A stretch of 63,697 bases of DNA, counting the filler, from Chrysochromulina tobinii (Eukaryota): NCBI GenBank assembly GCA_001275005.1. It is 7 parts of 7 records of this genome, joined end to end, with 100 filler letters (N's around TTAATTAATTAA, not from the genome) between each part and the next. Parts side by side here need not be neighbours in the genome. Positions count along the whole stretch, not along the records: positions 11,368 to 25,386 come from JWZX01000972.1; positions 25,487 to 41,175 come from JWZX01000973.1; positions 41,276 to 52,798 come from JWZX01000976.1; positions 52,899 to 55,321 come from JWZX01000979.1; positions 55,422 to 59,101 come from JWZX01000980.1; positions 59,202 to 63,697 come from JWZX01000981.1; 1 more part is not named here. One strand, 5' to 3'. Made by a program: the position numbers and the translations under genes. Shown here in pieces: positions 1-63,697 of the stretch (the stretch's first letter is position 1; the number at the start of each line of letters is the position of its first letter). The notes below the pieces were generated by a model that searched no databases, was not told the DNA's origin, and worked only from the letters and a program-made list of their open reading frames with translations.

Positions 1-122
1 ACGGCCGGGAGACCTCTCCCCGCCTATCCCCTTTCCCCCTGGCTGGGCTACTGATGGCCCCGCCGACTGTCTCTTCACACGGTGGTTCACGGCCGCTTAA
101 GGGGTCAAGCGGCATGGCATGA

Positions 123-1907
123 ATGGCATGGAAAAAAATGGAGTCAACGCGATGCTTGGCCGTCGGCCTCTCTGCAGGCCTCGGTCTTGGCTTCGCCCTG
201 TCGCTCGCGATGGGCAAGCAGAGAGTCGTGGCGGCCGTGGCGACTCCGGCGCCAGAGCCGCAGTGGCAAGCCCACGCCGAGTTTCTCGGTGATGCATTCA
301 ACTGGGTGGCATCACATGCACCGTGGTTTGAGTGTTCGGATGAAGACATCACCACCACGTACTACTACCGCTGGCGTCTCGTGTGGCTGCACATTCGACG
401 GACGCGTTTTGGGCCCGTGCTCACAGAGTTTCTAGGGCACGTGAATTGGGCCGGCCCGGCCGGCACGATCAATTGCCCGTTCGGCCATCAGGCTGCCGAG
501 GCACGCTGGGTGCGCGATGCTGGGCGGATGCTCGAGAACTACACCCTCTTTTGGTGGCGCCACCCAAAGGCGGATCGGCGTTACACGTGGTGGCCCGCAC
601 ACGCGACGCTCGAGGGCTTCCGGCTGCACGGCCGCCTCGACGTGCTCGAGCGGCTTCGCCCCCACCTCGAGGCCGAGTATGCACGTTGGGTCGAGCGCTC
701 AACGGTCCCGACCAAGGGCGCTCCCGAGTGTGCATGGCAGGCAGCACACGACGACGGCGAGGAAAACTCGATCGGCCTCGACGGTTGCCGGCCAACGATC
801 AACGCCGCCCTCTACGGGGAGGCCGCCGCGCTGGCCACGATCAGTCGTCTGCTCGGCGCGTCGGCTGCGCTGGTCGATCATTTTGAGGCGGATGCGCGCC
901 GCTGGCAAGCGGCGCTCGAGAGCCTGTGGCGGCCCGACCTTCGCTTCTTCGTCACGCGGGCGCTGCCGCCGCCCGCCAGCCGCGCCCGTGAGATCGCAGC
1001 GCGGCGCACGAAGCTCGGCTGCCTCTATTGCTACGGTCGAAGGCGAGGACCGAAGGCCTGCCCTCCCGACTGGCCCGCAGGCGAGCTGGTCGATGTGCGC
1101 GAGCTGCAGGGGCTAACGAGCCCCTGGTACCATCGAGCCGCACGCGCCGAGCATGCAGTCGCCTTCGAGCAGATTCGCTTGGAGCGTGGCTTTGCGGCGC
1201 CATGGGGCGTGACGACGGCCGAACGACGCCACCGATGCTACAACTTCTCAACCTGGTGCCCCACGAGTTGGCACGGTCCCGTCTGGCCGTTTGAGAGCGC
1301 CAAGCTGGGCACCGCGCTGATCAACGCGCTGCACGACGTGAGCCAGCGCGCCCGGTACGGCGCGCACGTGCGTCCCGCGGACTTTATCGCCTTCCTGGGC
1401 ACGTACGCGCGCATGCATACTCAAGGTCGAGCCCGCGACGTGCCGGCGGGCACCCCGTTCGTGGGTGAGAGCTTCCACGGTGACGAGGGCTACTGGCTCA
1501 CGCGCGAGCTGCTGTACGAGCGGCGCCAGGGCGATCGGAATCGTGGAGAGCATTACTTCCACTCATCGTACGTCGACCTCGTCCTCTCGGGCTTGGTCGG
1601 GGTGCACGTGCTGCTGCCGACCGACTTGGCTGCGCACGCGGAGGCTGAGCGGAGCACGAGCCCAGGCTTTGGCGCGGGCGGGGCGGCCCTGCTTGTCGTC
1701 GAGCCGCTCGTGGAGATCGGCACGCCGGCCGCGGTCACGTACTTTGCCACGAGCGGCATGCTTGTGCGTGGTCGGCAGGTTGCCGTGGCCTACGATGGCA
1801 CGGGGGGCGAAAGGCCCCGGTATGGCATTCGCGGCCTCGCCGTCTGGCTCGACGGGGTGCTGGTCGCGCAAGCCCCAGGGCTGAGGAGGCTCGTAGTGCG
1901 GTTGTAG
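123..1907 (+). CDS. Six-hairpin glycoside hydrolase, MGH1-like/GH63-related, with N-terminal membrane anchor
   Basis: 594-aa intronless ORF. Motifs FECSDEDITTTYYYRW, DDGEENSI, RPTINAALYGEA, WHGPVWPFES and HYFHSSYVDLVLSGLVG are typical of this family. Hydrophobic N-terminus; the true start may be the ATG at 138. Confidence 0.75.
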   Translation: MAWKKMESTRCLAVGLSAGLGLGFALSLAMGKQRVVAAVATPAPEPQWQAHAEFLGDAFNWVASHAPWFECSDEDITTTYYYRWRLVWLHIRRTRFGPVLTEFLGHVNWAGPAGTINCPFGHQAAEARWVRDAGRMLENYTLFWWRHPKADRRYTWWPAHATLEGFRLHGRLDVLERLRPHLEAEYARWVERSTVPTKGAPECAWQAAHDDGEENSIGLDGCRPTINAALYGEAAALATISRLLGASAALVDHFEADARRWQAALESLWRPDLRFFVTRALPPPASRAREIAARRTKLGCLYCYGRRRGPKACPPDWPAGELVDVRELQGLTSPWYHRAARAEHAVAFEQIRLERGFAAPWGVTTAERRHRCYNFSTWCPTSWHGPVWPFESAKLGTALINALHDVSQRARYGAHVRPADFIAFLGTYARMHTQGRARDVPAGTPFVGESFHGDEGYWLTRELLYERRQGDRNRGEHYFHSSYVDLVLSGLVGVHVLLPTDLAAHAEAERSTSPGFGAGGAALLVVEPLVEIGTPAAVTYFATSGMLVRGRQVAVAYDGTGGERPRYGIRGLAVWLDGVLVAQAPGLRRLVVRL

Positions 1908-2085
1908 CCGACAGACAAGTGCGCTTCGCAAGGGCACGCCGAATGGAGTTCCCCCCTCTGTTCCTTCCGCGCCAGAACAGTGCGGTGTAGATTTACGCTC
2001 TCGCCATTGAGCATTTGGCGAATTCGCGTCATCGCGAGCGTCTTCACGGAATATTCTTCGGAACGTTTCGTGTGATTATTCGGAG

Positions 2086-2817
2086 ATGGCAGGAACGCTG
2101 TGCTCGCTCGCGGCACTCACGACCGCCGCCTGGTCCGTACAGTCCACGTCGTCACCTGGGGCTATCCGAGCTGCTGCTGCTCTGTGCATCGATGAGTTTG
2201 AGAAGCTGCCGCTGCCGCTGCTTCCATATCCAGGATGGCAGGAGCGCGCGAGGGAGGAGGCCGTTATGAAGTGGACTGCAAGTCGAGAGCCGCTTTTGGC
2301 GGGTTCGCAGCCGCATGCGCTGATAGTAGCGGTTCGAGACGAGACCGACTCGGGGCGTTACTTTGAGGGCGTTTCCGACGAGTTGCTCGGCTTTGCAGAG
2401 ATGGGTCTCTTGCCGGCGCCACCCGAGCGCCGGGTGGCAGAGCCAGTGACGGCAGCGGAGGCGGCGGCAGCGTCGAAGGCTCGCAGTAATCCGCTGCTGT
2501 ATCCGTACCTCGCCAACCTCGCCGTTAAGCGCGGAGCGCGGCGTCTTGGCCTCGGGAAGGAGCTCGTGCTCGCCACGGAGCGCAAAGCCGCTGACTTTGG
2601 ATTCGATCGCCTCTACATTCGGGTTGACAGGCAAAACTTTGATGCGCGGCGGTTATACGATCGGCTTGGATATCGGCTCGTACACATGCAGCCACGCACA
2701 GACGTACGAAAAGGGGCTGGCGCAGATCTCTTCCTACGCAAGGACTGGGTGCGAGAGGACAACGAGGCGCGGGCGGACACGGAGATCGCCGCACGTGGCA
2801 CGAAAATGAGTCTGTAG
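2086..2817 (+). CDS. GNAT-family N-acetyltransferase
   Basis: YLANLAVKRGARRLGLGKELV (acetyl-CoA motif A, R/QxxGxG) and VDRQNFDARRLYDRLGY (motif B). Confidence 0.85.
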   Translation: MAGTLCSLAALTTAAWSVQSTSSPGAIRAAAALCIDEFEKLPLPLLPYPGWQERAREEAVMKWTASREPLLAGSQPHALIVAVRDETDSGRYFEGVSDELLGFAEMGLLPAPPERRVAEPVTAAEAAAASKARSNPLLYPYLANLAVKRGARRLGLGKELVLATERKAADFGFDRLYIRVDRQNFDARRLYDRLGYRLVHMQPRTDVRKGAGADLFLRKDWVREDNEARADTEIAARGTKMSL

Positions 2818-3741
2818 TTGAAATTGTGCGAATGGTGATCTCAGGCCGGCGCGGCCAATATGTACTGTCTAATGAAAATGCGTAAATGCGAAAGGCCTTT
2901 AAGGCGCGAATGAAAGCGCGGCGCGAAGTACGAGACGGCGGGTCGGGTGGGCGGGTGCCCCCGTGCGCGGGGGCGTGCGGCGCGCGGCGACGGAGGGTTG
3001 TCGCGCCGGCGGCCGGGCCGGCTGCGGGCTCGCGCCTCGCCGCCGCGCCGCCCCCGCGCCGGCGCGCGGCTTTCGCCCCCCGCTCCGCTCACCGGACACC
3101 CGCAACCCGCGGCATACGACCGTTCGAGCCAAGCCGAGCCGTTCCGGTTCGACAGTTTGTTGTCCGCTTGTTCACCCGCACGCTTCTCGCATCTCGCTTG
3201 CGCCGTTCCGACCCGGGACCGCCCGGCCGGGGGCGGAGCGCGGACTAATGCGCGGACTAAGCGGAAATAGCGTGGTCGCTGCAATATCGCGGCATGTGTT
3301 GTAGTTGTATCGCGGCAACCATAGGTAATCAATACGATATACTGGTTACAACTGCACTACTGGGCGGTAGCGGTCGTCTCTCGACTCGGACTCGGACGAC
3401 ACGCTTTACCGAGATACCTTGTACAGTCTCCTGTATGACTATCCGTGGGACATGCCATGCTCTGCCACCCCACATGCTTTGATTGTTGGTTCTGATGCGC
3501 GAATACTAGATGTTCGTGCACATGCGTGAATCTATATACATGCGATCATGATGATGACGGTCCTGTTTCTGTGCATTGTGCCTACTGGTGCTGCACATAC
3601 GATGAGGCCCGGTGGAGCACGAGGGGCATGCGGCATGGTGATGGCGTTCATTGTGACCAAGTGTGGTGTTGAAGGCTCGACCGGCGGACCGCGACGCGAT
3701 TTATGAAGGCTTTGAGCACAGACGAGATTCATCGCGTTGCC

Positions 3742-5220
3742 TTAGGCCACACCGGCATGCGCCATGCCCCAGCCCTGCACCCGCTGCACTATTGCGAGTG
3801 CCACATTCCTCGTGAGCCGGCTCTTGAGGCTCGTCTGCAGGTTGAGAACCTGTCGGCGTGCTCCCCGACGCAGGGGTCGCGCATCCGACTGCACGCCCAT
3901 CTCGACGCCCATCTGCACGCCCATCTCGTGGTTGGGAGCCTGGCAATGCCACCAGCAGAGGAGTAGCAGCGCGAGCAGCATGATTGCGAACGGGATCAGC
4001 TGCTGGCAAGCCCTACGCAACAGCTTGGCATCCACACGCATGGCACAGCCCTCTTCACTGCTGATGGTCCCATCGTACGACGCCCTGGCTGGAAGCTGGG
4101 AGCTGTGATCAACAGTTGCGGCCATCGGTGCCGGTTCCGAGTCCTCCATAGTCGCCTCACACTCGGGCACGGGGCTCAGGCTGGCTGATGCATCAAAGCG
4201 ACCGAACGCCAACTCGTCAAGATGATGGGGCCACTCGCTCGTCTCTGGTTGATGGCCCAAATGCCATCGGACGCGCCCAATCTCATGGTCCACCGCGTGT
4301 TCACAGTCCACTGCGTGCTCACAGTCCACCGCGTCCACGGTCTTCGGCGTCGACTCGACCACGCCCATGACGTACTCTCGGCGTAAGCTCGGCGTAACCA
4401 CGGTCGTCGGCGTCGACTCGACCATGTCCACGGCCGTCGGCGGCGATTGCGTCCCGCAAAGGGCGTCCATGACTGAGGCGGGGCTGCTATCGCCGACGAC
4501 TTCGGCTTTGTCAAGGTCACTTTGCTCCTCGAGCTTCGTCGCCTCGAGCTTCGTCCGCCGGATCCACCACGAGTCCTGGAGGTCTTTCGGAAGTGGAGAG
4601 GCAGGTCCGCCGCGGCTGTGATCAGCTGCACAAACCAAGCTCCGCTGTAGCTTTGCGACCGCGTCCCACGAGATCGACCGTGCCAGTGCCAGGTCCTGCT
4701 CCTTGGCTTGCGTCTGCGTCAGCACTTTGGGTGGTGCAGCTGTAGGTGCGGCCACGGCTGACTCCATGCCGACCATGGCTGACTCCACTTCCCATGAGGC
4801 AGCGGCATCGGCCTCTTTTCTCCCCTTCTCTCCTGACGCCTCTGCGATGGCCAGCTTGTGGGCGCGCGCCCGCGCCAAGCGTTCTGCGCGTTCTTCGGGC
4901 GACGGCGGCACAAGAGCGTCGACGCGCAAATCTTGCTCATCATCTTGTTCGACCATGACAGGCCGAGCTGAATATGGATATGCATCCGTTGGAGTGAAGG
5001 ATTTCTTGGATCGCTTGCGGCGCCGTAGCCATGTAGACTTCACCGCAAGGGACGTCACGAGAAACATGCGCGCGCCGGCCAACGTCCACGGGGCTGCGCC
5101 GCCCCGTGTGACTAGCACGACAAGGTCCGGCCGCAACGTGGCGCCGCCAAGAGCGTCCGACAAATCTGCCCGCCCCCTGCGTTCAACTCGTGCAGAGTCT
5201 GCTGCCTCTCTGCGCACCAA
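3742..5220 (-). CDS. Hypothetical protein with C-terminal transmembrane segment
   Basis: 492-aa ORF with acidic/low-complexity body, short internal repeats (VESTP, AVDCEH) and hydrophobic IPFAIMLLALLLLCWW. Real start probably near 4956 (MVEQDDEQ). Confidence 0.5.
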   Translation of the reverse strand: MVRREAADSARVERRGRADLSDALGGATLRPDLVVLVTRGGAAPWTLAGARMFLVTSLAVKSTWLRRRKRSKKSFTPTDAYPYSARPVMVEQDDEQDLRVDALVPPSPEERAERLARARAHKLAIAEASGEKGRKEADAAASWEVESAMVGMESAVAAPTAAPPKVLTQTQAKEQDLALARSISWDAVAKLQRSLVCAADHSRGGPASPLPKDLQDSWWIRRTKLEATKLEEQSDLDKAEVVGDSSPASVMDALCGTQSPPTAVDMVESTPTTVVTPSLRREYVMGVVESTPKTVDAVDCEHAVDCEHAVDHEIGRVRWHLGHQPETSEWPHHLDELAFGRFDASASLSPVPECEATMEDSEPAPMAATVDHSSQLPARASYDGTISSEEGCAMRVDAKLLRRACQQLIPFAIMLLALLLLCWWHCQAPNHEMGVQMGVEMGVQSDARPLRRGARRQVLNLQTSLKSRLTRNVALAIVQRVQGWGMAHAGVA

Positions 5221-5267
5221 TACTGCTGTGAATTATAACCATTGGCTGTGAAGCACACGTCGCGTAC

Positions 5268-5543
5268 ACTCTCCGGGCCCCCTAGCACAAGGGCCTCTAT
5301 CGCTATGAGGCCGTGAATCGGCAGAAGTTGGGGGCGAGGCAACCACCTTCGCACCTTGTGGTTTACCGCCTCACACGAACCAAGAAGACTAGAAGAGTAT
5401 CTGATGGTGAGTCTTCTGCTGCTGCTGTTCAACACAACACGCACGCAGTACCTCCGGACCCCAAGCACGAGCGGGCCTCTATCGAGTCTGCTGCTGCTGC
5501 TGTTCAACACAACGCGCGATACTCTCCGGACCCCCTAGCACAG
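5268..5543. repeat. Degenerate ~75-bp tandem repeat
   Basis: Recurring ctgctgctgctgttcaacacaac and ctccggaccccc(t/a)agcac...gggcctctatcg blocks. Confidence 0.55.
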
Positions 5544-6018
5544 GTCTACGAGTACAATGTAAAGAATTCTTCTTGGCTGTGATCAATACGCTTAAATACG
5601 CTGCCTCCGGGAAAGAAAAGCGTCCAGTGCGGTCCCTCGAAAAATGAAGATGAGGGGGGGGGGGCAAAACGAAAGCCTACCAAGGACGGAATGGCCTGGC
5701 CCTGCGAGGATTTCGTCCACATGGTGTCTTACATGGTGTCGAAGAGTGTTTGGTGTGAGGAGCCCTTCTGGTGATGAGGCCGGAGGGAACTGCAAGCAGT
5801 CCAAGGTGCAGTCTGCAGTGTGCAGAGTCGAGGCTGATGAAAAATGTTAAAATCCTGACTCAAAAGTCAAATGACAAATCCCGCCTGCGCGTGCGCGAGC
5901 GAATTTTCCGCCGCAGCTCGTAACGATGGCATTATAGTTGGCTACCTCGATTGGCTAACGGACGTGACCCGCTGTCGATCGGTCAACGAATCACAAAACC
6001 TGAAATACTCGGCCGGCG

Positions 6019-8868
6019 CTAGCTCGGTCCTCGTGCTGGCTCCACGATGGTCACGTGCTTGGGCTCACCACCTAATTTCGCCGTCGCCGGGCGAGGAGGC
6101 GAGGCATCATGTGAGGCGGGATGCGCAGATGCGCCGCTGGCCGCTTCCGCCGCCACGTTCTGAAGCTCTATGGTGCTCATGGCCGCCTTGCTCTTGCCTG
6201 AGCTCTTGCCCCCCGCCTTGCCCTCCAGCGCCGCTCGGCCCTTGCCGACGCTCTGTTGTGCTTGCCGCTTGCGCCGTTGGTTTAGGCGCGCGCGGATGAT
6301 GGCGCGCACGATCTGGCAGTACTGCATGAGCGTGCGGCGTCGGGTAGGCACGGCGTGTGCCGACTTCTCGTTCATCGCGATGCGGATCTGCGTGTAGGCC
6401 TCGCCCAGGATCGCGAGGAAGATGTTCATCATGATAAGCACCATCACGATGATGTACAGGAAGAAGAACATGAGGCCCGGCGAGATGCCCGGCTGGCGCA
6501 TGCGCATTCCGGGCACGTCAAACGAGCCGAGCATCACGAGGAGGAGCGAGATCACAGCCTGGTCGAACGTCGCGTATTCGCGCATCTGGGAGCCGAACAA
6601 TTGCATCGCCATCATCGCGAAGGCGATCATCAGGATGAGCAAGAAGATGATGAAGTAGCCCATGTCGGCCGCGGCGCGCGTGAGCACGAGCCAGAGCATA
6701 GCAGTCGAGTCGTTGAGCTGCGCATACTTGAGGAACTTGAAGAAGAGCGCGATGACGCAGAGGGAGTCCAGCGCGAAGGAGAGCTTGTAAAGTGCGCCAA
6801 TGGACGCGAAGTCGGTGTACTCGTTCTCGAAGATGGCCTCGGGTGGGTAGAGGCTGTTAAGCAGCAGGACCTGGTAAAAGGTCGACAGGAAGAACCCTAG
6901 AAGCACGATGCACTCAAGCAGGTTCCACACGTCGGACATCCACTCGCCAATCCATCCCGTCTTCTTGACGGAGGCGTAGACGAGGGAGACCTGCACGGAG
7001 ATGTAGTAGAGCACAAAGCCCGAGACGATGAGCTGCAGGGTGGTCGCGGTGAGCTTTTCAGGCGTATCCATCTTGTAGAGCTCTTGGCTCAGGGTGGAGA
7101 TGGACGTGGAGGGGAACACGCGCCCGCCCAGGCTGAACTCGAAGGCGAAGGTGATGCACATGAAGACGTTCAGGTTGCCGTTGTAAAAGGTCATCTTCAT
7201 GAACATGGCCCGTGACGACTGGTCGAGCCACAAGTTGTCCTTCAGTTGCTGGAGTGCGAGCAGGATGTCGTCGCGCGCCGCTGTGCTCCGCTCGCACACC
7301 CCGTTCGGGTTGGGGTTGGGATCGTCGGCAGGGCGCTGGCGGCAATCGAGCAGATTGTCCGTGTCGCGCACGTAGCCGCCGGCGGAGTAGGAGACGCCCG
7401 GGAAGTTGGTCGACAAGAAAGGGCTCTCTTTGGTCTCCTCCGCGCTCCTATAGGTGAAGGCGCGGCACAATTTGCGGATGTCCATCGCGTTGAGCGCCGC
7501 GGTCGTGGGTGGCTCGCCCCCGTAGTTATCGAGGTACCGATCCGGCGGCGGCGGCGGCGCGGGGATCATGTCGCACGAGCCGTGGACGTTCAAGAGCTCC
7601 GCGCCAATCGAGAACGGGCGCGTGTCCTCGTTCTGAGGGCTCGGGTCCGTCCAACACTCGTCGATGAAATTCTGATCGAAGATGTGCGTGCCGTTGGTGA
7701 GCTTTCGCTTCTGGAGGCTCGGCTGTATGCACCCTACGTTGGGTCTCGCGCGCACGGTTCGGAAGCGGATGCCGCCCACCACGCGATTGTACGTCATCAC
7801 CGCGCCCACCTCGCGCGGTGAGAATGGGTCGCCATTGTATTTGCTGTCGGGGTAGATACCTTCGATGACGACCTTCTCGATCCAAGTGAAGATATCTGAG
7901 AAGCTCGAGATGTCATTGTAGGTCTTCTCATTGTAGTCGCCATATTTATTATTCACGAGTAGCTCGCGGATCGCGCTCACTTGGAAGTAGCCCTCGCGCT
8001 CGCCGCCGGCCCGGCGCAGGAACGTGGACACGATGAAGAGCGTCATGAAGACGACGAAGACTGGCAGCTCGCGATAGAGCTGTTTCTTGTTGATTTTCTT
8101 TATCTTTGCGGTCTTGACGGGTGCACCCACCTGCTGCGCCGGCTCCTCCTCCTCCTCCTCCTCCTCCTCCTCCTTCAGCTGCTCCTGCTCCCCAAGCAGA
8201 AGCTGCAGCAGCGCGTCAGGGTCATCGAGGTCTTCCTCGTCTTTTGTCTCGTCCTCGCGCACCTTGAGCAGCACGTGTCCGTACTGGTTTTCGAACCCGC
8301 TCAGCTCGTCCCGCACGGACGCGTTGCCGCGCCACACCTCGTCCCGCTCGTTGACGATCTGCACATCATCCGGATGAAGCTCGAAGATGCGACACGCGTC
8401 CGTCAGCAAATAGTCGAACGTGTACGATTCGTCGGTGACGCGGAAGACGGCCTCCTCATCCTCGTAGAGCACGCTCACCTCGCGCAGCTCGGACTCCTTG
8501 TCCGCCTGCTTCAGCAGCTTCCTGATCTGCTGAGCTTTCGCATCCTTGAGCTCCTGAACGGCCCGCGAAAGGGTGTGCTCGAACACCTTCTTCATAGCGG
8601 CAGCCTCGTTGCTCAACACCTCGCGGCGCGCAGTCTCGGCACGCGAAGACGCTGAGCGCTGGGTGATTTCGGCAACATATTTCTCGCACCGCTCACGCAC
8701 CGCCGCGAGCTGCTCCTGCCGACTCTTGAGCTCGCGTGACTCATCCACAAGCGTCGAGTGGCTCACAGCAATGTCGTCGCGCTTAAGCTCGAGCTTTTGT
8801 CGTATCAGATCGAGCTTCTTTATGGCTTGGGAAGATGAGAGGGATTTGTTGTCCATTGTCGCGCACAA
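6019..8868 (-). CDS. Polycystin-2 (PKD2/TRPP-like) cation channel
   Basis: TOP domain motifs YNRVVGGIRFRTVR and LKDNLWLDQSSRAMFMKMTFYNGNLNVF; six TM segments; pore region LLLVMLGSFD; S6 MMNIFLAILGEAY; N-terminal coiled coil; intronless. Confidence 0.9.
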   Translation of the reverse strand: MCATMDNKSLSSSQAIKKLDLIRQKLELKRDDIAVSHSTLVDESRELKSRQEQLAAVRERCEKYVAEITQRSASSRAETARREVLSNEAAAMKKVFEHTLSRAVQELKDAKAQQIRKLLKQADKESELREVSVLYEDEEAVFRVTDESYTFDYLLTDACRIFELHPDDVQIVNERDEVWRGNASVRDELSGFENQYGHVLLKVREDETKDEEDLDDPDALLQLLLGEQEQLKEEEEEEEEEEPAQQVGAPVKTAKIKKINKKQLYRELPVFVVFMTLFIVSTFLRRAGGEREGYFQVSAIRELLVNNKYGDYNEKTYNDISSFSDIFTWIEKVVIEGIYPDSKYNGDPFSPREVGAVMTYNRVVGGIRFRTVRARPNVGCIQPSLQKRKLTNGTHIFDQNFIDECWTDPSPQNEDTRPFSIGAELLNVHGSCDMIPAPPPPPDRYLDNYGGEPPTTAALNAMDIRKLCRAFTYRSAEETKESPFLSTNFPGVSYSAGGYVRDTDNLLDCRQRPADDPNPNPNGVCERSTAARDDILLALQQLKDNLWLDQSSRAMFMKMTFYNGNLNVFMCITFAFEFSLGGRVFPSTSISTLSQELYKMDTPEKLTATTLQLIVSGFVLYYISVQVSLVYASVKKTGWIGEWMSDVWNLLECIVLLGFFLSTFYQVLLLNSLYPPEAIFENEYTDFASIGALYKLSFALDSLCVIALFFKFLKYAQLNDSTAMLWLVLTRAAADMGYFIIFLLILMIAFAMMAMQLFGSQMREYATFDQAVISLLLVMLGSFDVPGMRMRQPGISPGLMFFFLYIIVMVLIMMNIFLAILGEAYTQIRIAMNEKSAHAVPTRRRTLMQYCQIVRAIIRARLNQRRKRQAQQSVGKGRAALEGKAGGKSSGKSKAAMSTIELQNVAAEAASGASAHPASHDASPPRPATAKLGGEPKHVTIVEPARGPS

Positions 8869-9189
8869 GTCTTCCTATCGACCAAACCAAGGAGATGCGA
8901 GGTCGACGCCAGGACCGCGGGTGGCCGAGCTCGCTGGCACGCAGGCGCAGCAGCACCCCTTCGCCAGCCGGCCAAGAAATGGAGCGCCATCTTCGCGCTG
9001 TGGTGGGCGTTTTGGAAGCCACTCCCCCCCGATCGAACAGGCCGCGTCCTGTAGATCTAGAAGATCTATGTACGCGCATTGTGTACGCGGTCCGCCGGCC
9101 CCGCGGCCGGTACTGTAGGACGTCCAGGGGTATAACGATAAAACGAACCTGGGTTTGCGGCCGCGTGTTCGTTACCTCAGGAACGACCG

Positions 9190-11267
9190 CGGGACAGATC
9201 AAGGGCGTGCCGACGAAGCTCGCATCAGGCGACGAGGTGCGCATGATCTGGTCGGGCGACCTGGGCACGGCACGCGTGCGCAACGGCCTCAATCGCATCG
9301 CTGCAATCACGGCCGAGCAAGGCATCAAGAGCTCGGAGGAGGTCAAGAAGCTCAAGGGCGAGCTGGAGAAGCAAATCAAGGTGAACGTCGAGGCCATTCT
9401 CGAGCAGGACGCCAAGATCACGGCGTACTCCGTGCACATGCAAGGGCTCATGGACAAGCAGGCCGCGGTGATGACCGAGATGCAGAGCCAGCACGCCTCG
9501 GCGATGGAGGACCTGCACAAGCAAATGGCGGCGAGCGAGGTGGCGCACACGACGCACACGGCGGATTTGCACAAGCAGATGGCGGACACGGACGCGCAAC
9601 ACGCGGCCGCGATGGACGACCTGCGCAAGGTGGTCCAGCAGCAGCAGCAGCAGATGGGCGACATGCAACAGGTGGTCCAGCAGCAGCAGCAGATGCAGCT
9701 CAGCTTCACGACGCAGTTTGGCGATCTTTTCAACTTCATGAACGCTGTCACCGCCGAGATGATTGAGCAGCGCAACGCGGTGAAGGCCTCGGTGTTGGCG
9801 ATCAAGGAACTCAAGGACGGTCAGGCGGGGTATGTGGATGCAATAGCACGGCGGCAGTGCGCGGTGCTGCGTCAGGTCTTTGCTATGCACACGCGAGTCA
9901 CCGCCCTTACATCTCTCGTACCCGCAGGTCCGACTGAGAAGCGACTGGTGGGAGACGGCGTGACGAGTCGAGACTTCCAGGCAGGAGAGGGGGATGGGAC
10001 GAAGGCAGACGAGCAGGCTAATGTCGTGGGCAAGCATGGCGCGAGCCGTGGAGGGGACGTGCGAGCCCACGAGGGAGACGCAGCCGTAGGCGCAGCCGCT
10101 TGCGCGAGGCTGGCCTCGGACACTCGAGGAGCCGATGGACCTAACGGGTCGGCAGAGCCCGGTGGACGAGTGCCCCATGAGGGTGACCAGAGCATGCACT
10201 GTGCTGTGAGAGAGAGTGGGTGCACTCGAGATCGCCGTTCCGGAGAGAGCCCGCCATGGATCAATTGGCGAGGAGGGGCGAGTGGCATGCTAGACGGACT
10301 TTGTGGCATATCGGCCCTGGGCGTGTCATACGTCGAGTCTGTGTCTATGTCTATTTCGATACCTATGTCGGCTTCGAGGATCAGTTCACTTCCAGTCCGC
10401 AACGTCAGAGAGCGTCGAGTCGGGCACGGCAAGTTTGGAGTTTTTGCGAGCACGCGTGGTTTCCATGCGATACTCGTTCTACTTCTCAGCTGCGCGGCAC
10501 GCTGCGAGGCTTTCTCTGGAGTGGCTTCGTGCTGCACGACGATGGAGCTGCGACGCGCGGACGGTGCGACTCTACTATGCCGGGATACTGCGGAGCTGCT
10601 CTGCTACGATCGGTCGGCATTGCAACGCTTTGGGATCACAGAGCGTGGGGCCTCGTGCGGCGACGGAGGGTCGGCGTTTTGGAAATGCTTCGACACGGTC
10701 GGAGGTAATCCAACACCAACGGCGAGCGGCACAGCCGCCGAGCAAGAGGCAGAGCCAGAGCCTAGCCCGAGGTGGGCGCCAGATGGTCAAAATGAGAGCA
10801 AGGAGCGATCGACAGTCAGTCAATCATCGACGGATATGTCGAGGCCTATTACGGATGCGGCAGGCGGAGTCGAACTCATCGTTGCGCAGCAGTCAGCGCG
10901 CGTGCGGAGAGCATCTTGGCGCGTTACGCGATGCAACAGCGCGGTGACAGATCCGAACGGCCTGCAACGGCGACGCCTTCGCTGGCACTTCAGCCGACGA
11001 GCGTGGAAGAAGCTTATGAGGTCGCTGCGTGGGAACACGGTTGCGGAGATGTTCAATGTTGCGCTCTGGAACGCGCGTGAATTCCATGCGGACGCGTGCC
11101 CTGCCCACGAGGCTTCTCGGGCGAAAGCGCTGTGGATCATGCGAAGGTTACAGGAGGAGGATGTTGACGTTTGCTTCCTGCTAGAGGTGATGGGATCACA
11201 GGAGGCGTTCACAGCGAAGACCTATGGGTTGCGCGCTATGGCGAAGAAGGTTGGCTATGTGGTGCGC
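9190..11267 (+). mobile_element. 5' part of a non-LTR (LINE-like) retrotransposon ORF: coiled coil followed by the start of an AP-endonuclease domain, truncated by contig end
   Basis: Part of ORF 8835..contig end. The C-terminal FNVALWNAREFH...RLQEEDVDVCFLLEV matches EEP/APE motifs I-II (WN..., D.....E). No RT visible because the contig ends. Left boundary approximate. Confidence 0.6.
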
Positions 11268-11367
11268 NNNNNNNNNNNNNNNNNNNNNNNNNNNNNNNNN
11301 NNNNNNNNNNNTTAATTAATTAANNNNNNNNNNNNNNNNNNNNNNNNNNNNNNNNNNNNNNNNNNNN
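11268..11367. other. Artificial contig spacer
   Basis: 100 nt: N-run + TTAATTAATTAA (stops in all six frames) + N-run. Confidence 0.99.
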
Positions 11368-11714
11368 TACACGTCCATCTCTTGGGGAGGTACGCTGAAC
11401 CCTCGGGTGCGTGCGTGTATAGGTATGGTCCGGTCACCAAAAGCAAACTTTCCTAGAATGCATTAAAATGCAACAAACCCAAGAATGCAGCTCACACAGA
11501 ATGCACTACAAATGCATTCAAATGCATTGTAATGCGCGAAAATGCATTTAAATGCTTTGAGTAATAAACTACACCGATTTGAGTAATAAACTACACTCCA
11601 CCCGGGTGCCGCCGCCTCCTCCTCCTCCAACCCCTCCTTCTCCGCCGTCGCCATCGCCATGGCCGCCTGCTCCTGTATCGTGGGCGGAATCATGGCTGCC
11701 ACTCTCAGAGGGAG

Positions 11715-14700
11715 TCAGTTCATCGTCAGGTAATCGTCAGGGGGGTAAGCACAGCCCCTGTTGTCGTCTCTGTTATCTCTCCTTCCGGAGCCACTGTCAT
11801 CACCATCACCGTGGGCGTGGCCCTCATCGGTGTCACAAGGTAAGCAGGGGCGAAGGAGATCAGAGGGAGTGGGGGGAAGGGCAACGGCCAAGGGGAGAGA
11901 GGAATGGGTGAGGGGAGGTTGGGGGAAGGTAGGGTGTGGGAGAAGAGGTGGTGTGGTATAGGAGATAGCGGCGGGGGGACTGGTTGGCCACATGTTGGCG
12001 GCGGTCATGGCGAGGGGAGGAGGGCATGGCGCCAGAGGGGTGGGATCGGCCAAGTGGGCTAGGCGGCGGAGGCGAAATTGGCAGGCAGAGGCGTGGTCAT
12101 CAAAGGATGAGGAGAGGTAGACGTTGACACAGTCAGTGCAGACGGAGAGTCCGCTGGAGGAGAGGTCAGGGGGGCCCGATGGAGGGCAGAGGAGGTCGCG
12201 GTCGCGGTGGTGGGCCCGGATGTGAGCGAGGGAGTCTCTGGCCGTCGGGAGACGTGTGGAACATGGGACATTGCCGGCGAAAGGGCAGTGGGAGTTGTGT
12301 CTCAGAGGACAAGGAGTGGGGGTGATGGGGGGTAGGATGGGAGAGTGTTTGCGGGGGGGCGGGGTGAAGGTGAAGGAGAGTGGGAAGTTGCTAGGTCGGT
12401 TCGGGAGATTGAGGATGAGGGATTGAGCATGAGTGGGATTGAGGCCAGGGTGTGTGCCGGCTATGAACGGGGGAGATCCATCGGCCGAAGAGGAGCACAC
12501 GGGGCAGGCGAGGGCAGCGTGGGAGTTTGGACCATCCGCCGGGTGTGAGCAGCAGGCTTGGGCAAGGCAGGCGTGGTGAAATCGATGGCCACAGGGGAGG
12601 AATAGCCACTGGGCTTTAGCCTGCTTTCCGGTGGGGTGACGACAATCGTCCCATGACAGCTTGCAGGGGCCTCCCGGCTCCGTGTCGATATCGAGGCAAA
12701 TGGAGCAGGTGGGATCGGGTGAGGGCGGTGAAGGGATTGAGCCGTATGTCGTGCAACGGCCCCCGGCGACAAAGAGGCTTCGGAGTTGAGGCATCGTGAT
12801 CGGGCGCGCAGTGCTGGAGTTGCGGGTCGGGTAGGGGAGGTTCGGGGGGAGAGGAAGGGATGCGTCCGATAAGATTCGGTTGCGGGTGGCTCGACTGGCG
12901 ATCAAGTCAGAGGGTTCGGCCGCAGGGGGGATGTAATCGGGAAGGGCGCAAGACCGTTGCCGAGAGGGGCGATCAATCCAGGCAATCATGATGTCAGCAA
13001 CGAGGGATTCAACTCGGCAATAGGATGCGCAGTTGATCTGGCCTGTGGCTCCGCCCGCAAGGACGTCTTGGAGTAAGGGGGGGAGATGGAGGTGGCCATC
13101 AAAGTGGGAGGTGAGGTTTTGGAGATCGAGGTTGAAATCAGCAAGAGAGAGGCGCATGGCTTGGATGAGGAATCCGAGGGGAAGGGGGGATGATGTGGGG
13201 GTCGAGAGGAAGGAGGAGGGAGAGATCGTGGGGTCGAGGGAGATGGTGTATGAGGGGATGCACCCGATGCCACCCTCGGAGATTGGGCGAGCTAAGAGGC
13301 GGGTGTTCGAAAGGGATTTGAGGATGAAATCGCCGGAGGGGTGGCCGATTGCGGCTAGGATGATGGGCATCCGTAGCCACGAAAGATGGTCGGCCGAGGC
13401 CCAGGCAGGGGGGAAGGAGGAGAAGGAGTTTTTGGTCCAAAGGGGTGGGCCACATAGGAGTTGTGGGCGCAGGATGCTGATGGTCGCATCGAGGTCAGTC
13501 CGGGCCTTCAAGGATGGGGGTCGAGGCGGGAGGGCTGCCGAGATCGCTAACCAGTCTGGGGATGGTTGGGTGCGGAAGGAATGTGGGTAATCATGGCGCA
13601 ACGCATCAAGAAGTGGGGTTGGAGCGGCGGGGGGAGAGGCGCAGGCGGTCGCAGCAGGTGGGGGACGAGTGCGCTTTGGGGTGGGGAGGAGGTCGGTAAG
13701 ATGGACGGGGGGCCGCCGCATGCGGGAGCCAGTTGGGGGTGCCCAGAAAGATCCGGGAGCGGGGGGAAGGGGGGGGTTCGGTGCGGGCGGTGGTGATGGC
13801 GGGGGAGGCGGTCGAGAGGACGATGGTGAAGGTGGTGGTGAGGGCGGTGGGGAGGAAGGTGGGGGGAGCGGTAGTGATGGCGGCAGCGGGGGCATGGGGG
13901 GCTTGGGTGGCGGGCGGAGGGGCGCTGGCGAGGAGGGTGGAGATGGCGGCGGTGCGTATGGCGGTGGTAAGGGCGGTGTGCGTGGCGGCGGCAGTATGGG
14001 CGGCGGGTGCCAGTGGTATTGATCCGCGGGAAGGGGGACGGATTGCCTCGCAGCAAGGAAAAGGCAATCAAGTTCGTAATCAAGGTAGAGGTCATGGAGG
14101 TATGATTCGTATCTCTCACAAAGAAGGTGGAGGAGAAGAGATTCACGCTCAAGGGCAATCTCGCGTTCAAGGATTTCAGTATCAAAGAAGGAGAGTTCGG
14201 GGGACCATTCTTCGTAGGGATGCCAGAGCTCATCATGGCGAAGGAAGTGGAAAGGGGAAGGATCACGTGAGAGGGAGTGGCGCGAAATGGTATGGTAAGA
14301 GGGGGGGGACTCGTCGTAGTAGGGGGAAGGAGAGAGGAAGGTAGGATCATGAATGGAGTATTGGAGAGATTCATCTTCATGGGCTCGCTCATATTCATCG
14401 ATTTGAAGGGAATCATAATGGAGAGAGTGATCAAGGGAATCATAATGGAGAGAGTGATCACGGGTGCGTTCGCGGGCAGTCATGGTCTCCTGGTATTCTT
14501 GGGCAAGGATGGATCGCTCATCATCTAGGAGGTCATCGAGAGTACTCGGATGGAGATGATGGAGATCAGGGCGGAGGCTGATGAATCGGGTGACAATGGA
14601 TAGGTGGAAACGAGAGAGATAGATGCGAGTGGGATGCCATTGGTACTCATCGGACTCATGATCGGAGAGCCACTGGAGAGAGTAATCGAAGGAGGATCGG

Positions 14701-17174
14701 GTGATTGGGAGACCAGTGTCATCGCGGGGGTAATCAGGACCGAGGTGATCAAAGTCAGGTTCAAAGTCAGGTTGAGGCGGGAAGGGGGGGGACGCGGGGC
14801 GCGAGGGCGATGGCGGTGGCGATGGAGGTGGTGGGAGCTGCGGCGGCTGTGGTGGTATCTGAGGAGGGCCTGTATCCTTCTGGGCGAAGGGGGATCTGGC
14901 AGTTGCTCCATTTGCAGCGGTCCCGAGATGGACGGAAGTAGCATGAAGGGGGATGGAGAATCGATTGGTTATAGGGAGGGAATGGCAGAGGTGTGGGTAT
15001 TTGTGGGGGCGAAGATCGTGGAGGGGGAGGCGCCGCTTGAGTGGGGGCGTGGTTGGGGCGCGGGGGGGGAGGGTCGTGGGGGAAGGGGTATTGGCAAGGC
15101 TGGGGGCGGTGACGGTGGGGTGCGCAGGGCCGAGAGGGGGTGGTGTAGGACGGGTGGAGGGGGCCCAGTTCAAGGAGGGAGTGGTGGAGCCCCAGCCCGG
15201 GGGGTAAACGAGGTCAAGGATGGATAGCTTATCCAGGAGGAAGGCAGCGAGGGTGTGGGCGGAGGTAGCTGGGGGGGAGTTAGCAGGGACGGGGTTGTGG
15301 ATGCGGTTGGGGTTTATCTTGTCGATGGGGAAGGGGATGGCGAGGCCGGGGGGGAGGGAAGGAGAAGCGAAAGAGGATACTGAGGATCCCCAGCCAGGGG
15401 GGTAGGTGAGGTCGGGGGCACGTCCCCACCCCTGGGGGAAGATGATATCGTCAATCTTGGCTCTCTTATCGGTGTTGGGCTCCCCTGGGGTCTCGAGCGC
15501 ACGCTTGGCCAACTTCTCGGCTTCGCTCGATGTCGAGTCGTCTGATAGCCTGCAATCTGTCGTGCCTAAGTTATCTCCTGGTGGCGGTGTGGGCGCGGGC
15601 GCGGGCACAGCGGGTGCAGGCGCAAGAAGTACGGTCGCGGAGGTGGGCAGCGTTGTCGTTGGCGTGGGCGTGGGCAACGTTGGCGGAGCAGGTGAGAGCA
15701 CAGGTAATGCGGGCGCAGGAGTGGGTGGTGCAGGCTTGGGCAGCGTCAGAGCGGCAGGGGCGATCGGGGACGGCGCGGGTGCAGGCATGGATGGCGCCAG
15801 CTCGGGCTTGAGCAACGTATCCGCCTGATGGAGTAGGGCTGCGGCCTCGGGGTGGCCACGTGCAAGTGCAAGTTGCGCTGGTGTCGTATGGTTCGGGTTG
15901 TACGCGTTGGCCGATGCACCAGCAGTCAGTAGCATCTGAACGATTCGGATGTGCCCCTTGCTGGCTGCTGCATGTAGTAGGCTCCAGCCGGAGAAGAGGC
16001 CGGCGGGCTGGACAGCATCAGCGTTGATTACGCGTGATTGCAGCATTGAAGCGAGCTCCGCTTCTTTGCCGTTCATGCTGAGTTGGAAGGCTTTGCTGAT
16101 GGTAGAGGCGTCGATGGGTGCCGCTGCGCCCAGTGCAGCTCGTGTCGACGGTGCGGGTGCCAGTGCGGGCAGGGCGGGCGTGGGTGACGCCGACGCAGGC
16201 GCGGGCGCGGAAGCGGGGATGGGGATGGTGGGAAAGGTGAAGGTGTCTCGTGCAGTTTGTGTTGGTGCGGGAGGGGGAGTGGGTGCGGTTTGCCATTGGC
16301 TGAGGAGGATCCGGAGGCGGGGCTGGCTGGGATGGAGGCCGTGGGCAAGGAGGCGTGCGAGGAGGCGGGCATCGGAGGACGGGGAGGGTGTGCGTTTGAG
16401 TGGGGAGGGCGTGGTGTTGTGTGAGGGGTTGATTGGTGTGGTGTGGATGGTGGGAGTCTGAGTGGTCGGGGATGATGCGGGTCTGGGGAGTGTGGATGTG
16501 GAGGGGAGGTAGGTAGGGAGGGTTGTCGAGGGGAAGGGAGGGGGGCCAGGCTGCTGGACGGAGGGAGTGAGAGGCGCGGATCGCGCGTTCTCAAAGGCAG
16601 TGATTGCAGCGGCTGCGGCTGCGGAAGCGGTTGAGGATGCGGATCGTGTTGCTGCTGCGGTGGCTGCTGCGGCGTTGGCTATTGCAGTCGCTGTGGCGGA
16701 TTTGAACGATGCGGAGGCAGCCAGGAAGGCTGCCGCTGCGGCCGTGGCTCGGGTGGAGTGGACTGCTGAGGATAGGGATTCAAGGAGGCGCGCGGTCGCA
16801 GGGTCTGCCGAGGTTGAGAGGTGTGATAGGGATGATGGGAGCTGCGGATAGTGGTGAGGAAAGGATGATGCTGCAGGGTGAGCGTGCGGCAAGGTTCGGA
16901 GGAGGAACGAAGTGGGGAGGCAAGCAGCTTGGTGTGCGGATGCGCTGATGTTAAGAGAGGGAGCTGGAGGCAGAGGGCGGAGGTGAGGTGAAGGCCGGAG
17001 TGGAAGGGCGAGTGATGGCAGATTGCGAGGATTGAAAGCCCGGGTGCGGGAGTTCGTGGGCACTGCCGACATGGAGGAGTTGAAGGACTGCATGCCATGG
17101 GGCGGCGGTGGTTGCGGAGTTTTGTTGACGCGAGGCATGCTGACTGCAGAAAGAGTCGGCGGGCGCATTTGCAT
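11715..17174 (-). CDS. Very Pro-rich 1819-aa ORF with ankyrin repeats, RING finger and C-terminal Zn-finger-like motifs; possibly retroelement-derived
   Basis: Ankyrin GWSLLHAAASKGHIRIVQMLLTAGA; RING CSICLD...LPCGHRFHHACL...CPVC; CPFAGNVPC...AHIRAHH...VCTDC...HASAC. Strong C-over-G skew on the coding strand, unlike neighbouring genes. Confidence 0.55.
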   Translation of the reverse strand: MQMRPPTLSAVSMPRVNKTPQPPPPHGMQSFNSSMSAVPTNSRTRAFNPRNLPSLALPLRPSPHLRPLPPAPSLNISASAHQAACLPTSFLLRTLPHAHPAASSFPHHYPQLPSSLSHLSTSADPATARLLESLSSAVHSTRATAAAAAFLAASASFKSATATAIANAAAATAAATRSASSTASAAAAAAITAFENARSAPLTPSVQQPGPPPFPSTTLPTYLPSTSTLPRPASSPTTQTPTIHTTPINPSHNTTPSPLKRTPSPSSDARLLARLLAHGLHPSQPRLRILLSQWQTAPTPPPAPTQTARDTFTFPTIPIPASAPAPASASPTPALPALAPAPSTRAALGAAAPIDASTISKAFQLSMNGKEAELASMLQSRVINADAVQPAGLFSGWSLLHAAASKGHIRIVQMLLTAGASANAYNPNHTTPAQLALARGHPEAAALLHQADTLLKPELAPSMPAPAPSPIAPAALTLPKPAPPTPAPALPVLSPAPPTLPTPTPTTTLPTSATVLLAPAPAVPAPAPTPPPGDNLGTTDCRLSDDSTSSEAEKLAKRALETPGEPNTDKRAKIDDIIFPQGWGRAPDLTYPPGWGSSVSSFASPSLPPGLAIPFPIDKINPNRIHNPVPANSPPATSAHTLAAFLLDKLSILDLVYPPGWGSTTPSLNWAPSTRPTPPPLGPAHPTVTAPSLANTPSPTTLPPRAPTTPPLKRRLPLHDLRPHKYPHLCHSLPITNRFSIPLHATSVHLGTAANGATARSPFAQKDTGPPQIPPQPPQLPPPPSPPPSPSRPASPPFPPQPDFEPDFDHLGPDYPRDDTGLPITRSSFDYSLQWLSDHESDEYQWHPTRIYLSRFHLSIVTRFISLRPDLHHLHPSTLDDLLDDERSILAQEYQETMTARERTRDHSLHYDSLDHSLHYDSLQIDEYERAHEDESLQYSIHDPTFLSPSPYYDESPPSYHTISRHSLSRDPSPFHFLRHDELWHPYEEWSPELSFFDTEILEREIALERESLLLHLLCERYESYLHDLYLDYELDCLFLAARQSVPLPADQYHWHPPPILPPPRTPPLPPPYAPPPSPPSSPAPLRPPPKPPMPPLPPSLPLPPPSSPPPSPPPSPSSSRPPPPPSPPPAPNPPLPPAPGSFWAPPTGSRMRRPPVHLTDLLPTPKRTRPPPAATACASPPAAPTPLLDALRHDYPHSFRTQPSPDWLAISAALPPRPPSLKARTDLDATISILRPQLLCGPPLWTKNSFSSFPPAWASADHLSWLRMPIILAAIGHPSGDFILKSLSNTRLLARPISEGGIGCIPSYTISLDPTISPSSFLSTPTSSPLPLGFLIQAMRLSLADFNLDLQNLTSHFDGHLHLPPLLQDVLAGGATGQINCASYCRVESLVADIMIAWIDRPSRQRSCALPDYIPPAAEPSDLIASRATRNRILSDASLPLPPNLPYPTRNSSTARPITMPQLRSLFVAGGRCTTYGSIPSPPSPDPTCSICLDIDTEPGGPCKLSWDDCRHPTGKQAKAQWLFLPCGHRFHHACLAQACCSHPADGPNSHAALACPVCSSSADGSPPFIAGTHPGLNPTHAQSLILNLPNRPSNFPLSFTFTPPPRKHSPILPPITPTPCPLRHNSHCPFAGNVPCSTRLPTARDSLAHIRAHHRDRDLLCPPSGPPDLSSSGLSVCTDCVNVYLSSSFDDHASACQFRLRRLAHLADPTPLAPCPPPLAMTAANMWPTSPPAAISYTTPPLLPHPTFPQPPLTHSSLPLAVALPPTPSDLLRPCLPCDTDEGHAHGDGDDSGSGRRDNRDDNRGCAYPPDDYLTMN

Positions 17175-17397
17175 TTCTGTTTTGCGCGCTGCAGTTCACG
17201 CCGCGTCGGTGTGAATTTGATCCGCGCTGCACCGCACGCAGGCGAACGGGCCTGTCCCGCTCAAAAAGGGTAGCTGGTTTGGGGTCAGCCCACAATGGTC
17301 CAACATCCGCTGGTGCTCACGCCGCCGGCTTGCATTCAAGCAGCTCAGCCACCTTGTGATCGCGCATGCCTTCCAGATTCCACCTTCACAACACTCC

Positions 17398-18141
17398 TCA
17401 AAAGCTCTTCGTATCACGCATCTCGCGCACGCCGCTCAACATCTTCTCCCGCAGCCGGTAGGTCCCCCTGAGGTGCTCTCGCACGTCGCGCATGTCGTGC
17501 AGCCTGCGCAGCAGTAGCAGCAGCTGGCCAAGCTCGCGATCGTCCCGGTCGCCGAAGAAGGGTAGGATGGGCACCGCATTGTCCGGCTGCAGCATGCACG
17601 AGGCCAAGTTGTCATCGACGAGCACCGTGCGCTCGAGCGGCCGCCCGAGCCGAGTCAAGTCCTTTGCGAGCGCGGCACTGATTGGCGTGCAATGCTCGCG
17701 CCAAAGCAGTCGAGTACCGAAGAGCGCGCCGTCGGGGTCGAGGAGTGTGGCGCATTCGCGCACGTAGCCCTCGACGGCAGACGAGTAGAGCACGAGCTCG
17801 CACAGCTTGCTGGCCTCGCCCAGGAAGTCGTCGAGTAGAGGGCGCTTGTACACGCGGACGGGGAATTCAAGGTAGGGCAGCTCGAACTCGTGATCGGGCG
17901 CGGGCATCATGCGGCCGCGCCTCATCAGCTCTGCGTGGGCTGCCTTTGCACGCGCTGCCTCCGGCCCGACGGACTCCCGAAACCTCGGCGGATCCACATC
18001 GGCGTTCGTGGCATGGAGCAGGCAATCATCGACATCGAGGCAGACCGTGAGCTTCGGTAGTGGTGACGACGTCGACGCGCTGAGCGGTGGCAGGAGACCG
18101 CTGGCGGACGTGGCGATCGCGCGGCGAAAGCGCGTCCGCAT
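17398..18141 (-). CDS. NIF/FCP1-like HAD phosphatase (CTDSP/TIM50 family), probable mitochondrial presequence
   Basis: LTVCLDVDDCLLH (DxD motif), VYKRPLLDDFL, KDLTRLGRPLERTVLVDDN, QPDNAVPILPFFGDRDDREL; Arg-rich N-terminus. Confidence 0.9.
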   Translation of the reverse strand: MRTRFRRAIATSASGLLPPLSASTSSPLPKLTVCLDVDDCLLHATNADVDPPRFRESVGPEAARAKAAHAELMRRGRMMPAPDHEFELPYLEFPVRVYKRPLLDDFLGEASKLCELVLYSSAVEGYVRECATLLDPDGALFGTRLLWREHCTPISAALAKDLTRLGRPLERTVLVDDNLASCMLQPDNAVPILPFFGDRDDRELGQLLLLLRRLHDMRDVREHLRGTYRLREKMLSGVREMRDTKSF

Positions 18142-18341
18142 CGTGTCCCTGTGAATGATTCACACACTGAGATGTAAGTTCCGAACTTTGTGCAGACACG
18201 GATTCTCTCGCACGCCCGGCTATTGCGGCCAATCGTCGTCCTCGACCATGAAACTCTCACTCAAAAATTCTCCAGCCGCTACATGCTTTATACGACTGTC
18301 TGCTTACATGCTTTATACTGCAGCTTTATACGACTGTCTGC

Positions 18342-18552
18342 TTACAGGCTGCAGCCCCCTCCGCGCGGTATCTGGAAGTCCACATTGAGCGCGCTGTCGC
18401 GGTAGACGAGCGGCGTGTACTCCCCCGAGGCGAGCTCGCTCATCCTAATTAGGATCAGGCGCAGCCACTCGGAAGGCTCCCCTTCCACAGGCAGCACGAT
18501 GTCTGCCACTGGCGCACCCGCCACTGCTCGTGCGCCGTCGTCGTCGGTCACG

Positions 18553-18587
<35 letters not shown>

Positions 18588-21500
18588 CTCGGCGGCCGCA
18601 CGCGCCGTGTCGAGCGCCACGCTGAGCAGCGGAAGGCAGGGGGTGGCCGGACGGCATGGGTGCGCCACGCGCACACCACGCGAGCGCCATGTGCACGCCG
18701 GTCCCTCCCACACCAGATAGGATCTCGACGAACCGCTGCGAGGGCGTCGCCATCACATGCAGCCCCCCGCCGCTGTGCGCCTCGGACGAGGGCGCGAACG
18801 CGCCGTCTTGAGCGCGCCGTCTTGGGCATGCGGCGAAGCTCAGCGTGGCACGCGCCGTCTCGGCGAGCGCGCCCTCGAGGAACGCCGTGTTGAGCAGTAA
18901 CGGACTCCCCTCAGGGATCACCACGAGCCCTCGGCGCGCCATCAGGCTCGTCAGCTGCGCGAAGACGAGCGCCACCCGATCGGGCAGCAGCGCCGTCGTG
19001 GGCGTATGCGCGCCGTCGTGAGCACGGACGGGAGCCGCGCCGTCGTGGGCACCGCCGCCGCCGCCCTCGAGCGCACTCGGTGGTGCGCCGTCGTGAGCAC
19101 TCGGCGACGCGCCGTCGTGAGCACTGGGCGGCGCGACGAGCAGCGCGACGCCCAGGCGCAGCAGCTCCGCGTCGACCCGTACCGGCGCCGTCGTGGGCAC
19201 GCGGCTACGGAAGAAGGCTGCGACCTTGGCCCGTGCAGCCGCGATGCCGCCGTCGGCCTGGAGCGAGGCCCATCCGAAGGTAATGAGGGAGGCAATCAGC
19301 ATGCACTCAGAGGCCATCAGCATGCAATCAGAGGTGATCAGGTCACCTGGAGCGAGGCCCATCCGAAGGCCTGCCGATCAGCGCCGTCGGCCTCGATCAG
19401 GCTCGCGAAGTAGTCGTTGTGCGTCTTCTCGCACCTGCTCGAGCGCGCAGGGTGGCATTCACAGGTGGCTTTCACATGGCATTTCCAGGTGGCATTCACA
19501 GGTGGCAGTCACAGGTGGCATTTCACAGGTGACACTCCGGCGGCACGCAAGGGATAGACACTCAAGGGACAGACACTCAGGAGGCACTCACAGGTGACAC
19601 CCACTCCGGCGCAGAGTCCATCGCACTCGCACTGAGGCGCCGTCCCGAGCGCGCACCCGTGCTCGAGGAGGAGCGCATGCGCGACGAGCGGCGAGCGCAG
19701 GTGGCCCAAGAGGGTGATGGCGCCCAAGCGCTCGTCCGAGAGGCCGCAGCCCTCTGTGTGGGGAAGCGCGACGAAACGCAACGGCGGCGAGCTCGCAATC
19801 TCGGAGGGTTTCTCGGAGGGCGTGTACTCCTCTTGCAGCGCCGCCGCGAGCGATCTCGCAATCTCGGAGGAGCACAAGCTTGTGGGGAGGATCAACGCCA
19901 CCGACTCTGTAGGGGGCGGCATCATCTTGTCGAGGGGATGGCGCACGCTCAACACGACGCTCGAAGCCGTGCCCAGCACGACGCTCGAAACCGTGCCCAA
20001 AACGACGCTCGAAGCCGTGCCCCCGTGCGTCTCCGTGCTGGCCGTGCTCGTCGCCGAGCTGGCCGCGCGGCTCAACACGGCGCCGTCGGAGGCTGGGGCA
20101 CCCGTCGCCGCCGAGAGATCCTCCGAGATTGCAATCTCCGTGTGCGCGGCTGGGCGTGCGAGGCCCCGGTACAAGGGCGGAGCGGCGAGCACGGCAGAGG
20201 CCGAGGCAGTTAGGTTGGCTAGTTGGAGGGGAGGGCAGGCCCATGAGCCCAGAGGTCCACTCACCGCGCCCGCAGGCGCCGTCCCGAGCAGCGGCGAAGA
20301 AGCGAAGCCGTTGTACCTGATGAGGGAGGCAATCAGTGGCAACAGTGGTCATCACGAGGCCATCTCGCGAGGCCATCTCGAGGCCATCACGCGAGGCCAT
20401 CTCGAGGCCATCACGCGAGGCTATCTCGAGGCCATCTCGAGGCCATCACGCGAGGCCATCTCGAGGCCACGTACTGTGAGTCACGCTCGGTAGTCGCCCT
20501 CTGAACGGCCGCCAAGTTTGGATCAATCTCCCAATTGCGCCAGATCTGGAGCTGGTATTGGCCCGCAGCTTCGCCACGTGTCCGCAGCCCCGAGGCTACG
20601 GCCAGCGTCTGCTGGAAGAGGTGCTCGGCGCGCTCGGACGCGCTTAGGGTGGGGTTGGCCGCGTCCACGTCCATGTCCTTCGCCATGAGCTGGTACCTGA
20701 TGAGGGAGGCCATCAGAAGTCATCAGGGGTCATCAGAGGTCATCAGGAGAGTTCCACCATGAAGGCGTACCTGATGAGGGAGGCCATCGGAGGCCATCAG
20801 GGGATGATGGAGGTCATCAGAGGCCATCCGGTACCCTGATGAGGGAGGCCATCAGAGGCCATCAGAGGCGATGAGAGGCGCTCGGAGGCAAAGAGGGCCA
20901 ACTGATAGCACTCAATAGCACTCGATCGCAATCAATAGCCATCAATAGCCATCAATAGCCATCAATAGCAATCAATAGCACTCGATCGCAATCAATAGCC
21001 ATCAATAGCCATCAATAGCACTCAATAGCACTCAATAGCACTCGATCGCAATCAATAGCCATCAGAGGCCATCGGAGGCCATCAGTGGTCCTCACCGGCG
21101 CGAGGTGACCTGATGAGGATGATCATCACAGGTCATCAGAGGTCATCAGAGGCCATCAGAGGCCATCAGTGGTCCTCACCGGCGCGAGGTGGAGACGATC
21201 TTGATGGTCGGCACGAAGGGGAAGTTAGTGATGGAGCCGTTGCCCGTCGTGAAGTAGATGACGTTACAGCCGGTAGCCACTTGGCCGGCGATGGACTCGA
21301 GATCGTTACCTGCGGAGTCCACGAAGCAGTTGCGATCGATGGCAATCGATGGCCATCAACGGCCATCAAAGGCCATCAAGGGAGATCGACTCGAGATCGT
21401 CACCTGGCGAGTCCATGAAGCAGTAGCCATCAAAGGCCATCAAGGGAGATCGACTCGAGATCGTCACCTGGCGAGTCCATGAAGCAATAGCCATCAAAGG

Positions 21501-23783
21501 CCATCAAGGGAGATCGACTCGAGATCGTCACCTGGCGAGTCCATGAAGCAGTAGCCCGCCCCCAAAGTCCCCGCGCCGTGCCGGGCGTCGCCCTCGGCAG
21601 GGACTGCCTCGGGGACTGCCCGTGGTGGCGGTAGCGGCTCGCCGTACCTGCAATCGGATGCAATCAGATGCAATCAGACGCGATGAGATGCAATCAAAAG
21701 GTCATCAGAGGCATCATCAGAGAGATCATCAGAGGCGTCATCAGAGGCGTCATCAGGAGGCGATTCGCGTACTCGACCACGTGCTCCAGCCGGCACTCAG
21801 GGTGCCTCTTCATCGCCGCCCCGAGGGACTTGAGGGCAATGTTGTAGAGCCCGCGGAACAGGTTGCCGCCAGAAGGATTTCCCTCCGCCGAGGCACCGTG
21901 CGCGTTCGCGTAGTTGTGGAAGCGGCCGACGAGATCGACGAAGCGCCGCGCGGTGTGATAGTCGCGCACCGACTGGAGGACGTACTGCTCGGCCCCAATG
22001 AGCTCATCCGTCTCAGCGAGGACCTGCATGCAGGGCCATCAGTCGCAATCAGCCGCAATCAGTCGCAATCAGCCAGTCATCAAGATTCGCAATCAGCCCG
22101 GCTCTCCGCACGAGGGGTTCGTCAGTTTCGGCGCGCACCGCCGCGCCTCCCGCCTCGATGAGCAGTTTGGATGCCGCCGCGACGAGCGGGTTAGCCGCGG
22201 TGCCTACAATACGAAATGGTGTCCACCAGATTGCAATCAGCCGCAATCAGCCGCACTCAGGCGCACTCAGCCAGAAGGTGCCGATCATATTGCAATCAGT
22301 GGTCGTCCGAGGGCACTCAGAGGGCACTCAGAGGTGGATCAGAGGGCACTCAGAGGGCACTCAGAGGGCACTCAGAGGCAATCGGAGCGCAATCAATCGC
22401 AATCACCCGAGAAGGCATCCGAGCCACCGCACTGCTGCGCGACGATGAGCGACGAGGCGGCGCATGGTACCCTAGCCATCGCACGCAGTGGCGGCAGCAG
22501 CGACGTGGCCGTGCTCGCCGCAGCGCTCAGTTCGGCGCCGAAATCCCGCAGTTGGAGCCGGAGCACAGTGGGACGGAGGGCCGCGAGGTCCTTGGCGCGT
22601 CCGGCGATGGCGGCTGCGGCGACGAGCATCTCGTATGAGAGTCCCGCGCCTGCCTTCGCCGCGGCCACGTCAGCGTCAGTTTCGAGCACGAGCGCGGCGC
22701 CCACGTTTGGATGAAGGAGGAGGCCGAGGAGCGTGCGTACCTGATGAGGATGGTCATCAGAGGTCACCGCCCACGTTTGGATGAAGGAGGAGGCCGAGGA
22801 GCGTGCGTACCTGATGAGGATGGTCATCAGAGGTCATCAGAGGTCATCAGTGATCATCAGAGGTCATCAGTGGTCATCAGTGGCTCGAGGAGGAGGCCGA
22901 GGAGCGTGCATACCTGGGAGAGGCCCTCGGTCGTCATGTGTGAAGACCCTTCGCAATTCATCAGAGGTCATCAGAGGTCATCAGACGTCATCAGACCCTT
23001 CGCAATTCATCGCAATCCATCGCACCCACGCAATCCATCGCAATCAAGGTGGTTTCGCAATCCATCGCAATCAAGGTGGCGCACCAGGTGGGTTTGGTTT
23101 CGCGCCGCGCTCGCGTTCGCGCTGCCGCCATCCTCAGTGTGAGGCAGCGCGACGGCGCCGTCGAGACCGCCGTGCGGCTCCTCGCGCGCGGCTGGCGCCA
23201 CGCGTCGCTCGAGCGCGCGCGCGAACGCGTTGCTGCGCGACGAGAGCGGCAGGATCACGAGGTAGTTGCGCGTGCCGACACCGCGGCTCGCGGGCGCGCG
23301 CACGAAGCCATCGAAGGTGGCGTCGAGGCGGTGGAGCGGCACGGGCGGGCCGGGGACGAAGCTCGCCTCGCTGAGCGCTGCCGGCTTCACGTAGTCGGCG
23401 AAGTTGGGCGTGAAGCCCGGCTCGAGGCCGCGCGGTAGCAGTGCGGCGATCACCTTGGCATTGCGCAGCCACTCGCCGGGCGCGATGGGCCGCAAGGCCT
23501 TGCCAAAGGGCTCGCCCCACGAGGTGATGAGCTCGCCGAGGGCGATGGGCGCCACGGCGAAGCGGTGGCCCTCGAGCACGCGCGCGCTCAGCCGGATGGT
23601 CGTTCTCGCGTGGGAGATGAGCTGGCCCGCCTCGAGGTCCTCCTTGGCGATGGCGGCGTTGTCGAGCGGCGCAGGCAGCTGGGCGACGGTGTCAAAGGCG
23701 AGTGGAACGGCCGAGGGCGGCGGCGTGAGAGCGGAAGCCGGGGTCGACGATCTTGGCTCCTCGTACGCTAGTTTGATCGGCAT
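18342..23783 (-). CDS. UxaA/GarD-family (altronate/galactarate dehydratase-like) protein with SAF domain and a partially duplicated UxaA domain; 10 exons
   Basis: Inferred exons 23783-23085, 22740-22407, 22203-22139, 22023-21773, 21647-21532, 21309-21180, 20696-20475, 20316-19657, 19434-19347, 19257-18342. Joined frame gives [13 protein letters not shown] (SAF), [91 protein letters not shown], and a second [10 protein letters not shown]...LLEHGCEKTHND. One apparent +1 frameshift in the G-run 18639-18643. Confidence 0.85.
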
Positions 23784-23903
23784 GTCGCGACAAGCGCGTC
23801 CGCACAGTTGGTCCGCATGGAAGAAGTCGTGACGAACCTGGACGAAATCGAAGTTCGCAACCTTTTTCAATGGCTTTACACTTTCGTCTCAACGCTCCGG
23901 ACA

Positions 23904-25386
23904 ATGCCACCTTCCTCCGGCTACTCCGGCACGGGCTCCGGCTCCGGCTTCAGCCACGACTCAGGCGCGTCGGGCGACGAGGATGCACCGCCATGGGCGA
24001 CTCCTCGGTCATCCGCGCGCTCGGCGCCTCGCCCGGCGGCCGCTGCCGTCGCGGCTCCGCCACCGAAGACAGCGCCCGGCCCACCGGCCGCACCCGCGCC
24101 TCCTGATTCACCGTCAGCGTATAGTGGGTACAGCGAGTACAGCGGGTACAGCGGGTACAGTGACCGCAGCGTGGAGCCCTCGCCGCAGAAGCCAGCCAGC
24201 CGCTGCCGCCAAGGCAGCGCCGTGGACGGAGCCATCCGCCGCAGAAGCCTGCGCCGCCGCGCCCGCCGCGCCCGCCTGAGGGCGCGCCGGCGCCGCTGCC
24301 GGCGGACGCGTACACGGATCGTGGCTACTCGGAGTGCTCGGACTACGAGAGCCAACAGCTCGCGTACGAGGAGCGTGCCATCAACTGGGAAGAGGAGATG
24401 CTCGAGGCACAGGCGGAGGCGCAGGTGCGGGCCGAGGAGGCGTGCTGATGGAGAGTGCTGATGGGTCACCACTGGCCATCAGAGGTGCTGATGGAGTGCC
24501 TCTGATGGTCATCACCGAGTGCCACCGAGTGCCCGAGATGGCGCCCGTGATGGCTCTCACTCGCACACTAATTCACACACACACTCACTCTCTACCGCGC
24601 AGGCGCGTGCTGATGAAGAACTCATCGAGGAGCGCATCGCCGACGCGAAGAACCTCTTCAGCCACAGCAAGCTGGGCGCTGTCCTGGGCGGCGCCCCATC
24701 TCCGCTGGCCTTTAAGGCCGCCCAAGACAGCGCCTTTAGGGCCGGGCAGAGTGCATCCGCCGCGGTGCCGCCCAGGACAGCGCCCATGATGGAGGCGGTG
24801 GAGGCAACGGACGCGAAGGTGCTCGGCACGGCGCCGCCACAAGCAGCCGGCGCGGCGGCGAAGGTGCTCAGTACGGCGCCTCCACAGACGACGTTCACAG
24901 GCCCTCGCACCGCGAGTGCCACGAGCGCCGTACCGGGCGGATCGGTTGCATCGGAGCAGACGGCGGCGGCGGCCAAGGGCAATCCGACCAGCAAGCTCCC
25001 CCCGAGCGCCGTACCGGGCGGGTCCGACGACGAGTACGAGTACGAGTACGAGTACGATGAGGACTCGGAGGAGGACGAGGAGGAGGGCGAGGAGGACGGG
25101 TCGCCGGCGCCAGCCGCCAAGGGCGCGGCATCACTCACAGCAGTGCCCAAGACGGCGCCGGCGCCAGCCGCCAAGGGCGCGGCATCACTCACGACATCGA
25201 GTGGAGTGGCCCAACGGGGAGCGACCGTGCCCACGACGGCGCCTGACGCCGCGCCCTCGTCTGCTCGAAACTCCGACTCCGACTACGACGAGTACTCGGA
25301 CTCGTACTCGGACTCCGCCCGCGACGACGCGGACAGCGAGCGGGCAATGATGGCACCGCCGCCGCCACCGCCGCCTCAGCCGCCCC
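23904..25386 (+). CDS. Low-complexity Ser/Ala/Pro/acidic protein, 3' truncated, one intron
   Basis: MPPSSGYSG...; an inferred intron at 24425-24602 joins EEMLEAQAEAQ|ARADEELIEERIA; apparent frameshift near 24190. Confidence 0.45.
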
Positions 25387-25486
25387 NNNNNNNNNNNNNN
25401 NNNNNNNNNNNNNNNNNNNNNNNNNNNNNNTTAATTAATTAANNNNNNNNNNNNNNNNNNNNNNNNNNNNNNNNNNNNNNNNNNNN
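25387..25486. other. Artificial contig spacer
   Basis: N-run + TTAATTAATTAA + N-run. Confidence 0.99.
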
Positions 25487-25958
25487 GGGACGGGCGTGGG
25501 GAAGGCGACGCTCGGCGCCGTGATCGAGCGCATCGCCGTGCTCGTCGACGGTGGGCACGGACGTCGCACCACGCACCGCTCCGGTCGCCTACAAGCGCGT
25601 TGCCGTGCCGAGCGTGGGCACGTGCGTGGTATCCAGACAAAGGTGACGACGGCGTCTGTTAAACAGAAAAATCGAAACCGAACCATCAAATAGGTTCCAA
25701 AAAAGGGCTCTGGTGAATGAAATGCATGCAACTTTGGCAGGCGCGCTCCGTGCACCAGCGTGTCCCCAGACGCTCATCTTCGGCCGACCGAAGGCCACAC
25801 ACCGGCCCAAGGCAACGCACGCGTGAGCGCGTGCACTTACTCCCCCACCCCTTTCCGACGTATAGTTAAGGTAGGAGTGAGCGTGGGGGGACCGCGATGA
25901 AACTGAACTGAACTGTGATCATGGTTCATCAACTCCCATTTCGCAAGGCGCCTCGCAC

Positions 25959-28900
25959 GTGCTCGGAGGCATCCGCAAGAGACGTCGCCTGCGCATGTCG
26001 CACGGCACGGAGGACCTCCGCGCCGCGTACAGGCACGTCCCAACGTCGCAGCCGCAACCACACGGGGCCGGGCGCGAGGACGAGCTGCCTGCGATGAATG
26101 CAGATGACGCCGCGCGCCGCCTCGGAGGAGCCTCAGCCGTTGTGGACTTGACGGGCAACTCGCCACCAGTCGCCACCCAGCCGCCTCCGCTCGTGACCGC
26201 CACACCATCAGCCTCGCTCGCAGCGCCAACTCAGCTCGCTGCGGTGCCACTTCAGCTCCGCGACGTGCCCTCGGAGCTGCACTGCGATAGCGTGGCCTCA
26301 CTCGCCGCCGCGCTGCCCCGCGAGCTGCAGCCACTGCTCTGCTGCCTCGAGGCCGTCTTTTCAAAGCAGCAAAGAGCATGGGACTGCGGCTACGCGAACA
26401 TTGCGGCGCTCCTTCGCACGCTCGGCCGGCTGCGCGCCATCCCGAGTGCCAACAGCGTCCGGGCTGCGGCTGCCGCCGAGAGCACAGGCAGCATGCAGCA
26501 GCTCATCGAGGCGGCGTGGCGCGAGGGCTTTGATCCCGAATCGGCGCTCACATTTGGGCGCTCGCTCGCGGGCAAGACGGGCCGTGCGGCCATGGTGGGC
26601 GCACCCGAAGCGCTCGCGTTGCTCACCCACCTTCGGCTGGACGCTTTTGTGATCGAAGTGGTTGACCGACGCGGCTCGGGCACGGCCGTTTACGCGGCAG
26701 CGGCCGCCTACTTTGCTACGGGCTCCGCGGCTGCCGCGGAACATAGCGGCGCAGCAGCCAGCACCGCCGGCGCCACCAGCACGAGCACGGGCGGCTTCGG
26801 GTGCTCTATGCAACAGGGAAGTCAACTGGGTGGTGCCGCCGCTCCGACGACGAGCTCCGCGTCAGCATCCACTGCGGCGAGCGTCCGTGGACCCGTCGCA
26901 ATGCAGTTCGCCGCCGCTCGGGCGGCCGCCGCCGCCGAAGCGCGTGTCGCCGCACATACTGCGCCACCGCCATCGTCGTCGACCGTTTCGTCAGCTTACA
27001 ACGTGCCTTCGGAGATGGCCGGAGATCGCAACGTCCCTCCACCGTCGCTCAGTGGAAGGAAGCAACCCGCCGACCACACAGCGGACGCCCCGCGCCACGC
27101 ACCGTCGGCGCCGTCGACGCCGCGGCTGCTACCGGTAAAGCTGCTACCCCTTTACTTTCAGCACGACGGTCACTCCTGCTCCATCGTAGGCGTGCTGCGC
27201 CACCCTCCGCGGCTGCTGGTACGCGACCCGTCGGATGAGCCCGGGCTCATCCGCTGCTTGCCGCCTGCCGAGCTCGATGGCGAGCAGTACCAGCTCGTCG
27301 GCGTCGGCTGCAAGGCGCTCAGCGAGGGCGAGGCGCACGAGCGCCGTGCCGAGCCGTGTGCCGCTGCCATCTTCCGTCACTCTCGGTGGGAGTATTCTCC
27401 TTGGTGGTCGTTGCGGTTTGATGGTGACAGCTTCGTGGCGGCCAACGCGATGGTCGACGCGCTCCGTCGCGGCCTCCCGCCACACGGGGTCCGGGCGCGC
27501 GAGGACGAGCTGCCTGCGATGAATGCAGACGACGCCGCAGCGCCGTGCACGAGCATCTGGCGGCCGAGCCGCGAGCTGCTTGCGGACGCACGTGCTGCGT
27601 CTAAACGAGGCGATGCCGAGACTGCATGCCGCCTTGGGTGGGCCGCTTTTATGCACGCGTCCACTCGCGGCAATAGCAATCCTAAGTATGCACTCTCAGA
27701 CAACGCCACCAAAGCCGCCATGGACATCGCAGCGTTGAACGCAGTCAAGCATGGGTGCGACTTCGAGGCCATCACCCGTGCCATCAATGTGGAACTCGCT
27801 TCGGACAAAGAGCGCCCTGCCACTGGTCCTGAAGCCTCTGCCACGACCAGGTTGGCGCAGCAAGCACGGGATGATGAAGAAACGTCCTTTCCAGTACCGC
27901 TGGCTCGACTCCCAGATGGTGCGCGTGTGCGTGTTAAGGGCCTAACGTCTCGCGAGGACTTGAACGGACGCCTCGGCACGATCCTCAGCTACATCAGCAA
28001 TAGCGACAGATATGCCGTGCAGATCGAGGGCAGCGGAGAGTGCGTGCGGCTCCGGAGCGATACAGTCGGCCCCATCGAGAGCAAGCCTGCCGATGCGCCC
28101 ACGGCCGGCGCTCTCGTTGAGGCAGCGCGTGCAGGCCAGCTGAAGAAGCTTCGCAACCTCGTCAAGCTCGGTGCCGATGTCAATGGCACCGGGCTCGGCC
28201 GCGGAGGCCGCCCAATATCCGCTGCCGCCGTCGAGGACCAGCTCGAGTGCCTTTGCTTCTTGCTCGATCAAGGCGCCGACCCCAATGCCCCGAATGCGTA
28301 CGGCAGCACTGCTCTTCACAATGCATCATACAATGGCGCCCCCAAGTGCGTAGACGAGCTTCTTCGGCGAGGCGCCGCGGCGAACGCTGCAGACGGGAAT
28401 GGGAACACCCCTCTCATCGCAGCGTGCGCCGCCGGCCACGTGGGAATCGTCAAGGCGCTCGTTGCACACGGGGCCAAGGTGAGCGAGAAGGCCTTCAGTG
28501 CGAATCGCGCGGGCACACATACCAACCAGGCGAGCATCGAGGAAACCTTGCTCGGCACCACGAGCGAGCTCGCAGCACACGGGCGCGATGAGCCGTCCGA
28601 CGCTTGGAAAGCTGCGCAGGGCGCGTCTGCAGCCCTTCAGGCCCTGCTGGCTGCTACGACGTCGGCGGCCCTGCGCGAGGCACTTTTGGTAGCCACGCCG
28701 TTCGCTGAAGTGCCAGCGATTTCCCAAGCTCTGCCGCGCGCCCGCCAGCGTTTGAAGGAGCTTAAGCTCGCGGAGGCGACGGTCGCATCGTCCACGGCAG
28801 ACGCAGCAGCAACGGCCCCGGCAGGCGCAGCCAAAGTGCCTGCAGCGGCAGCTGAAGCGTCTCCCGCACTCACAACGGGGAGCATTTGCATGATCGATGG

Positions 28901-30729
28901 GTTGACATCCAGGCCTGAGCTCAATGGCGAGCGAGCGGTCATTGAGGCACCTGCGGCTGAGGGACGCTATCAAGTGGCAGTGCCACACGGTGGCGGCAAG
29001 GCGCTGCGCATCCGGCTGAAGCGTGAGGCCCTCACACCAACGCCGATGGTCGGTGGCGTAGACCCGAGGGTACTTCCGAAGTGGCCAGGGCTAGCATGCG
29101 GCCCCTCCGTGCGTTGCATGCTCGATGGCCAGTGGAAAGACACCGACTCACTGATCTGGTCCTTCCAAAAGGCGATTCCGGCAGGCGTGAGCGTGGTTGG
29201 AGGCGGACCGAGGGATGGCGGGGCAGACCAGTTGGCGATGAGGGCGCAAATGGCTGAGATGATGAAGATGGACCCGAAGCTTGCGAGCAGCCCGATGGCG
29301 CAGCAGCTGCTACAGCGAGCGATGATGGGGACGCAGGCGTCCAACCTGACGCCGCACACCCAATGGCTCTGGTCGCTCGCGCACATCGTCTCCGACTACC
29401 ACAAGGACACTCCGAAGGGCGTCTTTCGCTTCCTTCTTGCGCATGCCAAGAGCGGCGGCGAGATTGTGCGCGGTGGGGGCTCGGCCGAATGCCTGATCAT
29501 CGATGTCCTCTCGCCCGCGCTGGCGTGCCCACCAGAGATCGAGACGCATTCGACTGTTTGGGGCGACTCGCCTGACGGCATGCAGAAGAGAGGCCGGGCC
29601 GCGAGTGAGCCGTTGCTCCCAGTTCGATACTGGCACATTCCAGACGATGACGCGGATCGCTCGAAGCGCCAGCTGGCTCTTATGCAGGCTGGCCCTCACG
29701 AATGTGCGATGACGCGAGCGGCTGTAGCGACCAAAGCTGAACAGGCCAAGGAGCGTAGCAAGCGGGACAACGGATCCGTCACTGGACAGATCTGCGTGCA
29801 AGCGGAGAGTGTGGAGGAGGTGCACTCGGCACTAGCCATGCTGCAGGCGAACGAAGCATTACTCTCGCCGCAGTACCGCGTCTTCTTTGACAGTGCGAGT
29901 CGCTCCAATGGCCCCGATTGCATGCTGATTGCCCCCGATTGCATGCCGATGGTCCCCTCAATCGCACGCAGGTGCGAGTCGCTTCAACGGCCCCGTCCAA
30001 TTCCGACCCTCGTTTCTCGTGCCCCCTCCCCATCCCACCCCGGAGCCACTCAAGCGATGGTTGACGTGCACTGGCTGCGACGCCAAGCAGGCGAGCGCCG
30101 TCGCTTCCTTCTGCAAGTGCAGCCAGTGCACGACGCATTGGTACTGCACGCCCGAGTGCCGAGATCAGCACAGTCCGGTGCACAATCTCGTGTGTGGCGC
30201 GAGCATTGCGACACTCCGTGGAGCGCTCACCAACGCACGCCCGTCTCTTCTCATTTCCACGGTGCCTCCGGATTCCTGCATCGGCAAGTATTGCCCAACG
30301 TTCAACTTCCAGGGCGCGGCGTCGCCTATTGGGGTAGGTGCAATGGACACAGGGAACGTGGACAAGTACCTCGTGAAGGCGGTGGCGCCGATCAATTTGC
30401 ACGGGAACCAGTGCTTCCTAGTCAAAGTGCAGCCGCCAGGGAGCGGCGAGGGTGGCAGCGGCCCGTGTGGCTTTCCTGGTAGGGCATTGTTTACATCCAG
30501 CGCAGGCGAGGGCAGCCCTTGGGCATGCATGGTCTACGACGAACCACGCAGTCTGACCAACGTCTACCTGCCCTTGGACACGCCCGGCATCGAGGACCTG
30601 CTCGCACTTATCAAGCGAAGCGGCATCCGCGTCGCAAGTGGGGCGTACAAAGCTTACTGCGAGGCCAAGCGAGAGGGCCCGTGCCTACGCATTTACATCG
30701 ACCGATTGGCACCACAGCAAAAGTGGTGA
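25959..30729 (+). CDS. Multidomain protein: ZUP1/ZUFSP-like C78 peptidase + SH3-like modules + ankyrin repeats + MYND zinc finger; intron 29893-29971
   Basis: C78 motifs WDCGYANI, IEAAWREGFDP, PLYFQHDGHSCSIVG and LLVRDP; ankyrin GSTALHNASYNG and GNTPLIAACAAGH. Removing the 79-nt intron joins FFDS|ASRFNGP into the frame with CTGC...CSQC...YCTPECRDQH...HNLVC (MYND). Confidence 0.75.
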
Positions 30730-30859
30730 CCCACAGCGGTAACAGAAAGCTGATAAAGGGACAAAAGTAGGAGGTGCGAACCGTTAGTGTTGCGAGTGCG
30801 CTCCAAGCCCTAGAGTACAGCTCCCTACGATACACGATACAATTAACACGAGCGAGAGA

Positions 30860-31180
30860 TCATGTCGTGGCCTTTTCGGCTGCCTCCTTGGCGGCGCGCG
30901 CTGCTGCTGCCACCGCCTCTAAGGCGGCCAGTTCTGCATCCTCCTCATCCTCGGACAGCACGTACATCAAGTACATGTAGAGCAGACCGCAAAACGAGCT
31001 GAACGAAATCATGATCAGCACGAGCTTCTGCCACGGAAACTCTTGCTTCTTCGCAATCGCTTTGTTTACAATCTCCGTTCGTTCTACCTTGCCAACCTTG
31101 GCATTGAAGCGGCCAACCTTGGTCCGAAAATCAGCAATCGGTGGGCCGCCACCACGGCCGCGCACCTCGGCTTTGCCCAT
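30860..31180 (-). CDS. Small single-pass membrane protein resembling TRIQK
   Basis: MGK...PIADFRTKVGR...basic region, TM helix, acidic tail (SEDEED); the same layout as TRIQK proteins as I recall them, not verified. Confidence 0.55.
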   Translation of the reverse strand: MGKAEVRGRGGGPPIADFRTKVGRFNAKVGKVERTEIVNKAIAKKQEFPWQKLVLIMISFSSFCGLLYMYLMYVLSEDEEDAELAALEAVAAAARAAKEAAEKATT

Positions 31181-31227
31181 CGGCACGCTCGACGGCGCCA
31201 CAAGTGCTTCGTCAGTTCACACTGGAA

Positions 31228-31259
31228 TAAGTCAAGTCAAGTCAAGTCGAGTCAAGTCA
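31228..31259. repeat. (AAGTC)n microsatellite in a divergent intergenic region
   Basis: aagtcaagtcaagtcaagtcgagtcaagtca. Confidence 0.9.
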
Positions 31260-31383
31260 TTACAAGCAATCTTCACTCCCCTCCAGCATGCAACCGTGTT
31301 ACTTCTCACCCACGTTTCTCATCACTTTCCGCATTCGCGTTCCTGCACCCGCCCGCGCCTGTGCACTTCTTTGTGATCCTGTG

Positions 31384-34300
31384 ATGCCCGACGCCTGGTG
31401 GATTCAGCCCGTTGTCTTAGAACACCTGCTGCCGTGCCCAGGAGGCGCTACGTTTCAGCTTATCCAGACGTGGACGTCAGGCTTCAAGGCGGTGGTGAAA
31501 ATGGGCGTCTGGACTCCAGGCCGCCGTGTGCGCCTTCACTTTGCAGAGGCGGCGCCTTCATTTGCTCGGGCAACTGGCGCGACCTTCATCTCGAGCGACA
31601 CCAACTCGGTGCTCTTCGAGCTCGGCTACGGTCCGGGCGTCACAGCCACAGACGCCTTTGACCTGCAAGCCCGCTCGCCACCACCCGGCGCTGGTGCGAG
31701 CACTGTGCGCATCACATGCGAGCTTCCGTATCCGCCACCGCCGCCGCAAGCACCGGCACGCGCGCCTGCGCCCTCGTTGTGCTCTCGTACGTCCATGAGC
31801 GTCAGCGCCTCTTGGAAGGATGGCTACGAGATCGTGCTACGCTTTGCTTCTGCCGACTGGTGGCACCTTGAAGCTGGGACGAAGAGGTGGCAGCCTACAC
31901 CATTTGCACGACTCGTCCGCCTCAGCTTTGCGAGCGCCCAGGGTGATGCGCGGCAGAATGAGCGCGTGGTGGTGTTGGAACCGCCCATTGGCGCCACGCT
32001 CGCTCCAGGCCTGACCCTCGGCGCCGCCACACACGATCCCATCGAGCTCTACGTCGCTCCATTTGGCGATCCCGATCCGCTGAGCGAGCATGCATCTCTG
32101 AGCCAGCCTGGAGGTCCAGTCGGCGACTGGTCGGTTCGAGTGAAGCTCTCGGCGCCTCTGCACTTGCGTCCTCAACTCAGCTGCCTCGATCAGTATCCGC
32201 CGCCGCTGCCACCACTTCCACCGCCCACGGGGCCATCGCCACCTCCGCCCAGCACACCGCCGCCACTGCCCTCGCTACCGCCGCCGCCAACCCCGCGCCC
32301 GCCGCCACTGTACTGCATGCAGCAGGTGCGCTTGCAAGCACAGAGGGCGACACCCGAGCCTGGCCTGTACACCCTCACGTTTGAGTTGCTCTCCACCACC
32401 ACCGCCGCCGCTCGCGCCCACGCTGGCCCTGTCGTCGTCGTCAGCTTTGGCGACGCCGCAGGCAGCGGCGTTGCAGGCGGTTCGGCGACAGTCGAATCGA
32501 CGGCAGCATCGACGGCGGCGTCGCCTCTGTCGGCGCCTATCCGGTTGCTTGGCGTGCGAGGGGCAACGGTGGATCCCGGCGTTCTAGATCCTTCCCCCGC
32601 TGCCGCGTCCAACGTGCGGCTCCCCACGTCTACTCGCATACACTTCGCACTCTCAGACAAGGCCCCTCCACCCGACCCAAGCGGCAACGGCGGTGGCGAT
32701 GGTGGCAGTGCCGGCGGCAGCCGCGTATTGTTCAGCGTGCTTGGAATTGGGCTCACGCCTCCGCCAGTGAGCAGTGTCCTGTGTGGCATGTCGTCCAGCG
32801 AGGGGAGTGAGGCAGTGATTGCCAGGGCGGTGGCCGCAGACGCGCGGCCGAAGTGCTGTGCGGCGCGGCGAACTGATACGGCATCAGGCGCGACGTGGTG
32901 CATTGACGTGCGTGCAGTGGACCGTCGCTGCGCCGACTATGATAGCGACCTCGGCGCTTGCGAGAGTCACTTTGCCGCACCGGGCGTGCCTTGCGTCTGG
33001 GACCACAGCGACGTTGAGAGGCCGATCTGCAGTGCGGATGACGACGACTCGTGCCTTTCTATCACAGCCCCGCCCCATGCACCGCCTGCGACGCCGCCGC
33101 CGCTGCCCGCATGCCCGGACTATCTTGGGTTGCATTACAGGGTCACCGAGCGCGCACGGCAGTCGGATGGCTCTTGGACATTTGGCGCGTCGCTCAGCGT
33201 GGAGCTGCCGCAGCGAAAGGTGGTGGTGACCCTCGGGTACGTGGGCGCGGCTCTCGAGATTTCCAATCTCGTGGGGGCTCTCGTATGGAACGGATCCCAG
33301 ACGCTGCCGACGACCCGATTCGCATCCGGCGTCCTCTCTCTCGTCTCACCCAGCGGAAAAGGCGGAGCGCTGCGAACGTTTGGGTTCAGCGGTACACTCC
33401 GAGCGCACAGCCTCCGTAACGGCACAGCTGCGCCTCCTCTCCACCAGACGACCCAAGTCGACGATCTTCTCGAGCACCCTCTCCTCTCTTGCGAAGGCTT
33501 CTTCCCTCCTGCGCCGCCATCGCCGCCCGCGGTGCCCTTACCGCCTATTCATCCGCCGACGCCTCGGCGGCCACCGCCCCCGTCGCCGTCACCGCCGCCG
33601 CCGCAGCCACTCTCCCCGAGGCCATATCCGCCATCACCCCGAGCGCCGCCCAATTTCCCACTGCCGCGGCGGCCGCCTTTGCCTCCGCCGCCTCGGCCGG
33701 TTCCGCCGCCGCTGCCGCCACCGCCGCCGCCGCCGCCGCCGCTCATCCCAGCCAGCCTTGTGCTGCAGACGTCACGCACGGGCGGTGCAGGTGGAGGCGG
33801 CGGTGTCGGCAGCAGCATCGGCGTCGTCGGCAGCAGCGTCAGCAGCGTCGTCGTCGGCGGCGGCGTTGGTAGTGGTATCGGCAGTGGCATCGGCAGTGGC
33901 GGCGGCGGCGGCGGCAGTGGCGGCGGAACGGAGGCAAACCTGTGGGAGGGCACCGACTGGGTGGATACGAAGGGTGGAGGAGACTCGAAGGGAATACCGC
34001 ACGTCATCACCGCACACCGCAGTGAGGGTGATGTGGTACGCTTCACCTCGATGCCCGCCTGGAAGGATTTTCCCGCGACTGGCCGTCTACGCCGCGGTAA
34101 CATCTACCTATGGAATCTGGTGGGCACGGTGCAGCTGCCGCCCGGAGACTCAACGGGGTCGAGTGCACAGATCCATTGGGGGAATGGCGCGGTATGGACG
34201 CGATCGAGGGCGCCTGTGCTGCCGCCTCCGCCGTCAAGTCCGCCCTCTTTGCAGCCCTATCCCAAGCCTCTTACCAAGCCTCCGCTGCCCATGCCGTCGC

Positions 34301-35077
34301 TTCGTCACCCGCCTCGACGCCCGCCCCCACGGCCCACCCCCTCGGGCGCGCGCTCGGCCATGGCCTGCTCCGCCGCCCAGCGCGCCACCCGTAGTGACGG
34401 CATTGGGAGCGCTCGTTGGCGTCGGCGTCGCGCTCTATCACAGCGCCATCAAGCCAGCCGCGAAAGCACTGGTCGCTTCCGCGGTCAAGGCCGGCGCTGC
34501 AGGTTACGAGGTGCTCTCCGATGCAAACACGACCGGGCAAGTGCGAGCCACTGTCCACAAAAACCTCAAGGCCGCCACTACGCACGTTCACAGCGCCGCC
34601 GGCCGCCTTCACTCCGAGCTCAGGAATGTATCCTCAGCGGCAGCCAAGCAAGTGACTTCGGCCGCCGGGGTGCCTGAGTGGATGGTCGACGAGATTCAGG
34701 CGGGATTGTCCTTCGACTTGCTGTATGGAGCGATCGGGCTTGCGGGGCTCGTCAGCTTGGTTGCCACGTGGCGCTGCGTGAGACGATGCGCCTCGTGCTA
34801 TGGCCGTCACGACCGACAGCCAGGAGCTGCCCGTTACGAGCGCGTCAAGTGGAGCAGCGCGGCCGTACTGCCGCAGCTCGAGGAGGAGGAGCTCGAGGAG
34901 GAGGAGGCCGACTTTGGAAGGATGGAGGCGGTCTTGCGGAGCGACCTGATGGGCATGTCTCGAAACGACGCCGGGAGAGAGAATCTGCGGGACGTGCAGC
35001 TCGAGGGCGAGCTCGAAGTCGCGCTCTGCGCACTTCCACAGGCAGATCAGGAAAGGGAAGTACGGGTTTTTCTTTAG
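31384..35077 (+). CDS. Pro-rich cell-surface protein with CBM2-like beta modules and C-terminal TM segments
   Basis: Repeated modules (QTWTSGFKAVV; ASWKDGYEIVL) separated by poly-Pro linkers, plus a Cys-rich module. ORF 31288..34677 shifts near 34340 into the frame of 33380..35077, which encodes two hydrophobic helices. Confidence 0.55.
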
Positions 35078-35266
35078 GATCGGCGTTCTATAGGAAAGAA
35101 AAGCTAGCGTCGCGTGTCGTCGAGTAGAGACATAAAGTTGGGTATTTACCGCCCCCCCCGCTTGGTCGCGGGGAATGCGTTGTTCCATGTGTGCTCGGAT
35201 GAAGTCCACTGTCCAGAATTCGGTGGGAACGCAAAGGCCCTGAACAATTAGAACAAAGGGTCTAGG

Positions 35267-35672
35267 GATTTACCCAAGGGGGTAGGGGAGGGATTAATAT
35301 CTGGATTTGCACCCCTTCCTCATACCCTGATTACAAACTGAATGATTTACCCAAGGGGGTAGGGGAGGGATTAATATCTGGAACTGGATTTGCACCCCTT
35401 CCTCATACCCAGGGATTATACAAACTGAGTGATTTACCCATAACCCAAGGGGGTAGGGGAGGGATTAATATCTGGATTTGCACCCCTTCCTCATACCCTG
35501 ATTACAAACTGAGTGATTTACCCAAGGGGGTCGGGGAGGGATTAATATCTGGATTTGCACCCCTTCCTCATACCCTGATTACCAACTGAGTGATTTACCC
35601 AAGGGGGTAGGGGAGGGATTAATATCTGGATTTGCACCCCTTCCTCATAGAACCCTGTATTACAAACTGAGT
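35267..35672. repeat. ~77-bp minisatellite, 5 copies
   Basis: Unit gatttacccaagggggtaggggagggattaatatctggatttgcaccccttcctcataccctgattacaaactgagt starting at 35267, 35344, 35431, 35515 and 35592. Confidence 0.95.
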
Positions 35673-35903
35673 GTTGAGGGTCGTTTGCTGTTAATCGCAG
35701 CACTCTAAATTGCGCCCGCGGGTATGCTAAGGCGTAAGGGTATGCGCGCCGTGACATTGCGATGAGTAGAATCGTTTTCGGATTCGTCCCCTGCCACCCT
35801 TTCCCTACGCGCTGCATGGAATACACATGGAGTCATGCACATCATTCCTTCGGCGTCAACTCACTTGCACACGCTGTGCTTCACGCTGCGATGGGCATCC
35901 CAT

Positions 35904-36719
35904 CTATTGGTGGTTGAGGTACCATGTCGCGGCCGCAAGGGCGGCGAAGAGGATGCCGCCGGCCATGTAGACCATGGGGATGCCGCGCTCCTCGTCCTCT
36001 TCGTCCTCCTCGAGCAGTGCGATCTTGCCGGCAGGCTGACTCCATTCGCACGCTGGAGGCGTGTTCGCGGGCGGAAGCGCCTGCAGCAATTGGAACACGT
36101 CCGCGTCCCAGCGCTTGTACTCTGCCTCGTTGCCGGGCTCGGCTGTGAGCAGGGCCATTGCACATCAAGCCCGCGTCAGCGTCAAACACTGGGACAGGGG
36201 GCTGGGGCATAGGGCGTTCAGGCCTTCAGGAGCCGCACGGTCGTGCTCATCGATTTCGGCACGCATGGTCATCCTCCTGGAGCCGCAATCTCCCAAGAAC
36301 TTGTCCGTCAGGCGTGGGATATTCTGAAAGGTGGTATAAGTCGTGCTCCCATAGCCGAGAACTGCATGCTGCACGCCCACGAGCGCCGTCGATTTCATGC
36401 TCGCCTCAAGGCCGAGAATCTTGGTAAGCTCGCGCATGTTGGATGGCGGATCGCCGGCCCCATAAGAAGAGGTGCACACAAGGAGTACGTCCGCAGTCTG
36501 TGCGACGAACTCCAAGTTCTTGGCGGACGCGTTGCCGCCACCTCCAAGCTTCTTGGCGAGCTCATTGCCGGTGAGCACGTCCACGATCTCAAAGTTCGTT
36601 GCTGCGGCCTTCCACTTCCTGACGAGTCTTTCGAGCCCGTGCTTGGCGTTACCACTCTCCGAGCCGTAGACGCAGAGCACACGCGTCTTCTTCCCAGGCG
36701 TCTTCGGAGGCGAGGACAT
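35904..36719 (-). CDS. Flavodoxin-like (CPR-type FMN-binding) protein with C-terminal tail anchor; intron 36238-36143
   Basis: VYGSESGNA, VCTSSYGAGDPPSN and HAVLGYGSTTYTTF. A 96-nt GT-AG intron restores frame (HD P EPGNE); ends GIPMVYMAGGILFAALAAATWYLNHQ*. Confidence 0.85.
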
Positions 36720-36827
36720 TGCGCGCGGAGGCCGTGATCGCAACCTCGCTTTCCAAAATTGTTATCCCAAGTTCCGTCAAAAATTCTCAACTTGCAGATT
36801 CGACTGCCGCCCCCACACACGAACGAC

Positions 36828-39001
36828 TCAGCGACGGGCCGGCACTATCAAGTGGCGTAGCGCCGCGAGGGTCTCCGCCTCGCCCGCCGATCGCAACATC
36901 GCAAACGCCGTCTGCTCATGCCCGTGCAGCAGGGCGAGCGCCAGCGCGGAGCGACCCTTGCCGTCCAGTGCACTGAGAGGGCAGCCGTGGTTGAGCAACG
37001 TGAGCACAGTGACCGTGTGGCCACCGCTCGCGGCCGCATGGAGGGCTGTACCTGATGAGGGAGGCAATCAAAGCTCATCAGTCCTGATGAGGGAGGCAAT
37101 CAAAGCTCATCAGCCACCGCTCGCGGCCGCATGGAGGGCTGTACCTGATGAGGGAGGCAATCAAAGCTCATCAGACCTGAGGAGGGAGGCAATCAAAGCT
37201 CATCAGCCACCGCTCGCGGCCGCATGGAGGGCTGTACCTGAGGAGGGAGGCAATCAAAGCTCATCAGACCTGATGAGGGAGGCAATCAAAGCTCATCAGA
37301 CCTGATGAGGGAGGCAATCAAAGCATGGAGGGCTGTACCGCTCCCGGAGGCGTCGAGGGCGCCCGCGACGGCGCCGGTGTGGAGGAGCACGAGGGCGAGC
37401 CCGGTGCGTCCAGCGCCCGCGGCCACGTGGAGGGCGCGCTGCTTGGCCGGGTCCGTCACGGAGGTGGCGCCCGCGACGGCGCTCATGGCAGTTGGGAGAT
37501 CGGCTTTGTTGATGGCGCTCTCGCGGGCGGCTGCGGCGTCGAGGAGCGCGTCGACGATGGCCGTATGACCGAGCGTCGCGGCCACATCGAGCGCCTCGCG
37601 CTCGTCGTCGGGGCTGAGCGTCGCACCGGGCGCGGCGGCGGCGGAGCCTGCAGCGGATGCGGCGGCCGCGGCCCTGGCAGAGTGGCGAAGCAGCAGCGCC
37701 ACCAGAGGCAATGAGCCCGCCGCCGCAGCCGTCGTCAGAGGGCCACGTACCTCCTTTGCCACTTCGACAGCTGCGCTTGTCGCGCTGGTGCCCGGCGCAG
37801 CGCCCGTCGTGGAGGGTGCACCCGCCGTCTCGGCACGAGGCGCCGTCTCGGCACGAGGCGCCGTCTCGGTACGAGGCGCCGTCTCGGTACGAGGCGCCGT
37901 CTCGAGCGCGAGAGGCGCTCCGGCGTCGAGCAGCCTCATCGCGGCCACCTCCATCCCCTCGGCACAGCACACGAGCAACGCACCCCTTAGCAGCGCCTGC
38001 GTGGCGCCTCGCAGGGCGGCCTCTGCCGTGGCCGCGTCCTCCGCCGCCCCGGTACGCAGCAGCACCGCGAGCGCCGCTGCGTGGTTGCCTGTCACCGCCA
38101 AGCGTAGCGCCGTCTCGCCACGCTCGTTCATGCTGCACGCGGCGCGAGAGGCGGCGGCCGCTCCACTGGTCTCGTCACGGCTGAGAAGCATCTGGCTCAG
38201 GAGGGGCGCATCGCCCGCCGCCGCCGCCAGGTGTGCCGGGCAATTCCCACGGCTGTCGGCCACTGCCGGGTCTGCGCGCGCGCCGAGCAGCGCAGTTACC
38301 GTGTCCCCGTGCTTTCGGAACGTGGCCAAAAAGAGTGGCGTGGCGCCGTCGCTGTTGCGCGCATCGACGGCCGAGCCGCCCGCAATGAGCGCCTCGAGCG
38401 TCGGCGTCGCACCGGCCAGCGCGGCGTAGTGCACCGGCTGGTTGCCATGCCGGTCGCATGCGTGGACCGACGCGCCCGCCCGCAGCAGCGCCACCACCAC
38501 CGTTGCGCGCCCGCCCAGGGATGCACGTAGCAGCGCAGTGTGGCCGTTTTCGTCGAGCGCGTCCACGGCGGTGCCCGACGCAAGCGCCTCCTGCACGCCG
38601 GCAACGTTGCCTTGCTCTGCCGCGCTAAACAGCCTTCGCTCAACCGTGGATCGCACGCCCGCCGTGGAGACTGCTCGCACCGAGTAGGAGAGGGAGATGG
38701 AAGAAACCCATGACTCCGAGTTGGTCCACGTGAGCCGGCATGCGTCCACGCCGGCGCTGACGAAGAGCTGACCCTTGGATTTCGGCTGCAGCTCGTCGAG
38801 GAGCAGCTTGCCACTCTGCGTGTGGACAGTGAAGTGCACGCCCTCCTCGCTCGCCTCGCCATACTCGTACACGATGTACGAGCCCGACGCCGCGTCGAGC
38901 GGTACGAGCAGCTCGTGCGCCGCTCGCGCCGCGATCGAATACTCGCTCACGGAGAAACGAATCGCGGTCTTGAGCGCCTCGACCAGATTCGGCGCCGCCA
39001 T
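36828..39001 (-). CDS. GOLD-like domain + ankyrin repeat protein; intron 37338-37052
   Basis: N-terminal ...CRLTWTNSESWVSSISLSYSV (GOLD-like); many ankyrin repeats (GHTALLRA, GNQPVHYAA, GATPLFLA). Splicing gives SGSG|TALHAAASGGH...GRSALALA. Confidence 0.85.
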
Positions 39002-39148
39002 GCGTTTCCTGTGAAGGAAAAGAGAAAAGAAGCGACATCTAGCTCTGCCAGTTGCTCTACCTCTCCTTACACTTCTCCTTACACACCATATTTTTCCGTT
39101 CGAGTTCGAAAATTTTGTCGAGTGTGAAATTCGCGGAGACTTTCGGAT

Positions 39149-40273
39149 ATGCCAGGCTGGTACGCGCGCTCGGAGGAGCCTCTCCCGCTGTACTCGGCAT
39201 GGCCGAGCCGCGATGGCACGATGGAGCGCAATTTTTCCAGCGTGGAGCTTGCGCGGGGCCGAACGGACCGCGGTGAATCAGGGCTGTTCAAGGAGGGCGT
39301 TTATCAAGGGCACTACTCGAGGGGCGATGGCCTGCGAGAGGGGAGTCTGAGCCCGAACTTTTTCACCGGGCCGATGGAAAGCCATCGGGCCGCACGTCTG
39401 CGATCCACCTCGGCCCGCCAAAACCGCCATCCATCGCCTCGGCGTGCTCAACGGTATATCGACCCTGACACGCTCCACGGCCACTACCAAGACATACCCA
39501 TGTACGCAGCCGAGGCGCCGCAGCCACGGGCAGCACCGCGGATGGCGCCTGTTGCAGCCGTGAAGGCTCCGAGCGAGCTCGAGATCTTGATCGGCTGGCC
39601 GCAGTGGATGCCCGAAGGCGCTAGCGCCGTCTATGTGACTGCCGAGACGGATGCCGGCGAATTCACGCAGTCAGAGCGCATGCACGCATCGCAGCCACCG
39701 AGCACGCACGGGCGCGACGGCCTGGGCGGCGCGCTGCTCCTCCCGGGGACCAATGCGAGCAGCGTGACGCTCCACGTCATGGCAGAGTACGGCGGCGGGC
39801 GGTTCGGCCCGCCGTCTCATCGTGGGATTTCTGTTGGCGGGACGACCATCAAGCTGCCCGAGAGCACAGTGGCACAAGGGGCTGGGGTGGCAGCGCGCCC
39901 GAGTCGACGCATACTAGAGCTGCTCGCACCGCTCGACATCTCGGTCGAGCTCGGCTACACGACAGAGGCCGTGCCTGCCAGTGCTCGTCCGCCATCCGTC
40001 GTTCAGCCGCCACCGTTGCCAGTCTCGCGCGCGGAGGCCATGTCGCGCGCCTTCTCTAAGCAGCGGGATGCCATGCGAGATGCCATGCGAGATGCACGCC
40101 CAGGGCCGATGATGCCGCCGCAAACGCCGACTTATGACGGCTGGGAGTACGACCAGCAGTATTCGCAGCCCTCATACAGGCAGCAGTTCTCGCAGCCCTC
40201 CTACGGTCAGGAGCCTGGTGACGTCAGAATCAGCAGGCCAGCAGCCTTGCGGTACTACAGGCATGGTAGCTAG
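39149..40273 (+). CDS. Hypothetical protein
   Basis: 374-aa ORF divergent from the ankyrin gene; central beta-rich segment; no family recognised. Confidence 0.5.
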   Translation: MPGWYARSEEPLPLYSAWPSRDGTMERNFSSVELARGRTDRGESGLFKEGVYQGHYSRGDGLREGSLSPNFFTGPMESHRAARLRSTSARQNRHPSPRRAQRYIDPDTLHGHYQDIPMYAAEAPQPRAAPRMAPVAAVKAPSELEILIGWPQWMPEGASAVYVTAETDAGEFTQSERMHASQPPSTHGRDGLGGALLLPGTNASSVTLHVMAEYGGGRFGPPSHRGISVGGTTIKLPESTVAQGAGVAARPSRRILELLAPLDISVELGYTTEAVPASARPPSVVQPPPLPVSRAEAMSRAFSKQRDAMRDAMRDARPGPMMPPQTPTYDGWEYDQQYSQPSYRQQFSQPSYGQEPGDVRISRPAALRYYRHGS

Positions 40274-40805
40274 CTAGGCACGATAGATGATACTAGGCGG
40301 GCCGCCGCAATCTCACGACAGGACTAGAAGCTAGTACCGTACGACGAGAGTGAGCTGGTCGTCTACTTCTAGAGCAGCCGTTGGGCCGTTGCGCACGGCA
40401 CCGAGTGGCACACGAGTCACGACAGTCTCGTCGTGTGTCTGCTCACGGCGGTCGACGCGTCGCTCCGGTATGAACAAATTGCAGCACTTTTAGTAATATG
40501 GAAAGTGCGACTATAGCCTGTCCCGCGACTCCGCGTCCGGATCTATCCGAAGGAACAAGGTGATCGATCGTTAGCCACGGCGCCTCGGAAGGCGGCTCGC
40601 CCTCGGCGCACCCTCTCGGGGCTCGGGTCGCGTAGGTTCCGCCGTGCGGCCGCACTGAGGGACTACAAACCAACCAGCGCAGCGCGACTGCGTTGATCAT
40701 GCCTGTCGGATGATCGACAACAACGTTGTCGCACACCTGCCGACTCCGTCGGACGGGACTCTCTCGGGACTCACAAGAATAACAAGAGCGCCCTTATGAA
40801 AAGCC

Positions 40806-41175
40806 TTATGCGCTGCCACCAGCGCCACTTCCCGTGGAGCGCCGTGATGATGTCGCGCGTCGCTTGGGTGCGGGTGGATCCTGCTCTTCCCAAGGCTCTT
40901 CCGTGTGATCATCCTCGGTCCGAACGCGCTTCTTGGCGTCGGCGAGCTGCTTGCGCAACGCCTCAATCTCCGCGTTGGCAGCGGCCTCCTTTGCCTCGGC
41001 AGCCGCCTCCTTCGCCTTGGCAGCCGCCTCCTTCACATTGGCTGCCGATTCCGCCTCAGCGACGGCGGTGGCCAATCGTGCCGCCACCTGCTCGGCCATC
41101 CGATCGAGCTCTGCCTCGTGCTCCTCGATGCGCCGCCGCAGGTTGAGGTTTGGCACCAGCGCCGTACCGAGCGTC
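40806..41175 (-). CDS. 3' end of a U-box-like protein with coiled-coil tail (5' truncated)
   Basis: TLGTALVPNLNLRRRIEEH resembles the U-box C-terminus (L.PN..L+..I); Ala/Glu coiled coil follows. Confidence 0.55.
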
Positions 41176-41275
41176 NNNNNNNNNNNNNNNNNNNNNNNNN
41201 NNNNNNNNNNNNNNNNNNNTTAATTAATTAANNNNNNNNNNNNNNNNNNNNNNNNNNNNNNNNNNNNNNNNNNNN
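41176..41275. other. Artificial contig spacer
   Basis: N-run + TTAATTAATTAA + N-run. Confidence 0.99.
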
Positions 41276-42011
41276 TGTGGCGCCCTCCGGGCAACTTTTG
41301 CGGATGATGCGGATGGTGCCCGTGGTTGCACCCGGGCGGTGGACGCGCATTCGGAGGCGGCGGATGCTTTCCCTCAGCCGCAGAAGGCGGTGGAGACGTG
41401 TGCAGATCCTGAGGCGGCGGCGGGGAGTGGCTGTGCAGTTTCGGTGGCAGTCTCGGTGGCGGCGACGGAGACGGAGTTTCGCCACCCCCATGATCAGAGG
41501 GGTCTTCTGAGGAGCCGCCGCAAGCTGTTCCGGAGCCATCGGAAGAGTACGGCTGGTGCGGATGGTGCGGATGGTGGTTGTGGCGCCCTCCGGGCAACTT
41601 TTGCGGATGATGCGGATGGTGCCCGTGGTTGCACCCGGGCGGTGGACGCGCCCGCGGAGGCGGCGGCGCCGATCCTTCGTGTGCAGCTTGCAGTGTGTGC
41701 TCGTTGAGCAACGGTTGCTGAAGCTGAGGGTGGTGCTCGTGGTGCGCCGTCGGCGTTGCCGAAAGCTTTGCCGCAGCCGCAGACACAAAGTGGACCGCTT
41801 TGGCAGCGCTGCATGAAATCTTGCAATGCTGCTGCGCCAGCTGGTGTGCGCAGGCCCCGGCGGCCTTCACTTCTTCGCACGAGTTATACTTCGAAGCCAT
41901 CCTCACTTCGGCGGGCGAAGCATCACGGCCTAGAGCGTCGGCCTCCAGCGTCGATAACTTCGAGACTGCCACAGAGCAAGCCCAAGCCAAGAAAAAATGC
42001 AAGGCCGGCAT
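41276..42011 (-). CDS. Secreted His/Pro-rich protein with ShK-like Cys motif (3' truncated)
   Basis: Signal peptide MPALHFFLAWACSVAVS; CEEVKAAGACAHQLAQQHCKISC; repeated RPPPGCNHGHHPHHPQKLPGGRH. Confidence 0.6.
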
Positions 42012-42249
42012 TCCTTTATTTCCTTTTCTGGACCTGTTTTTATCTCGTTCTCGATTAGGGAGCCTCAATGGTCCTTGTGATTCAAATTCACGGTCAGTCG
42101 AAAAGTTTGTTTTTTATCTCAAAGGGTCAATCGTCATTACACGTACATGTGACTGTATGCCACGCGGGATTGTGAGGTTTTTCGAACCTTTCTTCACGGA
42201 AAGCCATTTCGCTCAGGTGCCCCTCAGCCTCAACACGTAGGAATCCTAC

Positions 42250-43635
42250 TTGTACGCGGAAGTGTGTGCGTGCTTCTGGATGCGAAGAGGTGGTACGCGT
42301 GGGGGTGAAAACACCACGGCAACGTGGACCGCACGGTGGCACCGTCACATCGAATGGCAACGGCAGTTGCTCGTCAACTTAGCAGCAGGCAAAACGCCGC
42401 CGCGTGCGCCACGCTTCTTAGTGCTGCGCCCAGGCGATAAGCTCACTGTCTGTGATGCGAGCGGCATGCATGATCTGCGAGGTCAGTGCTACCGTGGAAC
42501 CCCGCCGTCAAGACGCCGTCCACTCGATGGCGAGCACTGGGATGCCTTCATGACCAGTGGCAACGCAAAGCTCATGCGCCCGTTGCCTGGCTTGGGCAAC
42601 GTTGCGCTGTCGCTTGTATCCGCTGCCATCACGGCCGTGGTATCGCGCCGTGTTTTACTGCTCGAGAACTTTTCGGCACCGTCGCAAAGTTTCGGCTCGC
42701 CCATGCGCGATTTGATCCTCGAGAGTAACGGCTGGGCGCCGCACATGGCCGAAGCTGCTCAGTTGGGTGGGATGACGGACAGCTGGGCTGCCCATGACGA
42801 CCAGAGTGCCTTCGCAGACTTGTGCCGCGCCAACTTGCGCTCATGGCCGCCGTCGCGCGTGTGGCGCATCTGGTCGAACCAGTACTTTGCGCCGCTGCTG
42901 CTGCTCAACCCGCACCACGCACTGCATGTCGAGGCGATGGCAGAGCTACTGGGCGCCGGGAGCGAGGAGAGCAGCAGCGGTGGCGGCGTCGGCGAGAGGA
43001 GCCTGTGGACGCCCGCGATCCGCTCGATGTGGGTGCCGCGGCCTGAGCTGCTTGCGGAGCTCAGTGGCTTCGCCACGCGTCATCGATTGGACGTCACCCC
43101 ATTCGTCGCCATGCACGTACGCATGCCGCTCAAGGCCAAGCAGATGGAGAACGTCGCTCGGTGCGCACGTGAACGGCTTGCAGCGAACAATGCTTCGACT
43201 CTTTTTCTCGCCACGCTCTTTGGAGCCAATCGCCGCATGCTCAAGCAGTCGCTGAGCGAAAGCGGCCTTGCGCTCGTGTGGTTCGGTCGCACGCTCGAGG
43301 CGCAGGCTGAATCGAAGGCGGGATCAGACGCGGCGCTCGCGGACATGTGGCTCATGGGGCGGGCGCGAGAAGTGATGGTCAACGCAGGGTCCACGTTTGG
43401 ATATGTGGCGCAGGGGCTGAGCGGCGGGCGGGCGACGCGCTACGGCGGCACCCACACGTCATCGCAATTCGTTGGTGACGTGGGGCCGAACGACTGCCGT
43501 GATGTAGGCACCACCGAGGCCTCCTTTCACCTGCTGCCGCAGGCGACGCGTGCCTCGACGGCGTGCCGGGCTGGCGAGCGCGAGGCGCGGCGCCGGTCGT
43601 CGGCGCTTTATGCGAGCTCGACTGTGAAGCACTAG
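42250..43635 (+). CDS. Fucosyltransferase-like glycosyltransferase (GT-B; GT37/GT23-like motifs)
   Basis: GLGNVALSLVSA, VAMHVR, LFLAT and ALADMWLMG...STFGYVAQGL correspond to the conserved fucosyltransferase motifs. Start uncertain. Confidence 0.7.
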   Translation: MYAEVCACFWMRRGGTRGGENTTATWTARWHRHIEWQRQLLVNLAAGKTPPRAPRFLVLRPGDKLTVCDASGMHDLRGQCYRGTPPSRRRPLDGEHWDAFMTSGNAKLMRPLPGLGNVALSLVSAAITAVVSRRVLLLENFSAPSQSFGSPMRDLILESNGWAPHMAEAAQLGGMTDSWAAHDDQSAFADLCRANLRSWPPSRVWRIWSNQYFAPLLLLNPHHALHVEAMAELLGAGSEESSSGGGVGERSLWTPAIRSMWVPRPELLAELSGFATRHRLDVTPFVAMHVRMPLKAKQMENVARCARERLAANNASTLFLATLFGANRRMLKQSLSESGLALVWFGRTLEAQAESKAGSDAALADMWLMGRAREVMVNAGSTFGYVAQGLSGGRATRYGGTHTSSQFVGDVGPNDCRDVGTTEASFHLLPQATRASTACRAGEREARRRSSALYASSTVKH

Positions 43636-43792
43636 TGCGGTGTTCGGGGGGGGTTCGTGGCTACTTAAGTCTTTTGTCAAGCAATTCAAGTCTATGCTAA
43701 CACGATTCAAGACACGATTTTGAGACTAGTACACACACGCTCCAGTAGCCTCAAAGCCATAAGCCTTTAATTATTGACGAAATACGGCCATA

Positions 43793-43823
43793 CTTGACTT
43801 GACTTGACTTGACTTGACTTGAC
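43793..43823. repeat. (GACTT)n microsatellite, reverse complement of AAGTC
   Basis: cttgacttgacttgacttgacttgactttgact, about 30 nt upstream of the ATG at 43856. Confidence 0.9.
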
Positions 43824-43855
43824 TCGCTGCGTGGCGGACCGAGCCTCCAGAGATC

Positions 43856-44605
43856 ATGCCGCTCGGACCCGCGCTGTTCGCGGCGATCAGTGTCGGTCTG
43901 CATTTACACGCTCGTGTCGCCTGCCCGAGGGCGCTTGAACCGATTGCAAGCGCGGTCACGGAGCGCGTTCTCGCGTTTCCCCTCCAGAGCTCTGGGTTCG
44001 GTTTGACATCGCCATCGGTCAGGACAGCCGCTGAAGGGGCCATGGTAGTGCCATCGCTGCCGCTTTTGACCGAGGAAGAGCACCAGAAGTTGCTCAGTGG
44101 TGAACGGTTACGCTGGCAGCAGCCTCCTAGCGAGGGTGGCATCGGTTCGGGCTTTGCAGTTTGCGAGGTACGGGCGAACGCAGACGAGGTGTGGCGCGCC
44201 GTCAGTGCCTTTGACAGGTACAGCGAGCTCATTTCGACGGTGCGAACTGCGGAGCTGTACGAAGGGCCAGAGGACGGTCCACCCGCGCCTGGCACGAGCG
44301 TGTGCCGCTATAGCTTCCTGGTTAGCCGCATCCGACTGAAGCTCGATGTGCGCTTTACCGTGGACAATGCGCAACGCTTTGCAATGTGGCAGCTCGATCG
44401 GCAAAGCTGGGTCTTATCCGATTCGACGGGCTACTGGCACGTGCAGCAGCTTGACGACCGCCCCGAGGTCGTTCGCGTGTGGTTTTGCGTCTCCGTCAAG
44501 CTGAGCAAGCGTGTCCCGGGCTTTGTCGTTCGTCTGGTGTCGCGGCTTGGTTTGGACAAAGCGACGCGATGGTTGAAGGCTCTGGAAACAAGCTGCGACA
44601 TGTAG
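43856..44605 (+). CDS. SRPBCC/polyketide-cyclase (START-like) domain protein
   Basis: EVRANADEVWRAVSAFDRYSELI ... WQLDR...LSDSTGYWHV ... VPGFVVRLV...ATRWLK; N-terminal signal-like segment. Confidence 0.75.
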   Translation: MPLGPALFAAISVGLHLHARVACPRALEPIASAVTERVLAFPLQSSGFGLTSPSVRTAAEGAMVVPSLPLLTEEEHQKLLSGERLRWQQPPSEGGIGSGFAVCEVRANADEVWRAVSAFDRYSELISTVRTAELYEGPEDGPPAPGTSVCRYSFLVSRIRLKLDVRFTVDNAQRFAMWQLDRQSWVLSDSTGYWHVQQLDDRPEVVRVWFCVSVKLSKRVPGFVVRLVSRLGLDKATRWLKALETSCDM

Positions 44606-44874
44606 ACATATAGTGCGAGCAATGATTGACACCGTGGACGAGGCAGCAAGAGCCCCCAGTATTTTTATATCAATCCCGTCCCGCTAAAAACGAGTAACCG
44701 AAAACCGTCCCCGCGCGCGCGGTGCACGGACCGGGGGGTCCGTGTCCCGCGGGCCTGTTTTAGATGCAAAGTCGTTCAATATACATTAACCCCAGGAGGA
44801 GCCATCGAGGGCTGCGCGCGGGTCGACCTGGGAAACATTCCTATAATCCCCGGCGCGGTGGCAGGCGCAGGAGA

Positions 44875-45324
44875 TTAGATGACCTGGTAAGCGACGCCAG
44901 CGTCGCCGCCTCCGCCGATGGTGAACATTTTGCCCCCCGGGCCGCGGCGCGACGACAGGGACTTGTGCATGAACTCCTCACACCTCCGCCGAATGTACTC
45001 CTCCTCCGTCTCCTCCTTCTTGATCGCCGAAGATGCCTCCACTGGCTTGGGCTGGCCCGGCTTGGGAATGGGCGTGATCTTGGGGTGTAGGGGCTCACCC
45101 ATGACCGTCCACTGCGTGTAGTCCTCAAGCGCATCCTCGATCGGGTGCCGGTCTCTTTTCGCCTTGAGGTAGGCGTACGTCTCTGGGTAGTTGCAGCGGA
45201 TCGCGGCCGACTCCTGCAGTGCACAGAGGCGGCGCGCGGGCGGGCGGTGAGGTGTGTGGCGACCGCGAAGCATGGTCGTTGCGAGCCTCGCCGCCGCATC
45301 GCGAAGGACGGGACGCATTACCAT
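44875..45324 (-). CDS. Small hypothetical protein, probable mitochondrial presequence
   Basis: Arg-rich N-terminus MRPVLRDAAARLATTMLRGR; host-like codon usage; head-to-head with Hydin. Confidence 0.55.
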   Translation of the reverse strand: MVMRPVLRDAAARLATTMLRGRHTPHRPPARRLCALQESAAIRCNYPETYAYLKAKRDRHPIEDALEDYTQWTVMGEPLHPKITPIPKPGQPKPVEASSAIKKEETEEEYIRRRCEEFMHKSLSSRRGPGGKMFTIGGGGDAGVAYQVI

Positions 45325-45474
45325 GCTGAACGAAAGAAACGAGTCGCCTCTGCGCTCAGGGAAAATGACAGTTTTCATCGCGGATTGCTCCGCAGTCGTT
45401 GAGCAAGTGCGACGACTCACTTGCCGCCGGCAGGGAGGTGGTCGACACCGGCCAATCGGCGTTGCGCATCAGCT

Positions 45475-48400
45475 ATGCCCGCAGGCATCAGGTCCAAGGA
45501 CGCACCCACCATGCGCACGCTGCCGTCGCATCTTCGCTATGCGAAGCTGTCGGCCGATCTTCCTGCGGAGCCGAAGCGGACGCCCAGCGAGCTCTCGGCC
45601 GAGCTTCATGGCCTGGCCAAGCCGGCGGCGGCGCTGCAGCGGCCTCGCGTCGTCGCGCTGCTCAACATGTCGGAGTTCACACACAATGTGGACTCGGTCG
45701 TACCGCTCGACGAGCCGATCTTCCAGCCGAGCCCGCCCGAGGTCGTCTTTGACGCGTTTGAGGCGCACAGCAAGTACACAGCCACCCTGCGCTTCCGCAA
45801 CAACGACAATGTCAACCGGCGTCTCAAAGTGCTCAAGGTCGATTCGGTGCACTTCGAAGTGGTGCCGCCCAAAGGCACCGCCGCGGGTGGCAGCAAGGTG
45901 GCGCCCGGCATGGAGGTCGCTTATCAGATCATCTTCACGCCGCGTGCTGAGCACGACCACGCGTGCGAGCTCGTGTGCCTCTCGGAGCGCGAAAAGTTCG
46001 TCGTGATGATCTCTGCGCGCGGCCCGCGGCCGTGCTTCGAATTTCCCGACGGCGTCGACTTTGGGCTGCAGCCGGTGCGCGCGAACGCATCCGAAGCCTT
46101 CCTGCTGCGGAACACAGGAAAGGCGGATGGTCGCTTCGTGCTTTCGGTGCCGGCGCCCTTTTCAGTGACGCCGTCCGATGGCGCCCTCAAGGCGGGCGGG
46201 GCGATGCAGCTCACCTTCGACTTCAAGCCGGAGCTTTGCGGCGAGTACGCCGAGGAGCTCCTGATCGAGTACGACTCGGGCGAGCGCTGCTTCGCGCGTC
46301 TCGCAGGCGCCTCGAGCGACGTCGAGGTGGGCCTCGAGCGCTCTCTGCTCGTGCTCGAGCCGTGCTACATCTCGCTGCTCTCGCAGACAACGCTCAAGCT
46401 GCACAATCGGAGCGACGTGAAGGTCCACTTCTCGTGGAAGGCTCTGCGCTCCGCTGCCGAGGACGAGCAGCGGCGCACTGACGGCCTCATCGCCCTCGAC
46501 GACGCAGCTGGCTCGATGCCCGCTCACGCGCTGCGCACGCAGCGGCGGCTCGTCGAGGAGGACCCGCTCCCTTTTGCGGACGCCATCTTCGCAGTAGAGC
46601 CGCTCGAGGGCGAGATCTTCCCCAACTCGTACTGCGAGCTTACCATCGCCTTCCGCCCGCAGAACGCGGGTGAGGCTGCCGTGACCGCTTACTGCGAGAT
46701 CACCGGCCGCGAGACGCGCCTGCCGCTCACGCTCCAAGGGCGTGGCCTCGGCCCGAAGGCGCTGTGGCTGTACGATTCGCTCGACATCGGCGACGTGTAC
46801 GTCAACTCGGAGCACAAGTACGAGGTGGTCCTCGAGAACCATGGTGATATCGACTGCGACTACAGCCTCACGCCCAACGACTCTCTCTTCGCCTCGCGCT
46901 TCTCCTTCTCGCCCACCGCGGGCCACCTGCGCTCGCGCCAGCAGCAGATGGTCGAGGTGCGATTCCTCTCCGATCTGCTGGGCGAGCTCAATGAGACCTT
47001 CGTGTGGAAGCTGCATGGGCAGCCCGACCCGCTGCCGCTCGTCCTCAAAGGGCGCGTGGTCGCGCCGTCGTTCCACTTCGACGACTCGGCCAAAGAGGGC
47101 ATCCACTTTGGCGATGTGTCGCTCGGCTTCCTGAACAGCGTGGACTTCACGCTGACCAACACCTCCGAGATCCCGATGCGCTTCCGGCTGCGCATCCCGA
47201 ATGAGCACGGGGAGGAGCACGATCAGTTCGATGTGCAGCCGAGCGCGGGCATCATCTTGCCGCATGGAGAGCAGCAGCTCCGCCTCAACTTCATCGCCAC
47301 GGCGGTCTCCAAGTACAATCTGTCGATGCTCGTCGACGTCGAGGCGGTGGGCGATTCGCTGCTCTCGCTCCCCATCACGGCCATGTGCCTCGCGCCCGGC
47401 ATCAAGCCCTCGGCCGATGCGCTCGATTACGGCGACGCCTTCATCAACCACACCTACTCGCTGCCGCTCACCATCTTCAACCCGTCGCACCTGCCTGCCA
47501 AGTTTGAGGTCATCGACGAGGCGCCGATGCTCAAGGCGATTGGCGAGCATGAGGTGACGCCGCACAATGGCCAGATCGCGGCCAAGGGGAAGGTGGACGT
47601 GGTTGTCAGATTCACCACGCGCCGGCTCGGCCCGATGTCGCTGCCGCTCTACGTGCGCATCGTGGGCCTCGAGGAGGCGGCCTTCCAGGTGGAGCTGAAT
47701 GCAACATCCATCGGGCCCAAGGTGGTGCTCGCGCAGCCCAAGCTCGACTGGGGCAAGGCGCCCGTGCTCACCGACGTGCCTCGCAGCCTCGGCCTCGACA
47801 ACCAGTCGCTCATCCCCGCCGTCTTCAAGGCATTGCTCCGCCGGAGTGATGGTCCCTTCGCACTCACCGAGAAGGAGTTCATCATGGCGCCCGGCGAGAA
47901 GCGCGAGCTCGTGCTCACCGCACACACAGACGACACCGTCAAGACGACCAACGACCTGATCCTGCAAATCAAGTACGCGCCGGAGGTCGTGGTCCCGCTC
48001 GTGGCGACGGGCATTGGCGCAACGATCTCGGCGTCGCGCAACATGGCGAGCATCTCCTTTGGGGAGTGCTTCTCTTCGCGCATCCTCAAGGAGGAGTTCA
48101 CGCTCGAGAACAAGGGCCGCCGGCCGCAGGTGCTCACGTGGGTCAACCAGGTGACCATCCCACCGCCCAAGGACAAGAAGAACCCCGATGCCGAGGTGAA
48201 GATGCCCATTCCCGCCTTCAGCATCACGCCCGATAAGGCGATCATCGAGCCGGGTGCCTCGTGCGTCTTCACAGTACAGGCGCTCTCGAAGACTGCGGGC
48301 GAGCGCATGGAGAAGTTTGTGTGCGCGGCCCAGGTGCAGGGCGGCCAGGGCAAGCCCGAGCCTCTGTACGAGACGGCGGCCTCGTGCACCTTCATCGAGC

Positions 48401-51400
48401 CGCTCGTCGAGGCGACCCCCTCCGTCCTCGAGTACGGGTACTCCTACAAGCCGGGCGACGAGGCCGCGCCGGTGCCCGCGCAGACGAGGCGCCTCAGCCT
48501 GAAGAACACGTCTCCCCTCGCGCTCACGATGCTGCTCAAGACGCCGCCCCCCTTCTCGGCGTCCAAGTCGGAGATCTTCCTCGCCCCCGACGACGTGGGC
48601 AATGTCATCATCTCCTACGACCCGAACTACCCCGGCGATCTCGTCTCGCGCGCCTTCACGGACACGCGGCTGCAGCTGGAGTTCAAGGAGCACCCGCAGA
48701 AGGTCTTCGTCAGCCTGCAGGCACAGACGCACTTCCCCAACCTGGCCATGAGCCTCACCGAGGGCGCCTTTGGCTGCCTGCTCAACGAGTCGCCCGCCAA
48801 GCAGGTGATGCAGCTCACCAACACGTCCAAGGTGGGTGCGTACTACGCGTGGACCTTTGCGCAGGGCGAGGGCGTGTCGAACCCGTCCGAGCCGCACCTC
48901 GCATTCGACATCCTTCCCATCCGCGGCTACCTCGAGGCAGGTGCGAACGAGACGATCGAGCTGCTCTTCAAGGGCGGCAGCTTCGCCAAGGCGCGCGCCA
49001 TCGCGTTGTGCGAGGTCGTGGGCGGCCCCACGTACGAGCTGCCGCTCTCGGGCGACACCTCCGAGATCAAGTACTCGCTGTCCGAGTCGCGCGTCGATTT
49101 TGGCATGCAGTCCTACGAGCGGGTCGAGGAGCGCGAGCTCTTTTTGCAGAACACGGGCAAGGTGCTCTTCTCGATGACCCTCGACAAGTCAGTGCTCTCG
49201 CGCAAGAACGTGGTCGAGGTGCTTCCCGAGAAGGCCGACGTCAAGCCCGGCGAGAAGCTCAGGATCCTCGTGCGCTGCCTGGCCGGGCTGCCGACCAAGC
49301 TGACCGAGTCTTTCTTCCTCAACATCGCCCACTTCCCACCCGAGGAGGTCGTGGTCACCGTCGAGGGCATTTACCCGCGCATCTCCCTCAACCTGCCGCG
49401 TGATCGCTCGGAAAAGTACGCCGGGTTCTTCGTCGAGGCCGAGGCGAAGGTCGCCGCCGAGAGGGCCAAGGAAGAGGCCGAGAAGGCGGGCGTGCCTCTC
49501 GAGCCCGAGGACGCGCCGCTCGCCGAGCTCACGCCGGCCGAGGTGTGCACCAAACTGAGCGGCAGCTTCGCCGGCTTCAAGTCGCTGCTCGAGAGCTGGG
49601 GCAAGCTCGTCGAGGGCGCGACCATCGGCCGCGACGACTTCCGCATCGCGGTGCTCTCCACACTTGGCAGCACCGCCACCGCAGCGGCCGCCAACGGCAC
49701 CTTCACTCACCTGACGGGTGGCGAGGAGGCGGTCGATGTGACCGGTGGCGCTGCGCCGGCGGCCGAGCTCGGTGTCGCCGTGCTGCTGGAGGCGTGCAAG
49801 CCACCCAAGACGAAGCGCGTGGACTACGTCCGAGTCGCGGCTGGCGCTGGCGAGGGCGGAGAGGTCGTTGTCGCCCAGGTGGGCGCGCAGCTGGACGCCG
49901 AGGAGGACGAGGACGAGCCGGGCTCCCCGCGCCCGCTCGGCACGACGCTCGGCGAGACGGCCGGCACGATCGCGTCACCGCCGTTGACGGGGCGCGCGTC
50001 GATGCGCTCCGGCATGTCGGGCCTTCGCGTCGCCTTCAATGACTCGGACGTGGATGTCGAGGCTGAGCGCCTCTTCCTGTCGGCGTATGCGAGCAATGTG
50101 CTCTCGCGCCACGGCGCCGAGGGCGGCCTCCTCATGCCACCGAACACAGGCGCGAGCCGTGCCTCCTCGGCTGGTAAGGGCCGGTACGCGCCCACCCTCG
50201 AGCCGCTCCCGCCGGTGCCGCCCGACTTTGTGCTCTCGACGTACGTGCTCGACTTTGGCCACGTCATCAAGGGCACGCAGAAGAAGAAGGTCTTCAAGCT
50301 GCGCAACGCGGGCTGGAACTACGTGTCGCTCGACATTGACAAGAACGCGATCGCGCCCTACGGCCTGCGCGTCGAGCCCGACAAGCTCGTCAAGCTCCCT
50401 GGCCTGCCCGACCCCGAGACGGCCGAGTTCACGGTCACCTTCGCCTCGAAGGCGCCCAAGGTGGGCCTCGGGCGCATGGTCCAGGAGCTTCGTCTACAGC
50501 TTAAGCCCGGGCCGCCCGTCGCCATCATCATCAAGGCGAACGTGACGATCCCCGAGGTCAAGGTCACTGTGCCCACGTCGATCACCGTGAGCAGCGTTGA
50601 GCCTAACTCGATCGACTATGGCAACGTCATCGTCGGCCAGTGCTTGACGGCCACGGTCGAGCTGTACAACCCCAAGGAGGTTGTGGCCGAGTGGAAGGTC
50701 AACCCGCCGCTCGAGAATGCCAAGGACTTTGACCGCTTCGTATGCCTGCCCGACTCGGGGAACCTGGCGCCCGGCGCGCGCCTCCAGATGCAGATCCGCT
50801 TCTCGCCCAACACCGAACGCCCCTTCGGCGTGCGGCTCATGATCAAGGTCGCCAACAACAACAAGCCCGTCTACCTTAACGTCATTGGCCAGGGCAAGGA
50901 ACTCAAGGTTGCCACGCAGCCCGACAGCGTGATGGTGCCCGCAGTGCAGCCGCATGCCGACGCGGCCTCGGCCTTCTTCCGACTGACCAACCCGTCCGAC
51001 TACCCGATCGAGGTGTACTCGTACGACTTTGACGGGTTGGTGGACGATAAGGAGCACGCCTTCCTGCAGTACGAGGCCATGGTGCGTGAGGACACGTCGG
51101 CGCCCACCGTGCAGAATGACGCGCTGCTGCTGCCGCTGCGTGAGCCGGGCGATCCCTTTTGGCAGTCGATCAGCGACGGGTACGAGGAGAGGAGAGCCGC
51201 CGCCTTGGCCGCGGAATTGGGGGAGGAGGTCCCGCCTCCACCGCCCGCGCCGGAGGCGGTGGGCGAGCTCGAGGCACCTCCGGAGCCAGTGGAGCCCAAG
51301 CAGCGCACGCTCATCATGCTCACGCCCGCGCCGCTCGCGCGCTCGGCTGAGCTCGCCAAGGAGCTCGCCTTCGCGTACCAGGTGCCCGCAGTGCTGCTCG

Positions 51401-52560
51401 CCGAGGTGGTGGCCGCTGAGGACAGACGGCTGCGCGACGAGGCGTGGGCCGCTCAAGAGGCGGCGCGCGAGGCCAGGGTGGCTGATGCGATGGCGGCGGC
51501 TGAGGCGGCGGGTACGGAGTACGTGCCCACCGAGGAGGATGAGTATGTGGAGCCCGAGGCGCCGCCAGCCCCGCTCGATCCGGCGAACATCAGCGGTTGC
51601 ATTGCTGCCGCCCTCTCGCGCGAGAAACGGCCCGATGGCGCGGTGATTGTGATGCCCGAGCAGCCCACGGTGTTTGCAACCAAGGAGCAGCTCCTCGAGG
51701 CCGTCGTGCTTGCGCTCGGCTACGCGCCACCGCCGCCGCCCGAGCCGCCACCGGATCCGAAGGCTAAGAAGGGCGCGCCGCCGCCGCCGCCGCCGCCGCC
51801 ATCGGCCGGTGAGCCGGTGTGGTCGTTCGCGCTCCAGACCACCCTGAAGGATGTGCCGCCACTGGCCGAGGGCGACGAGGGCTATGTGCCGCCGGCCGAG
51901 GGCGAGGCCCCAGCGCCGTGGCTGCCCAAGGGCGAGGAGACTGTCGAAGCGCGCGCGGCAGCACAGCTGGCGGCCGAGATCGACGCGATGCCCAAGCTCG
52001 GCCCGATCCCCGACGTGGAGGAGGAGGCGTACGAAGCGCTCGAGCCCACGGCGCGCGAGCACTTCGAGAGGAAGCGGCGCGAGCACCGGCGGCGCCTCGC
52101 CGTCGCCGAGGCCAAGGTGGCCGCGGCCAAGATGGCGTTTGCCTTCCGCCTTGTGCAGCTGCAAGAGGCGTCCGCAAGCTTCGCGTCCCTTGAGCAGGCA
52201 GCCTCGGCTAAATTCTTCGTCGCCCCGCCGGAGCCGCCCCCGCCGGAGCCCGAGCCTGAAGGGGGATGGCCCGAAGGCGAGGCGCCCGCGCCGTGGCGGC
52301 CGCCGAGAGGGCTGGCAGGCCACTATACGGTCGACGCGTCGCTGCCGCTCGACGCGGTGATGGAGCTCGTCGAGGCCTGCCTCTTTGAGCGGCCGCCCCC
52401 AATCCCCGACGTGCCGCCACCTCCCCCTATCCCTCTGCCCTTTGGCAACCAGATCCTCAAGCGCACGAAGCTGCGCGCGCAGCGCCCCGTGCCTACTGGT
52501 CTCCTCGACGATGCCGGCCGTGGGCGGCTGTACACGATCCCGCCGCCGCCGCCCAAGCCC
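45475..52560 (+). CDS. HYDIN: Hydin (axonemal central-pair protein), N-terminal ~2360 aa, truncated
   Basis: Tandem ASH/Ig-like domains ([10 protein letters not shown]...RRLKV...SKVAPGME...[52 protein letters not shown]). Intronless over 7 kb. Confidence 0.93.
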
Positions 52561-52563
52561 GAT

Positions 52564-52798
52564 GTAATGGGGTGCACGCTCGGAAAGTTCGTGATGGTCA
52601 CCAACTGCGGCGACCAGATGGACTTCCGCTCGCTCGGCAACATTTACAAAGGTGTGGCGATGGCCGGTCTCTGGAGTTGCTTCGACGAGTTCAACCGCAT
52701 CAACCTCGACGTGCTCTCGGTGGCGGCGCAGCAGGTGGGCTCCGTGCTCATGGCCGTCAAGATGGGCGCCCAAATGTTCCAGTTCACAGACGGCCAGA
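52564..52798 (+). CDS. Fragment of an axonemal dynein heavy chain AAA1 domain, in frame with Hydin
   Basis: [56 protein letters not shown]...FQFTDG is the canonical dynein AAA1 segment after Walker A. Confidence 0.9.
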
Positions 52799-52898
52799 NN
52801 NNNNNNNNNNNNNNNNNNNNNNNNNNNNNNNNNNNNNNNNNNTTAATTAATTAANNNNNNNNNNNNNNNNNNNNNNNNNNNNNNNNNNNNNNNNNNNN
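52799..52898. other. Artificial contig spacer
   Basis: N-run + TTAATTAATTAA + N-run. Confidence 0.99.
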
Positions 52899-52991
52899 CG
52901 GTTCACGCGCCTCTCATTTTCGAGGTCGATCGTCCGTTGGTTCAACTTAGCCTCGGCCCTATCCGCACGAGCTCTCTCCTGGTCAAAATTC

Positions 52992-55076
52992 TCACGGAAG
53001 CTCGATTCGAGCTGTCGCACAAATGGCATAATGAGCTGGTCTGGCGGGACCATCGGCGCTTGATCTGGAACCGTGGGCCTGTTCATGAGCTGTTCGAAAA
53101 GGATTGAATTCGCCTTGTAGGTTGTGTGATTTTCCCTGCAAACGAAGACAAGGGGCGATAATTGATGAGCGACAGGCGAGGAAGGGGGTGGGGGCGAGGG
53201 CTGAGGCGGCTGCCCGCGAATCGTACAGCTGCTCCCTGTAAGAATCGATGAGGCTCTGCTGGCTGCTAGATCGGATCTCGGCGGTGCGTAGCGCGATGGT
53301 CGTCTGTTCCTTGTATACTCGAAATTCCGAAGCGACGTCGTCCTTGGCGTTGATCGCACGCTGGTAGGCTGCCTTGTACTCCGCAGCCTCGGTGGCAAGT
53401 TCTTGGTAGCGTTGGCGCTCATCGGCAAGTGCCTGTTCAAATAAGGCTGGTTCCGTCGCTCCTATTCCGGCTCCTTGATCGCGCCCAACTGCACGGGCTG
53501 TCTGGGCATCCATGATTGCTTGACGAAGCTGCGCCTCGAGGTTCTGTGCGAGCGACTTGAACCTGAGTTTGTGCTCCTTCTGGGTGTTGAACTGTTTCAT
53601 CAGGTCCTCGCACTGCTTCTCCAGCTGGGAGATGCGCTCTTGGAGCTCGGCGTTACCCATGATGGACGCACTGGCAAGCGTCCCGTCGATCGTGGAGTCC
53701 ACGACCGAGCCGAGAAGGGACTCCTGCGCCAGTCGGGTAGGAGCCAGACCACCCATCTCGGCTGCGCCGTTGAGCAGGCGCCGATACCAACGCTCTTCAC
53801 GCAGAGGCAGCGCCGCCTCGACGCACGTGCGCTTCAGAGACGCCCTGGATTCAGATGACAATCCGATCGTCGAGATTGGAAGCGCCGGCACTCTGCCCCC
53901 GCTTGGAGGCATGACGTCGTGCTCTTCATCAAGATCCATCGGAGCACCGGAAGCACCGATGAGACCCGGAGGCTTTGGATATTGGCGGCGGAGTCGACTG
54001 TACAGGTCCGCCAGCGTAGCTCGCAGTTCGCCGCTGATCTCCTCTGTGGGCGGAAGTAGCTCATTCTTTGCCGCACTCCGGCCATCTCGGCAGTGAAGAA
54101 GGCCAGTATCAGCATCGAGCTGCATGGCTGGCACACCCTTGGCGAGGGCCGGCCCTTCGCCTGTGGCCCCGTCCACGGGAAGCGTCCTCGCCCGGTACGT
54201 CGAAAAAAAGAGCTTCGCCTTCTCGCAGAGGAGAGTCGCCATCTGCCACTCAGTCAGGACTGCGGTCCCGGGCATGTCGTGCGTGAGAAGAGCCGATGGC
54301 CAATCGGCCCCCAGTGGTACGCCGCCCCATTCCAGGCCGCCTCGGCGGGCGGATCCGCACGTCACGCTCGTGAGCACAGCTGTGACGAAGTCCGGGCTCA
54401 GCTTCTCGAGGTCATGTATGAATCCCAGGGTGCATCTCCCTGGGATCGTACTGATCGACCCATCGGCCAGGTTACCGGCATAGAGTGTCACCGGGTGCCT
54501 AGGGGTCGGCGCGGTTCGCGCCGATGCAAACCAGAGAATGGGCGCATCGCCCGGCATAGCCTGCAGCAGAGGGCCGTAAATGGGCATCACCGGCCGAGCA
54601 ACGGGATCAAAATTGCTTGGACGATCCGCGCTGCCTCCCTCATCGTGTAGAAACGCCTCTGCACAAATAAGACCCGGCTCGTCTTTGGGACGTCCGGCGG
54701 GGTTGGCCGATCCGAGCACGGCTTCTAGCACGGCCATTGGAATGCCCAGAGAGGGCGCCACCACCTCGTAAAGAAACCTTGCGTGCAGGCGTGAGAAGAG
54801 CACGCCCGTGTGGCGTCTCGCATCTTGCTGTTTCGTCCCACCGCCGCCCTCGCCGCCCCTTCCTTCGCACGGTTCGGACCGAACGACGATCCGGCGTAGC
54901 ACCGTGACACAGATGAAAAGTGCCACGTTAGCAGCCTGGATGACGCAGCGGGCCGCCGCCACCTGCCGCTTCTCCTCCGCCTCGGCCGACGCGCAACGCG
55001 CGACGCTTGGCACGAAGGGGGAGTTCATCGGCGGGGCACGGCGCGGCGGGACGGGGCTATGCTCGTCCTCCTCCAT
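52992..55076 (-). CDS. Hypothetical protein with C-terminal coiled coil (probably continues after an intron to the contig end)
   Basis: 694-aa ORF; heptad-rich LQERISQLEKQCEDL...; pyrimidine tract ending tttgcag near 53137, followed by further coiled-coil coding in another frame. Confidence 0.55.
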   Translation of the reverse strand: MEEDEHSPVPPRRAPPMNSPFVPSVARCASAEAEEKRQVAAARCVIQAANVALFICVTVLRRIVVRSEPCEGRGGEGGGGTKQQDARRHTGVLFSRLHARFLYEVVAPSLGIPMAVLEAVLGSANPAGRPKDEPGLICAEAFLHDEGGSADRPSNFDPVARPVMPIYGPLLQAMPGDAPILWFASARTAPTPRHPVTLYAGNLADGSISTIPGRCTLGFIHDLEKLSPDFVTAVLTSVTCGSARRGGLEWGGVPLGADWPSALLTHDMPGTAVLTEWQMATLLCEKAKLFFSTYRARTLPVDGATGEGPALAKGVPAMQLDADTGLLHCRDGRSAAKNELLPPTEEISGELRATLADLYSRLRRQYPKPPGLIGASGAPMDLDEEHDVMPPSGGRVPALPISTIGLSSESRASLKRTCVEAALPLREERWYRRLLNGAAEMGGLAPTRLAQESLLGSVVDSTIDGTLASASIMGNAELQERISQLEKQCEDLMKQFNTQKEHKLRFKSLAQNLEAQLRQAIMDAQTARAVGRDQGAGIGATEPALFEQALADERQRYQELATEAAEYKAAYQRAINAKDDVASEFRVYKEQTTIALRTAEIRSSSQQSLIDSYREQLYDSRAAASALAPTPFLACRSSIIAPCLRLQGKSHNLQGEFNPFRTAHEQAHGSRSSADGPARPAHYAICATARIELP

Positions 55077-55321
55077 CGTTTGCTCCCTGATGCGCTAGAC
55101 TGATGCGATGCGAAAAGCGAAAGTGAAGGACGAAACGTCAAACGAGAAACCAAACATAACGGACGGCGGTAAATAGGACTTGAATACATGCTAGTCGAGT
55201 TACCCCCTTTTCCACCGCCGGAGCATCGGATTCACCTCGACGTGATATACGGCTCGGCGGCAGCTGCCTCCTACGTGCAAACGCGGCTTATGTGTGAGCG
55301 CGCGCTGCAGCCGTGCAGACT

Positions 55322-55421
55322 NNNNNNNNNNNNNNNNNNNNNNNNNNNNNNNNNNNNNNNNNNNNTTAATTAATTAANNNNNNNNNNNNNNNNNNNNNNN
55401 NNNNNNNNNNNNNNNNNNNNN
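55322..55421. other. Artificial contig spacer
   Basis: N-run + TTAATTAATTAA + N-run. Confidence 0.99.
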
Positions 55422-55564
55422 CTGCTCATGCTCTCGGCAATCAATAAGATCAAGCCGGTCGAACTCTTTGCAAGGATGATCTCAGTGAGCTGCCTTGATG
55501 GCCTCCCTCATCAGCTGCCTTGATGGCCTCCCTCATCAGCTGCCTTGATGGCCTCCCTCCTCAG

Positions 55565-58500
55565 GTGAGCGGCGGGGTGAACGGCAGGGTGAACGCGAGG
55601 GCGAAGGCTCGAGCTCCGACATGGCGTACGTGATGCCTACGCTGCTCATCGCACTCAAAGGCCTCCTCAAACTCCTCTTGGCCAGTGGTGAGCGAGGGCA
55701 GCGATTCCAAGCCGAGGCGGAGGAGTGCGGTACGCTGATTGCCTCCGATGTCATATGAGTGCCTCTGATGACCTCTGATTCCAAGCCGAGGCGGAGGGGT
55801 GCGGTACGCGAGCTGTTCGCCTCTCATGACCTCTACTTGCCTCTTATTTGGCCTCTATGACCTCTAATGACCTCCCTCATCAGGGCTGCCCACGCGCATT
55901 CTGAAGGCGATCGATCTTGCCGGGCGCTCCGGCGGGCTTGTGGCCGATGGCGTCGGTGAGAAGGTGTATCATTTGGCGACGGAACTCCACGTGAAGCACT
56001 TCACCCCGGTCAGCGGTGACATGGTGCTCGTCACGGCGCTCGGACCGACCTACACGGCCCTCTGATGACCTTTGATGACCTTTGATGACCTCTGATGACC
56101 TCAGATGACATCTGATGACCCCTCGCGATGGCTCCCCTCATCAGGTGCTCGTCGAGGCACTCGACGTCGTCAATGCGCGCCTAGCCGCCGCACGGCTGCA
56201 AAAGGAGCAGCAGGCGGCGGAGCGGGCGGCCGAGGCAGCCGCCTCTGCCGAGCCCCGTGCGGCCGTCGATGAGCTCGATTCTCTCCTCATGGAGCGCACG
56301 CCCGCAGCCGCTAAGAATGCGTCTGCACCGATGCCACCTGCGTCGTAGTCGTCATTGGCGGCGGCGAGGTCGGCGGCGGCGGCATCGGCGGGGCGGGGGC
56401 GGAGGCCACCGCCCCTCCCGCCTCGACCTCTGACGTCCGGCCCCCCTTGGTGGTTACGCCGTCATCCGAGGGTGAGGCACAGCCGTTGCCTCGAGCAGCC
56501 CGCGCGCGCGCCATGCGCCCCCATGCGCCCATTGATTTGAGAGGGCGCGACTGCTGCCGCCCATCGCGTTGCGCGCCATGTACACCGCTCTCGAGGCCTC
56601 GTTTGGTGCGGACGCGACGTCTCGGATCGACGACAAGTTCAAGAGCGCCGACCCGCAGCTGCGCCAGGGCGTGTGCCATCTACTGCGCAAGGAGTACCAG
56701 AAGGCGTACGTCTGATTGCCTCTGATTGCCTCTAATTGCCGCGGAGGATCTTCTGATTGCCGCCGTGTACCATGCCATGACCCTTTTGATTGCCTCCCTC
56801 ATCAGGTACAAGCTCTGCGACCAAACGGAGGACCCGCGCGACCAGATCTACTCCGCACTCTCGCAGCTCAATGAGGTACCTTGATTGCCACTGATGAGCT
56901 CTGATGAGCTCTGATGACGATCGATGAGCTGTGATGACGCCTGATGACGCCTGATGGCCTCCTTCCTCAGGGCTGGGACCCAGTCGAGCCGCGTCGACGC
57001 ATCGAGGTGTACCTGCGCATCTTCTCGAGACGCCGCTCTAGATGCCGCAGGCCGCCTTCCACCCCGTCGTACTACCTCGCGCACAAGCTGCTCAAGCCCG
57101 CCAAGGAGCACCGACTGCGTGCATCGCTGTACCTGCGCACGTTCGCCCTCTTCGAGGCAGAGGCGGCGATCTGGCTCGACCCAAATAAGGATACGGTCGA
57201 GAAGCTGATGGAGAACGACGACGACGATCCGCTCGAATCGGCATCCGCGTCGCTGACGAAGGCGCAGTGGGAGCGGTACGTCTGATGGCCTCTGATGGCC
57301 TCTGATGGCCTCTGAGGATGGCTGATTGCCTCCCTCAGAAGGTACAAGCTCAAGCACCCCGAGATTAAGTCGAGCGCGATGGACAAGTTGATGGCGATGG
57401 TTGGCCTCGAGCGCATCAAGCGCGACGCGCTCAACGTCGCGTACTCCGTCGAGCTTGCAAGCCTGAAGCCGGTGGACGCTACCGCCGACGTGAACCGCCA
57501 CTTCGTCTTCATCGGCAACCCGGGCACGTCTGATGGCCTCTGATTGCCCTTGATGGCCTCTAATGATGGCCCCTGGTGGCCTCTCTGATTGCCTCTAATG
57601 ACGGCGGATGGCCTCATTTATCAGGTGATTGCCCCAGATGGCCTCTAATGACGCCTCTAATGACGCCAGACGGCCTCTATCATCAGGTACGGGCAAGACG
57701 GAGGTGTCGCGCCTGATGGCCAAGATCCTGCACGACTTCAAGCTGCGCTCGAGCTCCGAAATACGGAACACCACCGGCTGTAATCTGCTCACGGGACGGC
57801 GCGGACGAGTTCAAGAAGATGCTCGAGGAGGTCGACGGCGGCGTGCTCTTCATTGACGAGGTGTACCAGCTCGACCCGAAGAACAACAAGGACGGCGCCG
57901 ACATCATGAACCTGCTGCACACCTTTGCGGAGGATAAGCGTGGTGAGCGCTCGGTTGTGCTTGCGGGCTACCGTGATGAAGTCGAGACGTTACTCTCGTT
58001 CAACCCGGGGCTCGCGTCGCGCTCCCCAAACACGTGAGTGCGCCTCTGAGTGCATGCACGTGCTCACCACGGCGCCACCAAGCACGTGAGTGCGCCTCTG
58101 ATTGCATGCTACCTGCCAGCTGATTGCCACTGATGACCTCCGATTACGCCCCTCGTCAGGTGGGTCTTCGAGGACTATCTCGAGCCCGAGCTGCGCTCCA
58201 TCTATCACAAGATGATGAGCGACCGCAAGATGGTCGTCGAGTCGGCAAGCTCTTTTGGCGTGAACGCGACAACCTGATTGCATGCTGCGTGCATCGCTGA
58301 GTGTGCATCGCTGAAAAAGTGCATGCTGATTGCCCCCCTCATCAGGCAAGCCCGTCGGTCGCGTCGATCGTCGCCTCACGCCTCGCCTACGGTGTGGGGC
58401 AGCGCGGCTTTGGCAACGCGCGCGCGGTGCGCCGCCGCCAGATCCTCAACCTCTGATGACCTCTGATGACGCCTCTTGATTGCACCCCTTGATTGCACCC

Positions 58501-58880
58501 CTTGATTGCCACCAGATTCTCAACCTCGTAATGCTGCGTGGCTGAGTGCATGCTGATTGGCTGCCTCATCAGGTGCGCAATCAGATCGAGCAAGCTATCA
58601 AGCGACAAGAGGAGCGCCTCTCGATGCTCATCGACGGAGGCGAGACGCCGAGCGCTGAGAGATGGCGACGACCATCTCGCGGGAGGATGCGCTGGTACGG
58701 AGGCCACTGATGAGCAATGATGATCTCACTGATGAGCACTGATGATCCCATTGATGAGCAATGATGATCCCATTGATGAGCGCTGATGATCCCACTGATG
58801 AGCACTCTGATGACGCCTCTTGATTGCGCCCCTCATCTGGGTGCCAAGCCGGTGCTCGACAACTCGCCTGAGCTCAAGTG
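55565..58880 (+). CDS. Internal part of a multi-exon gene with a CbbX/CfxQ/SpoVK-type AAA+ ATPase domain; several frameshifts
   Basis: Inferred introns 55730-55883, 56024-56144, 56706-56805, 56876-56970, 57276-57341, 57524-57686, 58034-58159, 58260-58345, 58427-58572. Spliced motifs AMDKLMAMVGLERIK, HFVFIGNPG|TGKT, GGVLFIDEVYQL, VVLAGY, NPGLASR, FEDY and GFGNARAVRN. Confidence 0.8.
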
Positions 58881-58884
58881 GTCG

Positions 58885-59101
58885 CGCCGCCCTCGCCGCC
58901 GCCGTCCTCGCCACCGCCGCCCTCGCCGCCACTGTCCTCACCGCCGTCGCCATCACCGCCGTCGCCCTTGCCGCCGCCCAGTCCACCACCGCCATCGCCA
59001 ACACTCTCGGCACCGCCGCCCTCGCCGCCGCCCAGGCCGCCAACGCCCTCGCCGCCGCCATCCTCGCCGCCGCCCAGGCCGCCAACGCCCTCGCCGCCGC
59101 C
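58885..59101 (+). repeat. (SPPP)n coding-type low-complexity repeat
   Basis: ccgccctcgccgccg units reading PPSPPPSSPPPP, abutting the AAA gene. Confidence 0.8.
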
Positions 59102-59201
59102 NNNNNNNNNNNNNNNNNNNNNNNNNNNNNNNNNNNNNNNNNNNNTTAATTAATTAANNNNNNNNNNNNNNNNNNNNNNNNNNNNNNNNNNNNNNNNNNN
59201 N
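59102..59201. other. Artificial contig spacer
   Basis: N-run + TTAATTAATTAA + N-run. Confidence 0.99.
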
Positions 59202-59289
59202 TCTGGGTATGCAGCCTGTGGGGAAACGGCCTGTTTGGGCGGTGAGTGCCCTTTCCTAATTTGGTTGGGAGTGTCCTGTTTGGGCGGTG
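59202..59289 (+). repeat. 88-nt terminal direct repeat, left copy (identical to 63610-63697)
   Basis: tctgggtatgcagcc...cctgtttgggcggtg at both ends of the last contig. Confidence 0.97.
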
Positions 59290-59685
59290 GTTGCATGCCC
59301 AGCGAGGCGGCTCCGCAGAAGCATCCCGCCAAGGACGGTGGGCCCATGGCTGGGGCTGGGGCTGGTGAGTGCCCTTGCCTTATTTGGTTGGGACCGTCTG
59401 ACAGGGCAGCCTCAGGATAGCCTCAGGCATTTCCTTCGGACGCCCCCCCCTCGACCATAGCGAGACCCACGAGTAAGGGCGAGAGTTTAGAAGAAGGAGA
59501 TGCCTGGTCACGGATGTGCGGGGTGTGTGTTGCTGGTGGGGCACGTCGTGTGGAACTATCGGCACCTCTACACCTTGGGGGGGGAGCTCGGAAATCTGCA
59601 CCTTCGGGGGGAGTTCTCGAAGCGCAATGTCGCGCTATGGGTTCGCTCAGTCATTAGCGTCATTGTTCCGCGGAGAGGCGACAAC

Positions 59686-60568
59686 ATGGTGGAGTTAGCA
59701 TCAACAGCACCAGCTCCGCCTTCGATGGATCGCGCTGGCGACAGCGCTAAGGCGCTTGGAGCATACGAGTCGCTGCTCGTCGTTCAGACCAGGAAGGGCG
59801 TCCTTCGGGAGCTTTTGGGTAGTGAGACCACAAACGAATTCAAGATCTATCCGAGCAAGGAGCAGGTGCGCTGCACAAATCCCGATTCCGCTGCACCACC
59901 TGCCATCACCTGCCAATATATCCTGTTGATGTTGGTTCACTGGGCCCGTACTGCGCTTCGCGCAGTCCAATGAAGCGCAGTCCAATGGAGACTCCATCTT
60001 CTACTCGCTGGAGGAGAGCACCTTTTGGAGCCGCTTCTTCGACAAGAATCAGCGGGCATTCACGCAAACTGTGTGGAAAGGCACCAAGGACCAGCGCGAA
60101 TCGGTCATCATGACGATGAAGAAGGAGAAGACGTGTCCGGTGGCACCGTGCCAGGGTTGCTGCATCCCAGCCATCTCGTACTTTGCTGCGGACGGCAGCC
60201 CCATGGGCAGCGCCAGCGTGCCGTTTTTTTTCTTCCTGCCCTCGATCTCAGTTAAGGACCCTTCGGGGAATGATGAGTATGCCATTCAGATGCCATCGTG
60301 CTGCGGCGGCGTGTGCGTCGATGAGAGCGCCGAGGGCCACTGCAGCAAGAAGATCCCGTTCTACATCTACCCGCCCGGCAAGGGCGCCAAGGGCGAGGAG
60401 ATCGGCAAGATCATCAAGCTGTGGCGTGGCTTTTGGACCGAAACTTTCACGGATGCCGACTCGTTCCAAATTGAATTCCCCAAGGGCATCGACGAGACCG
60501 CCAAGGCGCGCGTGCTGGGCTCCGTGTTCTTCATCAACATGCTCTTCTTTGAGAAGGCTAACGATTAA
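59686..60568 (+). CDS. Phospholipid scramblase family protein; intron 59866-59965 or 59866-59980
   Basis: LLVVQTRKG..ELLGSETTNEFKI|...YSLEESTFWSR...RAF; Cys-rich PCQGCC; IGKIIKLWRGFWTETFTDADSFQIEFPKGIDETAKARVLGSVFFINMLFFE. Confidence 0.9.
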
Positions 60569-60797
60569 CGAAGGTCAGGGCGTGTAAGAAGAGCCAAGAG
60601 CGCATCTGAGCAGGATGAGATGCCCCCCATCTGCGTATGATTCCCAGGCGCAGCGACGCTGTCAGACGAGACCCTGGCTCGGCCAGGAGGGAGCGTTCCG
60701 TGAGTTAAGTCCCCGAGAGTTGGGACACTCACGTGTCGAGGAGAATGGGCCTTCCCCCGTGTCAGTCGAGTCGTGTACATGCGAGTATGTATACAGG

Positions 60798-60832
60798 TAA
60801 GTTCAAGTTCAAGTTCAAGTTCAAGTTCAAGT
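60798..60832. repeat. (AAGTTC)n microsatellite
   Basis: aagttcaagttcaagttcaagttcaagttcaagt. Confidence 0.9.
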
Positions 60833-61246
60833 AACGGATTGAGCCTCGACGCCGACACGTTCAGACGCTCGTCGCTCTACATACACTACAATTTTTAGTC
60901 TCGCTACGCGCCCCGCTCGCCGGCGCGTGTTGGAGGGCACTTGCGGGGGACAAGAACTCGTGGCAACTTTCAGTGGACAGCGCATGAACAGCCACATGGA
61001 CCCGGCATGCAAAGTGGACGTCTCTCGATGTCGGTCTGCACACTGCATGAGCATGGGAAATTACTTGGAAGGAAAGGTGAACTGTAAGTTTTCGACAGAC
61101 GACACAAAGTTTTAGGAGCATCTGTGCGCTTCCTCTGCTCATATCTCCGACGCGTTGTGCACCGTGTAGGAGGACGCGTGGTTCACGCTGTGTCTGTTTA
61201 TCTGGCAGCCAACGGCCGTGCACGCCCCGTGCGCCCGCCTACGATC

Positions 61247-61810
61247 CTACAACTTCGGCTGGAAGAAGCCCTTGAACTCGTGTGGCGTGCGGCTCTTGTC
61301 ATAGTGCGGCGCGGCGAGGACCTGGTTCTTGACTTTGACGAGGTCCGGGTCCGTCTCCATCGAGCCCAGGAACGTTTTCATGTCCTCCAAATCGTGGAAA
61401 ATGTAGCGCGCGGCGAGCCAGCCCTGGCCGGGGCAGAAGGACACCTCGAGGTCCTTGACGCCCGGCTTGCTGCGGACCGTCTTCGCGATGCCCGACTTGT
61501 CAAACCACTCGGTGACCTCGGCCATCTTGGTCTTGTCAAAGGGGTACTGGATAAACCTGCGCGGGCGCGCACATCATCCAGACTTGCGCTGTGAGGCCTT
61601 GCAGAGTCGCGCAGCCGCCCGCCAGAAAGGCACCACCTCTCGGCAAATGGTCACGGCAGTTCCGCCTTCGCGGCCGGTAGCTGCGAGGCGGCGGCTGCAA
61701 CGCATCGGGAAGCTACGCATCGGGAAGCTCGCTCACCGGGTCATCGGACGGGCATCTTTCGACATGCCCCGGGTGAGCTTGGGCATCATGGTCAGCGCGC
61801 GACGCAGCAT
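61247..61810 (-). CDS. Small hypothetical protein with mitochondrial-type presequence; intron 61736-61557
   Basis: MLRRALTMMPKLTRGMSKDARPMTR|FIQYPFDKTKMAEV...FFQPKL*; a GT-AG intron keeps the frame. Confidence 0.7.
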
Positions 61811-61944
61811 TTTCTTGCGCACGTCGGGGAAAAGCGAGCGGCTCGTTGACTGAACGATGATTCGATTTGAGTTGATTCACGAAAAAACACGCTCCAGAGA
61901 GACGCCTCGTCACAGAAACCCTCGAACTCGTGAGCGGGACAGGC

Positions 61945-63697
61945 TCACCGCCTCGGCCACCGCTCGATGTAGCGCGCGGCGATCGGCTGGCCGCGCTTGC
62001 GCAGGAAGCTGACAAGACTGTCCGTGTGCGGCGCGAAAAAGGTGCGGAGCTCCCGCAGTGTGTCCGGCTGCACGCCGGCACGACGCCCGTCGGCCTTCGC
62101 CCCCCCTGCCTCGGCCCCGCCGACGTTCCAATTCCACTTCCAGTTCAAAACGAGGCGCGGGAAGGGACCGAGCCCGAGGAAGCGCCCGATGCGCGCGAGC
62201 GCCCGGGACGGCGCTTCGGCGAACTCGTCGAGCGTGAGGACGAGCGCTTGGGAGGACGCGAACGAGTGCAGCCAGCTGCGCAGCTGGGGCTCGTAGAGCG
62301 ACTGCGCGATCAAGGGAGGCCATCAGTGAGGTCATTTTCTGGGGCATCAAGGGGCCATCAAGAGGTCATCAAGAGGTCATCAAGTTCATCAAGGGGCAAT
62401 CAAGAGGTCATTAAGGGGCAATCAATGTCATCAAGGGCCATCAAGGGGAACATAAGAGCAATTGACGGAACCGGAGCGAGAGGCAAAACGCGCCGTGATG
62501 AGCGTTACTCGGTGACAGTGGGGGGATGCCACAGTAGATGGGTGGCCATCAGTGGCAATCACGTCATGTCAGAGGTCATCACGGGATGCCACACATGGGC
62601 GGCCATCAGTGGCAATCACGTCATCAGTGGTCATCACGTACCTGTGCGACGACGCATGCATGAAAGCCGCATGCAACGGCCACACACTCGTTCCACAACT
62701 TGGACGTAAGGCGCCGTGTTGGTGCGCCCGTCACGGCGCCGCCCATCACGGCGCCGCCCGCGCCCGCGGTGGCCACGCCCGCGGCGGCGCGCGCGTGGAA
62801 GCATGCATGCAACCGCCTCGCTTCGCCGAGCAACCGCGCGTCCGCCGTTACGTTTGGGCCGGCGTACAGCGCCGCCCAGCGCACGCCACGGCGCGCGAGT
62901 TTCGTCAGCATCCCGAGGTGCGAGATCGCGCGAGCTTCGGGGGCACGCAGCATGATGAGCAAGCGCACCTGCAACCGGGGAGATGCAGGGAGATTGTGGG
63001 AGATGCAACCATGGTGAGCAAGCGCACCTGCAATCGAGGGAGGCACTCGGGGAGGTAATCAGGGACGTAATCAGGTAGGCAATCAGGGAGGCAATCAGGG
63101 AGGCTCTCGAGGGAGGCACGCAGAGGGAAGCACGCAGTGGCATTCCGTCGCAATCAGTGGCAATTAGTGGCAATCCATCGCAATCAGTGGCAATTAGTGG
63201 CATTCCGTCGCAATCCGTGGGACTCTGCCGCATTCAGGATCCGAGTTTCGTCAAGCGGGTGAGAGGAGTTTCGTCACTCAGGATCCGAGTTTCGTCAAGT
63301 GGGGGGAGTTTCGTCACTCAGGATCCGATTTCCGTCAAGCGGGAGAGGGGAGTTTCGTCGCTCAGGATCCGAGTTTCGTCAAGCGCGCAGCTCACCGCCG
63401 CTGGGGAGGGCAACACAGCCGCCATGCGCCACGCCGCCGCCGGTCGATGCAGCATCGGCGTCGCGTCCAAAGAGAGAGTTTCGTCAAGCGGGAGAGGGGC
63501 GACTCTGCTTCCCCCACCCCCACCCCCACCCCCACCCCCACCCCCACCCCCACCGACGGCACGGCGGTTGGCGCCGCCGCCATCTGCACCGGCATTGCGG
63601 CACCCGCAGTCTGGGTATGCAGCCTGTGGGGAAACGGCCTGTTTGGGCGGTGAGTGCCCTTTCCTAATTTGGTTGGGAGTGTCCTGTTTGGGCGGTG
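61945..63697 (-). CDS. Sulfotransferase (Sulfotransfer_1/HS-3-O-ST-like), 5' PAPS-binding loop not seen; introns 63395-62969 and 62641-62302
   Basis: Spliced LDATPMLHRPAAAWRMAAVLPSPAA|VRLLIMLRAPEARAISH (3'-PB motif) ... VVAQ|SLYEPQLRSW...RIGRFLGL...LRELRTFFAPH. Confidence 0.8.
63235..63385. repeat. ~43-bp tandem repeat inside the sulfotransferase intron
   Basis: caggatccgagtttcgtcaagcggg.gag.ggagtttcgtcact about 3.5 times; its core matches exon sequence at 63476-63499. Confidence 0.85.
63610..63697 (+). repeat. 88-nt terminal direct repeat, right copy
   Basis: Identical to 59202-59289. Confidence 0.97.

Follow-up and report, generated by a model that had tools for sequence, protein, structure and literature searches.

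The source of the sequence of new introns is a long-open question. Recent surveys attribute bursts of intron gain to transposons, tandem duplication is reportedly another route (the Rogers model; vertebrate ATP2A1), and 10-11-bp intronic repeats are said to have been found in Emiliania. Neointrons of Daphnia pulex segregate, bear at one end a direct repeat of the exon that adjoins the other, and later gain internal repeats; the direct repeats measure 4-12 bp, and the consulted part of the report states the source of most of these break-repair inserts to be unknown (PMC4202315). An introner family from a marine Chrysochromulina MAG has 4-bp duplications (PMC9860276), and the part consulted of an introner survey gives zero families for C. 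tobinii (PMC12130899). Nearly identical intron pairs within one gene in Oikopleura and a reverse-splicing model for Micromonas are summarised in PMC3879977. Replitron-1 of Chlamydomonas has ~52-bp conserved ends with direct repeats, and the consulted sections of its description report no intron creation (PMC10288648).

The window analysed here, 63,697 nucleotides of Chrysochromulina tobinii DNA from a haptophyte of the C. parva/tobinii type, comprises seven contigs with N-linkers between them; wider tests used 0.9 Mb of loci (L numbers) picked by the filler motif itself. Sequences were compared with an independent DNA assembly (X1) and with RNA contigs (X12, X14 and X15), and alleles were sought in five pairwise alignments between loci. 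Other similar locus pairs among the BLAST matches listed were L024/L032, L026/L076, L033/L128 and L105/L126.

Exon-derived duplications bracket many introns

Many introns are flanked by a duplicated stretch of their own exon, 10-60 bases in length. The initial annotation had proposed that introns here begin with a copy of the next exon's start or end with a copy of the previous exon's end, and all five repeats it cited are present on direct comparison: 23/23 nt identical at 19258/19347, 16/16 at 37323/37036, 22/24 at 29893/29972, 36/42 for the ~40-nt repeat at 21310-21531 (21290/21512) and 16/19 at 56024/56145. End-to-exon identity lies far above background. An upstream anchored copy of the next exon's start (score at least 10) accompanied 61/201 CTCATCAG terminal acceptors, as compared to 0-1 of ~200 in each of five shuffles and 3/197 for a control segment 70 nt further downstream, and direct repeats (score at least 16) flanked 160/439 filler clusters versus 6-8 in each of three shuffles. 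The short GTAC or GTGC repeats claimed for many other introns were seen in excess by a loose test only (score at least 6; 112/201 versus 15-40 in shuffles).

Arms ranged from 10 to 60 nt, with 19 the commonest length among the 61, of which 55 start with GT or GC; at the acceptors, exon position +1 is G in 190/201 and +2 is T in 150/201. Among the 54 arm-bearing introns, duplications of 13-60 nt took 27 different lengths, with no fixed short duplication length. Some duplications are secondary events inside existing introns, a class that the initial annotation did not separate from true gains.

One example in the window is a UxaA-like gene, and further introns of the same kind lie in other genes:

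18345..23783, minus strand: UxaA/altronate dehydratase-like gene with nine introns (tblastn; spliced model co-linear with P0001, P0002, P0005, P0009 and P0010)
19258..19346, minus strand: 89-nt intron (frame restored as in homologues; not bridged by the listed RNA pieces)
19435..19656, minus strand: 222-nt intron with a 5-nt GTGCG repeat and a different repeat filler (spliced model against homologues)
20317..20474, minus strand: 158-nt intron with a GTAC repeat and the common 3′ end (skipped by RNA contig X12; homologue model)
20697..21179, minus strand: 483-nt intron in which the common 3′ end occurs four times and duplications are nested (skipped by X12 and X15 RNA; homologue model)
21310..21531, minus strand: 222-nt intron around a ~42-nt duplication (36/42) that contains an AG|GT; two further copies are nested (homologue model)
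21648..21772, minus strand: 125-nt intron with a GTACG repeat (skipped by X15 RNA; homologue model)
22024..22138, minus strand: 115-nt intron that begins as a copy of the next exon, since diverged (VRAETDE versus VLAETDE; homologue model)
22204..22406, minus strand: 203-nt intron with filler (spliced model against homologues)
22741..23084, minus strand: 344-nt intron, inside which the start of the next exon recurs (arm test; homologue model)
24425..24602, plus strand: likely filler intron of a neighbouring gene (boundaries by eye; 3′ end checked)
29893..29971, plus strand: 79-nt intron that opens with 24 nt copied from the start of the next exon (22/24; predicted by frame restoration)
37052..37338, minus strand: 287-nt intron of an ankyrin gene (16/16 arm; predicted by frame restoration; Pfam ankyrin)
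62302..63395, minus strand: two filler introns, 62302-62641 and 62969-63395 (sequence reading)

Removing all nine UxaA introns restores a frame co-linear with the homologues, one of which (P0001) carries the Pfam domain GD_AH, and the nine sit where the homologues read without a gap. These homologous ORFs of 966-1056 aa, on contigs of up to 9.8-37.7 kb, appear uninterrupted, and we infer that their gene calls are unspliced. Transcripts splice at such sites, since RNA contigs remove four of the nine; the removal of 21310..21531 is implied by record arithmetic in X12, and one X15 contig extends 25 nt into 22024..22138. Intron 19258..19346 closes with 23 nt copied from the end of the previous exon, and this copy provides the AG. 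The intron may represent a gain or a secondary event. X1 contains both 23-nt copies, each with its own flank, and this contradicts an assembly artefact where tested. Within 37052..37338, the 16-nt arm is accompanied by nested acceptor-spanning duplications, and the gene at 62302..63395 resembles, by eye, a sulfotransferase.

A segregating intron copied in part from its neighbour

A 79-nt intron at L040:9535-9613 is missing from the other haplotype, L072, and represents the only presence/absence difference in the five pairwise alignments. It is skipped in the RNA contigs X15 (no differences), X12 and X14, and its filled allele occurs without differences in the DNA assembly X1, which again speaks against misassembly. 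The duplication consists of 28 nt plus a shared AG, i.e. 30 letters that are ambiguous in the RNA joints. An empty site with a single repeat copy exists and is common to outgroups: among 23 proteins inspected, five same-type and three sister-lineage genomic ORFs (110/120 identical) read through it, as do three remote ORFs, and six begin inside the intron. The intron is a gain that still segregates, the outgroups supporting the empty site.

An intron lying 448 nt upstream matches its filler (51 nt). Across all loci, a 16-mer of this filler occurs only in the polymorphic intron and the upstream intron, in a same-haplotype variant, and the protein of one filled allele, P0196, still reflects the exact 3′ end of the donor. 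The traced gain is a partial copy of the donor intron.

A whole-intron copy within a duplicated multi-AAA gene

The multi-AAA gene at 55.4-58.9 kb has an intact counterpart in L044, of which it is a decayed duplicate; its introns are as follows:

55725..55883, plus strand: filler intron of the decayed copy; L044 has one extra nested unit
56024..56144, plus strand: 121-nt intron with a 19-nt arm (16/19; same position in L044; predicted by frame restoration)
56706-56805, 56876-56970, 57276-57341, 57524-57686 and 58034-58159, plus strand: five filler introns
58245..58345, plus strand: 101-nt intron that copies in full another intron of this gene, 2.9 kb downstream
58427..58839, plus strand: two filler introns, 58427-58572 and 58695-58839

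The five filler introns within 56706..58159 are common to L044 with different filler lengths; filler length differs by whole units between the two gene copies, and the AG of 58695-58839 is mutated in the window copy. In L044, the 101-nt intron and its counterpart (L044:7645-7745 and L044:10513-10613) are identical at 97/101 positions and lie at non-homologous protein positions. The copied intron includes the donor intron's exon-derived arm, so that the direction of copying is known, and short matches at both junctions run on into the donor exon.

Filler, strand and distance

A stereotyped filler, as initially proposed, was borne out; the initial annotation missed its source, which, where it could be traced, was another intron close by in the gene. 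All 54 arm-bearing introns contain fillers of 22-271 nt, the starts of which nearly all differ between introns. Summed depth at the filler was ~58,800 versus ~35, reflecting abundance, not copy number. Motif and filler had 0 matches in viral contigs and five single matches in prokaryote genomes, about the chance expectation by arithmetic.

Filler sharing falls with distance. Private 20-mers were shared by 8/343 same-strand pairs at 250-600 nt, 6/615 at 600-1500 nt, then 2/720 and 2/799, and by 0.15% between loci; the opposite-strand control for local copying (1/14, 0/24, 0/169, 4/992) is too small. Most private-k-mer pairs (298/350 at K=20) were not same-strand cis, and trans copying or low-complexity convergence may account for the sharing between loci.

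Clusters are oriented with their genes. Codon scores placed 161/200 in sense, with known coding controls at 144/181; 91% score above a level passed by 22% of intergenic windows, and intergenic-like sequence after cassettes is rare. Any antisense motif occurred near 13/373 clusters, inverted filler being nearly absent. Sense bias and the rarity of intergenic-like context run contrary to the expectation for strand-blind DNA repair.

Candidate mechanism and alternatives

On balance, these introns are probably products of staggered-break repair in which synthesis is primed at (A)G|GT microhomology and templated by an intron close by, with splice-neutral outcomes kept by selection. The anatomy of the introns suggests the DNA-break origin, and donors were traced in only two cases. 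Of the two routes initially suggested, a short mobile cassette with fixed ends is the poorer match to the variable duplications and the lack of an end-to-end family, and break repair with templated synthesis the better one. A broken end would pair with the donor's acceptor junction over a few bases of (A)G|GT microhomology; repair would copy 20-270 nt of branch-point-like CTGAT repeats and then rejoin, and the staggered ends would become the exon duplication. In class I, the donor would contribute the AG through its CTCCCTCATCAG end, and the duplication the GT; in class II, an AG|GT within the duplication would supply both splice sites. Exons would retain only exactly splicing products. Overlap at the arm-to-filler junction is weak (at least 2 nt in 10/50, with no null), and G at -1 in 40/54 arm-bearing introns is confounded as a sign of (A)G|GT microhomology, since splicing also selects G at -1 and GT at +1.

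A class I intron would leave a GT-starting exon after AG and could thereby prime the next event in a local chain reaction. The copying may draw on the DNA of the gene or on its transcript before splicing; since the template takes in exon flanks, an excised lariat is improbable. More speculative, and in our estimation doubtful, is a transposase-free chain reaction at genome scale, in which unspliced transcripts template repair and new introns prime the next, with ongoing gain on transcribed sense strands only.

An alternative that we judge unlikely, yet the best of those considered, is a non-autonomous mobile element that would terminate in the common 3′ end. A Replitron-like HUH endonuclease or LINE reverse transcriptase acting in trans would mobilise it, making variable duplications and leaving the second end fuzzy. 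Duplications of ~15-20 nt recall non-LTR insertions, private k-mers are shared mostly between loci, and the last 20 nt are strongly conserved, with a possible CTGAT(G)/(C)ATCAG hairpin of 5-7 bp in 147/201. As excerpted from PMC10288648, Replitron-1 likewise targets dinucleotides in an orientation-specific manner and has variable duplications and fuzzy ends, with one Replitron locus reported in C. tobinii. However, the most frequent variant of the end forms a weak fold (-1.3 kcal/mol as RNA), 104/186 repeat-flanked clusters are without the common 3′ end, copies are sense and genic, and local donors can be traced. Moreover, 0/54 arm-bearing introns reach at least 80% global identity to another (median best 0.72); with the fillers alone compared, 20/54 do so, the 97/101 pair lying outside this set. 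Terminal inverted repeats of at least 6 nt occur in 7/54 introns and 21/54 fillers (counts with no null), those in fillers because CTGATG complements CATCAG.

Less plausible still is that the introns are old, the arms being later duplications or junction-templated repairs in repeat-rich introns and the empty sites losses, although this probably holds for a subset. In its favour, an exon-end-plus-donor duplication in L044 is missing from the window copy, the common end of 19258-19346 is damaged before the arm, and 33/72 class II repeats are without a usable AG|GY, mostly nested in existing introns by eye. Against it, the polymorphic intron is missing in sister and remote lineages, the copied 101-nt intron has another site's arm, and UxaA homologues appear uninterrupted. 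Least probable of all, and already contradicted for the two traced cases, is tandem duplication alone, of exon segments that contain AG|GT or start with GT, with independent slippage expansion and selection toward the same branch-point/acceptor motif thereafter: AG|GT is enriched within class II repeats (28/72 versus 10% of controls) and filler varies by whole units between copies, but this route cannot yield the 51-nt neighbour-matching filler of the segregating allele or a 97/101 copy with a foreign arm, and class I requires an imported AG.

Break repair that copies a nearby intron is thus the reading we retain, and is testable directly through population resequencing and mutation accumulation. 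A cultured alga with frequent duplication-flanked introns, a segregating gain and local donors, yet zero introner families, points to a class of intron gain missed by similarity-based screens for mobile introns. Such a class would also account for genes here with 9-12 of these introns beside multi-kilobase genes with none.

Comparison with known systems

The pattern is not described in the consulted parts of PMC2784329, PMC4580454 and PMC8469720, and the likenesses below hold for other systems as the excerpts cited above present them. Replitron-1 shares variable duplications, one precise and one fuzzy end, a dinucleotide target and a terminal hairpin, whereas its ~52-bp conserved ends with direct repeats were not seen here, where filler starts differ. 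A SINE/non-LTR copy was rejected: a fixed 3′ end is missing from 104/186 clusters, and the copies are sense and genic, not intergenic and antisense. As in the tandem-duplication model, class II introns splice at an AG|GT that lies within duplicated exon sequence; unlike in that model, foreign filler with branch-point motifs separates the copies, and none of the 54 introns consists of duplicated exon only.

Sense-only genic copies (161/200 sense; 91% above the score level) and a near-identical pair in one gene recall Micromonas and Oikopleura. Reverse splicing predicts seamless insertion of whole introns, whereas most copies here are partial with a duplicated target (61/201), as is the traced gain, and seamless insertion was rejected. 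As with Introners, there are many related introns at novel positions, with one splice site carried and one co-opted from the target duplication, and presence/absence at such positions was observed (L040 versus L072 and the ORF classes). An Introner family was rejected, since end-to-end identity and a fixed duplication length are lacking; duplications are instead long and variable, and donors local. Daphnia offers the parallel of a polymorphic intron with an exon-end direct repeat at the opposite end (here 28 nt plus AG); in C. tobinii, by contrast, the repeats measure 10-60 nt, the filler is stereotyped and two fillers trace to a neighbouring intron.

Duplicated exon ends are frequent and bracket spliced introns

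The initial annotation had proposed that inferred introns in six genes on four contigs begin and/or end with copies of adjoining exon sequence, separated by a filler of CTGATG/TGATTG repeats. Direct comparison recovered all five repeats it cited (23/23, 16/19, 36/42, 16/16 and 22/24 identical positions), and both copies of the 23-nt repeat, each with its own flanks, were found in an independent DNA assembly (X1). Removal of nine GT-AG introns restored one frame in the UxaA-like gene; eight of these sit in conserved sequence, ungapped in five homologues (of which P0005 and P0002 stop short of the last site), and the ninth in a variable linker. Splicing of this gene held up as well: introns of 158, 483 and 125 nt were skipped directly in RNA contigs, and a 222-nt intron by record arithmetic. 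Two contigs of RNA set X15 extended into introns; unspliced molecules or DNA are therefore present. For the introns at 19258-19346, 29893-29971, 37052-37338 and 56024-56144, support comes from frame restoration.

The window also contained the following features:
18345-23783 (minus strand): UxaA-like gene; those homologues that carry names come from bacteria (45-52% across exon 1). One letter at 18635 is missing in DNA run X1, which may account for an apparent frameshift near the gene's end.
11715-17195 (minus strand): open frame of 1826 codons, low in complexity and strongly GC-skewed, that contains ankyrin repeats and may belong to a mobile element.
45400-52600 and 6103-8856: coding stretches several kilobases long and intronless; two other genes hold 9-12 introns.
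35260-35670: intergenic AT-rich tandem repeat, unit ~75 nt.
52560-52798: by eye, the long gene's contig changes abruptly to dynein heavy chain-like sequence, a possible misjoin.
55422-58900: decayed duplicate, 92-99% identical, of an intact multi-AAA gene (metagenome locus L044), with frameshifts, one stop and two damaged acceptors.

Introns are thus distributed unevenly, being strongly clustered among the window's genes. On sequence grounds, the UxaA-like gene may have been laterally acquired, with introns younger than the transfer.

A window protein shares a 90% cluster with one from Chrysochromulina parva, which places the host in the C. parva/tobinii type. The common 3′ end, the conserved acceptor-side intron end, served as a probe of metagenome contigs; 3 of 64 parts yielded 146 stretches (0.9 Mb, overlaps included), of an estimated ~3100 stretches. 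Being selected by the motif itself, these inflate between-locus similarity and do not sample all introns. An exon-start copy upstream of the acceptor (anchored, score at least 10) accompanied 61 of 201 distinct terminal acceptor sites; five shuffles gave 0-1 apiece and a downstream control gave 3/197. The copies, a few plain tandem arrays included, were 10-60 nt long (commonest length 19); 20 were perfect and 55 began with GT or GC, and exon position +1 was G at 190 of the 201 sites. Direct repeats scoring at least 16 flanked 160/439 filler clusters (6-8 in three shuffles), and the common 3′ end was absent from 104 of the 186 clusters with a flanking repeat scoring at least 13. Removing filler-like and distant repeats left 72, with AG|GT in 28 (10% in controls) and AG|GY in 36; 33 lacked a usable site and were, by eye, mostly nested in existing introns. 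Given this split, the population comprises two productive classes, one that would take AG from the donor intron and GT from the duplication, the other holding AG|GT inside the duplication, plus a background of secondary events.

A segregating intron

At metagenome locus L040, a 79-nt intron composed of a 28-nt duplication and 51 nt of filler is absent from L072, which is 96-99% identical, retains its other introns unspliced and carries the repeat in one copy at the empty site. This was the one presence/absence difference in five pairwise alignments. The filled allele was found in DNA run X1, and the intron was skipped in RNA contigs of X15, without differences from L040, and of X12 and X14, although an empty allele could be the origin of these last two. 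Related proteins were compared as well, 23 in number (15 of the main cluster's 49 members were listed): six begin inside the intron and six others are uninformative about the DNA state. The empty site is ancestral, since it is read through by five same-type and three sister-lineage ORFs, all starting in the upstream intron, and by three remote ORFs with intron-like starts. Separately, L040:8434-8733 differs from L072 by several intergenic insertions/deletions of 100-180 nt, none with filler.

Filler is probably copied from neighbouring introns

The filler of the 79-nt intron matches a fixed intron 448 nt upstream, in the same haplotype's variant. A 16-mer common to both occurs nowhere else in the metagenome loci, AG|GTGA is common to donor and target, and one filled allele (protein P0196) encodes the exact end of the donor intron. 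The 101-nt intron at 58245-58345 (L044:7645-7745) is 97/101 identical to L044:10513-10613, at a non-homologous position of the same gene. Because it starts with a duplicate of the donor's exon, not of its own, copying ran from L044:10513-10613 to L044:7645-7745; short matches at both junctions run on into the donor exon.

Private 20-mers were common to 8/343 same-strand pairs at 250-600 nt, 6/615 at 600-1500 nt, and 2/720 and 2/799 beyond 1500 nt, with 0.15% between loci; the bin under 250 nt (34/254), which mixes pieces of one intron, was left out. The 3′ ends of neighbouring introns resembled each other more closely than did ends taken at random (123 introns, p=0.01). Most k-mer sharing was between loci, which counts against a purely local model. 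A second intron motif, starting GCATGCAAGTGCTCACCACGG, occurs in four copies in one gene (L044:8514-9792), in L015, L037, L077 and L078, and partially near 58050-58080; it is possibly a second locally spreading family.

Mechanism

Polymerase theta is known to make templated insertions. Staggered-break repair is favoured here because duplications and filler starts vary, there is no end-to-end family (0/54 arm-bearing introns reach 80% end-to-end identity to another) and donors are local. One end of the break would anneal to the (A)G|GT of a donor junction, prime synthesis there, copy and rejoin, and selection would then retain exactly splicing products. Filler copies are sense-strand and genic, and inverted filler is rare (13/373 clusters). 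Such a bias would suit either slippage on one strand or templating by a transcript; for local copying, the control on the opposite strand had too small a sample. A transcript-templated chain reaction of intron gain is a tentative and rather doubtful extension, which, if true, would be a new category of intron gain.

A real rival to staggered-break repair is an enzyme-driven element with the common 3′ end as its terminus: this end can form a small hairpin, and Replitron-1 leaves similar insertion marks (PMC10288648). Later remodelling of old introns explains a subset, perhaps including 19258-19346.

Comparison with known systems

Tandem-duplication intron gain is among the nearest known systems. 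Our literature search, with most subscription papers and some supplements that may bear on the point outside its reach, found no account of the present pattern. A 2022 Introner survey (PMC9860276) has C. tobinii and C. parva in its genome list and, in the supplement portion searched, names C. tobinii nowhere else; a 2025 survey (PMC12130899) gives C. tobinii 0 introner families in the 12 of 14 supplement files searched. The other nearest systems, from the portions of the sources covered, are Introners (PMC9860276), Oikopleura same-gene intron pairs (as summarised in PMC3879977) and Daphnia break-repair introns, with repeats of 4-12 bp and a mostly unknown source (PMC4202315). Intron gain here is real, widespread and still active, and it resembles break-repair gain but draws on neighbouring introns.

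Follow-up and report, generated by a model that had tools for sequence, protein, structure and literature searches.

Why should introns of unrelated genes in one alga end in the same 19 nt? The question is raised by 63,697 nt of Chrysochromulina tobinii DNA (7 parts joined end to end; hereafter the window), in which an initial annotation had reported the same or nearly the same 3′ intron end in a dehydratase, an ankyrin, and an AAA gene, always in the sense of the host gene.

A shared 3′ end in three genes

At up to 2 mismatches the window holds 21 motif matches, while dinucleotide shuffles give 0 in each of 100. All 21 lie on the sense strand of the host gene (dehydratase, minus strand, 5; ankyrin gene, minus strand, 7; AAA gene, plus strand, 9), which bears out both the shared end and its orientation. 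The motif is exact at 20317, 20697, 37052, and 56805, has 1 mismatch at 58345, 2 at 55883 and 58572, and 3 at 56144; additional motif acceptors are found at 55564, 56970, and 57341. The sites named by the annotation as acceptors thus carry the motif, yet only 10 of the 21 matches are intron ends, and the other 11 are internal repeats. The variant at 19281 is internal, as the dehydratase intron ends at 19258, and that at 62310 falls short of the acceptor at 62302. The motif includes CTGAT, which we take to be a branch-like site.

The introns concerned are the following; RNA joints of the AAA gene were read on the L059 locus (97% identical) and then mapped to the window.

22741..23084, minus strand: dehydratase intron 1, 344 nt, with three acceptors in a stack, of which the last is used (RNA contig and sequence)
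22204..22406, minus strand: dehydratase intron 2, decamer filler, motif absent (homology)
22024..22138, minus strand: dehydratase intron 3, starts with a diverged copy (~20–27 nt) of the next exon's start; motif absent
21648..21772, minus strand: dehydratase intron 4, decamer filler; exact 5-nt duplication
21310..21531, minus strand: dehydratase intron 5, with an exon copy at each end (23 and 24 nt); a 64-nt unit three times
20697..21179, minus strand: dehydratase intron 6, 483 nt; terminates in the exact motif, with further copies inside at 20771 and 20836
20317..20474, minus strand: dehydratase intron 7, 158 nt, GT-AG; terminates in the exact motif; 4-nt exon duplication
19435..19656, minus strand: dehydratase intron 8, other filler; 5-nt duplication
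19258..19346, minus strand: dehydratase intron 9, internal motif variant at 19280–19298; its final 23 nt perfectly copy the end of the upstream exon
29893..29971, plus strand: predicted intron, 79 nt, repeat-filled, motif absent; opens with a 24-nt copy of the next exon's start (2 mismatches)
37052..37338, minus strand: predicted ankyrin-gene intron, 287 nt; its first 16 nt copy the next exon, and it holds seven copies of the motif
55485..55564, plus strand: AAA intron, three 25-nt motif units (predicted boundaries)
55804..55883, plus strand: AAA intron, 80 nt (RNA joint on L059)
56024..56144, plus strand: AAA intron, opens with a diverged 19-nt copy of the next exon (predicted donor)
56706..56805, plus strand: AAA intron, exact motif; 4-nt duplication (predicted boundaries)
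56876..56970, plus strand: AAA intron, motif with 2 mismatches (predicted boundaries)
57276..57341, plus strand: AAA intron, 66 nt; last motif bases altered in the window, intact in L059
57524..57686, plus strand: AAA intron, GC-AG (RNA joint in 4/4 runs)
58034..58159, plus strand: AAA intron, decamer filler mixed with a second cassette family (RNA joint)
58245..58345, plus strand: AAA intron, GC-AG; carries the exon copy of the site at 5512–5612 of L059
58427..58572, plus strand: AAA intron, 146 nt; 6-nt duplication (RNA joint in 3/4 runs)
58695..58839, plus strand: AAA intron, TG end in the window, AG end in L059 (RNA joint on L059 only)
62302..62641, minus strand: predicted intron, 340 nt, decamer-filled; partial motif before the acceptor

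Several of these boundaries have further support. The junction of dehydratase intron 6 is backed by protein homology, with two RNA contigs stopping at 20697, and one RNA contig joins across intron 7. Splicing of the ankyrin-gene intron, which contains two internal 32-nt exon copies, gives back an open frame, and a piece of an RNA contig starts exactly at the junction at 56144. For the AAA intron ending at 55883 an alternative donor at 55730 is possible because the exon end is duplicated, and the RNA joints listed include none at 56805 or 58345. Stretches without RNA cover are no evidence on splicing, and one joint table is dominated by DNA repeat joints.

One reading offered at the outset was a dedicated 3′ splice signal of one intron class; selection would hold such a signal through longer pairing with an snRNA or through a site bound by a protein. 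The motif's strong conservation as far as the AG, the branch-like CTGAT, and the constant sense orientation fit it. However, only 10 of the 28 delimited window introns terminate with the motif (≤2 mismatches), and the 18 that lack it include some within the same genes; those ending at 36143, 59965, and 61557 are ordinary motif-less introns, as had been described. Alleles also differ in the motif at 57341, and RNA carrying the window alleles (18/19 RNA variants at the AAA locus match the window) still splices out 57276–57341, with a joint in 3/4 runs, despite the altered last bases. As such, variants and motif-less neighbors alike are spliced, a behavior that differs from a U12-like class in which the motif is required. 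A dedicated signal would also leave the exon duplications unexplained, and we consider it very improbable, while the usual selection on the branch site and the AG probably contributes to preservation of the motif.

Beyond the window, the motif is very frequent genome-wide. The outcomes that the initial annotation had set against its own reading are mostly not seen, as copies are sense and scarce in non-coding DNA (6/193 vs a background of 118/485). A strand classifier was wrong on 2/23 known exons, and its 24 "antisense" calls are therefore no evidence of antisense copies. In prokaryote genomes there are 14 motif matches, each single and near chance by an expectation estimated by hand. The motif was not found in viral contigs, and no Rfam family was found in the window.

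Duplicated exon starts and cassette acceptors

The comparison set comprises 146 loci plus the window, a sample biased because loci were picked by exact motif. An upstream copy of the next exon's start (score ≥12) accompanies 84/216 terminal motif acceptors, compared with 2/645 shuffled pairs; in the window introns, exon duplications measure 1–24 nt. In the clean cases (n = 43) the duplication spans 11–55 nt (median 23) and donates the GT or GC donor, while the cassette supplies the acceptor. The anatomy is thus exon, duplicated bases with the donor, cassette with the acceptor, exon, and excision is exact. GT or GC follows the terminal motif acceptor in 195/216 cases, and intron phases (83:23:44 among the 150 that could be called) agree with the positions of GT in coding sequence (52:15:33%). 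A large intron class that opens with a copy of the next exon's start has the 19-nt motif as its common 3′ end.

A second cassette, unrelated and non-repetitive, has the same duplication footprint in 17/29 cases (null 3/141) and a core of ~24 nt conserved across unlinked loci. Duplication length falls as filler length rises (rho = −0.57, n = 29), and totals cluster at 69–93 nt. An identity of 80% is attained by only 4/405 intron pairs, and 90% by no pair of fillers. Junction microhomology was 2.45 vs 1.64 nt, a value reached in 3/500 simulations (n = 29). Over-long false pairs, a half unit, and a duplicate locus were left out, which removed 3/43 clean cases from the length and identity comparisons and 4/43 from the microhomology test. 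Mismatches between duplicate and exon are in excess at third positions (29/63), which fits ordinary selection on the exon copy, and a duplicate derived from an allele or cDNA is therefore not needed.

The footprint also bears on membership among Introners, the other reading first proposed. A classical Introner would be a small DNA transposon bounded by terminal inverted repeats, with a target duplication of short, fixed length, and here repeats would have overgrown it later. The polarity seen here agrees with that of Symbiodinium-type Introners, in which the 3′ site is carried and the 5′ site co-opted (PMC9860276); several window introns have 4–6 nt duplications, and Chrysochromulina MAGs are listed with Introners. 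By contrast, the duplications found here are not fixed at 3–9 nt and are perfect in the youngest cases, the 5′ ends are locus-specific exon copies with no common or fixed left end, in place of terminal inverted repeats of at least 6 nt there is only a 5–6 bp stem within the last 20 bases, and the scarcity of similar intron pairs does not agree with family-wide identity. The filler is low-complexity (decamer arrays), unlike that of the second cassette family. We consider the classical Introner hardly credible, and this reading is largely refuted already.

Local sources of filler and a possible copying route

At L055 an intron of 79 nt carries a perfect 28-nt duplication; L093 (98.3% identical) cleanly lacks this intron, which, as judged from these two loci, is probably a recent gain. 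The start of this intron's filler has its sole match among the 146 loci and the window in an intron 359 nt upstream, including a base where L055 differs from L022 and L093. Source and target exon starts are alike at 11/16 bases. More generally, the best same-locus filler match scores 16.6 vs 13.8 expected (n = 127, P = 2e-4), and similar pairs within a locus share their exon starts over more bases (3.0 vs 2.0 nt, for 16 and 228 pairs). Bulk filler similarity does not differ between same-locus and other-locus comparisons (P = 0.26; pairs non-independent).

The L055 intron is the one presence/absence case overall. An independent allele exists for one other real clean intron, and it carries the intron too, and all 11 comparable AAA introns are common to L059, bar the first, which lies outside it. 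No other intron presence difference was found between the allele pairs L016/L018, L022/L055, L022/L093, L036/L045, L028/L083, and window/L059; L062/L089, L039/L062, and L032/L067 were rejected as allele pairs, being repeat-protein paralogues. On 8–38 kb contigs, relatives read on in one frame across dehydratase intron positions 1 to 8 of the 9, an argument that presumes their proteins were called without splicing, as suggested by frames entering apparent introns. The ninth position is common to one distant relative (P0006), which counts against recent gain there. The suggestion of related, recently spread intron ends is thus sustained by a single presence/absence pair, by positions specific to a lineage, and by the locality of copying, while membership in Introners as defined is not.

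We consider it fairly probable that new introns arise by homology-guided template switching that copies the 3′ part of a nearby intron. Repair-type synthesis in a coding exon would pass a GT or GC by a number of bases and then switch, by microhomology, into the repeat tract of another intron, mostly of the same gene. Copying would proceed through the branch-like CTGAT units and terminal CAG of the source, and the return to the GT or GC may be aided by the resemblance of the two exon starts. Selection would keep only products of ~70 nt or longer with a GT or GC donor. Stacked internal copies, such as those in dehydratase intron 1, where 24 and 43 nt copied from the start of the next exon follow the two internal acceptors, may be the same event at existing intron boundaries. 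The template may be DNA or the unspliced transcript of the gene. An excised lariat tail is disfavored as template because fillers extend well upstream of the last branch-like site and because source and target exon starts are alike. Hairpin intron RNA was also considered, and 4/5 introns fold no better than shuffles, while one did (z = −5.1); the L055 item, whose register was shifted, does not count here.

Some observations count against copying. A long duplication is missing from 132/216 terminal motif acceptors, a 9-nt deletion and 3 substitutions separate the L055 filler from its source although the duplication is perfect, and the near-absence of copies in non-coding DNA is not predicted by plain DNA repair. 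A bolder version, which we hold only tentatively, is that introns propagate themselves without a transposon, the unspliced transcript serving as repair template from which the 3′ end of any intron could be written into a neighboring exon together with the donor-giving duplication.

Alternatively, the cassettes could be very small, non-autonomous mobile elements whose movement depends on a Replitron-type HUH transposase or on a non-LTR or Penelope reverse transcriptase priming on intron RNA, with one end fixed, the other fuzzy, and target duplications variable in length. The account of Replitron-1 and N1 of Chlamydomonas describes a single orientation, one fixed end beside a dinucleotide, variable duplications, and a fuzzy end from parent flank, and reports a Replitron protein from one C. 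tobinii locus (PMC10288648). Non-LTR elements likewise make variable-length duplications (PMC9977147). Our introns share the variable duplication and the fuzzy end derived from parent flank, and the conserved core of the second family fits a mobile element. A weak 6-bp DNA hairpin can form in the G variant of the terminal 20-mer (z = −2.2), the T variant and the second family have no significant hairpin, and termini are undefined. Replitron-1/N1 are at least 910 bp long, with terminal direct repeats, transposase-dependent, and under-represented in coding sequence and introns, whereas copies here are rare in non-coding DNA; intron-making is not reported in that account of them. The local, allele-matched filler sources and the single footprint of two unrelated cassettes also argue against mobile elements, and no transposase or reverse transcriptase domain was found among 8 proteins scanned. 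We regard this explanation as unlikely.

A further possibility is that old introns are renewed in place with no net gain—i.e. the 3′ part and exon start are tandemly duplicated, the older unit is lost, and gene conversion spreads the repeats. Stacked copies of acceptor plus exon are common, in the window's internal matches and at many loci, the shared position of dehydratase intron 9 is consistent with an old intron, and the perfect 28-nt repeat would ease precise loss in L093. However, several relatives read through the other 8 dehydratase positions, and the L055 filler derives from a different intron on the same haplotype. One whole intron also occupies two non-homologous sites, as AAA intron 58245..58345 is near-identical end to end to the intron at 5512–5612 of L059, further downstream in the same gene. 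Renewal as the sole process is improbable, while some probably occurs alongside gain.

Relation to known modes of intron gain

The proposed copying from a neighboring intron shares several features with Introner insertion (PMC9860276): the acceptor comes from the insert and the GT or GC donor from the duplicated exon, splicing is exact, insertions are genic, and phase is set by the co-opted bases. Introners differ in their fixed 4- or 8-nt duplications, family-wide similarity, and, in the Symbiodinium type, inverted ends, while here duplications vary up to 55 nt, 5′ ends are unique, filler is low-complexity, and the source is a neighboring intron. The Introner survey demanded similarity at both ends and filtered low-complexity families, and is therefore expected to miss this class. 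The Chrysochromulina sp. Introner described by Gozashti et al. 2022 (Fig. 2C, PMC9860276) comes from the same genus and also lacks inverted repeats. Its polarity is opposite, with a 4-bp duplication, the 5′ site carried, and the 3′ site co-opted.

Tandem duplication, intron transposition, and double-strand-break repair (reviewed in PMC3443670; see also PMC3265369) likewise involve direct repeats at boundaries, exon duplication that gives a splice site, and sequence from other introns. In tandem genomic duplication both sites come from duplicated AGGT (PMC3443670), unlike the cassette acceptor here, although two dehydratase introns, 5 and 9, have copies of the upstream exon at their 3′ ends. 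Classical transposition moves a whole intron by reverse splicing (PMC3443670), whereas here mostly 3′ parts with long duplications are found, along with one whole-intron copy with a 6-nt duplication. That review tallies 14 cases of intron transposition and 5 of break repair; here many introns of one genome unite transposition-like copying with duplication, and the source can be traced.

Intronic repeats of 10–11 bp occur in Emiliania. The literature covered, mostly outside subscription journals, holds no description of this intron class, and the available text of the C. tobin genome paper mentions introns once.

The origin of new spliceosomal introns is a long-standing open question, and for most recent gains the source cannot be traced (PMC3443670). 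In this alga the footprint is common and a source–copy pair can be read on one haplotype. Stacked CAG/GT copies mislead gene finders, and surveys based on end-to-end similarity of Introners would miss this route, so that its share in intron gain may be undercounted. The genus has been cultured and sequenced (PMC4580454), which makes the mechanism testable by population genomics and mutation accumulation. If RNA-templated self-copying were true, it would explain the sense-only, exon-only, and same-gene copying and the one footprint of two unrelated cassettes, and it would be the origin of many introns of this alga. It is likely that this freshwater alga offers a testable route of intron birth, in which the end of a nearby intron is copied into the same gene.

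Splicing and abundance of the motif

The ~19-nt motif, with its branch-like CTGAT and terminal CAG, has 21 matches in the window at up to 2 mismatches and none in 100 shuffles. All matches are sense to the host gene, as the initial annotation proposed, and the host genes are three: a fused altronate-dehydratase-type gene, an ankyrin gene, and a multi-AAA gene. Its reading of the motif as an intron 3' end applies to 10 of the 21 matches, the other 11 being internal copies, and the variants at 19281 and 62310, also listed there, are not acceptors. Of 28 delimited window introns, 10 have a 3' end that differs from the motif at no more than 2 bases.

RNA contigs skip dehydratase introns 20474-20317 and 23084-22741 (one contig each), and RNA joints found on L059, a metagenome locus 97.4% identical to the window AAA gene, map to 55804-55883, 57276-57341, 57524-57686, 58034-58159, 58427-58572, and 58695-58839. 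RNA variants at this gene carry the window allele in 18 of 19 cases. Spliced at predicted boundaries, the dehydratase aligns with its relatives across 7 of the first 8 junctions, and the remaining one, the seventh, falls within a poorly conserved linker. The motif-class introns are a real feature, and the motif is common outside the window, i.e. ~3400 metagenome stretches contain it, of which 146 loci were examined; the summed DNA depth of repeat bins (10^3-10^5 vs ~150) is a rough sign only.

Intron anatomy and a second cassette

Motif-class introns are packed with 10-nt units built on CTGAT and often start with a copy of the next exon, a point absent from the initial annotation. Specifically, an upstream copy of the next exon's start with a score of at least 12 is present at 84 of 216 terminal acceptors (window plus 146 loci), compared with 2 of 645 shuffled pairs, and is 11-55 nt long (median 23; 43 clean cases). 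GT or GC directly follows 195 of the 216 acceptors, and intron phases (83:23:44, 150 callable) agree with GT phases in coding sequence (52:15:33%). The duplicate is therefore the source of the donor, and the cassette that of the acceptor. Duplicate length is negatively correlated with that of the intron filler (rho = -0.57, n = 29), and their totals, mostly 69-93 nt, probably reflect a minimum intron length.

Of 193 sequences downstream of the motif, a coding/strand classifier that misassigned 2 of 23 controls scored 163 as sense-coding and 6 as non-coding; among 485 random segments, 118 were non-coding. Repeat units up to 300 nt apart have the same orientation in 926 cases and the opposite one in 5.

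An unrelated, non-repetitive cassette of ~45 nt, present in 43 distinct contexts, is likewise accompanied by a long exon duplication in 17 of 29 cases, compared with 3 of 141 under the null, at loci selected by the motif and not by this cassette. Its core, GCATGCAAGTGCTCACCACGGCGC, is followed by a pyrimidine tract and often CACAG.

Occurrences of the second cassette
Metagenome loci L015, L020, L026, L028, L033, L049, L053, L059 (3510-3587, 4351-4437), L087, and others: cassette
Window 58050-58085: partial copy

Host genes and neighboring sequence

The window, contigs strung together across N gaps, has a GC content of 63%. One window protein clusters at 90% with a protein of Chrysochromulina parva and has haptophyte clusters as its closest neighbors in Atlas. 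Genes without introns adjoin intron-rich ones. The named relatives of the fused dehydratase are bacterial UxaA-family proteins, and an old gene transfer is possible; near 18635 a DNA run is one base short, so the window may carry a frameshift error there. Relative to L059, the AAA gene is interrupted by stops and frameshifts, and spliced RNA contigs carry two of its frameshifting insertions; it is a transcribed broken allele. Past 58839, the contig enters low-complexity sequence rather than the L059 continuation, possibly a misassembly or a rearranged allele.

Other window features
18345-23783 (-): fused dehydratase
56145-58694 (+): part of the AAA gene with the stops and frameshifts
58839: intron end, TG in the window and AG in L059
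58885-59101: low-complexity sequence
59866-59980 (+): "ordinary" intron with in-frame acceptors at 59965 and 59980, separated by 15 nt and produced by a duplication without filler
45475-52797 (+): Hydin-like frame, ~2440 codons, free of introns and repeat units, with a dynein AAA_6 match where the contig ends; possible chimera
11715-17174 (-): low-complexity frame, 1819 codons, single ankyrin patch, strong GC skew; a search for RT or transposase domains found none
31229-31259, 43792-43824, 60799-60832: tandem arrays of 5-6 nt units (AAGTC, ACTTG, AAGTTC) in spacers adjoining gene ends
35443-35673: intergenic 77-nt tandem repeat, ~3 copies, 94% alike
59202-59289 (start of last contig) and 63610-63697 (window end): 88 identical bases, a dispersed repeat or assembly overlap

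Origin of the introns

Metagenome loci L055 and L093 are 98.3% identical; L055 contains a 79-nt intron whose 28-nt duplication is perfect, and L093 cleanly lacks this intron. Among the window and the 146 loci, the start of its filler matches only an intron of that gene lying 359 nt upstream; the filler also holds the base that separates L055 from L093 and a third locus, L022, at that source intron, and source and target exon starts are alike at 11 of 16 bases. This sole match, the allele-specific base, and the alike exon starts favor, in an unpolarized comparison of these loci, a gain by copying in cis. A second source-copy pair lies in the window, where intron 58245-58345 is near-identical to one elsewhere in its gene, at a non-homologous site, and bears that site's exon duplicate. 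Filler variants private to one locus recur at its non-homologous sites (three introns in L073, four in L030, and two in L079).

In relatives' proteins from 8-38 kb contigs (P0002, P0006, the cluster of P0008, and P0149), the reading frame continues across the first 8 of the 9 dehydratase intron positions; past these, the frames of P0002 and P0006 enter apparent introns in their own genes. Position 9 is common to the window and P0006, which counts against a new intron, and all AAA introns within L059 cover are common to L059 and the window, differing only in repeat number, which counts against recent gain. That old introns were renewed, with no gain, is improbable in our view.

The Introner-like identity suggested initially holds in part: the introns work in the manner of Symbiodinium- and Polarella-type Introners, and they fail the tests that define those, namely a fixed short duplication, inverted ends, and both-end similarity. 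Compared with the published Chrysochromulina Introner (PMC9860276), their polarity is reversed. A classical Introner and a dedicated splice signal are each highly implausible. Chrysochromulina and haptophytes are not mentioned in the main text of a 2025 Introner survey (PMC12130899) or in a review (PMC11282704), and our literature search found no description of this intron class; the PMC9860276 appendix and preprint supplements, outside that search, could hold related families. Formally, the insertion signature of Replitron-1 matches closely, and C. tobinii is reported to have a Replitron protein (PMC10288648); an enzyme-driven mini-element is therefore kept as a rival, albeit an unlikely one.

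The best same-locus filler match exceeds random (16.6 vs 13.8; higher in 75 of 127, p = 2e-4), and similar same-locus filler pairs have longer common exon starts (3.0 vs 2.0 nt); the bulk pairwise test of filler similarity is not significant (p = 0.26). The duplicate-filler junction has a modest microhomology excess (2.45 vs 1.64 nt; 3 of 500 simulations). Local filler likeness, common exon starts, and junction microhomology fit a template switch in which synthesis would leave the exon for a nearby intron, then return to an earlier GT or GC in the exon. Because of the homology at the return point, the template would include the source's next exon, which suggests DNA or unspliced RNA and disfavors an excised lariat. 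Candidate enzymatic routes are theta-type repair polymerases or RT template switching. Near-absence from non-coding DNA leans toward a transcription-coupled process; other possible causes are constraint on short spacers and the sampling of loci by motif. We consider it probable that these introns, which join two of seven classical intron-gain models, originated by repair-type local copying.
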